Below are positions 1-64,000 of a DNA stretch of 64,000 bases, piece after piece. Each line of letters begins with the position of its first letter. Position 1 is the first letter of the stretch. The stretch covers positions 12,586,001-12,650,000 of the forward strand of contig NC_135808.1 in NCBI RefSeq assembly GCF_964213995.1, written 5' to 3'. This stretch comes from Mustelus asterias. Its lineage: Eukaryota. The notes beneath the pieces were generated by a model. It had not been told where the DNA came from, ran no database searches, and saw nothing but the letters and a program-made list of their open reading frames with translations. Both the position numbers and the translations under genes were made by a program.

Positions 1-1224
1 CGATAGTGACTTTTAAGGGGCGCCTTGACAAATACATGAATAGGATGTGAATAGATGGATATGGTCCCCGGAAGGGTAGGGGGTTTTAGTTAAGTCGGGC
101 AGCATGGTCGGTGCAGGCTTGGAGGGCCGAAGGGCCTGTTCCTGTGCTGCAATTTTCTTTGCTCTTTGTATCTATGAGTGTCATAAGTTGGCTTGCATTA
201 ACACTGCAATGAAGTTACTGTGAAAATCCCCCAGTCGCCACACATCTAACACCTGTTCGGGTACACTGAGGGAGAATTTAGCATGGCCAATACAACTAAC
301 CAGCATGTCTTTCGGACTGTGGGAGGAATCTGGGGCACCCGGAGGAAACCCACGCAGACACTGGGAGAACGTGCAGACTCTGCTCAGACAGTGACCCAAG
401 CTGCGAATTAAACCTGGGTCTCTGGCACTGTGAGGCAGCAGTGCTAACCACTGTGCTACCCAATTGATAGCATAGACTGAGGGAAGCCATTTCCCCCTGG
501 CAGTAGATTCCACAACAAAGAGGTAATCATTTAAATTGGAACTCAGTCGCTCGGGGGAGATTGGAGAAAACATTTCCTCAACAAAGCTTTGCCTAAATCT
601 GGAACAGTCTAATCCTAAAATAATCTATTAAAGCTCCAGGGTCAATTGAAATTGATTTTTTTTACGTTAGAAAAGATATAGATCGATCATAATCTAACTG
701 AATAGTGGATGCACATTCATGGGAGTGGCCTACTTTTTTATCTAGAATTCCTACAGTGCAGAAAGAGGCCATTCAACCCATCAAATCTGCAGCGCCACTC
801 CCAAGGAGCATCTTACTCAAACCCTCCCCACCACCTACCATGTACATGGCCAATCCACCTAACCTACACAGCTTTGGACACTGAGGGGAAATTTAGCAAA
901 TTATCAAATTGAGGTATACAAGATGATAGAAGGTATGGATAAAGTAGACGTGGAGCAAATGCTTCCTCTTGTGGGGCATTCTAGGACGAGAGGTCTTAGT
1001 CTTAGGATAAGGGGTAGCAATTTTAAAACAGTTGAGAAACGACTTCTCCCAAAGGGTTGCGAATCTATGGAATTCGCTACCCTAAAGTGCGCTGGATGCT
1101 GGGACAGTGAGGAGGAGTTAGACAGATTTTTAATTGGTAATGGGTTGAAGGGTTATGGGGAAAAGGCAGGAAAGTGGAGATGAGGAGCATATCAGCAATG
1201 AACGAATGGCAAAGCGGACTTGAT
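1..1224. mobile_element. CR1 3' ends (1-175 and 905-1224, +) flanking V-SINE copies (180-462, -)
   Basis: CR1 tail ggccgaagggcctgttcctgtgctg; SINE head and V-domain. Confidence 0.75.
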
Positions 1225-2003
1225 GGGCCAGATTTTACTATTGCGTTGTGCCCGTTTTCCGGCATGAAAACGTGGTAAAGTCAGGCATGAGGCCATTAAC
1301 GCTGAATTAATGAACTGCCTGCCCAACTTTATCAGCATTTCCCCCTTTACCATCGCGTTTGCGCGTCCAGATTCGGCGTGAAACAGACCTGCTCGGCAAA
1401 GGTCTGTTTCAGGCGCTCCAGCTTCTGAAGAAGTAAGTTCAGAGCTTCCAACGGCTTTCTAACTTAGATCGGTGGTGGTGGAGGGGGGAGGGAGGCGGGC
1501 CAGATCATTCTCTGACAAGGGGAGGTAGGGTAGGGAGGCGGGTCAGATGTATCTCTGGTGAAGGGAGGGAGGCCCGATCATTCTTGGGGGGGGGGGGGTG
1601 GCCAGATGGATCTCTGGGGGTGGGGGGGGCTTAGGGGGACCACTGCCACTCTGCGGGCAATTGGTGGGGGGGGAAGGGGGCAGGGGGTCCTGATCAGTCT
1701 GGGTAGCGGGGGAGGGGGGTGGATAAGGGGGACAGTTATGTTGTGGGGGTGGGGCGATGTCTGTGGGGGCCATCGCTCCCGGGCCGCTTTATCCGCTTTT
1801 TATGGCCCGGGAGTGATGTGACAATGTTTTTCAATTTATTTTCACTGTGCATGCGCTAAGCCCCGCCCACAATGCGATTCAGACTCACAATTTATTTCTC
1901 AGGCTGAGTGCGTATGGGGGGGGCGCCTGAAAGCAGATTCCCAAGTCAGACCTGAATTGCACCCAGATTCAGCACTTCGAATGAAAATGGTAAAATCAGG
2001 CCC
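1225..2003. mobile_element. Non-autonomous PIF/Harbinger-like MITE with G-rich interior
   Basis: TIRs GGGCCAGATTTTAC / GTAAAATCAGGCCC, ~3-bp flanks (gat/aat), inserted in a CR1 tail. Confidence 0.65.
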
Positions 2004-3279
2004 AATGGGTCAAATTCTGCTCCCATATCTTATGAACTTATTATGAATTCATCTCTGGAGTGTGGGAGACAACTGGAGCACCCGGAGGAAACCCGCGCAG
2101 ACACGGGGGGAAATGAGCAAATGCCACACTGACAGTCACCGAAGGCTGGAATTGAACCCTTGTCCCTGGCGCTGTGAGGCAGCAGTGCTAACCACTGTGC
2201 CACGTGTCTCAACAAATTTCCTGTCTTCAAACTCTTCCCATCTCTTACCTCCTCCAACCCCTTAACTTTGAAAGCACTGCCTTCCTCCAATTCTGCCTCT
2301 GGCACATCCCCAGTGGACCGCCACGCACGCACTAAATATTCTTCTCCACCCCTTCCCCCCACACCTCCACCCAACCTCCCTGCCTCACCTCTCCCTACAC
2401 TCCAGTCAAACTCACCCCCACAGAATTTAGCATGGCCAACGCACCTAACCAGCACGTCTTTCGGACTGTGGGAGGAAACCCACGCAGACACGGGGAGAAC
2501 GTGCAGACTCCACACGGACAATCACCCGAGGCCGGAATCGAACCTGGGTCCCTGGCGCCGTGAGGCAGCAGTGCTAACCACTGTGCCACCGTGTCACCCT
2601 CCTCATCTGCTCAGTGATGGTCCACCTGGTTTTGGATGATTGACAACAACAACTTGCATGGATGGAATCCCTTAAATTCATTGTATATCCCAAGGTACTT
2701 GTCAGCGGAGTTATGAAGTAAAAAGCTCGCGCTGGAACAGGAAAGAGCAATACATAGGCCAAAACCTTGGGTCGTTGAATCACAGAATGGTTACAGTACA
2801 AAGGGAGGCCATTCCTCCATCGCATCGGTGCTGGCTGTCCGAGAGAGCAAGTCGCCTAATGCCATCCTCTCTCATTGGCCCCACACATTCTTCCTTTTCA
2901 GAAAGCAGAGAGGTGTATTTTAAAGCAATGGAGGAATGTGAATTTTTGGGGTAGAGGTATGTCGTGAGAGTATGTCCAGAGTTCAGGATCAATGCAATTG
3001 CCCAGAGCTGAATGCATGGCCACCAATGGTGCAGTAATTAGGGGATATACAAGATACATATCATCTCCAACTGGGAAAGACACTAACAGTGTAAAATGTT
3101 GCATCATCTGCCATTTATTTTATTTTTAGAAATTTCTTTAATTTTTTAAATTTTAAATGTTATTATTGATCAGTGATGGTGACTTACAGTTCCTGGTGTT
3201 AAAGGCGCTGTTCCGAGACTTAAATAACAAAGCAGAAATTCCTCTACTCTAACAGGGCGTTATTGAAAGAATGGGAATA

Positions 3280-3447
3280 AAAGCAAAATACTGCAGATGC
3301 TGGAATCTGAAACAAAAGCCGAAAATGCTGGAAAATCTCACAGTCCTGACAGCACCTGCTCTGACGACGGTTCACCCTGACTCGAAACGTTGGCTGTCCT
3401 CTTTCCTCAGATGCTGTCAGACCTGCTGAGATTTTCCAGCATTTTCA
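3280..3447 (+). mobile_element. Short palindromic element (second Penelope-derived family) with a hammerhead-like core at 3361-3393
   Basis: Inverted arms gaaaatgctggaaaatctca / tgagattttccagcattttc; CTGACGA..GAA-ACGT-T in the loop. Degenerate relatives at ~10370-10500, 28745-28910 and 48390-48515. Confidence 0.6.
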
Positions 3448-4174
3448 TACAGGCATAGCATTCCTACTGTGCAGAAAGAGGCCAGACGGCCCATCGAGCC
3501 TGCACCGACAACAATCCCACCCAGGCCCTATCCCCATAACCACACGCATTTACCCTGTTAATCTCCCTGATACTAAGGGGCTGTTTAGCAACCTTACCTG
3601 CACATTTTTGGAGTGTGGGAGGAAAGTGGGGTACCCAGAGGAAACTCACACAGACACGGGGAGAACGTGCAAACTCCACAGTTAGTTACCTGAAGCCAGG
3701 ATTGAACCCCAATCCCTGGCGCTCTGAGGCAGCAGTGCTAACCACTGTGCCATCCAATTTCTGTGTGAATGAAACAGGGATTTCAGCCAAGAAAAATGGC
3801 AACACTGTAAAAGCTGCATCACCTGTTATTTTTAATTTTTATATAAATGTTTCACATATTTATTTTTTAATATATTTTATTTTTAAACATTTTTGATTTA
3901 AAAATATATTTTGTTCACATTTAAATGTCTTTCTGTACTGTAGGGATTCTATGGTCATGTGAATGTCAGGTGATTTTAAGTCTGGGTGTTACAGCCGCTG
4001 TTTCAAAACTGAAATAATAAAGAAATTCGCTGCTCTGATATCTCCCTGCAGTGTTAGTGGGGGAGGATGTGATCAACTCCCGGGACTCTCTCCCCTTCCC
4101 CTATAGAGGAATTCCTCTATCGACTGCCCCAATTTTAACCCCCCTTTGCGAACCCCAAGCAGTCAGTTCCTCAC

Positions 4175-4268
4175 CTGCTTCACCGGGCAGCCAGAGACAG
4201 AGGGCAGAGAGGTGCAAAAGGAGAGAGGAGATGGAGGGCAGATCCCAAAGGGTGAACCGATGCTCCAT
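4175..4268 (-). CDS. First coding exon (signal peptide MEHRFTLWDLPSISSLLLHLSALCLWLPGEA-G) of a gene continuing left of the window
   Basis: ATG at 4268, leucine-rich h-region, phase-1 donor CAG|GTGAGG, CpG-containing upstream region with a GC box. No downstream exon found in 1-4174. Confidence 0.65.
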
Positions 4269-4380
4269 CCAGATCAACTTTTCCGCTGAAGTCAAAAACA
4301 AAGCTCCCCGGACCACGGCGACATCTTCAGCAGAACACTTCTACAACCCTGTTCGAAATACCCTGCCCCCTTCGCTAAAG

Positions 4381-4425
4381 CCCGCCCTAACATCGAACCA
4401 TACGGAAATGGAAAGGTTCTCGGAA
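4381..4425. promoter_or_regulatory. GC box + ISRE-like (GAAATGGAAA) + GAS (TTCTCGGAA) cluster
   Basis: CCCGCCC 4381-4387, GAAANNGAAA 4405-4414 and TTCN3GAA 4417-4425, 115-157 nt upstream of the 4268 ATG. Confidence 0.55.
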
Positions 4426-4719
4426 TTGGAAGCCACTGATATCACAAGCCTTGACTCGTGACTTGTTACGCAGATGATTATTTACAGCACTGTCTGCTAC
4501 GCGTCTCTGAATAATCCAGCAATGTACCTTCACCACTCTCCAACCCTGTACATTCTTTTTAAGATAAGATTCGATTGAATCTGCCTCCACCACATTGTCA
4601 GGTGGGGCAATCCCACATTTTAACCCAGTCGTTGCCTGAGAAAATTTCTCCTCCTATCTCTCATTTTGTCAATTTCCTTCAATCTGGGTCCTTCCAACAA
4701 TGAAAACAGTTTTTTAATT

Positions 4720-5830
4720 CATTTTTTTGGGGAGGAAGTGGGTGCCACTGCCTAAAGCCAGCACTTATTTCCCACCCCGAATCACCCTTGAGAAGGTGGT
4801 GGTGAGCTGCCTCCCTGAACCACCTCAGTCCCTGAGGTGTGGGTACACCCACAGTGCTGTTAGGAAGGGAATTGGAGGAATTTGGCCCAGGGACTGTGAA
4901 GGAATGACCATATATTTCCAAGTTAGGATGGGAGTGACTTGGAAGGGAACTTTCAGGTGATAGAAACCAGAGGCAGGAGTAGGCCATTCGACCCTTCGAG
5001 CCTGCTCCACCATTCATTTTGATCATGGTCGATCATTGAATTCAATGTCCTGATTCCCCCATTCCCTCAGTTCTAAAAGGTTTACCCCTTATCCTCAAAC
5101 TATGACCCCTAGATCTGGATTCCCCCCTATAGGGAACATTCTGACCTACCTAGTCTAAGCCTGTTAGAATTTTGTAAGTTTCTATGAGATCCCCTCTCAC
5201 TCTTCTACACTCCAATGAATATAATCCTAAGTGACTTAGTGTCTCCTCATATGACAGACCTGCCATCCAGGAATCAGCCTGGTAAACCTTTGTTGTACTC
5301 CGTCTATAGCAAGGACATTCTTCCTCAGATAAGGACACTAAAACTGCACACAATACACCAAAACTGCACACAGTGAACACATGGTGTTCCCATGTGTCTG
5401 CTGCCCTTGTCCTTCTAGATGATGTTGGATGTGAGTTTGGAAGGTGCTGCCTAAGGTGAGTTCCTGCAGTACACATTGTAGATGGTACACACTGTTGCCA
5501 CTGTGCATCGGTGGTGGAGGGATTGAATGTTTGTGGATGGGGTGCCAATCCAGCGTGCTGCTTTGTCCTGGATGGTGTCAAGTTTCATCAGTGTTGTTGG
5601 AGCTGCACTCATCCAGGCAAGTGGAGACTATTCTATCAATGGTAACACTATTGCATGCGTCAAGGTCTTTGAATAAAACAAAGATTTAAGAATTGAACAA
5701 AATAAAGATAAAAGCAGTTTTGGATAACATGAAGTCACTGTTGATGGGTCAAAATCCTGTAACTTCCTAGCTAACAGCACAATGGGTGTACCTACATAAT
5801 CCAGTGGTTAAAGAAGGCAGCACACTGGTG
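4720..5830 (-). mobile_element. LINE 3' fragments (CR1/L2 group) with a nested CR1 at ~4960-5370
   Basis: LRQHLPN..RRTRAAD and GLYSLECRRVRGDLIETYKIL segments. Confidence 0.65.
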
Positions 5831-7672
5831 GAAGGATCCAGAAAAAGAAGTCATGGATTTAGGATTATTTTGGTGAAGACATTTTGGATAAAACAAAGTT
5901 TAAAGAATTGGATAAAATGGGAATTGATACAAGTATAACTGTCTGGAGGGGTTTTTGATATGCAAATTAGCTTAGCCCCAGAGAAGCAGATACCTAAGTG
6001 AAGTGAGGAACAATGGGTTATAGAATTATAGCTGTTAAATATGGAAGAGATGGATTCAAAATGGAGACACAAGAATGCATGTCACACTTACATGCTAAAA
6101 GCAGGGTTTTCTAAGATGTCATTTAGATAGGATAACATCAAAGGAGAAAAATAGTATATCAGTAGCAGAGTCAGCTCTGTATTGGGAGAAGAGAGAGAGA
6201 GAGAGAAGGCAGAAGCAGAATGAACAGCTTAAATCATAAACACACCCAACGACAATGGAAGTTCCCCCAAAAGCAAGTTGGTGCTGAAAACTGCTTTTTT
6301 GAACACCTCAAAGATTCTGAATCCAAGAAGAAGGCTTCCTAAATAAAGCTAAATCATGTGTGATTGGGGTGGTATGGTAGCACAGTAGTTAGCACTGCTG
6401 CTTCACAGCACCAAGGACCCAGGTTCAATTGTGGCTTGGGTGACTGTGTGGAGTATGCACGTTCTCCCTATGTCTGCATGGGTTTCCTCTAGGTGCTCTT
6501 GTCTCCTTCCACACTCCAAAACATGTAGGTTAGGTGGATTGGCTGTGCTAAATTGCCAAAGTGTGAGAGGGGATTAGCAGGGTAAATATGTGGGGTTACA
6601 GGGATGGGGCCTTGTTGGGATTGTTGTTGGTGCAGGCTCGATGGGCAGAATGGCCTCCCTCTGCACTGTTGGGATTCTATGATTCTAAGTGTGCTAACTA
6701 TTTGCTGGACTGGTTTATAAAGATAAACATTATGGGGTGCTGTTTTAAGACAAGGAACACTCTTGGAGTTTCGCAATATAGATAGCTGTGGAATGGAATG
6801 AATTCAAGCATACTGTGTGTGTGTGTGTATGTGTGTGTATAGGGCCATTACTGTAGTTAATTGAGCTTTGCATTCTGGCCTTTTTTGTGTGTTTTCCAAT
6901 TTAATAAACATTCTTTTATTCGAATGATTGCAAAAGACTGGACCTTTCCTCACTGGCTTGCATGTCTTTCCTCACGTTGCGTAAACTTCATCCAACTAAC
7001 CACAGGACACCCAGGGACAGGTTACAATAATTTATTCATGATTCAAGCATGGGGGAACTACTCCAGGATATCAGTAGCAGGGTTCGCTCTATACTGGTAG
7101 AAGAGAGGTGTGTGTGTGTGTGTGTGTGGTGTGGTGTTGGGATGGGTGGGGGAGAAGCAGAATGAGCATCTCAAATCATAGCTACACCCAACTTTGGACA
7201 GCACAACTGCAAATGGAATTTCCCCTAACTAACCTCAAGCAGCACCTTATCTAATGTAGATCTCAATTCTGACACAGCTCGAGTACACCTCTCACAGGGA
7301 GAGCATTGTAATACAACTCTCTTCACCAAATCATAGATACAGACTGTTTATACAGTCAATACGCAGAACATTGTTTAATTTCCAATCTTGTGTTATTATT
7401 TCCGAGAAAACTATCTGTTCCTCTAATCAGTAACTTTGCTGGCAAGTTCAGCTGATCTCAGTCCTTGAGATGATGTGTAAAATTCATTGAGATATCATTT
7501 TAATTAGCATGTGATTTTACTTTTAATGCAGGATGTTAGATCTATCCCCCCATTTACTAAATATATTAAAGTTTAAGTTTATTAATTAGTGTCACAAGTA
7601 GGCTTACATTAACGCTGCAATGGAGTCACCTGTGAAAATCCCCGAGTCGCCACACCCTGGCAGCTGTTTGGG

Positions 7673-9903
7673 CATGATGTGGAGATGTCGGCGTTGGACT
7701 GGGGTAAGCACAGTAAGAAGTCTCACAACACCAGGTTAAAGTCCAACAGGTTTATTTGGTAGCACAAGCTTTCGGAGTGCTGCTCCTTCATCAGGAGAGT
7801 GAGGAGCTGTGTTCACATATAGGGTATATATAGACACAAACTCAATTTACAAGATAATGGTTGGAATGCGAGTCTTTACAGGTAATCAAGTCTTAAAGGT
7901 ATAGACAATGTGAGTGGAGAGAGGGTCAAGCACAGGTTAAAGAGATGTGTATTGTCTCCAGACAGGACAGTTAGTGAGATTTTGCAAGCCCAGGCAAGTC
8001 ATGGGGGTAACAGATAGTGTGACATGAACCCAAGATACCGGTTGAGGCCGTCTTCATGTGTGTGGAACTTGGCTATCAGTTTCTGCTCAGCGATTCTGCG
8101 TTGTGTGTTGTGAAGGCCTCCTTGGAGAACGCTTACCCGAAGATCAGAGGCTGAATGCCCTTGACTGCTGAAGTGTTCCCCGTAAGAAGTTTAACAACAC
8201 CAGGTTAAAGTCCAACAGGTTTATTTGGAAGCAAAAGCCACAAGCTTTCGGAGCCTTAAGCCCTTTCTTCAGGCGAGTGGGAATTCTGTTCACAAACAGA
8301 GCATATAAAGACACAAATTCAATTTACAGAATAATGGTTGGAATGCGAATACTTACAACGAATCAAGTCTTTAAGATACAATGTGAATGGAGAGAGCATT
8401 AAGACAGGTTAAAGAGATGTGTATTGTCTCCAGACAGGACAGCCAGTGAGATTCTGCAGGTCCATGCAAGCTGTGGGGATTACAGATAGTGTGACATGAA
8501 CCCAATATCCCGGTTGAGGCCGTCCTCATGTGTGCGGAACTTGGCTGTCAGTTTCTGCTCAGCGACTCTGCGCCGTCGTGTGTCATGAAGGCCGCCTTGG
8601 AGAACGCTTACCGGAATATCAGAGGCCGAATGCCCGTGACCGCTGAAGTGCTCCCCAACAGGAAGAGAACATTCTTGCCTGGTGATTGTCGAGTGCTGTT
8701 CATTCATCCGTTGTCGCAGCGTCTGCATGGTTTTCCCAATGTACCATGGACCGGGACATCCTTTCCTGCAGTGTATCAGGTAGACAACGTTGGCCGAGTT
8801 GCAAGAGTATGTACCGTGTACCTGGTGGATGGTGTTCTCACGTGAGATGATGGCATCTGTGTCGATGATCCGGCACGTCTGGCAGAGGTTGCTGTGGCAG
8901 GTCCATGCGGCGCCGTGGTCACTGTTCTCCTGAAGGCCAGGGCAGTCTGCCGCAGACAATGGTCTGCCTGAGGTTGTGCGACTGTTTGAAGACAAGAAGT
9001 GGGGGTGTGGGGATAGCCTTGGCGAGATGTTCATCTTCATCGATGAGATGTTGACGACTCCGGAGAAAATGTCGCAGCTTCTCCGCTCCGGGGAAGTACT
9101 GGGCAACGAAGGGTACTCTGCCTGCTGTGTCCTGTGTTTGTCTTCTGAGGGTGTCAGTGCATTTTTTCACTGTGGCGCGTCGGAACTTTCGATCAATGAG
9201 TGGAGCGCCACATCCTGTTCTTATGAGAGTGTCTTTCAGCGTCTGTAGGTGTCTGTTGCGATCCTCCTCATCTGAGCAGATCCTGTGTATACGGAGTGCT
9301 TGTCCATAGGGGATGGGTTCTTTAACATGTTTAGGGTGGAAGCTGGAGAAGTGGAGCATCGTGAAGTTATCAGTGGGCTTGCGGTACAGTGAAGTGCTGA
9401 GATGACCGTCCTCGATCTACAACAACGGATGAATTAATGTCGCTCGGCAATCACCAGGCAGGAGTGCTGTCTTCCTGTCGTGGAACACTTCAGCAGTCAC
9501 GGGCATTCAGCCTCTGATCTTCAGGTAAACATTCTCCAAGGCGGCCTTCACGACACACGACAACACAGAATCGCTGAGCAGAAACTGATAGCCAAGTTCC
9601 GCACACATGAAGACGGCCTCAACCGGGCTCTTGGGTTCATGTCACACTATCTGTAACCTCCACAACTTGCCTGGGCTTGCAAAATCTCACTAACTGTCCT
9701 GGCTGGAGACAATACACACCTCTTTAACCTGTGCGTAACCCTCTCTCCACTCACATTGTCTGTACCTTTAAGACTTGATTACCTGTAAAGACTCGCATTC
9801 CAACCATTATCTTGTAAATTGAGTTTGTGTCTGTATATGCCCTGTTTGTGAACACAGCTCCTCACTCTCCTGATGAAGGAGCAGCGCTCCGAAAGCTTGT
9901 GTT
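7673..9903 (-). mobile_element. Penelope-like element, 5'-truncated: RT C-terminus + GIY-YIG endonuclease with tandem and inverted pseudo-LTRs
   Basis: ORFs 8919-9359 (LHFSSFHPKH..IPYGQALRIHRICS) and 8480-9106 (NVVYLIHC..YIGKT..LRQRMNEQ..VGEHFSGHGH..GLNRD). pLTR copies at 7675-8180 (-), ~8185-8690 (-) and 9420-9902 (+). TSD agctgtttggg; inserted into a SINE. Confidence 0.9.
9862..9902 (+). ncRNA. Minimal hammerhead motif in a Penelope pLTR
   Basis: CTGATGA-A-GGAGC-AGC-GCTCC-GAAAGCTTGTG. Confidence 0.65.
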
Positions 9904-11029
9904 AGCTGTTTGGGGGCACTGAGGGAGAATTTAGCATGGCTAATTCACCCAACCAGCACATCTTTCAGATTGTGGGAGGATTAATACAGAAGAACATATG
10001 TTTAGTTTGCATGTTCAAAAACCACAGAAAGGGTGTCTGCAGTGTACCTGAAAACATATTCACACAGTAAAAAGAGCAATAGATGAAAGAGAGCTCTTGC
10101 TTGTCCCACATATCTACTGAATGTTAATTTCAAATGTGTCGATAACATTCAATAGCAACTGTGCACAGGTCAGAATGTGTAACTTTCAAATAGGGCGTCC
10201 ATTGTTCTGCACACACTTGGTCTAATTATTCCCCTCTCCCCACTCCCCTCCCCCTTTAAATCTAACCCTCCTCCCTCTTTCCTGAACAATAAATGGAAAC
10301 GGGTGGAGAAAACACTAATATCAATGTTGTTGGTCTGGATCGTTGAGTAACAATGACAAAACATATAAATACCGCAGATGCTAGAAATTGGAAAGAAAAA
10401 TATAATGTTAATGAAAGGTTAACTCTAAAATGTTAACTCTGTCTTCACATAGATGGCCAGACCTGCTGGGTATTTCCAATATCTTCTGTTTTTTGTTATT
10501 GCTGAGTGAAGAAAGTATGTTTCGCTGTTTGTCTCCTTCCAACTCATTGTCAAGAGTCACTCTGGGATTTTCTTAGGGTGGCATGGTGGCGCTGCTGTCT
10601 CACAGCGCTAGGGACCCGGGTTCAATTCCAGCCTCGGGTCACTGTCTGTGTGAAGTCTGCACATTCTCCCCGTGTCTGCTTGGGCTTCCTCCAGGTGCAC
10701 CGATTTCCTGCCACACTCCAAAGACGGATTGGCATGTCAAATTGCCCCTTAGTGTCAGGGGGATTAGCAGGATAAATACATGGGGTTACAGGGATAGGGC
10801 CTCAGTGGGATTGTCGTCAGTACAGGCTTGATGGGATGAATGGTCTCCTCTGCACTGTGGGGATTCTATGAATTTGCTCTGAGCTCTGTTTGAAGGAAAT
10901 CTGTATGCATATCCATTTTGTATCTGTTTACTTGCAATTCAATGTAGCCGTGTTCCCTTCAGACACGGAAAGGAGCAAATGCAAGAAACAGCAAATGCTG
11001 CAATTGTAACAAAGATTCACCATGTCTAT

Positions 11030-13090
11030 GGAAACATAGGAATGAGAAGCAGAAGTCGGCAATTCAGCCCTTCAAGCCTCCTCCGCCATTCAATCAGATC
11101 ATGGCTGATCTCTCCCTGGTCTCAAATCCACCTCCCCATCTGTTCCCCATATCCCTTTAGCCCTTTATTAAAAAATCAGAAATATATTACTTTCTTGAAA
11201 ATCATTGAATGATTCAGACTCCACCGTGCTGTGGGGCAGCGAGTTCCACAAATTCACCACCCTCTGCAAGAAGTCGTTCCTCCTCATCTCTTATGAGGAA
11301 AGGTTGAGGGAGCTGGGGCTGTTCTCTCTGGAGCGGAGGAGATTGAGGGGAGACTTAATAGAGGTTTATAAAATGATGAAGGGGATAGATCGAGTGAACG
11401 TTCAAAGACTATTTCCTCGGGTGGATGGAGCTATTACAAGGGGGCATAACTATAGGGTTCGTGGTGGGAGATATAGGAAGGATATCAGAGGTAGGTTCTT
11501 CACGCAGAGAGTGGTTGGGGTGTGGAATGGACTGCCTGCAGTGATAGTGGAGTCAGACACTTTAGGAACATTTAAGCGGTTATTGGATAGGCACATGGAG
11601 CACACCAGGATGGTAGGGAGTGGGATAGCTTGATCTTGGTTTCAGATGAAGGTCGGCACAACATCGTGGGCCGAAGGGCCTGTTCTGTGCTGTACTGTTC
11701 TATGTTCTATGTCAACCTATACCTCTGACTTCATGTTCTAGATTGCCCCACACGGGGAAACATTTGGTCTACATTTATTCTATCAATCCCTTCTAAAATT
11801 TTATATACCTCGATCAGATCCCCTCTCATCCTTCTAAACTCCAGCGAGTAAAAGTCCAAACTGTTTCATCTCTCGTGAGGAAGAGACGAAGATGATTGAT
11901 TAGGGTAGGGTGGTGGATGTTGTCTACATGGACTTCAGTAAGGCCTTTGACAAGGTCCCTCATGGCAGACTGGTGCAGAAGGTGAAGTCGCATGGGATCA
12001 GAGGTGAGCTGGCAAGGTGGATACAAAACTGGCTCGGTCAAAGAAGACAGAGGGTAGCAGTGGAAGGGTGTGTTTCTGAATGGAGGGCTGTGACAAGTGA
12101 TGTTTCTCAGGGATCAGTGCTGGGACCTTTGCTGTTTGTAATATATATAAATGATTTGGAGAAAAATGCAACTGGATTGATAAGTTTGCGGACGACACAA
12201 AGGTTGGTGGATTTGCGGATAGCAGTGAGGACCATCAGAAGATACCGCAGGATATAGTTCAGTTGGAGACTTGGGCGGAGAGATGGCAGATGGAGTTTAA
12301 TCCGGACAAATGTGAGGTAATGCATTTTGGAAGGTCAAACACAGATAGGAAATATACAGTAAATGGCAGAACCCTTGAGAGTATTGATAGGCAAAGGGAT
12401 CTGGGTGTACAGGTCACTGAAAGTGGCAATGCAGGTGGAGAAGGTAGTCAAGAAGGCATACGGCATGCTTGCCTTCATCGGCCGGGGTATTGAGTTTAAA
12501 AATTGGCAAGTCATGTTGCAGCTTTATAGAACCTTAGTTAGGCCGCACTTGGAATATAGTGTTCAATTCTGGTCGCCACACTACCAGAAGGATGTGGAGG
12601 CTTTGGAGAGGGTACAGAAAAGATTTACCAGGATGTTGCCTGGTATGGAGGGCATTAGCTATGAGGAGAGGTTAGAGAAACTTGGGTTTGTTCTCACTGG
12701 AGCGACGGAGGTTGAGGGGAGACCTGATAGAAGTCTACAAGATTATGAGAGGCATGAACAGAATGGATAGTCAGAAGCTTTTTCCCAGGGTGGAAGGGTC
12801 AATTACTAGGGGACATAGGCTTAAGGTGTGAGGGGCAACGTTTAAAGGAGATGTACGAGGCAGATGTTTTAGAGAAAGTAGTGGGTGCCTGGAACTCATT
12901 GCCGGGGGAAGGAGTGGAAGCGGATACGGTAGTGACTTTTAAGGGGCATCTTGACAAGTACATGAATAGGATGGTAATAGAGGGATATGGTCCCCGGAAG
13001 GGGAGGGGATTTTAGTTAAGCCAGGCAGCATGGTCGGTGCAGGCTTGAAGGGCCTGTTCCTGTGCTGTAATTTTCATTGTTCTTTGTTCT
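11030..13090. mobile_element. Nested CR1 fragments: minus copy 11030-11875 interrupted by plus copy 11290-11712, then plus copy 11880-13090
   Basis: ORFs 11205-11633 and 11910-12770 carry CR1 motifs. Confidence 0.85.
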
Positions 13091-13989
13091 CTCCTCATAC
13101 ATCAACCCTTTCATCCATCTTGTTGACCCAAATTTCTGTGGAGTCAGGCCAACTGTGGAGGCCTTGGAAAATGGTGGGTGGATCGGATTCCTACCTCCAT
13201 TCCTGGCACCGGCCTTTTCCACGGACATTGGATAAAAGTTTCGGTCGCCAGCCCAGGCCTTGCAGTCCCAACTTGGCAAGCTCCATTTTGGACAGTAAGG
13301 CATCTCATTATCCCTCCTTCTGATTTTCATGGAATCTTCCATGACCCAGAGTTCATGACTCCTCGAAGGAGCCGGGAACCACAGTCTGTATTCAGGAATC
13401 TTTTGAAATGCAACTTTAAAAGCTCTTTGCCATTCCCCCTTCATATCTCCCAGAGCCCCTCTGTGTCCTCCCAGTGAGTGCAATCAGTTTTACCTGATGT
13501 TCTCCCATGTCACCCCTAACTCTGTAGTCAACGTGACAGGTTTAGTGTGTGGTGCAGGGGGGAGCATGTGATGCTGTGTCATACCAACACCAGGAAAGCT
13601 CAGCAGGTCAAATTGAAGCAGTCTCTTCCAAAACTACTCTCAGCTCAAGCATGTCGCAGTCATATTTGCTGCTCTACCCTTCTTTACGACTTCACGACCT
13701 CTCGCCTGGGTCCAATGCCACTGATTTCCAACATTGAAACTGTAATCAACTTCAGGTTATTTGGTGGCAGTGATTAGCACTGTTGCCTCACAGCGCCAGG
13801 GACCCGAGTTTGATTCCTGGCTTGGGTCACAGTCTGTGCGGAGTCTGCACGTTCTCCCCGTGCATGCATGGGTTTCCTCCAGGTGCTCCAGTTTTGTCCG
13901 AAAGACGTGCTGGTTAGGTGCATTGGCTATGCTAAATTCTCCCTCAGTGTACCCGAACAGGCACTAGAGTGTGGTGACTCAGGGATTTT

Positions 13990-14965
13990 CACGGTAGATT
14001 GGAGGGTGGCAAATGTTGTGTCTTTGTTTAAAAAGGGCTGCAGTGAAAAGCCTGGGAACTACAGGACGGTGAGCCTCACATATGTAGTGGGCAAGTTGTT
14101 GGAAGGTCATAGTCATAGAGTTTTACAGCATGGAAACAGGCCCTTCGGCCCAACCTGCCTATGCCGCCCTTTTTTAAAAAATCTCAGCTAATCCCAATTG
14201 CCTGCATTTGGCCCATATCCCTCTTACCCATGTAATTGTCTAAATGCTTTTTAAAAGACAAAATTATACCCACCTCTACGACCACCTCTGGCAGCTTGTT
14301 CCAGACACCATCCTGTGTGTGAAGAAATTGCCCCCTGGACACTTTTGCATCTCTCTCCTCTCACCTTAAACCTATGCCCTCTCGTTTTAGACTCCCCTAC
14401 CTTTGGGAAAAGATATTGACTATCTCGCTGATTTATGCCCCTCATTATTTTATAGACTTCTATAAGATCACCCCTCAGCCTTCTACGCTCCAGAAGAAAA
14501 AGGTCCCAAACTATCCAACCTCTCCTTATAACTCAAACCATCAAGTCCCGATAACATCCTAGTAAATCTTTTCTGCACCTTTTCTAGTTGAATATCATCC
14601 TTTCTATATTAGGGTGACCAGAACTATACACAGTATTCCAAGTGTGCCCTTACCAATGCCTTGTACAACTTCAACAAGACGTCCCAACTCCTGTATTCAA
14701 TGTTCTGACCAATGAAACCAAGCATGCTGAATGCCTTCTTCACCACTCTGTCCACCTGTGACTCCACTTTCAAGGAGCTATGAACATGTACCCCGAGATC
14801 TCTTTGTTCTGTAACTCTCCCCAACGCCGACATTAACTGAGTAAGTCCTGCCCTAGTTCTATCTACCAAAATACATCTAAATTAAACTCCATCTGCCATT
14901 CGTCAGCCCACCGACCCAATTGATCAAGATCCCGTTGCAATCCGAGATAACTTTCTTCACATCCA
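13990..14965 (-). mobile_element. CR1 fragments (mainly minus strand)
   Basis: ORFs 14251-14445 and 14624-14869. Confidence 0.8.
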
Positions 14966-15300
14966 TGGAACCACATCCAACTCCCCCTTTCACACACACT
15001 GAACCCCACCCAACTCCCCCTTTCTCACACACTGAACCCCATCCAACTCCCCCTTTCACACACACTGAACCCCACCCAACTCCCCCTTTCTCACACACTG
15101 AACCCCATCCAACTCCCCCTTTCACACACACTGAACCCCACCCAACTCCCCCTTTCTCACAGACTGAACCCCATCCAACTTCCCCTTTCACACAGACTGA
15201 ACCCCATCCAACTCCCTTTCACACACACTGAACCCCATCCAACTCCCCCTTTCACACACACTGAACCCCATCCAACTCCCCCTTTCACACACACTGAATC
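14965..15300. repeat. 33-bp minisatellite (actgaaccccatccaactccccctttcacacac), ~10 copies
   Basis: Direct tandem units; these generate the spurious TEPHPTPPFTH ORF. Confidence 0.95.
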
Positions 15301-15366
15301 CACAAGTCCCCACAAGAGACAAACAAGCTCCAAGTTGATAAATAAGACATTGCACCCCATCTTGGG

Positions 15367-15395
15367 CTCGATCTTAGCCAAAAAGCCGAGAGGCT
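15367..15395 (-). pseudogene. U2 snRNA 5' fragment (nt ~6-31)
   Basis: CTCTCGGCTTTTTGGCTAAGATCGAG (23/26 to U2). Confidence 0.75.
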
Positions 15396-15399
15396 GGGT

Positions 15400-16905
15400 T
15401 TTTTCTCCAAAAATATATTTTATGAATGAAGTATCAGCAAGAACATTACATTCAAAACTGGTCACGCAAAGTGCAATAGCATTTAGTTCTTTACATTCAG
15501 TAACAGTCTAAGAAGGTTCGGTATAATCAAGGAAATGTTAGACTTTACTAATGGTCGTCCAAATGTTGCGATGGTTATTAAAGGTTGTATACATAGAACG
15601 AGTTGCACTCCAAGGTGCTTCAGTACAAACTGAGATACATGTAATATTCACTGCATTTAGTGAGTCATTCAGCCCAAGGGGGTTCTGCATCGTTCAATTC
15701 ACTGTGGCTTAGATAGTGACCTTCCCCATTGCACCTCTGCAGCAGCTGCCCCAAGCTTTAGTGTGTCCCTCAGTACATAGTCCTGGGTTCTGGAAAAGTG
15801 CCAGTTTGAAACACGCACTCGGGACAACTTCTTATACTCCAAGGCCAACAGGTTTTGGGCAGACCAAAGAGTGTCTTTCACCGAGTTGATGATCCTTCAG
15901 CAACATCAGATGTTTGTCTCTGCCAGGGAACAGTCCCGAGAGCACAGAGTCCTGTGTCACGGAGTTGCTCGGGACAAACCTCGACAAAAACCACTTCATC
16001 TCTCTCCAGACCTTCTTTGCAAAGGCACATTGCACAAAGAGGTGGACAAAGGCCTCTTTCCCACCAGTCACGTGCAGATGGGGTGGGATTGTGGATGTGT
16101 AGAAAGGATCTCACCACCAGCCTAGCTAGTCTTGGCGCTTGTTTGAAAGTTCTGATGAGGCATTCTGTCAGATGACTTTGGGAACCATCCGATAGAATCC
16201 ACCATCTCCTTTTCCTGTAGGGCCTCTTGGATGTTACATGCAGACACTGTGATCAAGTGTTTTTCCGCATAAACCTTCCCATGAGGGACAAGTAGTATGG
16301 CATGGTCCAGCTATTTGGAGCGATCTGCAGGAGCATGGCTAAACCCATTCTTCACAACACCAGGGACAGGTAGAGCACCAGTACATAATGACGGTGTTTG
16401 CGTACCGTGGATCTATACACAGCTTGATACAGCCACACACAAAAAGGTGGCCACCAGGGACATCCCCCCACCCCATATCTAAAGGCTTTTGCATCACGTC
16501 CCTACGAACACGCTCCATTGGTGACCGCCCCCCCCCCCCCCCCCCCCAAAGTTGAAGCAGAAAATTGCTCGGGTGATTTTCACAGCTCAGGAGCAAGGAA
16601 TGGGCCAGACCTGCACCACATACAGCAACACCAAGAGTGCCTCACACCTAATGACCAGATTCTTACCTGCAATGGAGAGTGATCATTGCTCCCACAGACC
16701 CAGTTTTCATTATAGCTACTCCCTCCCTCCAATTTTTAATGCATGCCCCTGGTTCCCCCCAAACCACTTCCCCAGCATTCTCAGGCGACAGTGAAGGGGA
16801 CTCAGGATTGGTCTACCCACTTCTCAAAGAACATGGACTTGCTCTTGTCACGATTTACCTTGGCAACCGAGGCCAGTTTGAACCAGTCACAGATGTTGAT
16901 TTTCA
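15400..16905 (-). mobile_element. Tx1-clade LINE 3' portion with A-rich tail
   Basis: HLFVQCAFAKKVWREMKWFLSRFVP, QDYVLRDTLKLGAAAA; tail taaaatatatttttggagaaaaaa. Confidence 0.85.
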
Positions 16906-16920
16906 TTTCACAAAAAGAAT

Positions 16921-16926
16921 TTTATT
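16921..16926 (-). terminator. Candidate polyadenylation signal AATAAA of the SLAM-like gene (~1.1 kb 3'UTR)
   Basis: TTTATT on + at the end of the unique AT-rich stretch 16.9-18.0 kb downstream of the stop codon. Confidence 0.5.
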
Positions 16927-17993
16927 GTGTACAACAAGTACCACGAGGAGAGGATCTACCTCTCAAATATTAAATTTTCAAAACTTCTTTCCAAAGTAAC
17001 AGGAAGACAGTTGACAACAAGTGAAAATGGAATGTCAGTCACTTGGTTAAGCTTATATTTGCATGGACTGGGACAAATTTCTTACCCATATAGTACCTTT
17101 GATTTGAACAGAAATTCAAGTGTAGGAATCAAATCATCTGATCGGTCAGGCTATAAATATAGCGAACAGCCAGCATACCCCGGCTCAACATTTGTATAGA
17201 TTTGCAATGTCCATTGCAAAAGAAAAGCATGGCATTGCACACCACAATTCGTGAATCAAACATCTGAATAAAGTGGCATGTGTCTTTAATTTAACTGGGG
17301 TGTTTCTGTTACAAGGGGTTCCAAACTCTCATTAAACCACAGATAAAACATAAAAGAAGCTCGCTTAAGAGAGAAAGTGAAGCACATGTAAAATAAACAG
17401 GTCACTAGCTTGCTGCTACAGAATTAATGCGTTGTTCTTTCTACAGTGTTGGAATTTGGAAGATAGTCTCCTAGCTTGTCAGCACTCACTTTAAACTGGA
17501 GTGTTGAGAAAATTGAAATTAGCAGAAAACTAAAGAAAGCTGGAGAACATTAAACGTTTACAAGTAATTGTTTCAAGTGGCTGCAGATTGGAGACATTTC
17601 CAGTGAGATACCAGTTTCCAAAAAGCTAGAATATTCAAGTTGGAAATGGAGTATGGGAGATTTAGTTAGAATCTATGAATAAGCTGTATTGCTTAATTTA
17701 TTATAAGTTAAAGCATGTATAAATGTACAAAACGGCCAATAAAAATGTACAAAACGGCCAATAAAAATGTACAAAGGCACAGCCAGCATCTGTTTCAACT
17801 TTTGACTTGCAACTTAAAACGTACAAAGATGGAAAGAGGAGCATCAAAAACCATAGCCTTCCCCCAAAATCAAAAAGCAGTTCAAAAAATTTGGCCCATG
17901 TTCTGCTCACATTGAAAGCACACAAAGGGAAACTGCATTGGCTGTGCCATGCTCACAGGTAGTCAAAATCACAATCACAGTTTTTCATGTAAG

Positions 17994-18029
17994 TCATACT
18001 TCCAGGTCAGCACTCCTGGATTTTGGCTC
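17994..18029 (-). CDS. Exon 6, C-terminus EPKSRSADLEV*
   Basis: Strong polypyrimidine acceptor (ctttctctctttttttctgtAG), phase 0, TGA at 17996-17994. Confidence 0.7.
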   Translation of the reverse strand, partial: EPKSRSADLEV

Positions 18030-21000
18030 CTACAGAAAAAAAGAGAGAAAGGGGATTAAAATGTCTGCAAATGGCAGAAAAGCCTGATTTTTTTGATACA
18101 AAAATGAAGAAAAGCACAGTTCTAACAGTTGGTGACTTGCATTTGATTGTTCTTTGTACATTAGGTTTAAGGCTCCCCTCCCCCTTCAGAAAAAGCTAAT
18201 GGCCAAGATATTCTTGTAAACCATGTCATCATCACCCCATCTAACAATATGCCTTTTTTATGGACTCCACAATAATTCATGTATTTATTGCATTTTATCT
18301 CTATACATGCAGCACTTTCAGAATTGCCCCACTTGCTAAAGCTTAGGCTCATAAAAGATCATTTACTGCAATATGATAAAGACAAATTGGTTATAAGTTT
18401 ACAGCTTTCTAGTGTTGAATATTTAATCCTCTTGTCTGCCTACATGGAGGGAATTGGTTTTATTTCATTTCACTTTTAGATATTGAACGGGGCTTAACAA
18501 TAAAATATTCCCCATTTAGCTATCGGTCTCTGGTAACAAACCATGACATGGATGCATTCTGACAGTACAGTAGCTAGTGGAGCAGTTCCAGTCTTACAAT
18601 CTTGAAGAGCAATTTCAATTTGTTGCACACTTACAAGAACATTCATTTATAGGAAGGTTTGGAGCAACACATGTATATCTAACTTGTCACTTGCATTTGA
18701 TCAGAATACTTACAGAAATTTCATGTTGCCTTGACACCGGATAGGAGTATGGCTGACGTCCAGTTTTCCATTTCAAATCTGTTGATGGCAATATATAATG
18801 AATCATTTTGAATTAAGTTTATTAGTCACAACTAGGCTTACATTAACACTGCAATGAAGTTACTGTGAAAATTCCTTAGTCGCCACTCCGACGCCTGTTC
18901 GGGTACACCAAGGGAGATATAGCATGGCTCATGCATCTCACCTGCACATCTTTCAGACGGTGGAAGGAAACCAGAGCAACCCTACGCAGACACAGGGAGA
19001 ATGTGCAGACTCCACACAGACAGTGACCCAAGCCGGGATCGAATCCAGGTCCCCGGCACTGTGAGGCAGCAGTGCTAACCACTGTGCTACCCACTAGAAT
19101 ATCAGTCTGCAATTTCCTTCCCCCATTAAAACATTTTTCTTCCAAATTTTACCATACAGTGTACCAAAGTTGAACAACTTGCATGAACACCCATTTCCAT
19201 ATTACTGATCTGCTTATTTTGCTGCCCCTGCTGGAGAGAGGAATGTCCCAGGAACGTTAAGCCCCTTCAAAACGTTATGGCATGGGTCCTGCAGCCACAG
19301 GAATAAGACAGCCAAAAGGAGGAAACGCAGTAAGGAAGATGCAAGGTGAACAACTGGTCACATATTAAACAAAATGTCTTCGACCTAGCAAACAAATGGA
19401 TTCGTTTGGGCCAGGCTGGGCTACAAGAGGAACTTCCATATCGTCTTCACTGCATACGTAAAATTTTGCTTCAGAAATACTAGTTATTTGTACCTGGTTA
19501 AGTCAACCACAACTGAGGACTCCAGTGTTCAGAAATTCTGAGCTTATGAGTTTGTAATTTAAAAACTTACAACTTGGAAACCCGAAAAACTTACAACCAC
19601 CACTTAAAAAAGGTGCAAGAAAACCAAAACCCCTTTCTGTTGAAGACAGGTAGTGAGAGGATACATTAGTGTTGCTTAAATTAACCCCCACTCCTGTTTT
19701 TAACAATCAGTAAAACCTAGTGGATAGTCAAGGGCTAACTGCTAAAGGTACAAAACTCTCAATATGTGCTCATGGAGTGAGTGAAGTCAAAAGTTTCAGG
19801 CAGTCACAATTTATTTCCACTTTGTAGCCATTGCAACAGTTTTAAAATGAAACTCACTGCATCGTCAATACTTACACATGATTACAAGTGCAGCGATGAA
19901 TGCCACCACCACAGTAGAAATTACAATTATTTGTACATTGTTTGCTGGTTCTGATGGCTCACATTCTTTACCTGAAATAGATTTTACATAAACACAGTTT
20001 TAATTAGCACATTAACTGAAAGACTCACTACAACACACAACCACGTTATGGAAAGTAACTAGACATTCAGCCGTGGCATCTTGATTACATCACAACTACA
20101 AGAAATCTTTGGTTCCCAACTTGCACTGCCTGCACCATCTCCGGTACATTTGGCATCAAGACTTTGCTGTCTGAAAACAAATCTCAGCAGCAGATCGGTC
20201 TTCGTAAGACAGCAGGTTACATCAGACAATGCCATGAGAGAACTGCTTTAATCAATACACATGGACGCCTGGAGACCAGTGATCTAATTTCTGAAACTAT
20301 GGCTGCTGCTATAAACCAGAATTGGCACACCAAAGTTGCATTCGTTGGAAACATCTGTTTACACATCTGGACATATATGCACTGTAAGTACAGTAGCACA
20401 GTGATTCGCACTGCTACGTCAGCTCCAGGGACATGGAATCAATTCCAGCCTTGGGTGACTGCCTGTGTGGAGTGTGTACATTCTCCGTGTGTCTGCGTGT
20501 GTTTCCTCCAAGTGCTCTGGTTCCTCCCACAGTCCAAAAATGGGTAGGTTATGTGGATTAGCGGGGTAAGTGCATGGTGTAACTGGGATAGGATGAGGGT
20601 TGGGCTCGAGTCGGAGTCAGACTCAAAAGTCCAAATGGCCTCCTTCTGCACTGGAGGGATTCAAATGCTGTTAGCATTCTCTGTCCATTAATTTGTAAGC
20701 ATTAATGAGCAAGTCATTTGTATGTGTCACTTTGTGAACCAAGCTCTGATGATCTGATGCTGAAAGAATCGGTGTCGTAGTTTCAGGGCATTCCATTGTC
20801 TGCTCAATGGAACAAAGGACAAAGAAAATTACAGCACAGGAACAAGCCCTTCAGCCCTCCAAGCCTGTACCGACCATGCTGCCTGAATGAACTAAAACCC
20901 TATACCCTTCCGGGGACCATATCCCTCTATTCCCATCCTATTCATGTATTTGTCAAGACGCCCCTTAAAAGTCACTACCGTATCTGCTTCCACTGCCTCT

Positions 21001-24000
21001 CCCAGCAACGAGTTTCAGGCACCCAGCACCCTCTGTAAAAAATCTGCCTCGTACATCTCCTTTAAACCTTACTCCTCGCACCTTAAACCTGTGCCCCCTA
21101 ATAATTGACTCTTCCACCCTAGGAAAAAGCTTCTGACTATCGATTCTGTCCATACCTCTCAATCTTGTAGACTTCTATCAGGTCACCCCTCAACCTCCGT
21201 CGTTCCAGTGAGAACAAACCAAGTTTCTCCAACCTCTCCTCAAAGCTAATGCCGTCCATATCAGGCAACATCCTGGTAAATCTTTTCTGTACCCTCTCCA
21301 AAGCCTCCTCATCCTTCTGGTAGTGTGGCGACCAGAATTGAACACTATATTCCAAGTGCAGCCTAACTAAGGTTCTATCAAGCTGCAACATGACTTGCCT
21401 ATTTTTAAACTCAATGCCCCGGCTGATGAAGGCAAGCATGCCGTATGCCTTCTTGACTACCATTGCCACTTTCAGTGACCTGTGTACCTGTACACCCAGA
21501 TCCCTTTGCCTATCAATACTTTCAAGGGTTCTGCCATTTACTGCCTCATTGCTATCCGCAAATCCACAAACTTTTGTGTCGTCCGCAAACTTACTAACCA
21601 AACCAGTTACATTTTCCTCCAAATCATTGATACGTATTACAAGCAGCAAAGGTCCCAGCACTGATCCCTGAGGAATGCCACTTGTCACAGCCCTCCATTC
21701 AGAAACGCACCCTTCCACTGCTACCCTCTGTCTTCTTTGACCGAGCCAGTTTTGTATCCACCTTGCCAGCTCACCTCTGATCCCATGCGACTTCACCTTC
21801 TGCACCAGTCTGCCATGAGGGACCTTGTCAAAGGCCTTACTGAAGTCCATGTAGACAACATCCACTGCCCTATCCTCATCAATCATCTTTGTCACTTCCT
21901 CAAAAAACTTGATCAAGTTCATGAGACACGACCTCCCCTTCACAAAAGCATAGAATCATAGAAACCCTACAGTGCAGAAGGAGGCCATTCGGCCCATCGA
22001 GTCTGCACCGACCACAATCCCACCCAGGCCCTACCCCCACATATATATCCGCTAATCCCTCCAACCTACACATCCCAGGACTCCAAGGGGCAATCTTTAA
22101 CCTGGCCAATCAACCTAACCAGCACATCTTTGGACCGTGGGAGGAAACCGGAGCACCCGGAGGAAACCCACGCAGACACGAGGAGAATGTGCAAACTCCA
22201 CACAGACAGTGACCCGAGCCGGAAATCGAACCCAGGACCCTGGAGCTGTGAAGCAGCAGTGCTAACCACTGTGCTACCGTGCCGCCCTACTGTGCTACCG
22301 TGCCGCCCTATCATGGCGCTTCTCACTAATACGCTCATTTATTTCCAAGTGAGAATAAATCCTGTCTGTCTCGAAGAATCCTCTCCAATAATTTCCCTAC
22401 CACTGATGGAAGGGGCGGGAAAGATTGGAAAGAAGCACTGCTTTTTCACAGGAGATCGTGAAGTAAATAATGCAATAAGCACCACACAACTGATCCTGGA
22501 TCACTTACAATACAAACAGTATTGCTTTAAGTGCGCAACTTACATTATAAGTACAGATATTATCTGTACTTAATTAATTGAACTAGAATACAAAGGTTGA
22601 TAATTGTCATTCTTCAAATGAACAGAAATTATCCAAAGCTCTGAGCACCAAAATATGCACTTTAATCTGGTGCTAAAAGGTTAATACTGATGGGACTTGT
22701 GACCAAAGAGGCCACCTAAAATGGTGATTTACAGAGTATGCTGGGATAATTGGACAAGCACCGAAACAGCAGGCTGCAGCTTAACAGACAGAGATAAACA
22801 GGCTACAGCTCAGACGACTGAATACACAGGAAATAGGCCATCCCAAAGACAACGGACACTTTCTGGTCAAACATACTTGTTTACCAGACAAAGTGGAGCC
22901 TTAACCCCCTTATTTCGGATGATGTGGAGATGCCGGCATTGGAATGGGTTAGGCACAGTAAGAAGTCTCACAACACCAGGTTAAAGTCCAACAGGTTTAT
23001 TTGGTAGCACGAGCTTTCAGAGCACTGCCCCTTCATCAGTTGAATGAAGAGTTCAGTTCACAAACACAGCATATATAGACACAAACTCTATTACAAGATA
23101 ATGGTTGGAATGCGAGTCTTTACAGGTACAGACAATGTGAGTGGAGAGAGGGTTAAGCACAGGTTAAAGAGATGTGAATTGTCTCCAACCAGGACAGTTA
23201 GTGAGATTTTGCAAACCCAGGCAAGTCGTGGGGGTTACAGATAGTGTGACATGAACCCAAGATCCTGGTTGAGGCTTGCAAAATCTCACGAACTGTCCTG
23301 GTTGGAGACAACTCACATCTCTTTAACTGGTGCTTAACCCTCTCTCCACTCACATGGTCAGCATCTGTAAAGATTTGATTACCTGTAAAGACTCGCATTC
23401 CAACCATTATCTTGTAATTGAGTCTGTGTCTATATATGCCCTGTTTGTGAACTGAACTCTTCACTCACTTGGCAACGCCCTGAAAGTTTGTGCTACCAAA
23501 TAAACCTGTTGGACTTTAACCAGGTATTGAGAGACTTCTTACTGTCCTTATTTGCGAGGGAGGTGTATGACCTACGTGCCTCCGGCACCTACAGGCATGA
23601 CCGTTGGGTACACACCCAGAGATCGGTGTGGCAGCACCTAATTGGATTCTTATCGATCAGGGTGATCAAGCCCTGATCGATTGATTGACAAGAATCAGGA
23701 GACCGCCCAAAAGGACACAAAACCAAGGAGGGATTAAAGGTGCTGCACAACAGAAGAAGCTCTCTCTCTGACCCCATGAATGAGCAACAACAACGGTGAC
23801 CATCACCAGCAACGACCAGCACGAGGAGAGCCACCACACCCAAGGAGGAAGAAAGACCAGAGCCAGAGTGTCACACCAGACCAAAGGACCAGACTACGCA
23901 GAGCACGACAGAGACCAACACGTGGATGAAGGCCAATGTCTGCCTAGGTACTTGTCAGTCATACAAAAGTTAAGTCAAGGTCTAGTACTGGACTTGAACT

Positions 24001-27000
24001 TTAGTATTTCTGGGTGACTATTAATTGTGTTTAAATAAATATTGTTGTACTAACAAGAAGTCTACTAGCAATTTTGTGTCTACCGTATAAGGGTTAAAAC
24101 AGACTGTGCGGAAGGCACAACAGACTGACTGCATCCTAGCCTTTCAGAACTTGGCTGTGGTGCCCATATAAGGGGGCAGGATTCTGTACCATACAAAAGG
24201 GTGGTGAGGATTATGACCCAGTAAGACTTTTGATTTTGGCCTTCAGTTTAAGGCCGTTCTGCTTGCAAACATGACTGTGGAACCAGCCATAGGGAGAATT
24301 TTATTTCTGGATACATACACTGGTATTTTCAAGAGACACATCCCTCAAGAAGCTCACTAAGGTACGAGAATTATTGCAAAATTTTAAGACTGGTGTCATC
24401 AATGGTTATGCCTGTTGTTTTATCAAATGTGCTTGGGGCTTCCACCAAACATACACAATTTAACAGCAAAAAGTCCTTCATTATGCTGATCTCAACAGCA
24501 TGCAGACCACCCTGTCGAAAATTTAGCTGTTGGATTACTTTCAATTAGTTAGGTCGACTGTGCTTCCCCACATGGATGGCTATAGGATCCCCAAGCAATT
24601 CAAGAGCACTAGAATACTGACAGCTTTTGTGGACTTAACCTCTCACCCCTGAACCCTTTCTTTCTGTCCGTAGAAATAAACTAATCTCCATTCTCCCAAA
24701 TAATCCATCAGGATTCCCACAAGCAGAGGGTTGGATGACTCCTCATCAATATTCCATTGCCCACATTGGGAAGCTTTCCACACTCTGAAGTAAACAGACA
24801 GATTTTTATTTGGGTGCTGCAAGTGTGCATCACCAACCTGTGATTTTCCATCCTGCTCTTCTCTTGTCAGGCAAAGATATTCTTACATTAACACACTATG
24901 AGGGGCGTGCGCAGAGTGGATAACGAGCAGCTGTTCCCCTTAGTTGAAGGGTCAGTCACGGGGGGGGGGGGGGGGTGGAGAGAAAGAGATATGAGGAAAA
25001 ATTTTACTCAGAGGGTGATGACAATCTGGAATGCGCTACCTGGGAGGGTGATAAGAGACGGGTTGCCTCATATCCTTTAAAAAGTACCTGGATAAGCACT
25101 TGGCATGTCATAACATTCAAAGCGCTGGTAGATGGGAATAGGTGGGACGTCAGGTGTTTTTCGCGTGTCCGTACAGACTCAATGGACCGTATGATTCTAT
25201 GATTTTATACCTTTAGCAAGAATGATTTTAATGCACAAGAATACAATATTGAACTTAACTACGAAATGGAATGGGCTTGACTCACCGTAAACAGAAAGAG
25301 TGTTCCAATAAACAGAGGGAGAGAAAGAACAGTTCTTCCTACTAACAGGGTTCTCCATGGTGCAAGTGTAGATCACAAAGTCTAATTTGTCGGCTTTAAA
25401 AATAATCAACGTGCTGTTACTTCGCATCAAGTGATGGCGTTGACTGTTTGTTATCATTCTGCTATCCTTCCACCACAGAATGGAACTTGCTTTCCCCGCT
25501 GGCACTTGACAGGTCAGTTCAATGGTGCCATTCACACAGGTGCCATTGATTGAAGGTTCAGAAAGTGGATCTGCAAGAGAGAATAAGAAAAAGATAAAAC
25601 TGGACTGACCATGAGGACTTCACTCCTTCACCTCAAGTTTGTGTAGTCCATAGAACTCTGTCCTTCACAGGTACCTCACTACATCAGTTCTGAACTGAAC
25701 TTCTCATGCCATAATTCTCCAACATAAAGGCAGTCAGCAGATTAGTTGACCAAGGGCACTATGGTGGCATGGCAGTTAGCACTGCTGCCTCACAGTGCCA
25801 GAGACCTGGGTTCGACTCCTGGCTTGGGTCACTGGCTGTGTGGAATCTACACGTTCACCTTGTGTCTGCGTGGGTTTCCTCCCACAGTCTGAAAGATGTG
25901 CTGGTTAGATGCATTGGCCATACGAAATTAACATAAGAACTAAGAGCAGAGGTAGGCCATTTGGCCCCTCAAGCCTGCTCTGCCATTCAACAAGATCATG
26001 GCTGGTCTTTTCATTGACTCAGCTCCATTTACCCACCCGCTCACCATAATCCTTAATTCCTTCACTGTTCAAAAATCTCTCTTTGCCTTAAAAACATTCA
26101 ATGAGGTAGCCTCAACTGCTTCACTGGGCAGGGAATTCCACAGATTCACCACTCTGTGTGTGAAGAAATTCCTCCTCATCTCAGTCCTAAATCTATTCCC
26201 CCTTGTTTTGAGGCCATGCACCCCAGTTCTGGTTTCACCTGCCAGTGGAAACAAGCTCCCTGCTTCTATCTTATCTATTCTCTTCATAATTTTATATGTT
26301 TCTATCAGATTTCCCCCCCTCAGTCTTCTAAATTTCATTGAGTTTAGTCCCAGCTACTCAGTCTCTCTTCGTAAGCCAACCTCAACTCCAGGATCAACCT
26401 AGTGAATCTCCTCCGCACCCTCTCCATTGCCAGTATATCCTTTCTCAGGTAAGGAGACCAAAACTGTACACAGTACTCCAGGTGTGGCCTCACCAGCACC
26501 TTATACAGCTGCAACATAACCTCGCTGTTTTTATACTCCATCTCTCTTGCAATGAAGGACAAAATTCCATTTGTCTTCTTAATTACTTACTGCACCTGCA
26601 AACCAACTTTTTGCGATCCAGGTCCCACTGCACAGCAGCATGCTGCAATTTTTTTACCACTTAAATAATAGTCCATTTTGCTATTACTCCGACCAAAATG
26701 GATGACCTCACATTTACCAACATTGTACTCCATCTGCCAGACCCTTGCCCACTCAAACTATCTATATCCCTTTACAAACGTTCAATGTCCTCTGCACACT
26801 TTGCTCTACTACTCATCTTAGTGTTATCTGTGAACTTTGACACACTACAGTTGATCCCCAACTCCAAATCATCTATGTAAATTGTAAACAATTGCAGTCC
26901 CAACACTGATCCCTGAGGCACACCACTAGTCAGATCGCCAACCAGAAAAACACCCATTTACCCCCACTCTTTGCTTTCTGTTGGTCAACTAATTCTCTAT

Positions 27001-30000
27001 CCATGCTAATACATTACCCATAAGACCATGCACCGTTATCTTATGCAGCAGCCTTTTGTGTGGCACCATGTCAAATGCCTTCTGGAAATCCAGATACACC
27101 ACATCCACTGGTTCCTGTTGCCCACCGCGCTCATAATGTCCTCAAAGAATTCCACTAAATTAAACATGACCTGCCTTTCATGAACCCATACTGCGTCTTC
27201 CCAATGGGACAATTCATATCCACAGATATCTCATTATTTCTTCCTTGATAGATTCAAGCATTTTCCCCACCACAGAAGTTAAGCTAACCAGCCTATAGTT
27301 ACCTGTCTTTTGTCTACCTCCTTTTTTAAACAGTGGCGTCACATTTGCTGTGTTCCAATCTGCCACCCAGATTCCAGCGAAATTTGGAAAATTACCACTA
27401 GTGCACTTGCTATTTCCCCCGCCATCTCTTTTAGTACCCTGGGATGCATTCCATCAGGGCCAGGAGACTTGTCTACCTTTAGCCCCATTAGCTTGCCCAA
27501 CACTGCTTCTTTAGTGATAATGATAGTTTCTAGGTCCTCATCTGCCATCGCCTTCTTGTCACCAATTTCTGTCGTGTTATTTGTGTCTTCCACTGTGAAG
27601 ACCAACACAAAATACCTGCTCAATACCTCTGCCATTTTCTCATTTCCCATTATTAATTCCCCCTTCTCATCCTCTGAAGGACCAATGTTTCGCTTAGCCA
27701 CTCTTTTTTCTCATATATTTGTCAAAACCTTTTCTACCTGTTTTAATATTCTGACTGAGTTTACTCTCATAATCTATCTTACTTTTCTTTATAGCTTTTT
27801 TCATAGCTGTCTGTTGACCTTTAAAGATTTCCCAATCCTCTAGTTTCCCACTATTCTTTGCCACTTTCTTTCAAATTGACACCCTCCTTTATTTCCTTAG
27901 ATATCCATGGCTGATTATCTCTTTTTCTACTGTCCTTCCTTATCACTGCTGAGCACTGTGAAAAATTGCTTTGAAAGTCCTCCACTGTTCCTCAATTGTC
28001 CCACCATAAAGTTTTGCTCCCAGTCTACGTGGGCCAACATCCCCCCTCATCCAATTGTAGTCTCCTTTGTTTAAGTACAAGAGATTGGTTTTGATTTTAC
28101 CTTTTCACGCTCCGTTTGTATTTTAAATTCAACCATACTGTGATCGCTCCTTCCGAGAGGATCCCCAACTGTGAGATTGTTAATTATTCCTGTCTCATTA
28201 CACAGGATCAGATCTAGGATAGCTTGCTCCCTCATTAGGTTCTATTACAAATTGTTTGAGGAAACAATCATGGATGCATTCTATGAACTCCTCCTCAAAA
28301 CTGCCTTGGCCAATCGACTAAAGTCCCCCATGATAATTGCCGCACCATTTTTACATGCGTCAATTATTTCCTTGTTTATTGTTTGCCCCACCGTGATATT
28401 ATTTGACAGCCTATAGACTACACTGATCAGTTACTTTTTTTCCTTACTATTTCTAATTTCCACCCAAATGGACACAACGCTTTTCTCCATAGAACCTACA
28501 TCATCTCTCACTACCAGCCTGATGTCATCCTTAAACATCAGAGCTACACCACCTCCCATACCTTCTTGTGTGTCCTTCCGAATAGTCTGATACCCCTGGA
28601 TTCTCCCTCAGTGTACCTGAACAGGCGTCGGAGTGTGGCGACTAGGGATTTTCACAGTGACTTCATTGTAGTGTTAGTGTAAGCCTACTGTGATACTAAT
28701 AAATGAACTCAAAACTTGATTCCCACTGTCAATCTACTAAACGAAATCCTGTAGTTGCTGGACATCGGATACAAAATGCTCAAAACTTAGTAAATCAGGC
28801 AGTACTTACATAAACTGAAATAGTGAACATTTTACATCCAAAAGGTCACTGGCCTGAAATATATTCTCCGCTTCTTTCTACACAATTGCTCAATTTGTCC
28901 AGCATTTATGCTCAACTGACGACTGAGTGACGTTAATCTATATATAGACTGTGCAAACTACATTAGCAATAATAGTGACAAATTAATTTCCGAGTAGGAC
29001 TAGTTTTTTGTTTGGACCAGCATGTTTGGATAATTTCTCGTGAAAGTGGTGAATTCCTATAAGAGGTTATTTTGGCGTGCTGTGACTAATTAACTTTTTG
29101 GAACAATTCTGCACTTTTAACCAAGGAAAAATCTGGGTGGAAACGAGTGGCGAGAAGGAAATAAAGAGGCTGAATGGGCTGTACAGACTGGATACAGGGA
29201 TAGCGTAACCTCTGGCTTGGCTCACAATGTCAGGACACGGAGTAGGCCATTTAGCACTGAATTTTCTTCACAGAGGCTGTGGAGGCCACGACACTGAATG
29301 TAACTTAAAAATAGATCTCTAGACAGTAAAGGAATTAAGGAGTATGGGGAGAGAGTAAGAGGTAGAGGAACAACCATGATCACACAATGGTGGAGCAGGC
29401 TAAATGGCCTACTCCTGCTCCTATGAGAGGAGGTCACCAGCACAGGCTGGATGATGCCACATTGGAATCATCTTCCTTTTCCATATTAAAGTTTATTTAT
29501 TGATGAGTCAAGTAGGTTTACATTAACACTGCAATGGAGTTACTGTGAAAATCCCCTAGACGCCACACTCCGGCACCTGTTCGGGTACACGGAGGGAGAA
29601 TTTAGCAGGGCCAATTCACCTAACCTGCACATCTTTGGACTGTGGGAGGAAACCAGAGCACCCGGAGGAAACCCACGCTGACACGGGGAGAACATGCAAA
29701 CTCCACACAGACAGTGGCACAAGCCGGGAATACTGTGAGGCAGCAGTGCGAACCACTGTGCCGCCCCTCATCACTACACTGATGTAGTTTGGCTTAGGGA
29801 GCGACAAGCTTCAAGTGGGTCTTTTGCACCTCCTCTGGGATATTTGCAGTGTCTGGTATACGCAGCTTGCATTTCAATTCTTTTGCCTTAGGGATAAGGG
29901 GTTTATAGTTTTGTCTTCAGCAAAAACAACAACCACAAATTCTGTGTCACCTTTCTTAAGTTTGGTACTGAATAATTCATGAGCGGCAACACTTCCAAGT

Positions 30001-33000
30001 GACAAAGCAATTAAACTACTTACCAATGAGTTTCAAAATTCTCCTTCCTCTCAGTTCTCCTCCTGTTGTGATTTTATAAATTCCTTCGTCTCTAGATGTT
30101 ACATTCATTACCGTCAGAGCGCCAGTGGAAACATTATAATATAAACGAGACTTGAACTGTTCATTTGGCTCCTGTTTGGGCAAATTTGGTGCGTAATCGA
30201 AAATAGTAAAAAGGCTTCCACCACTGTCTGTGAACTCCCATATTACATCAATGCTCCTCAGATCTTCATCAATTTTAAGGTCCAGTGAAGGTGATGAACC
30301 AACAGCAGCAAGTACTTCTTCCTGCCCAACTGATTGACAAAACAAAGTAAGTTAAATACTGGCAGTGAAACGTCAAGAAAAACAACAATAAATAACTGAC
30401 TTATTGGGAGCTCAGAACCTGGATTTCTGAGGGTAGAGATTTCACACAGGTTCAGCAATCTGCAACTCTGAAAATAAAGCCTAGTGCTTGGTTTGCTCTG
30501 TTTCAAGCTTCACTAATGCGTGGCAGAAATCTTAATGAATGCTATATTTGTACTGCAAGATGTCAGTGTTCCTCTACTCTCCCTAAATTGACACCTTCCA
30601 GGTAATAAGTGACTTTTCCCCCCAACCTGAACGACTTCACATTTATCCACATTGAACTTTAGTAATTTACCATTCTGTAAGTTTATTGATTTAGAAACAT
30701 AGAAAAACTACAGCACAAAACAGGCCCTTCGGCCCCACAAGTTGTGCCGAACATACCCCTACCTTTTAGGCCTACCTATAACCCTCCATCCTATTAAGTC
30801 CCATGTATTCATCCAGGAGTCTCTTAAAAGACCCTATTGAGTTTGCCTCCACCACCACTGACGGCAGCCGATTCCACTTGCCCACCACCGTGTGTGTGAA
30901 AAACCTCCCCCTAACATTTCCCTGTACCTACCCCCCCAGCACCTTAATCCTGTGTCCTCTCGTAGCAGCCATTTCCACCCTGGGAAAAAGCCTCAGAGTC
31001 CACCCGATCTATGCCTCTCAACATCTTATATACCTCTATTAGGTCTCCTCTCATCCTACGTCGCCTCAAGGAGAAAAGACCGAGCTCCCTAAGCCTATCC
31101 TCATAAGGCATGCCACTCAATCCAGGCAACATCCTTGTAAATCTCCTCTGCACCCTTTCAATCTTTTCCACATCCTTCCTGTAATGAGGCGACCAGAACT
31201 GAGCACAGTACTCCAAGTGGGGTCTGACGAGGGTCTTGCATAGCTGCATCATTATCCCCGGACTCCTAAACTCAAATCCCTCGATTGATAAAGGCCAGCA
31301 CACCATACGCCTTCTTAACCACCTCCTCCACCTGCGGGGCCGATTTAAGAGTCCTATGCACCCGGACCCCAAGGTCCTTCTGCTCCTCGACAGTACCAAG
31401 AGTCTTTCCCTTTATATTGTACTCCTTCATCCCATTTGACCTGCCAAAATGGAACACTACGCATTTATCTGGGTTGACGTCCATCTGCCACTTCTCCGCC
31501 CAGTCTTGCATCCTATCTATGTCCCTCTGTAACTTCTGACATCCCTCCAGACTATCCACAACCCCACCAACCTTTGTGTCGTCAGCAAACTTACCAACCC
31601 ATCCCTCCACTTCCTCATCCAGGTCATTTATGAAAATGACAAACAGCAAGGGTCCCAGAACAGATCCCTGGGGACCGACCTCCATTTAGAAAAAGATCCA
31701 TCTATACCCACTCTCTGCCTCCTTTGGGCAAGCCAGTTCTGGATCCACAGGGCAACAGCCCCTTGGATCCCATGCCCTCTCACTTTTTCAAGAAGCCTTG
31801 CATGGGGGACCTTATCGAACGCCTTGCTAAAATCCATATAAACCACACCCACCGCTTTCCCTTTGTCAATGTGTTTAGTCACATTTTCGAAGAACTCCAC
31901 CAGGCTCGTAAGGCACGATCTGCCTTTGACAAAGTCATGCCGAGTATTCTTGAGCATACTAAACCTCTCTAAATGCTCATAAATCTTGTCCCTCAGGATC
32001 TTCTCCATCAGCTGACCAACCACTGAGGTTAGACTGACCGGTCAGTAATTTCCTGAGCTATCCCTATTCCCCTTCTTGAAAATAGGAACCACATCCGTAA
32101 TCCTTCGGCAACCTCTCCCGTCTCCATCGACGACACAAAGATCATCACCAGAGGCTCTGCAATCTCTTCCCTCGTCTCCCACAGTAACCTGGGGTACATC
32201 CCATCCGGACCCGGCGACTTATCTATCTTGATGCCATTCAAAGATTCCAGCACAACCTCTTTGTTAAAGTCCACATACTCAATCTTTTCAGTCCACCGCA
32301 TGCCCGCAGTACATCCACCCAGGTCCTTCTCCTCTGAAAACCGAGACAAAATACTCATTAAGCACCTCTGCCATTTCTACTGGTTCCGTACAGATTTTTC
32401 CGCCTTCACCTTTTATTGGCCCTATTCCTTCACGTCTCATCCTTTTACTCTTCACGTATTTATAGAACGCCTTAGGGTTTTCCTTAATCCCACCTGCCAA
32501 GGCCTTCTCGTGACCCCTTCTGGCTCTCCTAATTTCCTTCTTTAGTCCCTTCCTACAAGCCGTATACTCATCTAGATCCCTATCTTCGCCAAGCTCTCTG
32601 AACCTTTTGTACGCTTTCCTTTTCTTCTCGACTAGGTCCCGCACAGCTTTCGTGCACCACGGTTCCTTTAACCTACCAACTCCTCCCTGTCTGCTCGGAA
32701 CGTTGTCCTGCAGAACTCTCGACAGACATTCCTTGAAAAACTGCCACGTCTCTTCAGTACATTTCCCCGAGAATACCTCCTTCCAATTTACTCCTCTAAT
32801 TTGCTGCCTTATGCCTTCATATTTCCCCTTACTCCATATAAACGCTTTCCTAGCTTGCCTGATCCTCTCTTTTTCCAATGCAAGCATAAAGGAATAGAGT
32901 TATGACCGCTATCCCCAAGATGCTCTCCCACTGAGAGATCTGACACCTGTCCAGGTTCATTGGTCAGTATCAGATCAAGTACAGCCTCTCCTCTTGTAGG

Positions 33001-36000
33001 CTTGTCCACATGCTGTGTCAGGAAACCCTCCTGAGCACACCTAACCAACTCCTCCCATCCAATCCCCTTACCCGAGGGAAAAATCCAATCTATGTTTGGG
33101 AAATTAAAGTCTCCCATCACAACAACTCTGCTATTATTGCAACTCTCCAGGATCGGTTTCCCTATCTACTCCTCCACCTCCCTGTTACTATTGGGCGGCC
33201 TATGCAATTATTTAACTTCAGTACATCCGCAGCATAATTTTTAAACTTCAGTACAACATCGTCAGCATAATTAAACTTCACGTTTTATAAATATGAAAAT
33301 CTGTGTTCTGAAGTAATTAAGGAAAAACAGTTACACAGTTTACAGCTAAATCCTCCACATCAGACGAAGACACAAATCTCAGTGAAATCCCCTCTCTGCA
33401 GCCCATGACATTTTACATTTCTCTGTAGAAAGGTGGCTGCTGCGCCGGCCCTGACAAAGATGGCGATGTTAGAATCATAGAATCCTACAGTGCAGGAAGA
33501 GGCCATTTGGCCCATCGAGTCTGCACCGACCACAATCCCACCCAGGTCCTATCCACATATCCTCACATATTTACCCACTAACCACTCTAACCTATGCATC
33601 CCGAGACACTAAGGGGCAATTTTATCATGGCCAATAAACCGTTGCAAAACGACAGATCCAAAAGTTACAAAGTGCAAAAAATGAATCATTTTTACAGTAC
33701 AATACAGTGCTTATTTACAAAACATTACACTCATTACTTAAAACTATGTACATACATCAGAGTTTACTGTGTGCTGTTATTTTTCAGATTAGCACACAGT
33801 TACGCAGGCCGAGGGTATTCTGCAGTTACCGGGCCCTCGGTGGAGACGCTTTACACGGTGGCCTTTCCCCATTGTGCCTTTGCGGCGGCTGCCCAAAGCT
33901 TGAACGCGTCCCTGAGCACGTAGTCCTGGACCTTGGAATGTGCCAGTCTGCAACACTCGGTCGAGGACAATTCTTTCAGCTGGAAGATCAGCAAGTTTCG
34001 GGCGGACCAAAGCGCGTCCTTCACCGAGTTGATGACCCTCCAGCAGCAGTTGATATTTGTCTCCGTGTGCGTCCCCGGAAACAGCCCGTAGAGCACAGAG
34101 CCCTGCATCACCGAGCTGCTCGGGACGAACCGCGACAAATACCACTGCATCTCACTCCAGACCTTCTTTGCAAAGGCACATTCCACAAGGAGGTGTGCGA
34201 CCGTCTCATCAGCCCCGCAGCTGCTTCGAGGGCAGCGTGCGGTGAGGTTGAGCCCTCGGGCGTGCATAAAGGATCTGACGGGGAGTGCCCTTCTCACCAC
34301 CAGCCAAGCCAGGTCTTGGTGCTTGTTTGTGAGTTCTGGTGATGAGGCATTCTGCCAAATGACATTGACAGTCCGCTCAGGGAACCATCCGACAGGATCC
34401 GCCATCTCCTTTTCTCTCAGGGCCTCAAGGACATTACGTGTTGACCACTGCTTGATAGCCATGTGGTCAAAGGTGCGTTTCCGGAAGAATTTCTCCACGA
34501 AGGACAGGTGCTGCGGTACGGTCCAACTACTTGGAGCTTTCATAGAATCATAGAAACCCTACAGGACAGAAAGAGGCCATTCAGCCCATCAAGTCTGCAC
34601 CGACCACAATCCCACCCAGGCCCTACCCCCATATCCCTACATATTTTACCCGCTAATCCCTGTAATCTATGCATCCCAGGACACTAAGGGGCAATTTTAG
34701 CATAGCCAATCAACCTAACCCGCACATCTTTGGACTGTGGGAGGAAACCGGAGCACCCGGAGGAAACCCACACAGACATGAGGAGAATGTGCAAACTCCA
34801 CACAGACAGTGACCCAAGCCAGGAATCACGCTGTTTTGTTTCTTAAAGACTTGATTAGTTGTAAGTATTCGCATTCCAACCATTATTCATGAAAAAATGG
34901 AGTCTGTGCCTTTATATGCCCTGTTTGAGAACAGAATTCCCACTCACCTGAAGAAGGGGCTTGGAGGTCCGAAAGCTTGTGTGGCTTTTGTCAACAAATA
35001 AACCTGTTGGACTTTAACCTGGTGTTGTTAAACTTCTTGCTGTGAAGCAGCAGTGCTAACCACTGTGCTACCGTTCCGCGGCAATGTGGCCAGACCCATC
35101 CTCCGCAACACTTGGGACAGGTAGAACCTCAAAAAATAGTGGCACTTGTTGTTAGCGTACTGAGGATCTACACACAGCTTGATGCAACCGCACACAAAGT
35201 GGCCATCAGGATGAGGACGGCGTTGGGAACGGTTTTCCCTCCGTTCTCTGGAGATTTGTGCATCGCCTCCCTCCGGACACGATCCATCTTTGATCTCCAG
35301 ATAAATTTGAAGAAGGCCTGCGTCACTGCTGCTGCGCAGGATTTGGGGATGGGCCAGACCTGCGCCACGTACAACACGGACAGTGCCTCTCACCAGATGA
35401 CCAGGTTTTTCCCAGTGATAGAGAGGGAGCGTTGCTCCCACAATCCCAATTCTTGTCTGGCTTTGGCGATGTGCTCCTCCCATTTTTTGGCGCATGCCCC
35501 TGCCGCTCCAAACCATATCCCCAGCACCTTGAGGTAGTCTACCCTGACGGTGAAGAGGACAAAGGATGTGTCAGGCCAGTTCCCAAAGAACATGACCTCG
35601 CTCTTACCCTGGGTGACTTTGGCCCGAGGCCAGCTCGAACTGCTCACAGACTTGAAGGAGCCTGCGAACAGACGAGGGGTCCGAGCAGAAAACAGCCACG
35701 TCATCCATGTACAGGGAGGCTTTGACTTGCGTCCCTCCGCTGCCTGGGATTGTAACCCCTTTGATGCCTGGGTCGCTTCTGAGGGCCTCGGCAAAGGGTT
35801 CAATGCAACACACAAAAATGACGGAGGAGAGGGCAGCCCTCTCTGACTCCAGACCTGATCTGAAACATATCTGATTCCCACCCGTTGATTGAAACTGCGC
35901 TACTGATGTCTGTGTAGAGCAGTTGGATCCAATTGCGGATTCCCTTCCTTAAGCCCATTTTGGAGAGCACATCCATCATGTAGCTGTGCGATATTCTGTC

Positions 36001-38144
36001 AAACGCCTTCTCCTGGTCTAGACTGATGAGGCAGGTGTCCACCTGCCTGTCCTGCACATAGGCGATCGTATCCCTGAGTAGCACGAGGCTATCAGATATC
36101 TTCCTGCCGGGTACAGCACAGATCACTGACCCCAGAGCAGACTTGACCCAGTTGCGATGACTTTGGCCAGAATTTTATAGTCCACGTTCAACAGTGAAAT
36201 GGGTCTCCAATTTCTAATTTCTTCCCTTTCCCCCTTCTGCTTGTAGATGAGGGTAATGATGCCTTTCCTCATGGATTCTGACATGCTGCCTTCCAGAAGC
36301 ATACTCTCGTATACTTCCAGGAGGTCCGGGCCCGTCAAGTCCCACAACGCCAAGTAAAACTCAGCCGGTAAGCCATTGCTTCCGGGAGTTTTATCCTTTT
36401 GAAGGGACTCGACGGCCTTTGTCAGCTCATCCAGAGCTACCGGTCTGTCCAGGCTCTCCCGCTCGCCGTCGTCCAAGACCTCCGTGATAGACAACAGGAA
36501 AGACTGGGAGGCCGTGCTGTCTGTTGGCTTCAGGTCATACAGTCCGGCATAGAAGGATTTGCATATTCTCAGAATGTCAGACTGCGATGTCAGACTCCGC
36601 AATTAAGTTACTGTAAAAATCCCCTCGTCGCCACACTCCGGCGCCTGTTCGGCTACACTGAGGGAGAATTTAGGATGGCCAATGCACCTTGATGTGGAGA
36701 TGCCGGCGTTGGACTGGGGTAAACACAGTAAGAAGTCTCACAACACCAGGTTAAAGTCCAACAGGCTTATTTGGTAGCACAAGCCACCAGCTTTCGGAGC
36801 GCTGCTCCTTCATCAGGTGAGTGGGAGTTCTGTTCACAAACAGGGCATATATAGACACAAATTCCATTTACAAAATAATGGTTGGAATGCGTGTCTTCAC
36901 AGGTAATCAAGTCTTAAAAGGTACAGACAATGTGAGTGGAGAGAGGGTTAAGATGTGGAGGAATTAAGGGCTATGGGGAGAGAGCGGGTAAATGGAGTTG
37001 AAATCAACCATGATTGAATGGTGGAGTGGACTCGATGGGCCGAATGGCCTTACTTCCGCTCCTATGTCTTATGGTCTTATGGAGATGCCGGCGTTAGACT
37101 GGGGTAAACACAGTAAGGAATCTAACAACACCAGGTTAAAGTCCAACAGGTTTATTTGGTAGCAAACACCACTAGCTTTCGGAGCGCTGCTCCTTCATCA
37201 GGTGAGTGGGAGATCTGCTCATAAGCAGCAAACAAGGCATATATAGACACAAACTCAATTTACAGAATAATGAATAATGATTGGAATGCGAGTCTTTACA
37301 GCTAATCAAGTCTTAAAGGTACAGACTATGCGGGTGGAGAGAGGGTTAAGCACAGGTTAAAGGATGTGTATTGTCTCCAGCCTGCTCAGTTCAGACTAAA
37401 CTTGCGTCAAGATGGCTGCTGCGCCTGCGCAGTTTGTAACTCGCCCGTACAAACTCGACGTAGTGAGCGACACTCGACCGCAGCCCCGAGACCAGCACAA
37501 CACAACACAGCAAAACCATACTTATCTTACCCAAAAGACCAAGAAATAATGAGGGAATTAAACAGCCACTGCACAGAAAAGTAGAGCCGCAAAGCCGGCG
37601 GAATGAGCCTTGGCCAGTTCGGTACAAACGCGGGACTTCACACACGATGTTTACAAAACCTCCTGATCCAGATCCGGCCCCGGTTTGTGTCTGAGGAAGG
37701 GGCCCAGCTGAGCTGAGCTGAGCTGAGCTGCTCACAAGCCCATCCCCTGTTTGTTTGAGCGTCCTGTCTGCTCCGGCAGGGAAAGGGCTGGGCCCCGGCC
37801 CCGGTCTGTCTCTGAAGAGGCGGCGGCGGAGGGCGGGGAGAGGGGCTCACAACCCCATCCCCTGTTTGTGTGACCCACAGTTTGGGAAAACACTGGAATG
37901 TGATTTACTGTGAAAGGAAACCCGGGAGCGGGGCCAACTCCGCTGCGACAACACACTCACTCACTCAAAACAAACTCAATGAGTTGCAGCCACATTTAAA
38001 CATTTCCTACGACGGTTTCCCAGGAATTAAAAAATAATAATTTCTCCAATTGACATCCTTACCTCCCACAGCGATCAGTTCAAAGGTGAGACTGAAGGAA
38101 AAGCAGCTGAGGAACAACATGACGGTGAATAGCGGTGTATCCAT
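17994..38144 (-). CDS. Spliced gene (6 coding exons, 870 nt, 289 aa): CD2/SLAM-family-like Ig superfamily type-I membrane protein (leader-IgV-IgC2-TM-short tail)
   Basis: Exons 38063-38144, 30024-30329, 25286-25570, 19876-19971, 18714-18778 and 17994-18029 all have GT-AG boundaries, and intron phases 1,1,1,1,0 join into one open frame. IgV lacks the B/F cysteines (SLDLKI..VIWEF..DEGIYKIT); C2 has LTC..W..YTCTMENPVS. Confidence 0.85.
18714..18778 (-). CDS. Exon 5, juxtamembrane cytoplasmic segment
   Basis: Acceptor ccatcaacAG, donor |GTAAGT; YLKWKTGRQPYSYPVSRQHEIS places basic stop-transfer residues right after the TM. Confidence 0.75.
18812..19095 (-). mobile_element. V-SINE with alternative tail (representative; similar at 180-462, 13760-13992, 29487-29765, 47715-47970, 52520-52797)
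   Basis: Same head/V-domain but tail gtgtacccgaacaggcgtcggagtggcgact..ttttcacagtaacttcattgcagtgttaatgtaagcctaNttgtgaC(a)ctaataaa. Confidence 0.85.
19876..19971 (-). CDS. Exon 4, stalk plus transmembrane helix
   Basis: Acceptor ctatttcAG, donor T|GTAAGT, 96 nt; GKECEPSEPANNVQIIVISTVVVAFIAALVIM. Confidence 0.85.
20810..21947 (-). mobile_element. CR1 LINE 3' fragment
   Basis: ORF 21137-21943 has RT motifs. Confidence 0.9.
21950..22290 (-). mobile_element. HE1-type V-SINE with CR1-derived tail (representative; similar at 3455-3752, 6365-6690, 10575-10870, 34540-34830, 50291-50700)
   Basis: tRNA-like head (GGTAGCACAGTGG A-box, GGTTCGATTT B-box), V-domain tgcgtgggtttcctccgggtgctccggtttcctcccac, tail gggccgaatggcctcc..(ttctatga)n. 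Confidence 0.9.
22698..24122 (+). mobile_element. Solo LTR (TG...CA, 4-bp TSD GACT)
   Basis: gact|TGTGACC...GCACAACA|gact; internal AATAAA at ~24035. Confidence 0.7.
22916..23545. mobile_element. Penelope pLTR inverted pair (non-autonomous) inside a solo LTR
   Basis: Same pLTR sequence as 7675-8180 in tail-to-tail arrangement, flanked by ccttattt. Confidence 0.8.
25286..25570 (-). CDS. Exon 3, IgC2 domain
   Basis: Acceptor tctctcttgcAG, donor G|GTGAGT, 285 nt; DPLSEPSINGTCVNGTIELTCQV..ILWWKD..STLII..DFVIYTCTMENPVS. Confidence 0.9.
25930..28600 (-). mobile_element. CR1 LINE, older subfamily, degenerate
   Basis: KSPGPDGMHPRVLKE, GVPQGSVLG, VRPHLEYCVQFWSP. Confidence 0.85.
30024..30329 (-). 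CDS. Exon 2, IgV domain without the canonical disulfide (CD2/SLAM/CEACAM type)
   Basis: Acceptor tttgttttgtcaatcAG, donor G|GTAAGT, 306 nt; VGQEEVLAAVGSSPSLDL..DVIWEF..QFKSRLYYNVSTGALTVMNVTSRDEGIYKIT. Confidence 0.9.
30695..33200 (-). mobile_element. CR1 LINE (endonuclease C-terminus to 3' end), degenerate
   Basis: MGDFNFPNIDW, LDLILTNEP, DFSKAFDKVPH, KFADDTK. Confidence 0.9.
33640..36590 (-). mobile_element. Tx1-clade LINE, 5'-truncated ORF2 (RT + C-terminal zinc knuckle), interrupted at ~34530-35070
   Basis: NWRPISLLNVDYKIL, SLDQEKAFDRISH, ASLYMDDV, CPRSSCGADETVAHLLVECAFAKKVW. Confidence 0.9.
34835..35040 (+). mobile_element. Penelope pLTR fragment
   Basis: Reverse complement of the 8185-8380 pLTR sequence. 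Confidence 0.75.
36691..37382 (-). mobile_element. Two Penelope pLTR fragments separated by a CR1 tail
   Basis: gatgtggagatgccggcgttggactgggg..caccaggttaaagtccaacagg motif at 36691 and 37081. Confidence 0.8.
37168..37210 (-). ncRNA. Minimal type-I hammerhead ribozyme motif in a Penelope pLTR (best-conserved copy)
   Basis: CAC-CUGAUGA-A-GGAGC(AGC)GCUCC-GAA-AGCU-A^GUG: intact core, 5-bp stem II, palindromic stem III, NUH = CUA. Confidence 0.7.
37390..37960. promoter_or_regulatory. Intronic CpG-rich island with YY1-like and NRF1-like motifs
   Basis: CAAGATGGC 37408-37416, TGCGCCTGCGCA 37420-37431, high CpG density, internal ~120-bp duplication. Confidence 0.45.
37515..37545 (-). pseudogene. 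Degenerate U2 snRNA 5' fragment (duplicate of the 38512 module)
   Basis: TTCTTGGTCTTTTGGGTAAGATAAGTATGGT inside a ~105-bp module shared with 38503-38608. Confidence 0.6.
38063..38144 (-). CDS. Exon 1, signal peptide MDTPLFTVMLFLSCFSFSLTFELIAVG
   Basis: ATG at 38144, hydrophobic leader, phase-1 donor G|GTAAGG compatible with the IgV exon. Confidence 0.75.
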
Positions 38145-38259
38145 AAATCTGCAGCCCTGATTACAGACACTACACCCCACTCCCGATTCGATCACAGCAA
38201 CCCTCAGACTCGCTGCAACAGACCGCAGGCAGATTGACAAGAGCCGGGCTCCGAGCTGG

Positions 38260-38395
38260 ATATTTATCAATGAGGAACTGAATAGCGGTTTTTAAGGATT
38301 CAGTCAAACTCTCAGCAAGTGAGGCGTCCCAGGTCCAAAACAAGACAAGGCTCACCACTTCCTGTCTTGGGCTGATCCAAGCTGATTGGAGCAGG
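38260..38395 (-). promoter_or_regulatory. Proximal promoter of the SLAM-like gene: ETS(/RUNX-like) site and CCAAT box
   Basis: ACAGGAAGTGGT (minus, 38354-38365), CCAAT (38385-38389) and GATAAATA ~120 nt upstream of the ATG. Confidence 0.45.
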
Positions 38396-38511
38396 CACTG
38401 CACCTCCTCCAAGGCGCGATCTCACTTGCTAAAGCCAAAAGCGCGCGAATCCGCTTGAAAAAATTGCTCCAAATGAAGCCTCAGTGTAACCTCGTATCGC
38501 AGCACAGCAAA

Positions 38512-38543
38512 ACCACACTGGATCTTAGCCAAAAGGCCAAGAA
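38512..38543 (-). pseudogene. U2 snRNA 5' fragment (nt 6-37)
   Basis: TTCTTGGCCTTTTGGCTAAGATCCAGTGTGGT vs U2 TTCTCGGCCTTTTGGCTAAGATCAAGTGTAGT (29/32). Confidence 0.8.
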
Positions 38544-38609
38544 CCAATGAGGGAACTAAACAGCCACTGCACAGAAAAGCAGAGCTGCCAAGCCGGCGGA
38601 ATGAGCCTC

Positions 38610-40172
38610 AGAATCATAGAGTTTTACAGCATGGAAACAGGCCCTTCGGCCCAACTCGTCCATGCCGCCCTTTTCTTTTAAACCCCAAAGCTAATCCCAA
38701 TTCCCCACATTTGGCCCATATCCCTCTGTACCCATCTTACCCATGTAACTGTCTAAGTGCTTTTTAAAAGACAAAATTGTACCCTCCTCTACTACTACCT
38801 CTGGCAGCTTGTTGCAGACTCTCACCACCCTGTGAGAGAGAAAGAATTGCCCCTCTGGACACTTCTGAATCTCTCCCCTCTCACCTTAAACGTATGCCCT
38901 CGTGTTTTAGACTCCCCTATCTTTGGGAAAATAAATTGACTATCGAGCTGATCTGTGCCCCTCATTATTTTATAGAACTCTATAAGATCACCCCTCAGCT
39001 TTCTCCGCTCCAGAGAAAAAAGTCCCAGTCTATCCAGCCTCTCCTTATAACTCAAACCATCAAGTCCCAGTTGCATCCCAGTAAATCTTTTCTGCACTCT
39101 TTCTAGTTTAATATCCTTTCTATAATAGGGTGACCCGAACTGTACACAGTATTCCAAGTGTGGCCTTACCAATGGCTTGTACAACTTCAACAAGATGTCC
39201 CAACTCCTGTCTTCAATGTTCCGACCAATGAAACCAAGCATGCTGAATGCCTTCTTCACCGCTCTGTCCACCTGTGACTTCACTTTCAAGGAGCTACGCA
39301 CATGTACCCCAAGATTTCTTTGATCTGTAACTCTCCGCAATGCACTACCATTAACTGAGTGAGTCCTGCCCTGCTTTAATCTACCAAAATGCATCACCTC
39401 GCATTTGTCCAAATTAAACTCCATCTGCCATTCGTCAGCCCACTGGCCCAATTGATCAAGATCCCGTTGCAATTGGAGATAACTTTCTTCACTGCCCACT
39501 ATGCCACCAATCTTGGTGTCATCTGCAAACTTACTAACCATGCCTCCTATATAACAAAGAGAACAAAGAACAATACAGCACAGGAACAGGCCCTTCGGCC
39601 CTCCAAGCCTGCACCGATCATGTGTTCCTAACTAGACCATCCGTTTGTATCCCTCTATTCCCAGTCTGTTCATGTGGCTATCTAGATAAGTCTTGAATGA
39701 TCCTAGCATGTCTGCCTCAACCACCTTGCTTGGTAGTGCATTCCAGGCCCCCACCACCCTGTGTAAAATACGCCCCCTCATATCTGTATTGAACCTTGCC
39801 CCCCTTACCTTGAACTTCTGACCCCTTGTGTTTGTCATTTCTGAACTGGGAAAAAGCTTCCAACTGTTCATCCTATCTATGCCCTTCATAATTTTATAAA
39901 CTTCTATTAGGTCGCCCCTCAACCTCCGTCTTTCCAGGGAAAACAACCCTATTTACTCAATCTCACCTCATAGCTAATACCCTCCATACCAGGCAACATC
40001 CTGGTAAACCTTTTCTGCACTCGCTCTCCAAAGCCTCCACATCCTTCTGGTAGTGTGGCGACCAGAACTGGACGCAGTATTCTAAATGTGGCCTAACCAA
40101 CGTTCTATATAACTGCAACATCATATGCCAACTTTTATACTCTATGCCCCATCCAATAAAGGCAAGCATGCC
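38610..40172 (-). mobile_element. Two stacked CR1 3' fragments
   Basis: ORFs 38822-39541 and 39632-39946 (LVRPHLEYCVQFW, LFSLERRRLRGDLIE). Confidence 0.9.
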
Positions 40173-42176
40173 ATAGAACATAGAACAGTACAGCACAGAA
40201 CAGGCCCTTCGGCCCACGATGTTGTGCCGAGCTTTATCTGAAACCAAGATCAAGCTATCCCACTCACTATCATCCTGGTGTGCTCCATGTGCCTATCCAA
40301 TAACCGCTTAAATGTTCCTAAAGTGTCTGACTCCACTATCACTGCAGGCAGTCCATTCCACACCCCAACCACTCTCTGCGTAAAGAACCTATCTCTGATA
40401 TCCTTCCTATATCTCCCACCATGAACCCGATAGTTATGCCCCCTTGTAATAGCTCCATCCACCCGAGGAAATAGTCTTTGAACGTTCACTCTATCTATCC
40501 CCTTCATCATTTTATAAACCTCTATGAAGTCTCCCCTCAGCCTCCTCCGCTCCAGAGAGAACAGCCCGAGCTCCCACAACCTTTCCTCATAAGACCTACC
40601 CTCCAAACCAGGCAACATCCTGGTAAATCTGCTCTGCACTCTTTCCAGCGCTTCCACATCCTTCTTATAGTGAGGTGACCAGAACTGCACACAATATTCC
40701 AAATGTGGTCTCACCAAGGTCCTGTACAGTTGCAGCATAACCCCACGGCTCTTAAACTCCAACCCCCTGTTAATAAAAGCTAACACACTATAGGCCTTCT
40801 TCACAGCTCTATCCACTTGAGTAGCAACCTTCAGAGATCTGTGGATATGGACCCCAAGATCTCTCTGTTCCTCCACAGTCTTCAAAACCCTACCTTTGAC
40901 CCTGTAATCCACATTTAAATTAGTCCCACCAAAATGAATCACCTCGCATTTATCAGGGTTAAACTCCATTTGCCATTTTTCAGCCCAGCTCTGCATCCTA
41001 TCTATATCTCTTTGCAGCCTACAACAGCCCTCCACCTCATCCACTACTCCACCAATCTTGGTGTCATCAGCAAATTTACTGAGCCACCCTTCAGCCCCCT
41101 CCTCCAAGTCATTTATAAAAATTACAAAGAGCAGAGGACCAAGCACTGATCCCTGTGGCACTCCGCTGGTAACCGGTTTCCAGTCTGAAAATTTTCCATC
41201 CACCACCACCCTCTGTCTTCTGTTAGATAGCCAGTTACCTATCCAATCGGCCAAACTTCCCTCTATCCCACACATCCTTACTTTCATCATAAGCCGACCA
41301 TGGGGGACCTTATCAAACGCCTTACTAAAATCCATGTATATGACATCAACTGCACTACCTTCATCTACACACTTAGTTACCTCCTCAAAAAATTCTATCA
41401 AATTTGTGAGGCAAGACTTGCCCTTCACAAATCCGTGCTGACTATCCCAGATTAAGCTGCATCTTTCTAAATGGGCGTAAATCCTATCCCCAAGGACCTT
41501 TTCCATCAACTTACCGACCACCGAAGTAAGACTAACCGGCCTATAATTACCAGGGTCATTTCTATTCCCTTTCTTAAACAGAGAAACCACATTCGCCACT
41601 CTCCAGTCCTCGGGCACCATCCCCGTGGACAGTGAGGACGCAAAGATCAAAGCCAAAGGCTCTGCTATCTCATCCCTTGCCTCCCAAAGAATCCTAGAAT
41701 ATATTTCATCAGGCCCAGGGGACTTATCAACTTTCAGTTTATTCAAAATTGCTAGTACATCTTCCCTCCGAACATCTACTTCCTCCAGCCTATCAGCCTG
41801 TGACACCATCTCTTCCTCAAAAACATGGCCCCTCTCCTTGGTGAACACCGAAGAAAAGTATTCATTCATCACCTCTCCTATCTCTTCTGACTCCATGCAC
41901 AAATTCCCACTGCCGTCCTTGACCGGCCCCAGCCTCACCCTGGTCATTCTTTTATTCCTCACAGAAGAGTAAAAAGCCTTGGGGTTTTCCTTGATCCAAC
42001 CCGCCAAGTATTTCTCATACCCCCTCCTAGCTCTCCTAAGCCCCTTTTTCAGCTCATTTCTTGCTAACTTGTAACCCTCCATCGGGCCAACTGAACCTTG
42101 TTTTCTCAACCTAACATATGCTTCCTTCTTCCTCTTGACAAGACATTCCACCTCTTTTGTGAACCATGGTTCCCTC
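40173..42176 (-). mobile_element. Young CR1 (HER1-like) LINE, 5'-truncated, with an uninterrupted 633-aa RT ORF
   Basis: ORF 40250-42151: NYRPVSLTS, YMDFSKAFDKVPH, GVPQGSVLGP, KFADDTK; (ttctatg)n tail. Confidence 0.95.
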
Positions 42177-42179
42177 TTT

Positions 42180-43745
42180 GTGAAGTGTTAGGTTTGTTAG
42201 GAAATATTAAGACAGACAAATCCCCAGGGTCAGATGGCATCTATCCTCAGGGAGGCAAGAGATGAAATTGCTGGGCCTCTAACAGAAATCTTTGTCTCTT
42301 CACTGGACACAGGTGAGGCCCCAGAGGATTGGAGGATAGCAAATATGGCCCCACTATTTAAGAAGGGTAGCAAGGATAACCCGGGTAATTATAGGCCGGT
42401 GAGCTTGACATCTGTGGTAGGGAAATTGTTGGAGAAGATTATTAGAGATAGGATATATGCGCATTTAGAACTGAATAATCTCATTAGCGATAGACAGCAT
42501 GGTTTTGTACGAGGGAGGTCAGGCCTCACAAATTTGGTTGAGTTTTTTTGAGAAGGTGACAAAAACGATTGACGAGGGAAGGGCCCTGGATGTCATCCAA
42601 ATGGATTTTGACAAGGTTCCTCATGGCAGGCTGGTGCAAAAGGTTAAATCTCACGGGATAAAAGGTGAGCTAGCTAGATGGGTGGAGAACTGGCTTAGCC
42701 ATCAAAGACAGAGGGTCGCAGTGGAGGGGTCTTTTTCCAGTTGGAGGTCTGTGACTAGTGGTGTTCCGCAGGGCTCTGTACTGGGACCACTGCTGTTTGT
42801 GATATATATAAATGATTTGGAAGAAGACGTAGCTGGTGTGATCAATAAGTTTGCGGATGACACAAAGATTGCTGGAGTTGCAGATAGTGATGAACATTGT
42901 CAGAGAATACAGCAGGATATAGATAGGCTGGAACATTGGGCGGAGAAATGGCAGATGGAATTTAATCCAGATAAATGCTAAGTGATGCATTTCGGTAGAT
43001 CTAACGTAAGGGGGAGCTATACAATAAATGGCAGAACCATCAGGAGTATAGACACACAGAGGGACCTGGGTGTGCAAGTCCACAGATCCTTAAAGGTGGC
43101 AGCACAGATGGAGAGGGTGGTGAAGAAGGAATATGGCATGCTTATCTTTATAGGACGGGGCATAGAATATAAAAGTTGGCATATGATGTTGCAGCTGTAT
43201 AGAAGGTTGGTTAGGCCACATTTGGAATACTGCATCTAGTTCTGGTCGCCACACTACCAGAAGGACGTGGAGGCTTTGGAGAGAGTACAGAAAAGGTTTA
43301 CCACGATGTTGCCTGGTATGGAGGGTCATAGCTATGAGGAGAGATTGGGTAAACTGGGGCTGTTCTCCCTGGAAAGACGGAGGATGAGGGGCGACCTAAT
43401 AGAGGTGTATAAAATTATGAAGGGCATAGATAGGGTGAACAGTGGGAAGCTTTTTCCCAGGTCAGAGGTGACGAACACAAGGGGTCACGGGTTCAAGGTG
43501 AGGGAGGCAAGGTTCAACACAGATGTCAGGGGGACGTATTTTACACAGAGGGTGGTGGGGGCCTGGAATGCACTGCCAAGCAAGGTGGTTGAGGCGGACG
43601 TGCTGGGATCGTTTAAGACTTATCTAGATAGCCACATGAACAGACTGGGAATAGAGGGATACAAAAGAATGGTCTAGTTGGGCACATGAGCGGCGCAGGC
43701 TCGGAGGGCCGAAGGGCCTGTTCCTGTGCTGTATTGTTCTTTGTA
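42180..43745 (+). mobile_element. CR1 LINE RT fragment to 3' end
   Basis: ORFs 42234-43677 carry CR1 RT motifs, frameshifted. Confidence 0.9.
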
Positions 43746-44014
43746 ACCAGAGTGCAACACGATTTACACAGAAAACTTTAAAAAGCACTGCACCATTTGC
43801 AATATCCATTTGAAATATCTAATGTTTCTTTAACTGTATTGAAGAGTAATACCACAGGAGGGATTCAAACACAAGTATGGAGGTCGCAAAATTCCCCAAT
43901 CAGAACGGTGACACCAAAAGAGGGATTCAAACACAACAAATAGTAAAATTAACTAATTTATTGCACTGAAGCACCTCAAGATGAAACCTAATGAACATAG
44001 CCCAGTCTATCACA

Positions 44015-45815
44015 TAAATCAGCCGCCTGTCCACTGACTCACTTCCCGCTGCCTCAGAGAAGCAGCCAGCATAATCAAGGACCCCACACACCCGACATAC
44101 TCTCTTCCATCCAGAAAAAGATACAAAAGTCTGAAGTCACACACCAACTGACTCAAGAACAGCTTCTTCCCTGCTGCCATCAGACTTTTGAATGGACCTC
44201 CATATTTTATCTTATAGTTCATCTAATATGGTTTATCTTTCTCTACCCGCTAGCTATGACTCATGCTACATTCTGCACCTCCTTTCCTTCTCTATGTACG
44301 ATATGCTTTGTCTTTATGGCACGCAAGAAACAATACTTTTCACTGTATACCAGGGGTCTCCAAACTACGGCTTGCGGGCCACATCCGGCCCGCAGCCAGT
44401 GGGGCGGGACGGGATTCCCGCTGCTGAAAACACTCCCTCATCCGGAACCCCGCCGCTGACTCAGGATCCAGACGCGGGAACGGAAGCCACAGGCCGGACA
44501 TTCGCTGCCACTCCGCGCAATGTCTGATGGACCCATGAGAATCCCCGCCCTCTTTACCGGCCTATTGTCCAATCAGAGCTGCCGTCCTGTGACTGACAGT
44601 TCATTAAACGAATCAGCATTTGAGACATCTGTTATCAAATTGCCGCTCTGCATTGACCGAGTGACAGCTGCTTTATCCAATCTGTAAGCTCCATCTGTCT
44701 GAAATGAGCGCGAATAATGACAATGATGGCGGCAATTCAGACCAATTCAGTTATGGAAGGAAAAAAAGAAAAGTGGACAGTCAGTGCCGCCTGTTTAATG
44801 AAAGTACTTCTTTGTACAAGCAGGTGATAAAGCCTCGTGTGTCATATGCAACAAAACTGTTGCAGTTTTGAAGGAGTACAATGTACGTCGGCACTATGAG
44901 ACCAAACATGAACCAAGTTATTCCCAATTCACAGGAACACAGCTTTCGGAAAAATTTGAATCAATGCAATGCAGGTTGCTTTCCCAACAAGCTTTTTTTA
45001 CTCAGAAGAAAACTGAAAATGAAGCTTTAACCAGGGCCAGTTAAAAACTAGCTTATGTGTTGGCTAAAGGAGGAAAGCCATTCACCGATGGAGATCTCAT
45101 CAAAGAATGTATAATGGAAGCAGTGGAAGAGTTGTGCCCAGAAAAAGCAAATCTGTTCAAAATCATCAGTCTTGTGCCAAATACAATCGTAGAATTGAGG
45201 ATATAGGAAGCAATATATTTCATCAAATTGCAGACAAAGCAAGAAATTTTCAGTTGTATTCTCTCGCACTTGATGAATCGACTGATGTGTGTGACACATC
45301 ACAACTCCTAGTATTCATCCGTGGCGTCGACAGTGAATTTAATGTCACACAAGAATTAGCATCAGTGCATAGCATGCACAGCACAGTAACTGGAGAAGAC
45401 ATCTTCAAAGAATTGCAAAAAACTGTTAGAATATAACATGGAGTGGAATAAACTGCAATGCGTGACAATTGATGGAGGAAAGAACATGTCTGGGGTGAAG
45501 AAAGGTTTGGTTGGACAAATCACAAAAGCTTGTGAGGTTGGAGGATTCTCAAAGCCCATGTTTCTGCATTGCATTATCCATCAACAAGCATTGTGCGGAA
45601 AATATGTGGATATGTCTTGCATTCTGAAATCTGTTGTTTCAACAGTGAATTTCATTCGATCTCACGGGCTTAATCATCGACAGTTCATTTATAAAACAAA
45701 TTTTTTTTCTTTGGCCCCTGGAAATGTGTAAAATATACGATGTGGCCCTCGTACTGAAAAGTTTGGAGGCCCCTGCTGTATACTAATACATGTGACAATT
45801 ATAAATCAAATCAAA
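44015..45815 (+). mobile_element. Rex1/Babar LINE 3' end, split by the hAT insertion
   Basis: AASIIKDPTHP..RYKSLK..LKNSFFPAAIRLLN, tail ttttcactgtatac..tacatgtgacaattataaatcaaatc. A second copy lies at ~49780-50135. Confidence 0.75.
44351..45775 (+). mobile_element. hAT (Charlie/SPIN, GTF2IRD2-like transposase) DNA transposon, internally deleted
   Basis: TIRs CAGGGGTCTCCAAACT / AGTTTGGAGGCCCCTG, 8-bp TSD CTGTATAC, transposase remnants CVIC..RRHYETKH, YSLALDESTD..QLLVFIRGVD and HCIIHQQALCGK. Confidence 0.92.
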
Positions 45816-46269
45816 TGATGAGTGTGAAACTGAGTTCCAGATCATGGCTCACCCCTTCTGTTGCATATGAATAAATAGAAGGCTCAGACCCTCATTCGTG
45901 CCTATGTTACATCTAAACTCAACAATTCCAATACACTCCAGGCTGGTGTCACACATCCCCATATCTGTCTATCTCAGCATTTCTCTCTCTCTTGCTTTCT
46001 CCCCATATCTGTCTACCTCACTGTGGATTAACCATATCCATGTTTCAAGATAGCACCAGAGCGTGACAACTCTTCGCAAGCTATGTATCGTACGATTTGC
46101 ATGGCTGGCATGCAAAACAATACTTTTAGCACCATCATAACCTCCCTGCTTTTACATACAATTCCTCAGTTAATTTAGGCAACCAACTATCCCTCCACTC
46201 TCTGAAATAGGGTCACGGGATCTTGTGTAATTTCCTGAGAGTGCAGACGAAGTACTGGGGAGTGCAGCC

Positions 46270-47420
46270 GAGGTTGAGGGGAGACCCGATAGAAGTCTAC
46301 AAGATTATGAGAGGCATGGACGGACTGGACAGTCGGCAGCTTTTTCCCAGGGTGGAAGAGTCAATTACGAGGGGGCACAGGTTTAAGGTGCGAGGGGCAA
46401 GGTTTAAAGGAGATGTACGAGGCAGATTTTTTTTTTTAAACAGAGGGTAGTGGGTGCCTGGAACTCGTTGCCGGGGGAGGTAGTGGAAGCGGATACGGTA
46501 GTGACTTTTAAGGGGCGTCTTGACAAGTACATGAATAGGATGGGAATAGAGGAATATGGTCCCCGGAAGGGTAGGGGGTGTAGTTAAGTCGGGCAGCATG
46601 GTTGGTGCAGGCTTGGAGGGCCGAAGGGCCTGTTCCTATGCTGTAATTTTCTCTTTTTCTTTCTTTCACTGTATTTTGGTACATGTGACAATAATAAATT
46701 GAATCAAAAATGTTATTTGACCACAATCAAAGCCCATATCAGATCCTATTCATATTCAATAAATCTCATTTTAAAAATCAGAAATGACTGATTAACTTTA
46801 GTCCAATAATTTGACTTGCAATTTTGGTCTCCACAGAGTCATAGAGGTTTATAACATGGAAAAAGGCCCTTTTTTTTAAACCACTAGGCTAGTCCCAATT
46901 GCCTGCATTTGGCACATATCCCTCTATACCTCTTACTGTCTAAATACTTTTTAAAAGAGAAAATTGTATCCGCCTCTGGCAGCTTGTTCCAGACACTCAC
47001 CACCTTCTGTGTGAAAGCATTGCCCCACTGAATCCTTTTGTATCTATCCCCTCTCCCCTTAAATCTGTGCCTTCCAGTTTTGTACTCTGCTACCTTTGGG
47101 AAAGGATGTTGACTACCGAGCTGATCTATGCTCCTCATTATTTTATAGACCTCTATAAGATCACCCCTCACCCTCCTACACACCAGGGAAAAACGTCCCA
47201 GTCTATCCAGCCTCTCCATATCACTCAAACCATCAAGTCCCAGTAGCATCCTAGTAAATCTATTCTGCACTCTCCCCTAGTTTAATAATATCCTTTCTCT
47301 AATAGGGTGACCAAAACTGTACATAGTATTCCAAGTGTCGCCGTACCAATATCTTGTACAACTTCAACAAAACATCCAACACCTGTATTCAATGTTCTGA
47401 CCAATGAAACCAAGCAGGCA
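46270..47420. mobile_element. CR1 3' fragments (+ 46270-46660, - 46835-47420)
   Basis: RLRGDPIEVYKIMRG and related motifs. Confidence 0.8.
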
Positions 47421-47994
47421 AACTGCATCGAAGAGAGGACAGCAAGGACTCACTAAATTAATGGGATGAGCAGGGATCTGAAGATTTCACCCATCATTCT
47501 TAACTTCCTACAATCCATAGGATTTGACAACGAGATCAGTCTACTCACCCAAATTAACCTCAACAAAAGCCAAAAGGATAAGCCCCAAGCTCCAAAAGAA
47601 TTACCACCAGGAGTATTATTGTTTTGCAAGACAGTTTGCCCTCAATGTTGCTTCAGAGCGATTCTCCCCCCCAATTCATACAAGTTCATTGATTTCCCCA
47701 CTGATACTGAGAGCAATGGCACAGTGATGAACACGACTGCCTCAGAGCATCAGGAGCCCGGGCTTCCCAGCTTGGGTCACTGCCTAAGGAGTTTGCACAT
47801 TCTCCCTGTGTGAGCCTGCGTGAGTTTCTTCCGGGTGCTCCAGTTTCATCCCACAGTCCAAAAGGCGTGTTGGTTTGATGCTAATTTCTCCCTCAGTGTA
47901 CCCGAACAGACGCCGGAGTGTGGCGACTAGAGGATTTTCACAGTAACTCCATTGCAGTGTTAATTTGAGCCGACGTTGGGACATATCTTTTAGA

Positions 47995-48375
47995 AAGCGA
48001 GAGGCGGGGCTGCTGGCTGCCAAGGAGAGAGAGCGAGGGGGGGGGGCGCACTGAGAGAGAGGGGGGGCGGGGCCGAGAGAGGGGGGCGGGGCCGCCGAGA
48101 GAGAGAGAGAGTGAGAGCGAGCAACGGGGCCTGCTGACTCGCAGCAGGGCTGCTAAGAGAGAGAGAGAGAGGGGGCAGGGCTGCCGAGAGAGCGAGCGCA
48201 AGCGGGGCTGCCGAGAGAGAGCGCGAGGGGGGGGGGGGGGGGGCCGCCGAGTGAGAGAGAGAGCGTGAGGGGGACAGGGCCGCCGAGAGAGAGCGCGCGG
48301 AGGGGGGGGGGGGGGGGCGCCGAGAGAGAGAGAGCGAGGGGGGCGGGTCTGCCGAGATAGAGAGAGAGAGAGAAC
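47995..48375. repeat. G/GA-rich low-complexity minisatellite
   Basis: Repeated gccgagagagag and poly-G runs. Confidence 0.85.
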
Positions 48376-49029
48376 AAAACACAGAGCAAATGAAGGGGTC
48401 ACGACAGAAACAGAAGTAGTTGGAGAAACCCAGTCGGTCTGTCAGTCCTGCTGAATTTCTCCAGCATTTTCTCCTTTAGTTTCAGATTCCAGCATCTGCA
48501 GTATTGTGCCTTCAGTGGGTGGCACAGTGGTTCGCACAGCGCCGAGGACCCAGGTTCAATTCCCGGCTTGCGTCACTGTCCGTAAGATGTTCGAGTTACA
48601 TACGTTAGCCATGCTAAATTCTCTCGTATCCGATAAGGCACCGGAGTGTGACGACTAGGGAATTTTCACAGTAACTCCATTGCAGTGTTAGTGTAAGCCT
48701 ACGCTGGGACATTTCTTTTGGAGGGAGAGGGGCCACCGAGGTGAGAAGGAGGGGCTGCCACGCCTAACTTAATAGAATCCCGACAATGCAAAAGAGGCCA
48801 TTTGGCCCATCGAGTCTGCACAAACTCTCTGACAAGGGTATCTTACCCAGGCCCTCTCCCGCATCCTATCCCTACAACCCTAATTTATTGCCATTCTGTG
48901 ACTGCCTGGGCAATTGAATAAACTATCACCATTTACAAGGGTGGATTTCTGCATGTGTGCACTCCCACTCGAAGTCCACGTTTGCGTTGGCAGGAGATCA
49001 AATGCACGTGCAAACTCGGGGCAAGATTT

Positions 49030-49263
49030 AAAAAAAATGTAAAGTCGCCAATGTCCCAGATGACGATATGTTGCTCTCCCCTTTGAGGGGGGAGAGCTGA
49101 CTGGTGGTGATCTCACATGAGGGTCACCATACCTCAGATGAGGGGCACGGTTGAAAAGGCAAGCCTTCATGAACCTCAGCCAGTAAGCAAATTGAACCCA
49201 TGCTGTTGGCATCGCTCTGCATCACTAACCAGCTGGGCAGCCAACTGAGCTAAACCGACCCCC
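49030..49263 (-). mobile_element. tRNA-derived SINE of a different family
   Basis: GGGGTCGGTTTAGCTCAGTTGG (A box)..GGGTTCAATT (B box) with an unrelated body. Confidence 0.7.
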
Positions 49264-50731
49264 GAAGTAACTTATTCTTCCAATACCCGAAACATTTTGC
49301 GGTTTTGCACTTTGACTTCGTTTTTCAAAAAAAAACTAAACACTTGTCTCCTACGCAATCACCACAGATTTAAATTCAAATTATTCATGATCTAGATCTT
49401 GGTGTGCAGGGAACAATTTCAAAGATGACACAAAATTTGGATGCATTGTAAACTGTGAAGAGGGCAGTGTGGAACTTCAAAGGGGCATAGGCAAGTGGGC
49501 AGATTAGTGGCAAATAAAATTCAATGCAGAAAAGTTCGAGGTGATTAATTTTGGAAGGAAGAACATGAACTGTCAATATAAAGGCTACAATTCTTAAAGG
49601 GGTGCAGGAGCAGAGGGACCTACGAGGATGACAGTAAAATCGGGAGAAAAAAAAACAGAATCTAATCAGCTAAACGTGAAAGTCAAGGCAAACAGTCATC
49701 AGGAGTTGCCCTTAACCAAGTGTTGCAGACTGGCACATTCCAAAGGCCAGGACTATGTGCTGATAGGCACTTCTGCTGATATATACACTTCCCACTGCCT
49801 CAGGAAAGCAGCCGGTATAATCAAGGACCCCATGCACCCCGACATACTCTCTTCCACCTTCCGTCAGGAAAAGATACAGAAGTCCGAAGACACATAACAA
49901 CCGACTCGAGAACAGTTTCTTCCCTGCTGTCATCAGACTTGAATGATCCTATCACACACCAAGCTGATCTTTCTCTTCACTTTATCGGTAACTGCAACAT
50001 TATATTCTGCACCCTCTCCTTTCCTTCTCCCCTATGTACTCTACGAACTGTATGTTGTATGTAACAGCTTGCAAGAAACAATACTTTTCGCTGCATCCCA
50101 AAACATGTGACAATAATAAATCAATTCAATTAAATTCAATGAATGTTGAATATTATTGAATACCTGAATGTTATTGCACCATGGGCCATTTTGAAATGGT
50201 GTAATGTTCTTTCAGATAATTTTACGAATAAAATACATGTTTGCAAAGAAAGGTTATCGGGTCCTTCAAATCCAGCTCAATGTGGGATCTTAGAATCCCT
50301 ACAGTACAGAAAGAGGCCATTTGGCCCATCGAGTCTGCACCGACCACAATCCCACCCAGGCCCTACCCCCATATCCCTACACATTTCATAGAAACCCTAC
50401 AGTGCAGAAGGAGGCCATTCGGCCCATCGAGTCCGCACCGACCACAATCCCACCCAGGCCCTACCCCCACATATTTTACCCGCTAATGTACGCATCTCAG
50501 GACTCTAAGGGGCAATTTTTAACCTGGCCAATCAACCTAACCCGCACATCTTTGGACTGTGGGAGGAAACCGGAGCACCCGGAGGAAACCCACGCAGACA
50601 CGAGGAGAATGTGCAAACTCCACACAGACAGTGACCCGAACCGGGAATCGAACCCGGGACCCTGGAGCTGTGAAGCAGCAGTGCTAACCACTGTGCTACC
50701 AAGGGAAATACAGCAACATTTTTTAAATGGC

Positions 50732-51519
50732 CGAAGTGGGGAAAAACATAAAGATGGGTACATGACACACAAAATGGCTGCCTGGCCCATAAAAAGTTAC
50801 CTGGGAGAGAGACATTATGTGGAGATGCCGGCGTTGGACTGGGGTAAACACAGTAAGAAGTTTTACAACACCAGGTTAAAGTCCAACAGGTTTATTTGGT
50901 AGCAAAAGCCACACAAGAATAAGAGCTCCGAAAGCTTGTGTGGCTTTTGCTACCAAATAAACCTGTTGGACTTTAACCTGGTGTTGTTAAACTTCTTAGA
51001 GAGACATTAAGCAGGCACTGACTTTTAGTGCAGACAGCTACTTGAAATTAAAACACGCAGAACAAATACTACAGGAAACAGCCAGGGCTTGAGGTACTTT
51101 TAAGATAAGGACAAGATCTAGGACAATAAGGACTGATAAAGAGGTTAGCCACAAATGGGAACGGGAACACATAAATGCAGGAAAACCAATTACTGTATGA
51201 ATAGACCGAAACTAAGTCATTGATAGGGAAAATGTACCCATTCTATGAAACAATGCGATGTTAAAAGCCAATGTCTGGCTGTAACGATATGTTAACTATC
51301 GATCCTACTCAACTGTAATGATGTGTTAAATGGCTAATGTCCTGACTATCCATTGTCTGAAAAGTATAAAAATGAACCACTCCTATTGTATCACTGAGAG
51401 AAGGTAGCTGCCTAAAGTACTGCGGAGTGCCAGTGTCTTTTCTCCACGAAGCTTCGTTAAATAAAACTGTATTGTTGAAACCTCCAGTCTGACTCCAAAG
51501 TGGCAATTTTCCCACAACA
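50732..51519 (+). mobile_element. Solo LTR (4-bp TSD TGGC)
   Basis: tggc|cgaagtggggaaaa...ttttcccacaaca|tggc; TATAAAA and AATAAA near the 3' end. Confidence 0.6.
50818..50998. mobile_element. Miniature palindromic Penelope derivative with 12-bp TSD (agagagacatta)
   Basis: ~60-bp inverted arms (aagaagttttacaacaccagg..gccacacaag / cttgtgtggc..gtgttgttaaacttctt). Confidence 0.8.
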
Positions 51520-51599
51520 TGGCACATGATCAGATTTGAAACCTCCAATAACTATGTTTCATTTTTAAACAGGATTTGTTCAGTTGCTCCTTTGGGATT

Positions 51600-52510
51600 A
51601 TAATAAAACACCAATGCATTAAAGCTTGGGGCAGCTGCTGCAGAGGCACAATGGGGAAGGTCGCTGTCTTAGACCTTTCAACCACAACGAACCAACAGGA
51701 GCAGAACCTCCTCGGGCTGAATGACTCACTGAATGCATACAGTGAAGATTACATGTACTGAAGCACCTTGGAGTACAATTTGTTCTATGTAGACAACCTT
51801 TAAAGTAACTGCAACATTTGAAAGACCATTGTAAAATGTCTGAAACGTTTCTTTTACTATACTGTATTAAGCCCCTTATCTTAGGAAGGATGTGCTGGCC
51901 TATGGAGAGGGTTAAGAATAGGTTCACGAGAATGTTCCTGGGAATTAAAAGCTTGGCACATGAGGAGCTTTTGAGGACTCTGGGTCTGTATTCAATGGAG
52001 TTTAGGAGGGGGATGAGGATGGGGGCGAAATCTGGTTGAGACTGACAGAATACTAAAAGCCCTGGATAGAGTGGAGATGTTTCCATTCGTAGGAGAGATA
52101 AGGTACCAAGGGCACAGCCTCAGAGTATGTGCTTCAGATGAGGAGGAGTTTCTTCAGCCAGACGGTGGTGAATCTATTGAATTCATTGCCACAGAAGGCT
52201 CTGGAGGCCAGGTCATTGGGTGTCTTTAAGACAGAGATAGATAGGTTCTTGATTAATAGGAGGAATCAGGGGTTATGGGGAAAAGGCAGGAAAATGGGGA
52301 TGAGAAAAATATCAGCCATGATTGAATGGCGGAGCAGACTCGATGGGCTGAGTGGCCTAATTCTGCTCGTCTGTCTTATGGTAAGAGGATCAAAGATTAT
52401 GGGGAAAAGGCGGGAGAATGGGGTTGAGAAACCTATCAGCCATGATCGAATGGCAAAGCAGACTCAATGGAGCGAATGGCTTAATTCTGCTCCTATATCT
52501 TATGGTTCCT
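51600..52510 (+). mobile_element. Tx1 3' remnant followed by a CR1 3' fragment
   Basis: KLGAAAAEAQWG-like remnant; FFSQTVVNLLNSLPQK. Confidence 0.7.
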
Positions 52511-53268
52511 CGATTTAAAAGTATATTTATTAGCGTCACAAGTAGGCTTATATTAACACTGCAATGAGGTTAGTGTGAAAATCCCCTAGTCACCACACTC
52601 TGGCACCTGTTAGGGTACACTGAGGGAGAATTTAGCATGGCCAATGCATCTAACCAGCACGTCTTTTGGACGGTGGGAGGAAACCCATGCATACAAGGGG
52701 AGAATGTGCAGACTCCACACAAACAATGACCCAAGGCCAGAAATGAACCCAAGTCCTTGGAACTGTTAGGCAGCAGTGCTAACCACTGTGCCACCTATAG
52801 TGTATTTAAGACAGAGGGTTCTTGATTGGTAATGGGATAAAAGGTTACGGGGAGAATGGGGGTTGAGGAACTTATCAGCTATGATCGAACGGCAGAGCAG
52901 ACTCGATGGGGAGAATGGCCTAAAACTGTTCCTATATCTTATGGTTGCTTGATGAATATAAAGGACCCGAATATCATTGCAAAAGGGCCATCACACAAAA
53001 AATGTTTGTAATGATTTCGCAGATGTATGAATAAAGTACATTTTTGAAATAAAACAAAAAAAGGCACTTTGCCCAGGAGAGCGCCAGTATTTGGAGGTGA
53101 CGCTGCAAACAGCGCGCGGGGCGGACAGGAAGCTCGAGCTCCACGGCCAACCGCCATTTTGTTCACATTTTCAAACCCTTTTTTTAAACAACAACAACGG
53201 CCACCGCCCGGAATTCTCCGCTCTCCATCACTAAAAATAACACACTTTCTCCAAATTCAGCTCCTTAC

Positions 53269-53317
53269 CTTCAGTGCAGGTTAAACCGATTCCCAGGAGG
53301 AGGCTGAGGTAAGACAT
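53269..53317 (-). CDS. Candidate leader exon MSYLSLLLGIGLTCTE-G (copy 1)
   Basis: Kozak-like gccgagATG, 16 codons + 1 nt, strong donor AAG|GTAAGG, located in a CpG-rich island. Confidence 0.5.
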
Positions 53318-53714
53318 CTCGGCAGGATCGCCCTTCCCGGCGGTTGCTCGGCCGCGGAGGTGAAAGCGGAGAGAGGGTTTGAACTTGTTCCAATATGACG
53401 GTTGCTGCCGTCTCCGAGTCTCCCCCTCTCCTCTCCCGGTTCATTCAGGGATGTGGAGCAGTGACCGAGAGCTCTCCTCCAACTCCCCCTACCCTCTCCC
53501 ACCCTGAGTTTGATTGCGACAGACATTGCCATACAGAGCTCGGCGGCTACAATACAGCAAAGGCAAGAGGCGGGACTCTGCTCGGCACGAACTTGTCCTC
53601 CTTCCTTAAAAGGTACAAACAATGTGCTGAGCAGACAGGGGGCACTCAAATCCACCCTCTTGCTTGCTCGCTTCAAAAATCAAATTGAATCCAATTGACA
53701 GTCCCTCCACAAAA

Positions 53715-54850
53715 GTTTTAAGGTTTATTAGTGTCACAAGTAGGCTTACTTTAATACTACAATGAAGTTACTGTGAAAATCCCTTAAAATTTATTTAATA
53801 GTATCAACAAGTACGCTTACATTAGCACTGCAATGAAGTTATTGTGAAAATCCCTTAGTTCAAGTTTATTTAATAGTGTCACAAGTAGGCTTACATTAAC
53901 ACTGCAGTGAAGTTACTGTGAAAATTCCCTAGTTGCCACACTCCGGCGCCTGTTCACTGAGGGAGTTTTTTTTAAAGCCTGACAATGCAGGAGGCCATTT
54001 GGCCCATCGAGCCTGCACCAACAACAATCCCACCCAGATCCATTCCTCATATCCCTATGTATTTACACTGCTAAACCCCCTGACACTAAGGGTCAATTCA
54101 GCATAGCCAATCCACCTAACCAACACATCTTTGGAGCGTAGGAGGAAACCAGAGCACCTGGAGGAAACCCACGCAGATGTGGGAGAGAACATACAAATTC
54201 CACAGACACACACCCGAGACTGGAATTGAACCCGGGTGCCTGGTGCAGTGAGGCAGCAGTGCTAACCACTGTGACGCCCGCTTTATTTAGCATAGCCAAT
54301 ACACCTAACCTTCCCATCTTTCAGACTGTGGGAGGAAACCCACGCAGACGTGGGGAGGGCATGCAAACTCTGCACAGACAGTGACCCAACCGGGGCTTGA
54401 ACCCAGATTCCTGGCAGTGTGAGGCAGATCCAAAGATGTGTGGGTTAGGTGGATTGGCCATGGTAAATTGACCTTTAGTGTCAGAGGTAAATACTGGGGG
54501 ATATGGCCTGGGTAGGATTGTTGTTGGCGCAAGCCCAATGGACCGAATGGTCGCCTCTTGCAGGGATTCTGTGGGCGGCACAGTGGTACTGCTGCCTCAC
54601 AATGCCAGAGACCCAGGTTGGTTCAGTGTGTGTGTGGAGTCTGCACGTTCTCCCCCTGTCTGCATGGGTTTCCTTCGGGTGCTGGAGTTTCCTCCCACAG
54701 TCTGAAAGATGTGCTGGCCATGCTAAATTCTCCCTCAGTGTGCAAGAACAGACACCGGAGTGTGGCGACTAGGGGATTTTCATGGTAACTTCATTGCAGC
54801 GTTAATGTCAGCCTACTTGTGACACTAAGAATCATAGAATAGAATCATTA
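53715..54850. repeat. Cluster of V-SINE fragments including a triplicated ~70-bp tail (53715-53930); duplicated at 57045-58190
   Basis: Repeated tttattagtgtcacaagtaggcttac..aagttactgtgaaaatccc. Confidence 0.8.
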
Positions 54851-56599
54851 AGTTTATTTATAAGATCCAAGCTGACAAGGTAAGACATCTGCACCCTGAT
54901 CTTGGGCTTGGTCTGATGCTCGATCAATGTTGGCGAAAAGATGTTGCAGCTGACAGGTAGACCTTGTTCCTTTAAGGACAGGGCGACACCACATAAACCA
55001 TGATGTGACGGAAATGAAATGCTGGTATTCCAGGCTATTTCCGGAGAGAAAGAATTATTCCGGTCGAGATGAGTCAGAGTTTTTGATGAAGAGAGAAGTG
55101 TGAGAGTTTATAAACCAGTGAAACTGGGAGAGGGCAGGAAGAACAAAATGTAACATCCACAATGGGATGGGGAAGGAAAGATTAAATCCAAGAATATTGA
55201 CAAAAAGAATGGTATGGGTATAGTTAGGAGAAGCAAAACTATTCAGATGTGACATTTGAACGGTCACATAGCAACCATCTGAATGCAAGTGTGAAATGAG
55301 ACAAAAAGAGAGCAAGATAGAGGTTCTTGAACTCAAATGTTCAATTGAGACGACTCAAGTTGAAAGATGAGAAGCTACTGCCACTTAAAACCATGCTGGA
55401 AAATCCCAGAACTTACAAGCAGAAATACAAAATGCAACACAAGATTGCTGCACACAAAACCTTGGTATGGTCTCAAACTGAAGCATGCAGCAGCAGTTTG
55501 AAACCCTGCCAAGCTTGGAAACAACAAGTTTTTCTCACAAATAACATTTCAACTCCAATGACTGTGCTAGAACAACCAGTGTTGTGTCCACGCTTAAGTT
55601 TCTGGAGAGGCCCACATGACAATGAAGACAACTGAGCAGGTTTAGAATGTTCCCCAAAGCAGTTCACCATGAAGTTACAATGATATTCCACCCATGTGTT
55701 AAACAAGTAATCCACTGAAAGAAATTTATATTATTTTATTTGAAGTTTATTTTTATTATTGTCACATGTCGGCTTACATGAACACTGCAATGAAATTACT
55801 GTGAAAATCCCCCAGTCGCCACACTCCGGGGCCTATTCGGGTAAACAGCGAGAATTCTTTTAAAATCCCTGCAGTGCAGGAGGAGGCCATTCGGCCCATT
55901 GATCCTGCACCGACAGCAATCCCACCCAGGGTCAATTACCCTTATTCCCACCTAATACCCCTGACAAAGGTGCAATTTAGCATGGCCAATCAACATATCC
56001 TGCACATCTTTGGAATGTAGGGGGAAAACGGAGCACCCGGAGGAAACCCACGCAGACACGGGGAGAACGTGCAAACTCCACACAGACACTACCAAGACTG
56101 GAGTTGAACTGGGTCCCTGACGCAGTAAGACAGCAGTGCGAACCACTGTGCCACCTACAGTGTATTTAAGACAGAGGGTTCTTGATTGGTAATGGGATAA
56201 AAGGTTACGGGGAGAATGGGGGTTGAGGAACTTATCAGCTATGATCGAACGGCAGAGCAGACTCCTATATCTTATGGTTGCTTGATGAATATAAAGGACC
56301 CGAATATCATTGCAAAAGGGCCATCACACAAAAAATGTTTGTAATGATTTCGCAGATGCATGAATAAAGTACATTTTGAAATAAAACAAAAAAGGCACTT
56401 TGCCCAGGAGAGCGCCAGTATTTGGAGGTGACGCTGCAAACAGCGCGCGGGGCGGACAGGAAGCTCGAGCTCCACGGCCAACCGCCATTTTGTTCACATT
56501 TTCAAACCCTTTTTTTAAACAACAACAACGGCCACCGCCCGGAATTCTCCGCTCTCCATCACTAAAAATAACACACTTTCTCCAAATTCAGCTCCTTAC

Positions 56600-56648
56600 C
56601 TTCAGTGCAGGTTAAACCGATTCCCAGGAGGAGGCTGAGGTAAGACAT
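56600..56648 (-). CDS. Candidate leader exon MSYLSLLLGIGLTCTE-G (copy 2, identical)
   Basis: Identical to 53269-53317, offset 3331 nt, inside the tandem duplication. Confidence 0.5.
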
Positions 56649-59600
56649 CTCGGCAGGATCGCCCTTCCCGGCGGTTGCTCGGCCGCGGAGGTGAAAGCGG
56701 AGAGAGGGTTTGAACTTGTTCCAATATGACGGTTGCTGCCGTCTCCGAGTCTCCCCCTCTCCTCTCCCGGTTCATTCAGGGATGTGGAGCAGTGACCGAG
56801 AGCTCTCCTCCAACTCCCCCTACCCTCTCCCACCCTGAGTTTGATTGCGACAGACATTGCCATACAGAGCTCGGCGGCTACAATACAGCAAAGGCAAGAG
56901 GCGGGACTCTGCTCGGCACGAACTTGTCCTCCTTCCTTAAAAGGTACAAACAATGTGCTGAGCAGACAGGGGGCACTCAAATCCACCCTCTTGCTTGCTC
57001 GCTTCAAAAATCAAATTGAATCCAATTGACAGTCCCTCCACAAAAGTTTTAAGGTTTATTAGTGTCACAAGTAGGCTTACTTTAATACTACAATGAAGTT
57101 ACTGTGAAAATCCCTTAAAATTTATTTAATAGTATCAACAAGTACGCTTACATTAGCACTGCAATGAAGTTATTGTGAAAATCCCTTAGTTCAAGTTTAT
57201 TTAATAGTGTCACAAGTAGGCTTACATTAACACTGCAGTGAAGTTACTGTGAAAATTCCCTAGTTGCCACACTCCGGCGCCTGTTCACTGAGGGAGTTTT
57301 TTTTAAAGCCTGACAATGCAGGAGGCCATTTGGCCCATCGAGCCTGCACCAACAACAATCCCACCCAGATCCATTCCTCATATCCCTATGTATTTACACT
57401 GCTAAACCCCCTGACACTAAGGGTCAATTCAGCATAGCCAATCCACCTAACCAACACATCTTTGGAGCGCAGGAGGAAACCAGAGCACCTGGAGGAAACC
57501 CACGCAGATATGGGAGAGAACATACAAATTCCACAGACACACACCCGAGACTGGAATTGAACCCGGGTGCCTGGTGCAGTGAGGCAGCAGTGCTAACCAC
57601 TGTGACGCCCGCTTTATTTAGCATAGCCAATACACCTAACCTTCCCATCTTTCAGACTGTGGGAGGAAACCCACGCAGACGTGGGGAGGGCATGCAAACT
57701 CTGCACAGACAGTGACCCAACCGGGGCTTGAACCCGGATCCCTGGCAGTGTGAGGCAGATCCAAAGATGTGTGGGTTAGGTGGATTGGCCATGGTAAATT
57801 GACCTTTAGTGTCAGAGGTAAATACTGGGGGACATGGCCTGGGTAGGATTGTTGTTGGCGCAAGCCCAATGGACCGAATGGCCGCCTCTTGCAGGGATTC
57901 TGTGGGCGACACAGTGGTACTGCTGCCTCACAATGCCAGAGACCCAGGTTGGTTCAGTGTGTGTGTGTGGAGTCTGCACGTTCTCCCCCTGTCTGCATGG
58001 GTTTCCTTCGGGTGCTGGGGTTTCCTCCCACAGTCTGAAAGATGTGCTGGCCATGCTAAATTCTCCCTCAGTGTGCAAGAACAGACACCGGAGTGTGGCG
58101 ACTAGGGGATTTTCATGGTAACTTCATTGCAGCGTTAATGTCAGCCTACTTGTGACACTAAGAATCATAGAACAGAATCATTAAGTTTATTTATAAGATC
58201 CAAGCTGACAAGGTAAGACATCTGACAAGGTAAGTCCAAAGATGTGCGGGTTAGGTTGATTGGCCATGCTAAAATTGCCCTTAGTGTCCTGGGATGTGTA
58301 GATTAGAGGGATTAGCGGGTAAAATATGTAGGAATATGGGGGTAGGGCCTGGGTGGGATTGTGGTCGGTGCAGACTCGATGGGCCGAATGGCCTCTTTCT
58401 GTACTGTAGGGTTTCTATGATTTCTATGACATCTGCACCCTGCTCTTGGGCTTGGTCTGATGCTCGATCAATGTTGGAGCTGACAGGTAGAGCTTGTTCC
58501 TTTAAGGACAGGGTGACACCACATAAACCATGATGTGACGGGAATGAAATGCTGGTATTCCAGGTAATTTCCGGAGAGAAATAATTATTCCGGTCAAGAT
58601 GAGTCAGAGTATTTGATAAAGAGAGAAGTGAGAGAGTTTATAACCAGTGAAACTGGGAGAGGGCAGGAAGAACAAAATGTAACATCCACAATGGGATGGG
58701 GGAAGGAAAGATTAAATCCAAGAATATTGACAAAAAGAATGGTATGGGTATAGTTAGGAGAAGCAAAACTATTCAGATGTGACATTTGAACGGTCACATA
58801 GCAACCACCTGAATGCAAGTGTAAAATGAGACAAAAAGAGAGCAAGATAGAGGTTCTTGAACGAATGTTCTTGAACTCAAATGTTCAATTGAGACGACTC
58901 AAGTTGAAAGATGAGAAGCTACTGCCACTTAAAACCATGCTGGAAAATCCCAGAACTTACAAGCAGAAATATAAAATGCAACATAAGATTGCTGCACACA
59001 AAACCTTAGTATTGTCTCAAACTGAAGCATGCAGCAGCAGTTTGAAACCCTGCCAAGCTTGGAAACAACTAGTTTTTCTCACAAATAACATTTCATCTTC
59101 AATGACTGTGCTAGAATATCTAGTGTTGTGTCCACGCTTAAGTTTCTGGAGAGGCCCACATGACAATGAAGACAACTGAGCAGGCTTACAATGTTCCCCA
59201 AAGCAGTTCACCATGAAGTTACAATGATATTCCACCCATGTGTTAAACAAGTAATCCACTGAAAGAAATTTATATTATTTTATTTGAAGTTTATTTTTAT
59301 TATTGTCACATGTAGGCTTACATGAACACTGCAATGAAATTACTGTGAAAATCCCCCAGTCGCCACACTCCGGGGCCTATTCGGGTAAACAGCGAGAATT
59401 CTTTAAAAATCCCTGCAGTGCAGGAGGAGGCCATTCGGCCCATTGATCCTGCACCGACAGCAATCCCACCCAGGGTCAATTACCCTTATTCCCACCTAAT
59501 ACCCCTGACAAAGGTGCAATTTAACACGGCCAATCAACATATCCTGCACATCTTTGGAATGTAGGAGGAAAACGGAGCACCCGGAGGAAACCCACGCAGA

Positions 59601-59789
59601 CGCGGGGAGAACGTGCAAACTCCACACTGACACACACACCCAAGACTGGAGTTGAACTGGGTCCCTGGCGCAGTGATGCAGCAGTGCTAACCACTGTGCC
59701 ACTGTGCAACCCCCCTTCATTTAGCATAGCCAATGCACCTAACCAGCATGTCGTTCGAACTGTGGGAGGAAACCGGAGCACCCAGAGCA

Positions 59790-61695
59790 TGGGCTTTTGC
59801 CTCACATCAATTCTGGATGCTGACTGGCAGCAAGTCCCTGTAAAATAGTATGTTGTAAATAAACAGTAATTGTTCCATACCTAACAGGTGAGCCAAAGTT
59901 ATTACTTTGGTGACGAGGATAAAAACATAGGGTGTCTGGTCTTCAGACTGTGAGTACTGCACCCATTGAGGTCAAAGTTAGGTTGCAAAATAGAAGTGTG
60001 CTGCCGGAAAAAATGCCTCTATTCGGTCAATTAGATCCATTTGATGCCTCCGTTAAGGATTGGATACAGTACATAAAATGTCTAGCTTATTATTTTATGA
60101 CCAATGGGATAGAGTAGGAGGGAAAGAAGGCAGCAATACTTTGAGCGCATGTGAGACCCAGGTCTAATGAACAGCCTCACATCCCCAAAAGCACCTGATT
60201 CAAATTCATTCACGGAAATAGTGGATTTGGTGAAGGCACACTCTCATCCTAAGCTCTGAGTCATCCTGCAGCACTTAGTTTAATTCCATGGGGAGAGCAC
60301 CAGGAGAGACCATTGCAGCCTACATTATGAAGCTAAGGCAAATTACAGAGCATTGCAACTTCAGGGCCACCCTGAGCAATATGCTGAGGGATCACTTAGT
60401 TTGTGGAGTCGATTGTTAGGCCATCCAGAGAAAGCAGAGACAGATGTCAATTTAAAAAGATGCTGGAGATAGCACTAGCGATGGAGATGCTAGGAAGGGC
60501 TCACTGGAGCTTCGGAGCATGCACAATAGTATGGTTAGGACAGGAAGCTGCAGTCAGCAGTGGTACCAAAAGTGACGATGCTAGTTTTAAACAGGAAGTA
60601 AATGTAGCAGCAAGCAGCGTTAGAAGCTTTAGGAGAGTGAACGCAACACCAAAGATTGAAGCAGAGAGTGTTACCAATGCAAGGGTAATCACTTCCCAGA
60701 AACTTGCAGGTTTAAGGAAGCAGAATGCTATTCAGGAAGGGGCACTGAGCCACCAATATAAAAGCAAGCCAAGCGTGCTAAGGGCAATAGAACAACATCA
60801 CAAGTACATAGTGTAGAAGATTTCCCTCCAAATGATGAGTATTCATTCACTGAACAACATGAAAGTGGGTAAGGTAGTCCCCCCCACCCCCAGTCCCTCA
60901 TCCTTGTGGTGCTTTTGGTTAATGGTAAACCTATAGAGATGGAAGTAGACACAGAAATGTACGCTACCATATTAGGGAAACACTCTTACAGGTATGTGCG
61001 AGAAGGAGTTCAATTTTTGGATTTAAGAAATACATCGGTAAAATTGGCAACCTGTATGGGAGAAGCCATCAAGATCATGGGTAGTACTATTGTAATAGTG
61101 AGATATCAGCAGCAATCTGCCCAACTCCCACTAATAGTTGTATCAATTTGAGAACCAAGTCTACTGGGCCTCGACTGGCTCAAAGAAATCAAGTTGGACA
61201 GAAATATTTCTGATAAAAGAAGGAGGCCTGCTAGAATTAATAAAGAAGTACAAAGATGTATTTTGTGATGAGCTAGGGAAAGTTAAGGGCCTGCAAGCAA
61301 AGATTGACGCAGACCCAGAGGCAGCCCCTTGGTTTTCCAGGGCCAGACCTATGCCTTGTTAGAAAAGGTAGAGACAGAATTGAAAAGATTAGAAGAACTG
61401 AGAATCATCTGACCAGTCCACACCTTTGGGGGTTGTAAGTTGATAATGAATCCAGCTGCCAAGCTAGACAAGTATCCCATTCCAAAGATGCAAGACTTGT
61501 ACTCAAAGCTGGCCAGAGGCCAATCTTATGAAAATGTAGACATGAGCCTTGCTTATTAGCAGCTAGAGCTGGACGATGCTTCCTGAAATTATGTTACAAT
61601 GATCACACACGTGTTTGTTTCAGTATATCTACCTGCCTTTTGGAGTGTCATCAGCTTGTGCCATATTCCAGAGAATGATGGAAGGTTTGTTAGAT
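59790..61695 (+). mobile_element. Degenerate Gypsy (Mag-like) LTR retrotransposon: LTR end, PBS, gag, protease, partial RT
   Basis: PBS-like TTGGTGACGAGG at ~59907; gag MPLFGQLDPFD..DWIQY; protease VNGKPIEMEVDT; RT YPIPK..LPFGVSSACAIFQR. Many stop codons. Confidence 0.85.
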
Positions 61696-62099
61696 AGGTC
61701 ACATGACAAAATAAAGCAATGCAGAGAGTGACGAGTTAATGCTTTGTTCCAGGATCCCTTAGGTAGAACTCAGGCAGAGTGCTCCATGGTATTAATTTTA
61801 GCACCTCTTTAGGGAAGATACACTGTAACTGCTCATACACTGTGCTGTTTCAGCAGATCCCTGAACAATTAATTTGTTCTCAAATTTCTGGAGGAATTGT
61901 CCAACAGTAGGTCATCAAAGGCAAGAGCTATCTCTCCAAACACAGCTTTCATAGTCTGGATATATCAAAAGCACAGCACGCATACGGGTGATTGGAAACC
62001 AGTTGTATGACCCTTGCGTACCATCCCCTCTCCAACAACCAACATTGAGACAGTGAGGGGAGCACATTAATAGGAAAGTTGTGCAACATAGATCTGTCA

Positions 62100-62850
62100 T
62101 TCAGTATTTAAAATCCATGGGCTAAAGAGTGGGAGTTCACAATTCACAGGTATTCAAGGTCACAATTTAAGGTAGCTCCTCGATTGTGGTCATGAATGCC
62201 TTCCAGATGAAGGCATTTAAAACAATGCTCCTGGATTTAGTGGATGGTCCTTTCAGCGCCGAAAAAAAAGACAAAGGAAATTAAAATGTGTGCAAACAGC
62301 TGAAAAAAAGTTGATTCTTTCCTCTTATACACAAATGTAGAAACACAAATTTGTGATGATTGATGAATATTTGACTTCTCTATCTAAATTAGACTTTCAA
62401 CTGAAGTTTATTTTCCCCTCGCCTTTTCAGTAATAAAATAGCTTATAACCAAGGTCTTTTAGTGAACCGTGCTATCACCCCCATCTAGTGATTTGTCTTT
62501 TTCATAGACTATATGGTAATACATGGTATCTAATACACTTTATCCCTATACATGCAGCATTTTCAGTATCTCTACTATATTATAATGCTAAGAAATTCTT
62601 AGAATTGCTTTTCAAGAGATTATTGCATTTTGGTGAAGAAAAATGTAGTTCTAAATTTTCAACTTTCATGTGTTAAACGCTTGAATATTTAATCGAATAT
62701 AATTTGCTTACAAGGAGGAAGAGTTGGTTTTATCTTATTTCCCTTTTAGATAGAGCTTAGGTGAAATAATCACCTTTTTCTGTCCAACATCAAACTGCTC
62801 TCTGTACACACATTGACATGCATGTATTTTTGCTCAGTAGACAGACATAG
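62100..62850 (-). other. Last intron / terminal exon / 3'UTR of a paralogue of the SLAM-like gene (upstream exons beyond the window)
   Basis: Collinear similarity to 17950-18570, e.g. ctatacatgcagca, ttgaatatttaatc, ttggttttat..ttttagata, ctcctggattt, tcacaggtaNtcaa. Acceptor homologue at 62250-62251. Confidence 0.65.
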
Positions 62851-63770
62851 AACATAGAACATGAGAACATAGAACATTACAGCGCAGTACAGGCCCTTCG
62901 ACCCTCGATGTTGCACCGACCTGTGAAACCAATCTAAAGCCCATCTAACCTACATAATTCCAATATCATCCATATGTTTATCCAATGACCATTTAAATGC
63001 CCTTAATGTTGACGAGTCCACTACTGCTGCAGGCAGGGCATTCCACGCCCTTACTACCGGCAGGGCATTCCACGCCCTTACTACTCTCTGAATAAAGAAC
63101 CTACCTCTGACATCTGTCCTATATCTATCACCCCTCAATTTAAAGCTATGTCCCCTCGTGCTAGCCATCACCATCCGAGGAAAAAGGCTCTCACTGTCCA
63201 CCCTATCTAATCCTCTGATCATCTTATATGCCTCTATTAAGTCACCTCTTAACCTTCTTCTCTCTAACGAAAACAGCCTCAAGTCCCTCAGCCTTTCCTC
63301 ATAAGACCTTCCCACCATACCAGGCAACATCCTGGTAAATCTGCTCTGCACCCTTTCCAATGCTTCCACATCCTTCCTGTAATGCAGCGACCAGAACTGT
63401 ACGCAATACTCCAATAAAAGCCAACACACTGTACGCCTTCTTAACAACCCTCTCAACCTGGATGCCAACTTTCAGGGATCCATGCACATGGACACCGAGA
63501 TCTCTCTGCTCATCCACACTACCAAGTATCTTACCATTAGCCCAGTACTCTGTATTCCTGTTACTCCTTCCAAAGTGAATCACCTCACACTTTTCCACAT
63601 TAAACTCCATTTGCCACCTCTCAGCCCGGCTCTGCAGCTTATCTATGTCCCTCTGTAACCTGCAACATCCTTCCGCACTGCCCACAACTCCACCGACTTT
63701 AGTGTCATCAGCAAATTTACTCACCCATCCTTCTACGCCTTCATCCAGGTCATTTATAAAAATGACAAAC
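62850..63770 (-). mobile_element. CR1 LINE 3' fragment
   Basis: ORFs 62950-63724; (catagaa)n tail. Confidence 0.9.
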
Positions 63771-64000
63771 AGGATTGTTCCACTGGAGCAAGCTGAGAGA
63801 GAGTGATTGGAGGCAGCAGTGCTGGTGAGAGATTAATTGAATTGTTTATTTATTTAATTAGTCAGCTAGTGTGTGTTTTGTTTTTGGCCTTTACTTTTGC
63901 AGTAGAATTTTAAGTTTAAAGTGAAAACTGGAAGTGGGCTGCTAAGGAGTCTGGGAAGGGTTTTTATTTTAACTTTAAAAGTCAGTTACCTGGGAGGTTC

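What the first reader, a model, noticed from the sequence alone, without database searches (positions are those of the whole stretch)
7673..37210. Array of minimal dimer-type hammerhead ribozymes carried by Penelope pseudo-LTRs
Seen: at least seven copies of CUGA(U/A)GA-A-[stem II]-GAA-AGCU-H^GUG at ~7765-7800(-), 8240-8280(-), 9862-9902(+), 23008-23045(-), 34942-34984(+), 36785-36825(-) and 37168-37210(-). Stem II occurs in two versions (GGAGC-AGC-GCUCC and GGGC-UUAAG-GCUC), stem III is reduced to the palindrome AGCU, and an extra A sits between A9 and G10.1. The cleavage-site base varies (A, U, C; a G at ~36788 should be inactive). Established: Penelope-like elements encode minimal type-I hammerheads thought to cleave as dimers, and an A9/G10.1 insertion is known from viroid hammerheads. 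Inference: tandem and inverted pLTRs supply the dimer partner. Three copies (23008, 36785, 37168) lie sense to the SLAM-like pre-mRNA inside its introns, two of them ~390 nt apart, so they could cleave host transcripts.
Basis: partly seen in the sequence, partly recalled or inferred. Interest (0 to 1): 0.7.

Follow-up and report, generated by a model that had tools for sequence, protein, structure and literature searches.

The report
Shark Penelope hammerheads inside immune gene
The seven self-cutting-RNA motifs are real but are scattered, mostly damaged end-pieces of a very abundant jumping gene of a known kind, and although the family likely does cut its own RNA, the copies in the introns of this immune-receptor gene are unlikely to matter for the gene.

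Summary
All seven hammerhead cores are present (chance 0.12) and lie in pseudo-LTRs of a young Neptune-type Penelope-like retrotransposon. They form no array: 75 such cores occur in 1.6 Mb sampled across the genome (about 3 per 64 kb; P of 7 or more = 0.07). The motif matches the published minimal PLE hammerhead, including the extra A and palindromic stem III. Across subfamilies the core is invariant, stems covary and G17 is 0.3%, but individual copies decay neutrally. Only the 37173 copy is flawless. Inverted copies cannot be dimer partners; they bury the motif in duplex RNA. Three copies are sense in introns of a CD48-like gene. The 385-nt pair could form a double hammerhead (the G17 copy as enzyme), but that fold is 13-21 kcal/mol above the minimum, and two near-identical paralogues lack the pair. 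Genome-wide, 1,594 copies begin at the predicted cut site (controls 161-660), a likely trace of cleavage in vivo. This scan noted the same family and footprint before, in this and other genomes. New member of a known kind.

The parts
7673..9904 (-). 5'-truncated Penelope-like insertion: RT-thumb/GIY-YIG 3' part, two partial-tandem pLTRs and an inverted piece (9422-9904, +)
   Evidence: 81-91% to a full-length unit
8483..9416 (-). frameshifted end of the PLE ORF with CX4CxxC linker and VVY..YIG endonuclease motif
7763..7797 (-). hammerhead copy, U17 at 7766; stem I U.U and stem II C.A mismatches; predicted to pair with the inverted arm
8239..8275 (-). hammerhead copy, U17 at 8242; A10.1.C11.1 mismatch; same-strand tandem partner of 7766 (476 nt)
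9867..9901 (+). hammerhead copy in the inverted arm, U17 at 9898; stem I U.U mismatch, tail cut off after a few bases
22919..23550 (-). head-to-head inverted pLTR pair in intron 3 of the CD48-like gene; the + copy has a deleted core
   Evidence: shared by both paralogues
23008..23042 (-). hammerhead copy, C17 at 23011, sense in intron 3; A.G at 2.1/1.1 and G.U at 10.1/11.1
34945..34981 (+). hammerhead copy, U17 at 34978, antisense in intron 1; G.G mismatch in stem II
36690..36952 (-). solo pLTR copy, sense in intron 1 (TATA-like box, hammerhead, mutated AATAAG, tail)
36785..36819 (-). hammerhead copy with G17 at 36788; enzyme half and stem I intact
37080..37391 (-). solo pLTR copy, sense in intron 1 (TATA-like box, hammerhead, AATAAA, tail)
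37170..37204 (-). the one fully intact hammerhead, A17 at 37173, 385 nt upstream of the G17 copy
50810..50998 (.). short fold-back pair of pLTR tails with truncated hammerheads
17994..53317 (-). CD48/SLAM-like Ig gene: coding exons 53317-53269 (duplicate at 56648), 30329-30024, 25570-25286, 19971-19876, 18778-18714, 18029-17994; GT/AG borders
   Evidence: model inferred from a homologous protein, no RNA evidence

Best explanation
The seven motifs are minimal type I hammerheads carried in the pseudo-LTR of a young, very abundant Neptune-type Penelope-like retrotransposon; the ribozyme is likely kept by selection on the element's own RNA, where it would cut slowly as a dimer (probably protein-assisted), while the copies in this window are likely passengers that decay after insertion. 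Shown: motif, pLTR context, family size, covariation, neutral decay, tandem full-length units with one hammerhead every 3,097 nt. Inferred: in tandem transcripts two AGCU palindromes pair to complete stem III; a cut leaves a 5' end 99 nt before the ORF's ATG; most integrated cDNAs come from uncut (or re-ligated) RNA, a few percent from the cut 3' piece. Inferred unlikely: an effect on the CD48-like pre-mRNA.
For: Full-length tandem units with 893-aa ORF (RVT_1 E 4e-10, CX4CxxC linker, VVY..YIG), 1 mismatch in 3,097 nt between neighbours, hammerhead in each pLTR. 10,160 exact copies of one 28-nt core; 75 PLE-linked cores in 160 sampled 10-kb stretches. Stem I pair 2.1/1.1: C-G 44, U-A 24, U-G 2, unpaired 5 of 75; stem II pair 3: A-U 45, G-U 22, G-C 6; extra base A in 74 of 75; N17 U 45, A 16, C 14, G 0; genome-wide G17 163 vs H17 49,826. 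0 of 11 core columns but 16 of 38 upstream columns differ between four subfamilies; singleton changes 1.2% core, 1.4% tail, 2.1% upstream, not significant (61 of 63 rows). 136 of 143 3' ends near the motif lie 45 or more nt past the cut site. Copies beginning at the cut site: 1,594 vs 422 (-2), 161 (-4), 660 (+6); 44,522 run through. Published description fits (PMC4209133, PMC6765202, PMC11167929).
Against: No cleavage was measured. The 32-nt tail behind the motif is as invariant as the core (0 of 32 columns differ), so conservation could partly serve a promoter or priming role. In the 1.6-Mb sample only 3 of 77 nearby 5' ends fall within 4 nt of the cut site. The flanks of the 1,594 hits were not inspected; about a third of the 100 listed look like fold-back junctions whose break point is uncertain by one base; positions -1 and +1 to +5 were not tested, and the controls exclude different letters. 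In the lizard element the hammerhead was dispensable for insertion in vitro and no RNA-seq ends mapped to the cut site (PMC11167929).
Confidence: 0.82

Rival explanations
1. The 37173/36788 pair forms a cis double hammerhead in intron 1; the G17 copy acts as enzyme on the UA site of the upstream copy and cuts the CD48-like pre-mRNA enough to lower this paralogue's output.
For: Both enzyme halves are perfect, all 20 required pairs are possible, sites are 385 nt apart and sense to the gene. Same-strand partners this close are uncommon (12 of 75 within 3.5 kb, none under 510 nt).
Against: The double-hammerhead fold is 13-21 kcal/mol above the minimum in three spans; inter-copy stem III probability 0.0003 (nearest-neighbour model without core contacts). 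The pair sits in a block absent from two paralogues that are 95-99% alike elsewhere. The two copies are about 90% alike and look like independent insertions. PLE hammerheads are slow even as dimers (PMC4209133); slow intronic cuts did not stop splicing (PMC2995048 passages).
Confidence: 0.08
2. The motif is kept mainly as the folded 5' end of the element's transcript (promoter/initiator and protein-binding structure); cleavage is vestigial or incidental.
For: A TATA-like box lies 35-38 nt before C3 in 6 of 7 window copies; many truncated copies begin 4-16 nt before C3 (28 of 88 cores lack the upstream pLTR); the tail is as conserved as the core; catalytic mutants still insert in vitro (PMC11167929).
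Against: Three different N17 bases spread while G did not; compensatory pairs in stems I and II; excess of copies starting at the cut site.
Confidence: 0.2
3. If the sense pLTRs affect the host gene at all, they do so through their promoter or AATAAA plus GU-rich tail, not through the ribozyme.
For: AATAAA followed by GGTGTTG lies 10-17 nt past the cut site in 23012 and 37174; TATA-like boxes are present.
Against: No RNA evidence; the element's own transcript must read through the same AATAAA to reach its ORF, so the signal is probably weak; 36789 has AATAAG.
Confidence: 0.1
4. Chance matches or a locally selected ribozyme array.
For: 7 copies vs about 3 expected per 64 kb.
Against: Chance expectation 0.12; P(7 or more) = 0.067 from the genome sample; 25 matches in the 214 kb from the window onward; 5 of 7 copies carry helix mismatches.
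Confidence: 0.02

Closest known systems
Minimal hammerheads (min-HHR) in pLTRs of metazoan Penelope-like elements (Cervera and De la Pena 2014, PMC4209133; parts 1-2 of 4 read)
   Same: Type I core, short helix I, unpaired base between 9 and 10.1, G10.1-C11.1, palindromic 15.2/16.2, several sequence families per genome, most copies solitary; reported in fish Xena, Poseidon and Neptune elements.
   Different: Helix II is 5-6 bp rather than 7-8; copy number is far above the 4,000-9,000 given for coelacanth and frog (about 170,000 by extrapolation); no shark family was named in the parts read (supplements not seen).
Neptune-clade EN+ Penelope-like elements (PMC8557442, passages read)
   Same: RT then C-terminal GIY-YIG with CX2-5CxxC linker, partial tandems, inverted 5' copies, tail extension.
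   Different: Nothing essential; clade assigned by the linker motif and vertebrate host, no tree built, so Nematis is not formally excluded.
PAc Poseidon element of Anolis (Frangieh 2024, PMC11167929, passages read)
   Same: Hammerhead near the pLTR-ORF junction; genomic 3' ends at two preferred sites past the ribozyme; uncut RNA is the main template.
   Different: PAc's ORF starts inside the ribozyme, here the ATG is 99 nt past the cut; here a minority of genomic copies starts at the cut site.
Domesticated intronic hammerheads of amniotes (RECK and others; PMC6155905 passages)
   Same: Type I hammerhead sense in an intron.
   Different: Those are conserved across species; these are recent repeat copies, damaged or missing from paralogues.
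Non-LTR retrozymes (bioRxiv 10.64898/2026.07.22.740005; abstract and first part of results read)
   Same: Hammerheads related to PLE pLTRs; present in one cartilaginous fish.
   Different: No tandem head-to-tail small units here; the copies are truncated PLE insertions.

Membership tests
Minimal type I hammerhead of PLEs | Core CUGANGA ... GAAA ... UH | tested here: met
   7 of 7 have the core letters; 6 of 7 have H17; core positions 57-61 of 61 conserved
Minimal type I hammerhead of PLEs | Helix II closed by G10.1-C11.1 with an unpaired base after A9 | tested here: met
   G-C in 68 of 75, extra A in 74 of 75; in the window 5 of 7 keep G-C
Minimal type I hammerhead of PLEs | Short helix I with covariation | tested here: met
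   C-G/U-A exchange at 2.1/1.1 (44 vs 24 of 75, one lineage event); first three pairs kept in 70-74 of 75; broken in 3 of 7 window copies
Minimal type I hammerhead of PLEs | Palindromic minimal helix III | tested here: met
   AGCU; G15.2 61 of 61, C16.2 60 of 61 in copies chosen by flanks only
Minimal type I hammerhead of PLEs | Location in a pLTR | tested here: met
Minimal type I hammerhead of PLEs | Self-cleavage as a dimer | not testable with these tools
   only the indirect genomic footprint
Neptune-clade EN+ PLE | Single ORF, RT followed by GIY-YIG | tested here: met
   893 aa, RVT_1 E 4e-10, YIDD, VVY..YIG; Pfam did not call the endonuclease
Neptune-clade EN+ PLE | CX2-5CxxC linker between RT and EN | tested here: met
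   present in the full-length ORF and the window fragment; absent from Penelope/Poseidon per PMC8557442
Neptune-clade EN+ PLE | RT phylogeny | not tested
   no tree built
Penelope/Poseidon clade | No CX2-5CxxC linker | tested here: not met
   linker present
Domesticated intronic hammerhead | Kept intact in orthologues or paralogues | tested here: not met
   intron-1 pair absent from both paralogues; intron-3 copy shared but damaged in all three
Non-LTR retrozyme | Tandem small units with one hammerhead each | tested here: not met
   copies are separate pLTR insertions with unrelated spacers

The most novel reading that the evidence does not exclude
The shark family's ribozyme cuts in vivo (leaving about 1,600 genomic copies that start at the cut site), and in intron 1 of one CD48-like paralogue two independent insertions complement each other: the uncleavable G17 copy serves as enzyme for the upstream UA site, cutting the pre-mRNA once and tuning this paralogue relative to its two neighbours.
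Probability: 0.07. Interest if true: 0.65.

Novelty: new member of a known kind. Interest (0 to 1): 0.24.

Why it matters
What PLE hammerheads do is still open. This young family (identical tandem units, tens of thousands of near-identical copies, several covarying subfamilies) is good material for a test, and the excess of copies starting at the cut site is a cheap, checkable hint of activity in the animal. The window itself is an ordinary sample of the family; only a measured effect on the CD48-like gene would make the locus special.

Tried and rejected
Rfam scan: no hammerhead hit; minimal forms lack helix III, so this is no evidence against. Pfam missed the truncated PLE fragments. My first label 'Poseidon' was dropped after the linker test. 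'Array' rejected. Inverted copies as dimer partners rejected (strand logic). Host-level selection on the core not seen with singletons; counting doubletons, core is lower than upstream (p 0.001) but not than tail (p 0.45), which I read as sub-lineage variation. End mapping in 1.6 Mb showed no pile-up at the cut site; only the genome-wide counts did. No RNA holder was listed for the V exon, and no RNA evidence on splicing of this locus was obtained. Contigs of four runs of uncertain kind laid on a full-length unit cover all 30 bins but show no ends and no clear spliced intron: no evidence either way. Lunse et al. (dimer cleavage, PMC5785218) was not held; known only through the review PMC6765202. 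A search for 'hammerhead ribozyme' plus 'shark' (20 of 22 listed) showed no paper on shark PLE hammerheads; supplements of PMC4209133 were not read and may list them. That G17 blocks cleavage (UH rule) is recalled, from no call.

Full report
Observation. With standard numbering each reads stem I (5') - C3 U4 G5 A6 N7 G8 A9 - extra A - helix II - G12 A13 A14 - A15.1 G C U16.1 - N17 - stem I (3'). N17 is U (7766, 8242, 9898, 34978), C (23011), G (36788), A (37173). Five copies carry helix mismatches: 7767 (stem I U.U, stem II C.A), 8243 (A10.1.C11.1), 9870 (stem I U.U, 3' cut short), 23012 (A.G at the pair next to the cut, G10.1.U11.1), 34948 (G.G in helix II). 36789 is intact but for G17; 37174 is fully intact. 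Broken extra copies lie near 23482 and 50897-50940. Rfam finds no hammerhead.

The carrier. Every copy lies in one repeat, behind the end of a GIY-YIG-type ORF. A protein search of the genome gave 150 scored matches of 34,113 candidates, several in open frames over 900 codons. One locus (L203) holds head-to-tail units of 3,097 nt that differ at 1 base, each with an 893-aa ORF and one hammerhead; the cut site lies 99 nt before the ATG. The ORF has an RT (RVT_1 E 4e-10), a CX4CxxC linker and a VVY..YIG motif. PMC8557442 (passages) gives that linker for Neptune and Nematis and not for Penelope/Poseidon, so this is a Neptune-type element; no tree was built. The host is a shark by the nearest proteins. 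The 7673-9904 insertion has the typical layout: truncated ORF end, partial tandem, inverted 5' piece.

Not an array. One 28-nt core occurs 10,160 times exactly. In 160 stretches of 10 kb taken at regular positions on 26 chromosomes there were 77 matches, 75 linked to the PLE tail; resampling gives 3.1 per 64 kb and P(7 or more) = 0.067. That extrapolates to roughly 170,000 cores (inference).

Selection acts on the element, not on the copies. Among the 75: pair 2.1/1.1 is C-G 44, U-A 24, U-G 2, unpaired 5; helix II pair 3 is A-U 45, G-U 22, G-C 6; the extra base is A in 74; N7 is free; N17 is U 45, A 16, C 14, G 0 (counts are copies, and each exchange is probably one lineage event). Genome-wide G17 is 163 against 49,826 H17, 0.3%, the level of point mutation. 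To avoid choosing by the motif, copies were also picked by flanks alone: 63 of 126 tail copies had both anchors; 44 intact, 15 core-broken, 4 stem-I-broken. In 61 of these (2 rows with false anchors dropped), 0 of 11 core columns, 0 of 32 tail columns and 16 of 38 upstream columns differ between four subfamilies, while singleton changes are 1.2%, 1.4% and 2.1% (not significant). The C11.1-G12 step is a CpG and accounts for 7 changes in 61 rows.

Dimer partners. Of the 75, 12 have a same-strand partner within 3.5 kb, 39 an opposite-strand one, 30 neither (stretch edges hide some). An inverted copy is antisense in the transcript and cannot supply a core; folding puts the 7767 core and most of the 23012 motif into long duplexes with their inverted arms. 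True cis partners are the tandem units. In the window the same-strand pairs are 8242/7766 (both damaged, about 10 kb past the gene's last coding exon) and 37173/36788.

The host gene. The nearest protein (93% in the V exon) is named CD48 antigen-like by NCBI. It maps to six coding exons on the minus strand from 53317 (duplicated at 56648) to 17994, with GT/AG borders. Two more copies of the gene follow within the next 150 kb. They share the 23012 insertion with the same defects. They lack the intron-1 pair: it sits in a block of about 4 kb between segments that are about 300 nt apart in the next paralogue. In a double hammerhead each enzyme half cuts the other copy, so the G17 copy could cut the UA site at 37173 while its own site stays whole. 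All 20 pairs can form, but the fold costs 13-21 kcal/mol over the minimum in three spans, and the inter-copy helix III has probability 0.0003 (the model lacks core and Mg2+ contacts, so this is not decisive). Published minimal PLE hammerheads were inactive as monomers and weak as dimers (PMC4209133); the lizard one needed the element's protein (PMC11167929); and introns cut by a slow hammerhead were still spliced (PMC2995048, citing Dye 2006 and Fong 2009). A host effect is possible but unlikely.

Does the family cut in vivo? 136 of 143 3' ends near the motif lie 45 or more nt past the cut site, in two clusters, so nearly all copies were made from RNA continuous across the site, as reported for PAc. 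That is about 3.6%, fitting cDNA that ran off a cleaved 5' end. Limits: flanks not inspected, only four positions tested, controls exclude different letters, about a third of the 100 listed hits look like fold-back junctions uncertain by one base, and the 1.6-Mb sample showed only 3 of 77 nearby 5' ends within 4 nt of the site. More truncated copies begin just before stem I, about 30 nt after a TATA-like box, which fits a transcript start there.

Comparison and verdict. The scan's notes hold 1,136 findings with these words in at least 37 genomes, none near this place. It works like, and is, a PLE minimal hammerhead; cleavage itself is untested. New member of a known kind; interest 0.24.

Noticed in passing
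window 38379-38548 (-), partial copy near 37500-37610: Divergent U2 snRNA-like sequence (35.8 bits, below Rfam's cut-off) with a partial duplicate, inside intron 1; the region is also present in both paralogues at 88-90%.
   Followed up: partly
window 53317 and 56648 (-): Exon 1 of the CD48-like gene lies in a 3,331-bp tandem duplication; seen also in the next paralogue (spacing 3,351), but only once in the third.
   Followed up: partly
G000 C8, 150 kb after the window (L208-L222): Two further CD48-like genes in tandem, about 72-74 kb apart, 99% alike in intron 3 but with a poorly matching middle part of intron 1; each has an inverted hammerhead-bearing PLE pair near the V exon that the window's gene lacks.
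   Followed up: partly
pLTR tail, e.g. window 37100-37160 (-): AATAAA followed by a GU-rich stretch, 10-18 nt past the cut site, invariant across subfamilies although the element must read through it to reach its ORF.
   Followed up: no
window 36691-36699 and 36953-36961: A 9-nt direct repeat flanks the G17 copy and matches the end of the element's tail, suggesting a target site chosen by microhomology.
   Followed up: no
pLTR hammerhead flanks: Helix I can extend beyond an internal loop (5-7 further pairs) in three of four subfamilies; the short-tail subfamily lacks it.
   Followed up: partly
window 33851-36602 (-): Broken L1/Tx1-type retrotransposon (zf-RVT, RT pieces) in the block that only this paralogue carries.
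   Followed up: no
window 14923-15349: 33-nt minisatellite, about 13 units.
   Followed up: no
window 45068-45731 (+): Pieces resembling a hAT/SPIN-type transposase (recalled likeness; no Pfam hit).
   Followed up: no

Follow-up and report, generated by a model that had tools for sequence, protein, structure and literature searches.

Our analysis indicates that the gene read from the minus strand of this window (the whole 64,000-nt stretch NC_135808.1:12,586,001-12,650,000 of Mustelus asterias) is ordinary on its face and likely to have an unusual origin, as a single-pass offshoot of an unnamed family of five-pass Ig receptors. Comparison of exons, proteins and trees makes it very probable that it derived from a five-pass V-C2 receptor through loss of the exons for helices 1-4. 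The whole explanation, that of a single-pass member produced by exon loss, with a switched disulfide and a non-signalling role, is in our judgement probable.

At the level of the genomic sequence, the six-exon, 289-aa gene is confirmed as real. The minus-strand exons (Table 1) join into an 870-nt frame, with introns that are all GT-AG and have phases 1,1,1,1,0, and the splicing is predicted from splice signals, the NCBI model and orthologues. The predicted product is a type I membrane glycoprotein, in which a Cys-less V domain and a C2 domain are followed by one helix and a 33-residue tail. A leader, Cys-less IgV, IgC2, transmembrane segment and 33-aa tail had been proposed in the initial annotation, and both the six-exon reading and Pfam bear this layout out (exon 2, V-set, E 1.5e-6; exon 3, Ig_3/I-set, E ~1e-10). 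Weak PDB sequence matches of exon 2 include CD58 and CD48, and counting N-X-S/T sequons in the ectodomain gave six, the number first reported. Past the leader, the NCBI protein XP_078073555.1 (P0028, named 'lymphocyte function-associated antigen 3-like') agrees at every one of the 262 aa, tail included. Its leader exon differs, lying 15-18 kb upstream of exon 1. This alternative exon occurs twice within the window and is derived from a neighbouring gene's leader; compared with the leaders of five single-pass relatives from other sharks, the leader of exon 1 outscores it in four cases. The AF2 model of the window protein (mean pLDDT 57) is poor in the C2 domain and stalk and does not resolve disulfides.

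Table 1. Features of the single-pass gene, with positions in the window.
Feature	Position	Strand	Evidence or remark
Exon 1, leader (27 codons + 1 nt), orthologous leader	38063..38144	-	ATG and GT donor; two sister copies identical
Exon 2, Cys-less IgV, CD2/CD58/CD48 type	30024..30329	-	Pfam V-set; PDB sequence matches; structure match of paralogue V
Exon 3, IgC2/I domain	25286..25570	-	Canonical pair Cys150-Cys199, extra Cys141 (A') and Cys210, E-F loop without Cys
Intron 3, 5.3 kb, about half repeat; site of helix 1-4 exons in five-pass paralogues	19972..25285	-	No remnant by tblastn, per-helix HMMs or blastn
Exon 4, stalk Cys228 (C-E-P) and single membrane helix	19876..19971	-	Homologue of fifth-helix exon by blastn and alignments
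Exon 5, tail; start 15 nt shorter than in two sister copies	18714..18778	-	Sequence
Exon 6, last 11 codons, L-E-V end and stop	17994..18029	-	Sequence
AATAAA, candidate poly(A) signal, ~290 nt past stop	17697..17702	-	Sequence
Alternative leader exon of NCBI model; second identical copy from 56648	53269..53317	-	Sequence matching

The window gene belongs to a tandem cluster of 1.3 Mb. Most of the other members combine the same V and C2 domains with five helices. Exon 2 matched 13 V exons, all at 12.16-13.48 Mb, and exon 3 matched 15 related C2 exons at 12.16-13.48 Mb of the same contig, among 106 matches genome-wide. A crude hydropathy count, isoforms included, gave 3-6 hydrophobic segments after the C2 domain in 20 of 27 longer relatives of exon 3, and one segment in 7 of the 27. 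Mapped to the genome, P0021 and P0025 have five helix exons each and P0033 has five plus a loop exon, with one helix per exon and flanking introns of phase 1. With per-helix profiles, the full set of five exons was recovered at four cluster genes, and two further genes gave three or four, with three other cluster sites outside this count; the AF2 model of P0021 (mean pLDDT 62) has five long membrane-region helices after the C2 domain.

This V-C2-five-helix design extends well beyond sharks. A profile search of 1.84 billion representative sequences, with 20 matches named, placed it in chimaera, rays, caecilian, newt, turtles, birds, echidna and platypus, and a second search returned many bird and turtle members among the best 120 of 150 matches; chimaera, amphibian, turtle, bird and monotreme five-pass members align helix for helix with the shark ones. 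No teleost or therian mammal appeared among the named rows (20 named in one search, the best 120 of 150 listed in the other), and we do not claim absence from these groups. The automatic names of family members vary at random ('uncharacterized', 'HEPACAM-like', '2B4-like', 'CD48-like' and others), and an ITSM within the last 90 aa was seen in 2 of 223 family proteins. The ESM Atlas yielded no named match and a single cluster, of unnamed chordate Ig proteins. We found no account of the family or of the gene in the open full-text literature, a scope that leaves subscription papers and supplements uncovered, and neither is mentioned in the accessible parts of PMC11372145 and PMC13262535.

Within this family the window gene appears as a derived, shortened member: it has the family-type V and C2 domains, the tree placement (see below) and the loop Cys preceding the last helix (Cys228), while of the five phase-1-1 helix exons it has the fifth only. 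Exon 4 matches the fifth-helix exons of all three paralogues compared (blastn E 1.6e-8 to 7e-4), and at the protein level it lines up with the final helix of five-pass members, the C-E-P motif falling within the alignment. Conversely, when 12 helix 1-4 exons were compared with intron 3 by blastn, the best match had E 0.05, and tblastn and per-helix HMMs found none of them there. Four phase-1-1 helix exons would drop out in frame, and since all helix exons are phase 1-1 and four helices are gone, both the reading frame and the topology (N out, C in) would survive the loss.

Trees point in the same direction. In an Ig-domain-only tree of 49 rows, which took a single row for each gene where possible and left out isoforms, the 8 single-pass rows form one clade (100/100) inside the shark multi-pass rows via two starred nodes; the clade covers five shark species, with three M. 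asterias copies, three from catshark, and one each from basking shark and white shark. As the single-pass form occurs in both ground sharks and mackerel sharks, the exon loss probably predates their split. The nearest relatives of the window protein in the alignment are multi-pass, with 40-48% overall identity. With 5 outgroup rows added (33 rows in all, the outgroup being unnamed proteins judged CEACAM-like, with one long branch among them and no true CD2/SLAM rows) the nesting was unchanged, and a monophyletic grouping of the 22 five-pass rows was rejected with moderate strength (p-AU 0.0115).

The loss of the bundle seems to have been accompanied by a change in cysteines. Among 223 proteins with the family membrane region (33 left unscored), the E-F loop Cys of the C2 domain and the Cys before helix 5 were both present in 106 distinct sequence pairs and both missing in 4, with 3 pairs having the loop Cys only and none the E-F Cys only. 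The 4 pairs with neither fall in three separate lineages of the tree; the 3 with the loop Cys only comprise a parsing slip (P0117), one single-pass protein and one real exception (P0039), and P0074, outside the scored set, is a further exception to the pairing but has the A' Cys. The Fisher p of 5e-6 is overstated, because bird and turtle orthologues are kin and inflate the count. Such co-variation in the five-pass members points to an Ig-to-loop disulfide like Cys15-Cys245 of CD47, in which the E-F loop Cys would bond the Cys before helix 5. In the single-pass clade, the stalk Cys is present in 8/8 proteins and the E-F Cys in 1/8, and an A' Cys is found in 8/8 single-pass proteins versus 8 of 108 distinct multi-pass C2 starts. 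We therefore lean towards a disulfide switch, with Cys228 pairing with the A' Cys141 in the window protein; this bond would fix the C2 domain near the membrane, and Cys210 would be an extra C2 Cys with no partner in the scheme.

CD47 is described, in the parts of PMC8410850 available, as having a unique fold and as the one immune receptor known to have five helices; its Cys15-Cys245 bond ties the Ig domain to the membrane bundle (PMC8410850, PMC10902115, both as excerpted), and its constant exons precede tail exons 8-13 (excerpt of PMC10902115). The five-pass relatives resemble it in having an Ig region, five helices and five membrane exons, a likeness of layout. Also shared is a Cys conserved in the loop that precedes helix 5; in many shark members the site reads C-x-P, as in C245-I246-P247 of CD47 (PMC8410850, available part). 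Cys141 of the window protein lies 9 residues before the B-strand Cys, and Cys33 of CD47 lies 8 before Cys41 (PMC10902115, available part). At the same time, the relatives have two Ig domains (V and C2) where CD47 has one, and the window protein has one helix. PF08204, the other Pfam family of CD47, matched exon 3 weakly (E 0.019), and PF04549, the CD47 membrane domain, had no match in 30 family proteins (15 + 15). A membrane-region profile searched against the PDB did not find CD47 at E 10, diacylglycerol kinase being all that it matched (E 0.3-0.8), and the Foldseek and VIA lists, filled by Ig-domain matches, bear on the Ig domains alone. A shark CD47 was not found via PF04549 or PF08204, nor in the 200 kb beside IFT57.

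The initial annotation placed the protein with CD58/CD48/SLAMF9-like members of the CD2/SLAM family, and there is much to recommend the comparison. Like CD2/SLAM proteins (CD58, CD48, 2B4, NTB-A, SLAMF8/9), the window protein has a Cys-less V domain followed by C2 and a single pass, and it comes from a tandem cluster. The V domain lacks the B-F disulfide (exon 2 holds no Cys and matches V-set), and the membrane-proximal C2 has conserved cysteines (Cys150/Cys199 plus A' Cys141, with the pairing predicted); C2 domains of CD2/SLAM proteins carry a second disulfide, which the A' Cys recalls. The V domain of a paralogue, compared with known structures, ranks CD58, CD48, 2B4 and NTB-A at the top (Z 13-14), in keeping with the CD2/SLAM-type ectodomain first suggested, but JAML, CD166 and nectin are less than 1 Z away, that is, tied. 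The NCBI names of the three M. asterias copies (LFA-3-like, CD48-like and CEACAM5-like) also favour the comparison, but automatic names are random across the family. The tail has neither an ITSM nor the proline-rich region described for CD2 (PMC11882424, part available). As described in the accessible part of PMC10657885, the atypical SLAM members SLAMF2, 8 and 9 lack an ITSM; a Cys-less V plus C2 without ITSM fits such receptors, and the lack of an ITSM therefore does not exclude membership. On the other hand, the window protein differs from CD2/SLAM in that its helix exon and nearest relatives are five-pass, its tail is not proline-rich and it is not of GPI type, and its clade nests among multi-pass genes. 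CD2 and SLAM loci are flanked by VANGL genes; we saw nothing to indicate SLAM or CD2 synteny, and the single VANGL gene found, in a genome search with a stricter first look, lies on another contig (C17). We consider CD2/SLAM membership unlikely, and place the protein within the V-C2-five-helix family, which reaches tetrapods, as a derived single-pass form. The suggestion of a chondrichthyan lineage fared better: this is a shark lineage with three near-identical copies in the genome, and not a 1:1 orthologue of a named gene. CEACAM/HEPACAM proteins likewise share the Cys-less V and C2, and both the C2 exon and the family profile have CEACAMs among their best sequence matches; in the outgroup tree, with HEPACAM outside the comparison, CEACAM-like proteins form a branch separate from the family (100/99). 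CD2/SLAM, CEACAM and HEPACAM proteins usually have a single helix after V and C2, and P0180, a single-pass gene of the cluster, falls outside the single-pass clade, both of which would suit an ancestral single-pass form from which five-pass forms arose by gaining four helix exons. This order of events is nevertheless very unlikely, given the helix-for-helix alignment of five-pass members from chimaera to monotremes and the position of the single-pass clade deep among shark five-pass genes, with the p-AU value already disfavouring single-pass ancestry.

The window gene has two sister copies, 96-99% identical, one at 12.68 Mb and the other at 12.76 Mb; the repeated units span 72-75 kb. Relative to them, exon 5 of the window copy begins with a 15-nt deletion and exon 4 is longer by 3 nt, neither of which breaks the frame, and over V and C2 the copy differs by 4-5 non-synonymous versus 1 synonymous change, counts too small for a test. 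The recent triplication and these counts would fit a fast-changing recognition molecule. A decaying or assembly duplicate without function could account for the near-identical units, the deletion, the substitutions and a broken-looking neighbour gene, but the open frame, splice sites and poly(A) signal are intact, both indels preserve the frame, orthologue models exist in four other sharks and three copies are more than two haplotypes, making this a highly improbable explanation. The L-E-V terminus, read in the initial annotation as a class II PDZ motif, is confined to the three M. asterias copies (3/3) and missing from all five single-pass models of other sharks (0/5; one ends in W-S-I, an unrelated sequence), although those tails are automatic predictions and perhaps misannotated. 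It fits the class II pattern as generally defined, but so do 8 of 149 distinct C-termini of the family, about the rate expected by chance, and the case for a PDZ reading is weak. A PDZ-anchored junction adhesion molecule (CAR/JAM/HEPACAM-like), tied to a scaffold via this terminus, would agree with CAR and JAML being among the top Foldseek rows for the window protein, obtained with a low-confidence model; together with the missing ending in other sharks, this leaves such a molecule decidedly unlikely.

What the exon-loss product might do is suggested by its tail and ectodomain. The tail contains Tyr267 and Tyr269 and may bind adaptors; the TxYxxV/I motif, said at the outset to be missing, is indeed not there, nor is an ITIM or YxxPhi. 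Other tail exons might supply an ITSM, and in the genomic sequence downstream of exon 4 we saw no credible candidate: seven hexamers occur in the three minus frames, six of them without an acceptor and one at 934, 17 kb past the stop. The ectodomain is a V-C2 unit of CD2/CD58 size, predicted to be glycosylated, whose V front sheet, judging from family knowledge, would bind an Ig partner on another cell; a V-domain homodimer prediction gave no support. With the bundle gone and no ITSM or ITIM, the partner would be held or sequestered and binding would not be relayed by the window chain. We see an even chance that the protein does not signal and serves the pathway of its five-pass relatives as ligand, adhesion partner or decoy.

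More tentatively, and at somewhat less than even odds, vertebrates may have a second, undescribed Ig and five-helix family, joining a CD2/SLAM ectodomain to a CD47-like bundle, with the window gene as a single-pass conversion by clean loss of four symmetric exons and a switch of disulfide partner, acting as a paired decoy or trans-ligand for five-pass receptors. If true, this would provide a living model for how immune receptors change between a single-pass form, as in CD2/SLAM, and a five-pass form, as in CD47, and an Ig family with five passes that spans chimaera to platypus would challenge the standing of CD47 as the only five-helix immune receptor. The window gene would amount to a natural deletion experiment, with the same ectodomain, the bundle removed and the long-range Cys kept, and setting it against its five-pass neighbours would directly test what the bundle adds. 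A further caution is that orthology should not be read from the labels 'CD48-like' and 'LFA-3-like' in shark genomes.

Several further observations concern the surroundings of the gene. P0180 is the second single-pass gene of the cluster, and a cluster neighbour at 12.81 Mb of the same contig looks broken. An X-chromosome paralogon was considered and rejected for the M. asterias genome, ATRX and BTK-motif genes being absent from the cluster contig. A divergent Notch gene lies ~160 kb from the cluster edge.

Compared with L013 and L017, which carry its sister copies, the window gene has a 15-nt deletion where exon 5 begins (18778-18764, minus strand), which removes a juxtamembrane cysteine pair together with lysines; both are retained in the two sister copies, where the cysteine pair may be a palmitoylation site. 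Exon 4 of the window copy, the exon for the stalk and membrane helix, is 3 nt longer than in L013 and L017. At the end of exon 3, a short internal duplication (25300-25330, minus strand) makes the stalk about seven residues longer than in the basking and white shark orthologues. The leader of the C8:12.816 Mb gene is the source of the two leader-type exons in the tandem duplication (see table), one of which serves as the first exon of the NCBI model.

Two further single-pass genes lie in the cluster of related Ig genes. The fourth single-pass gene is a weak sister of the shark single-pass clade (support 80/83), has the C2 E-F loop cysteine and lacks the A' cysteine; its C2 acceptor is apparently broken, and orphan copies of its helix exon are found at 12.659 and 12.734 Mb. 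The sole helix of P0180, by comparison, aligns with helix 1 and not with helix 5, and the protein has nearly no tail.

Among the relatives, P0060, P0073 and P0093 have 6-12 predicted membrane segments, suggesting that helix modules in this family have been duplicated as well as lost. The subfamily of P0017, P0018, P0026 and P0033, which the 33-row outgroup tree places with weak support as sister of the single-pass clade, has an additional cysteine-bearing exon in the first outer loop and also the A' cysteine, and these two cysteines could possibly form a second long-range disulfide.

Features in and around the cluster (C8, contig NC_135808.1), with one near IFT57 on C2 (L numbers, genomic stretches)
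Feature	Location	Strand	Remark
Additional Cys-bearing loop exon	C8:12,978,180-12,978,266		P0033
Fourth single-pass gene	C8:12,799,550-12,816,200 (L021, L023)		V, C2 and fifth-helix-type exon only
P0180, second, independent single-pass form	C8:13,469,000-13,490,000 (L094-L096)		Cluster end
3.3-kb tandem duplication	window 52676-58224		Identical pair of leader-type exons, beginning at 53317 and 56648
LINE (CR1/L2-type) reverse transcriptase frames	window 40250-42187 and elsewhere in window		Numerous
Divergent Notch gene	C8:11.90-12.00 Mb (L092, L093)		Neighbours cluster
Inositol polyphosphate kinase family fragment	L095:6539-6772	-	Within last cluster gene
HEPACAM-like V exon	L104:8569-9012	-	~100 kb beyond cluster
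Ig-like exon	L056, near C2:56,813,047	+	24 kb beyond IFT57

A second Notch gene on C8, of conventional type, lies at 54.88 Mb. The inositol polyphosphate kinase-like fragment, which has an altered DFG-type motif, is perhaps a processed remnant. One LINE reverse transcriptase frame in the window spans 645 aa, and the flanks (L113, L083) contain fragments of LTR elements and env-like fragments.
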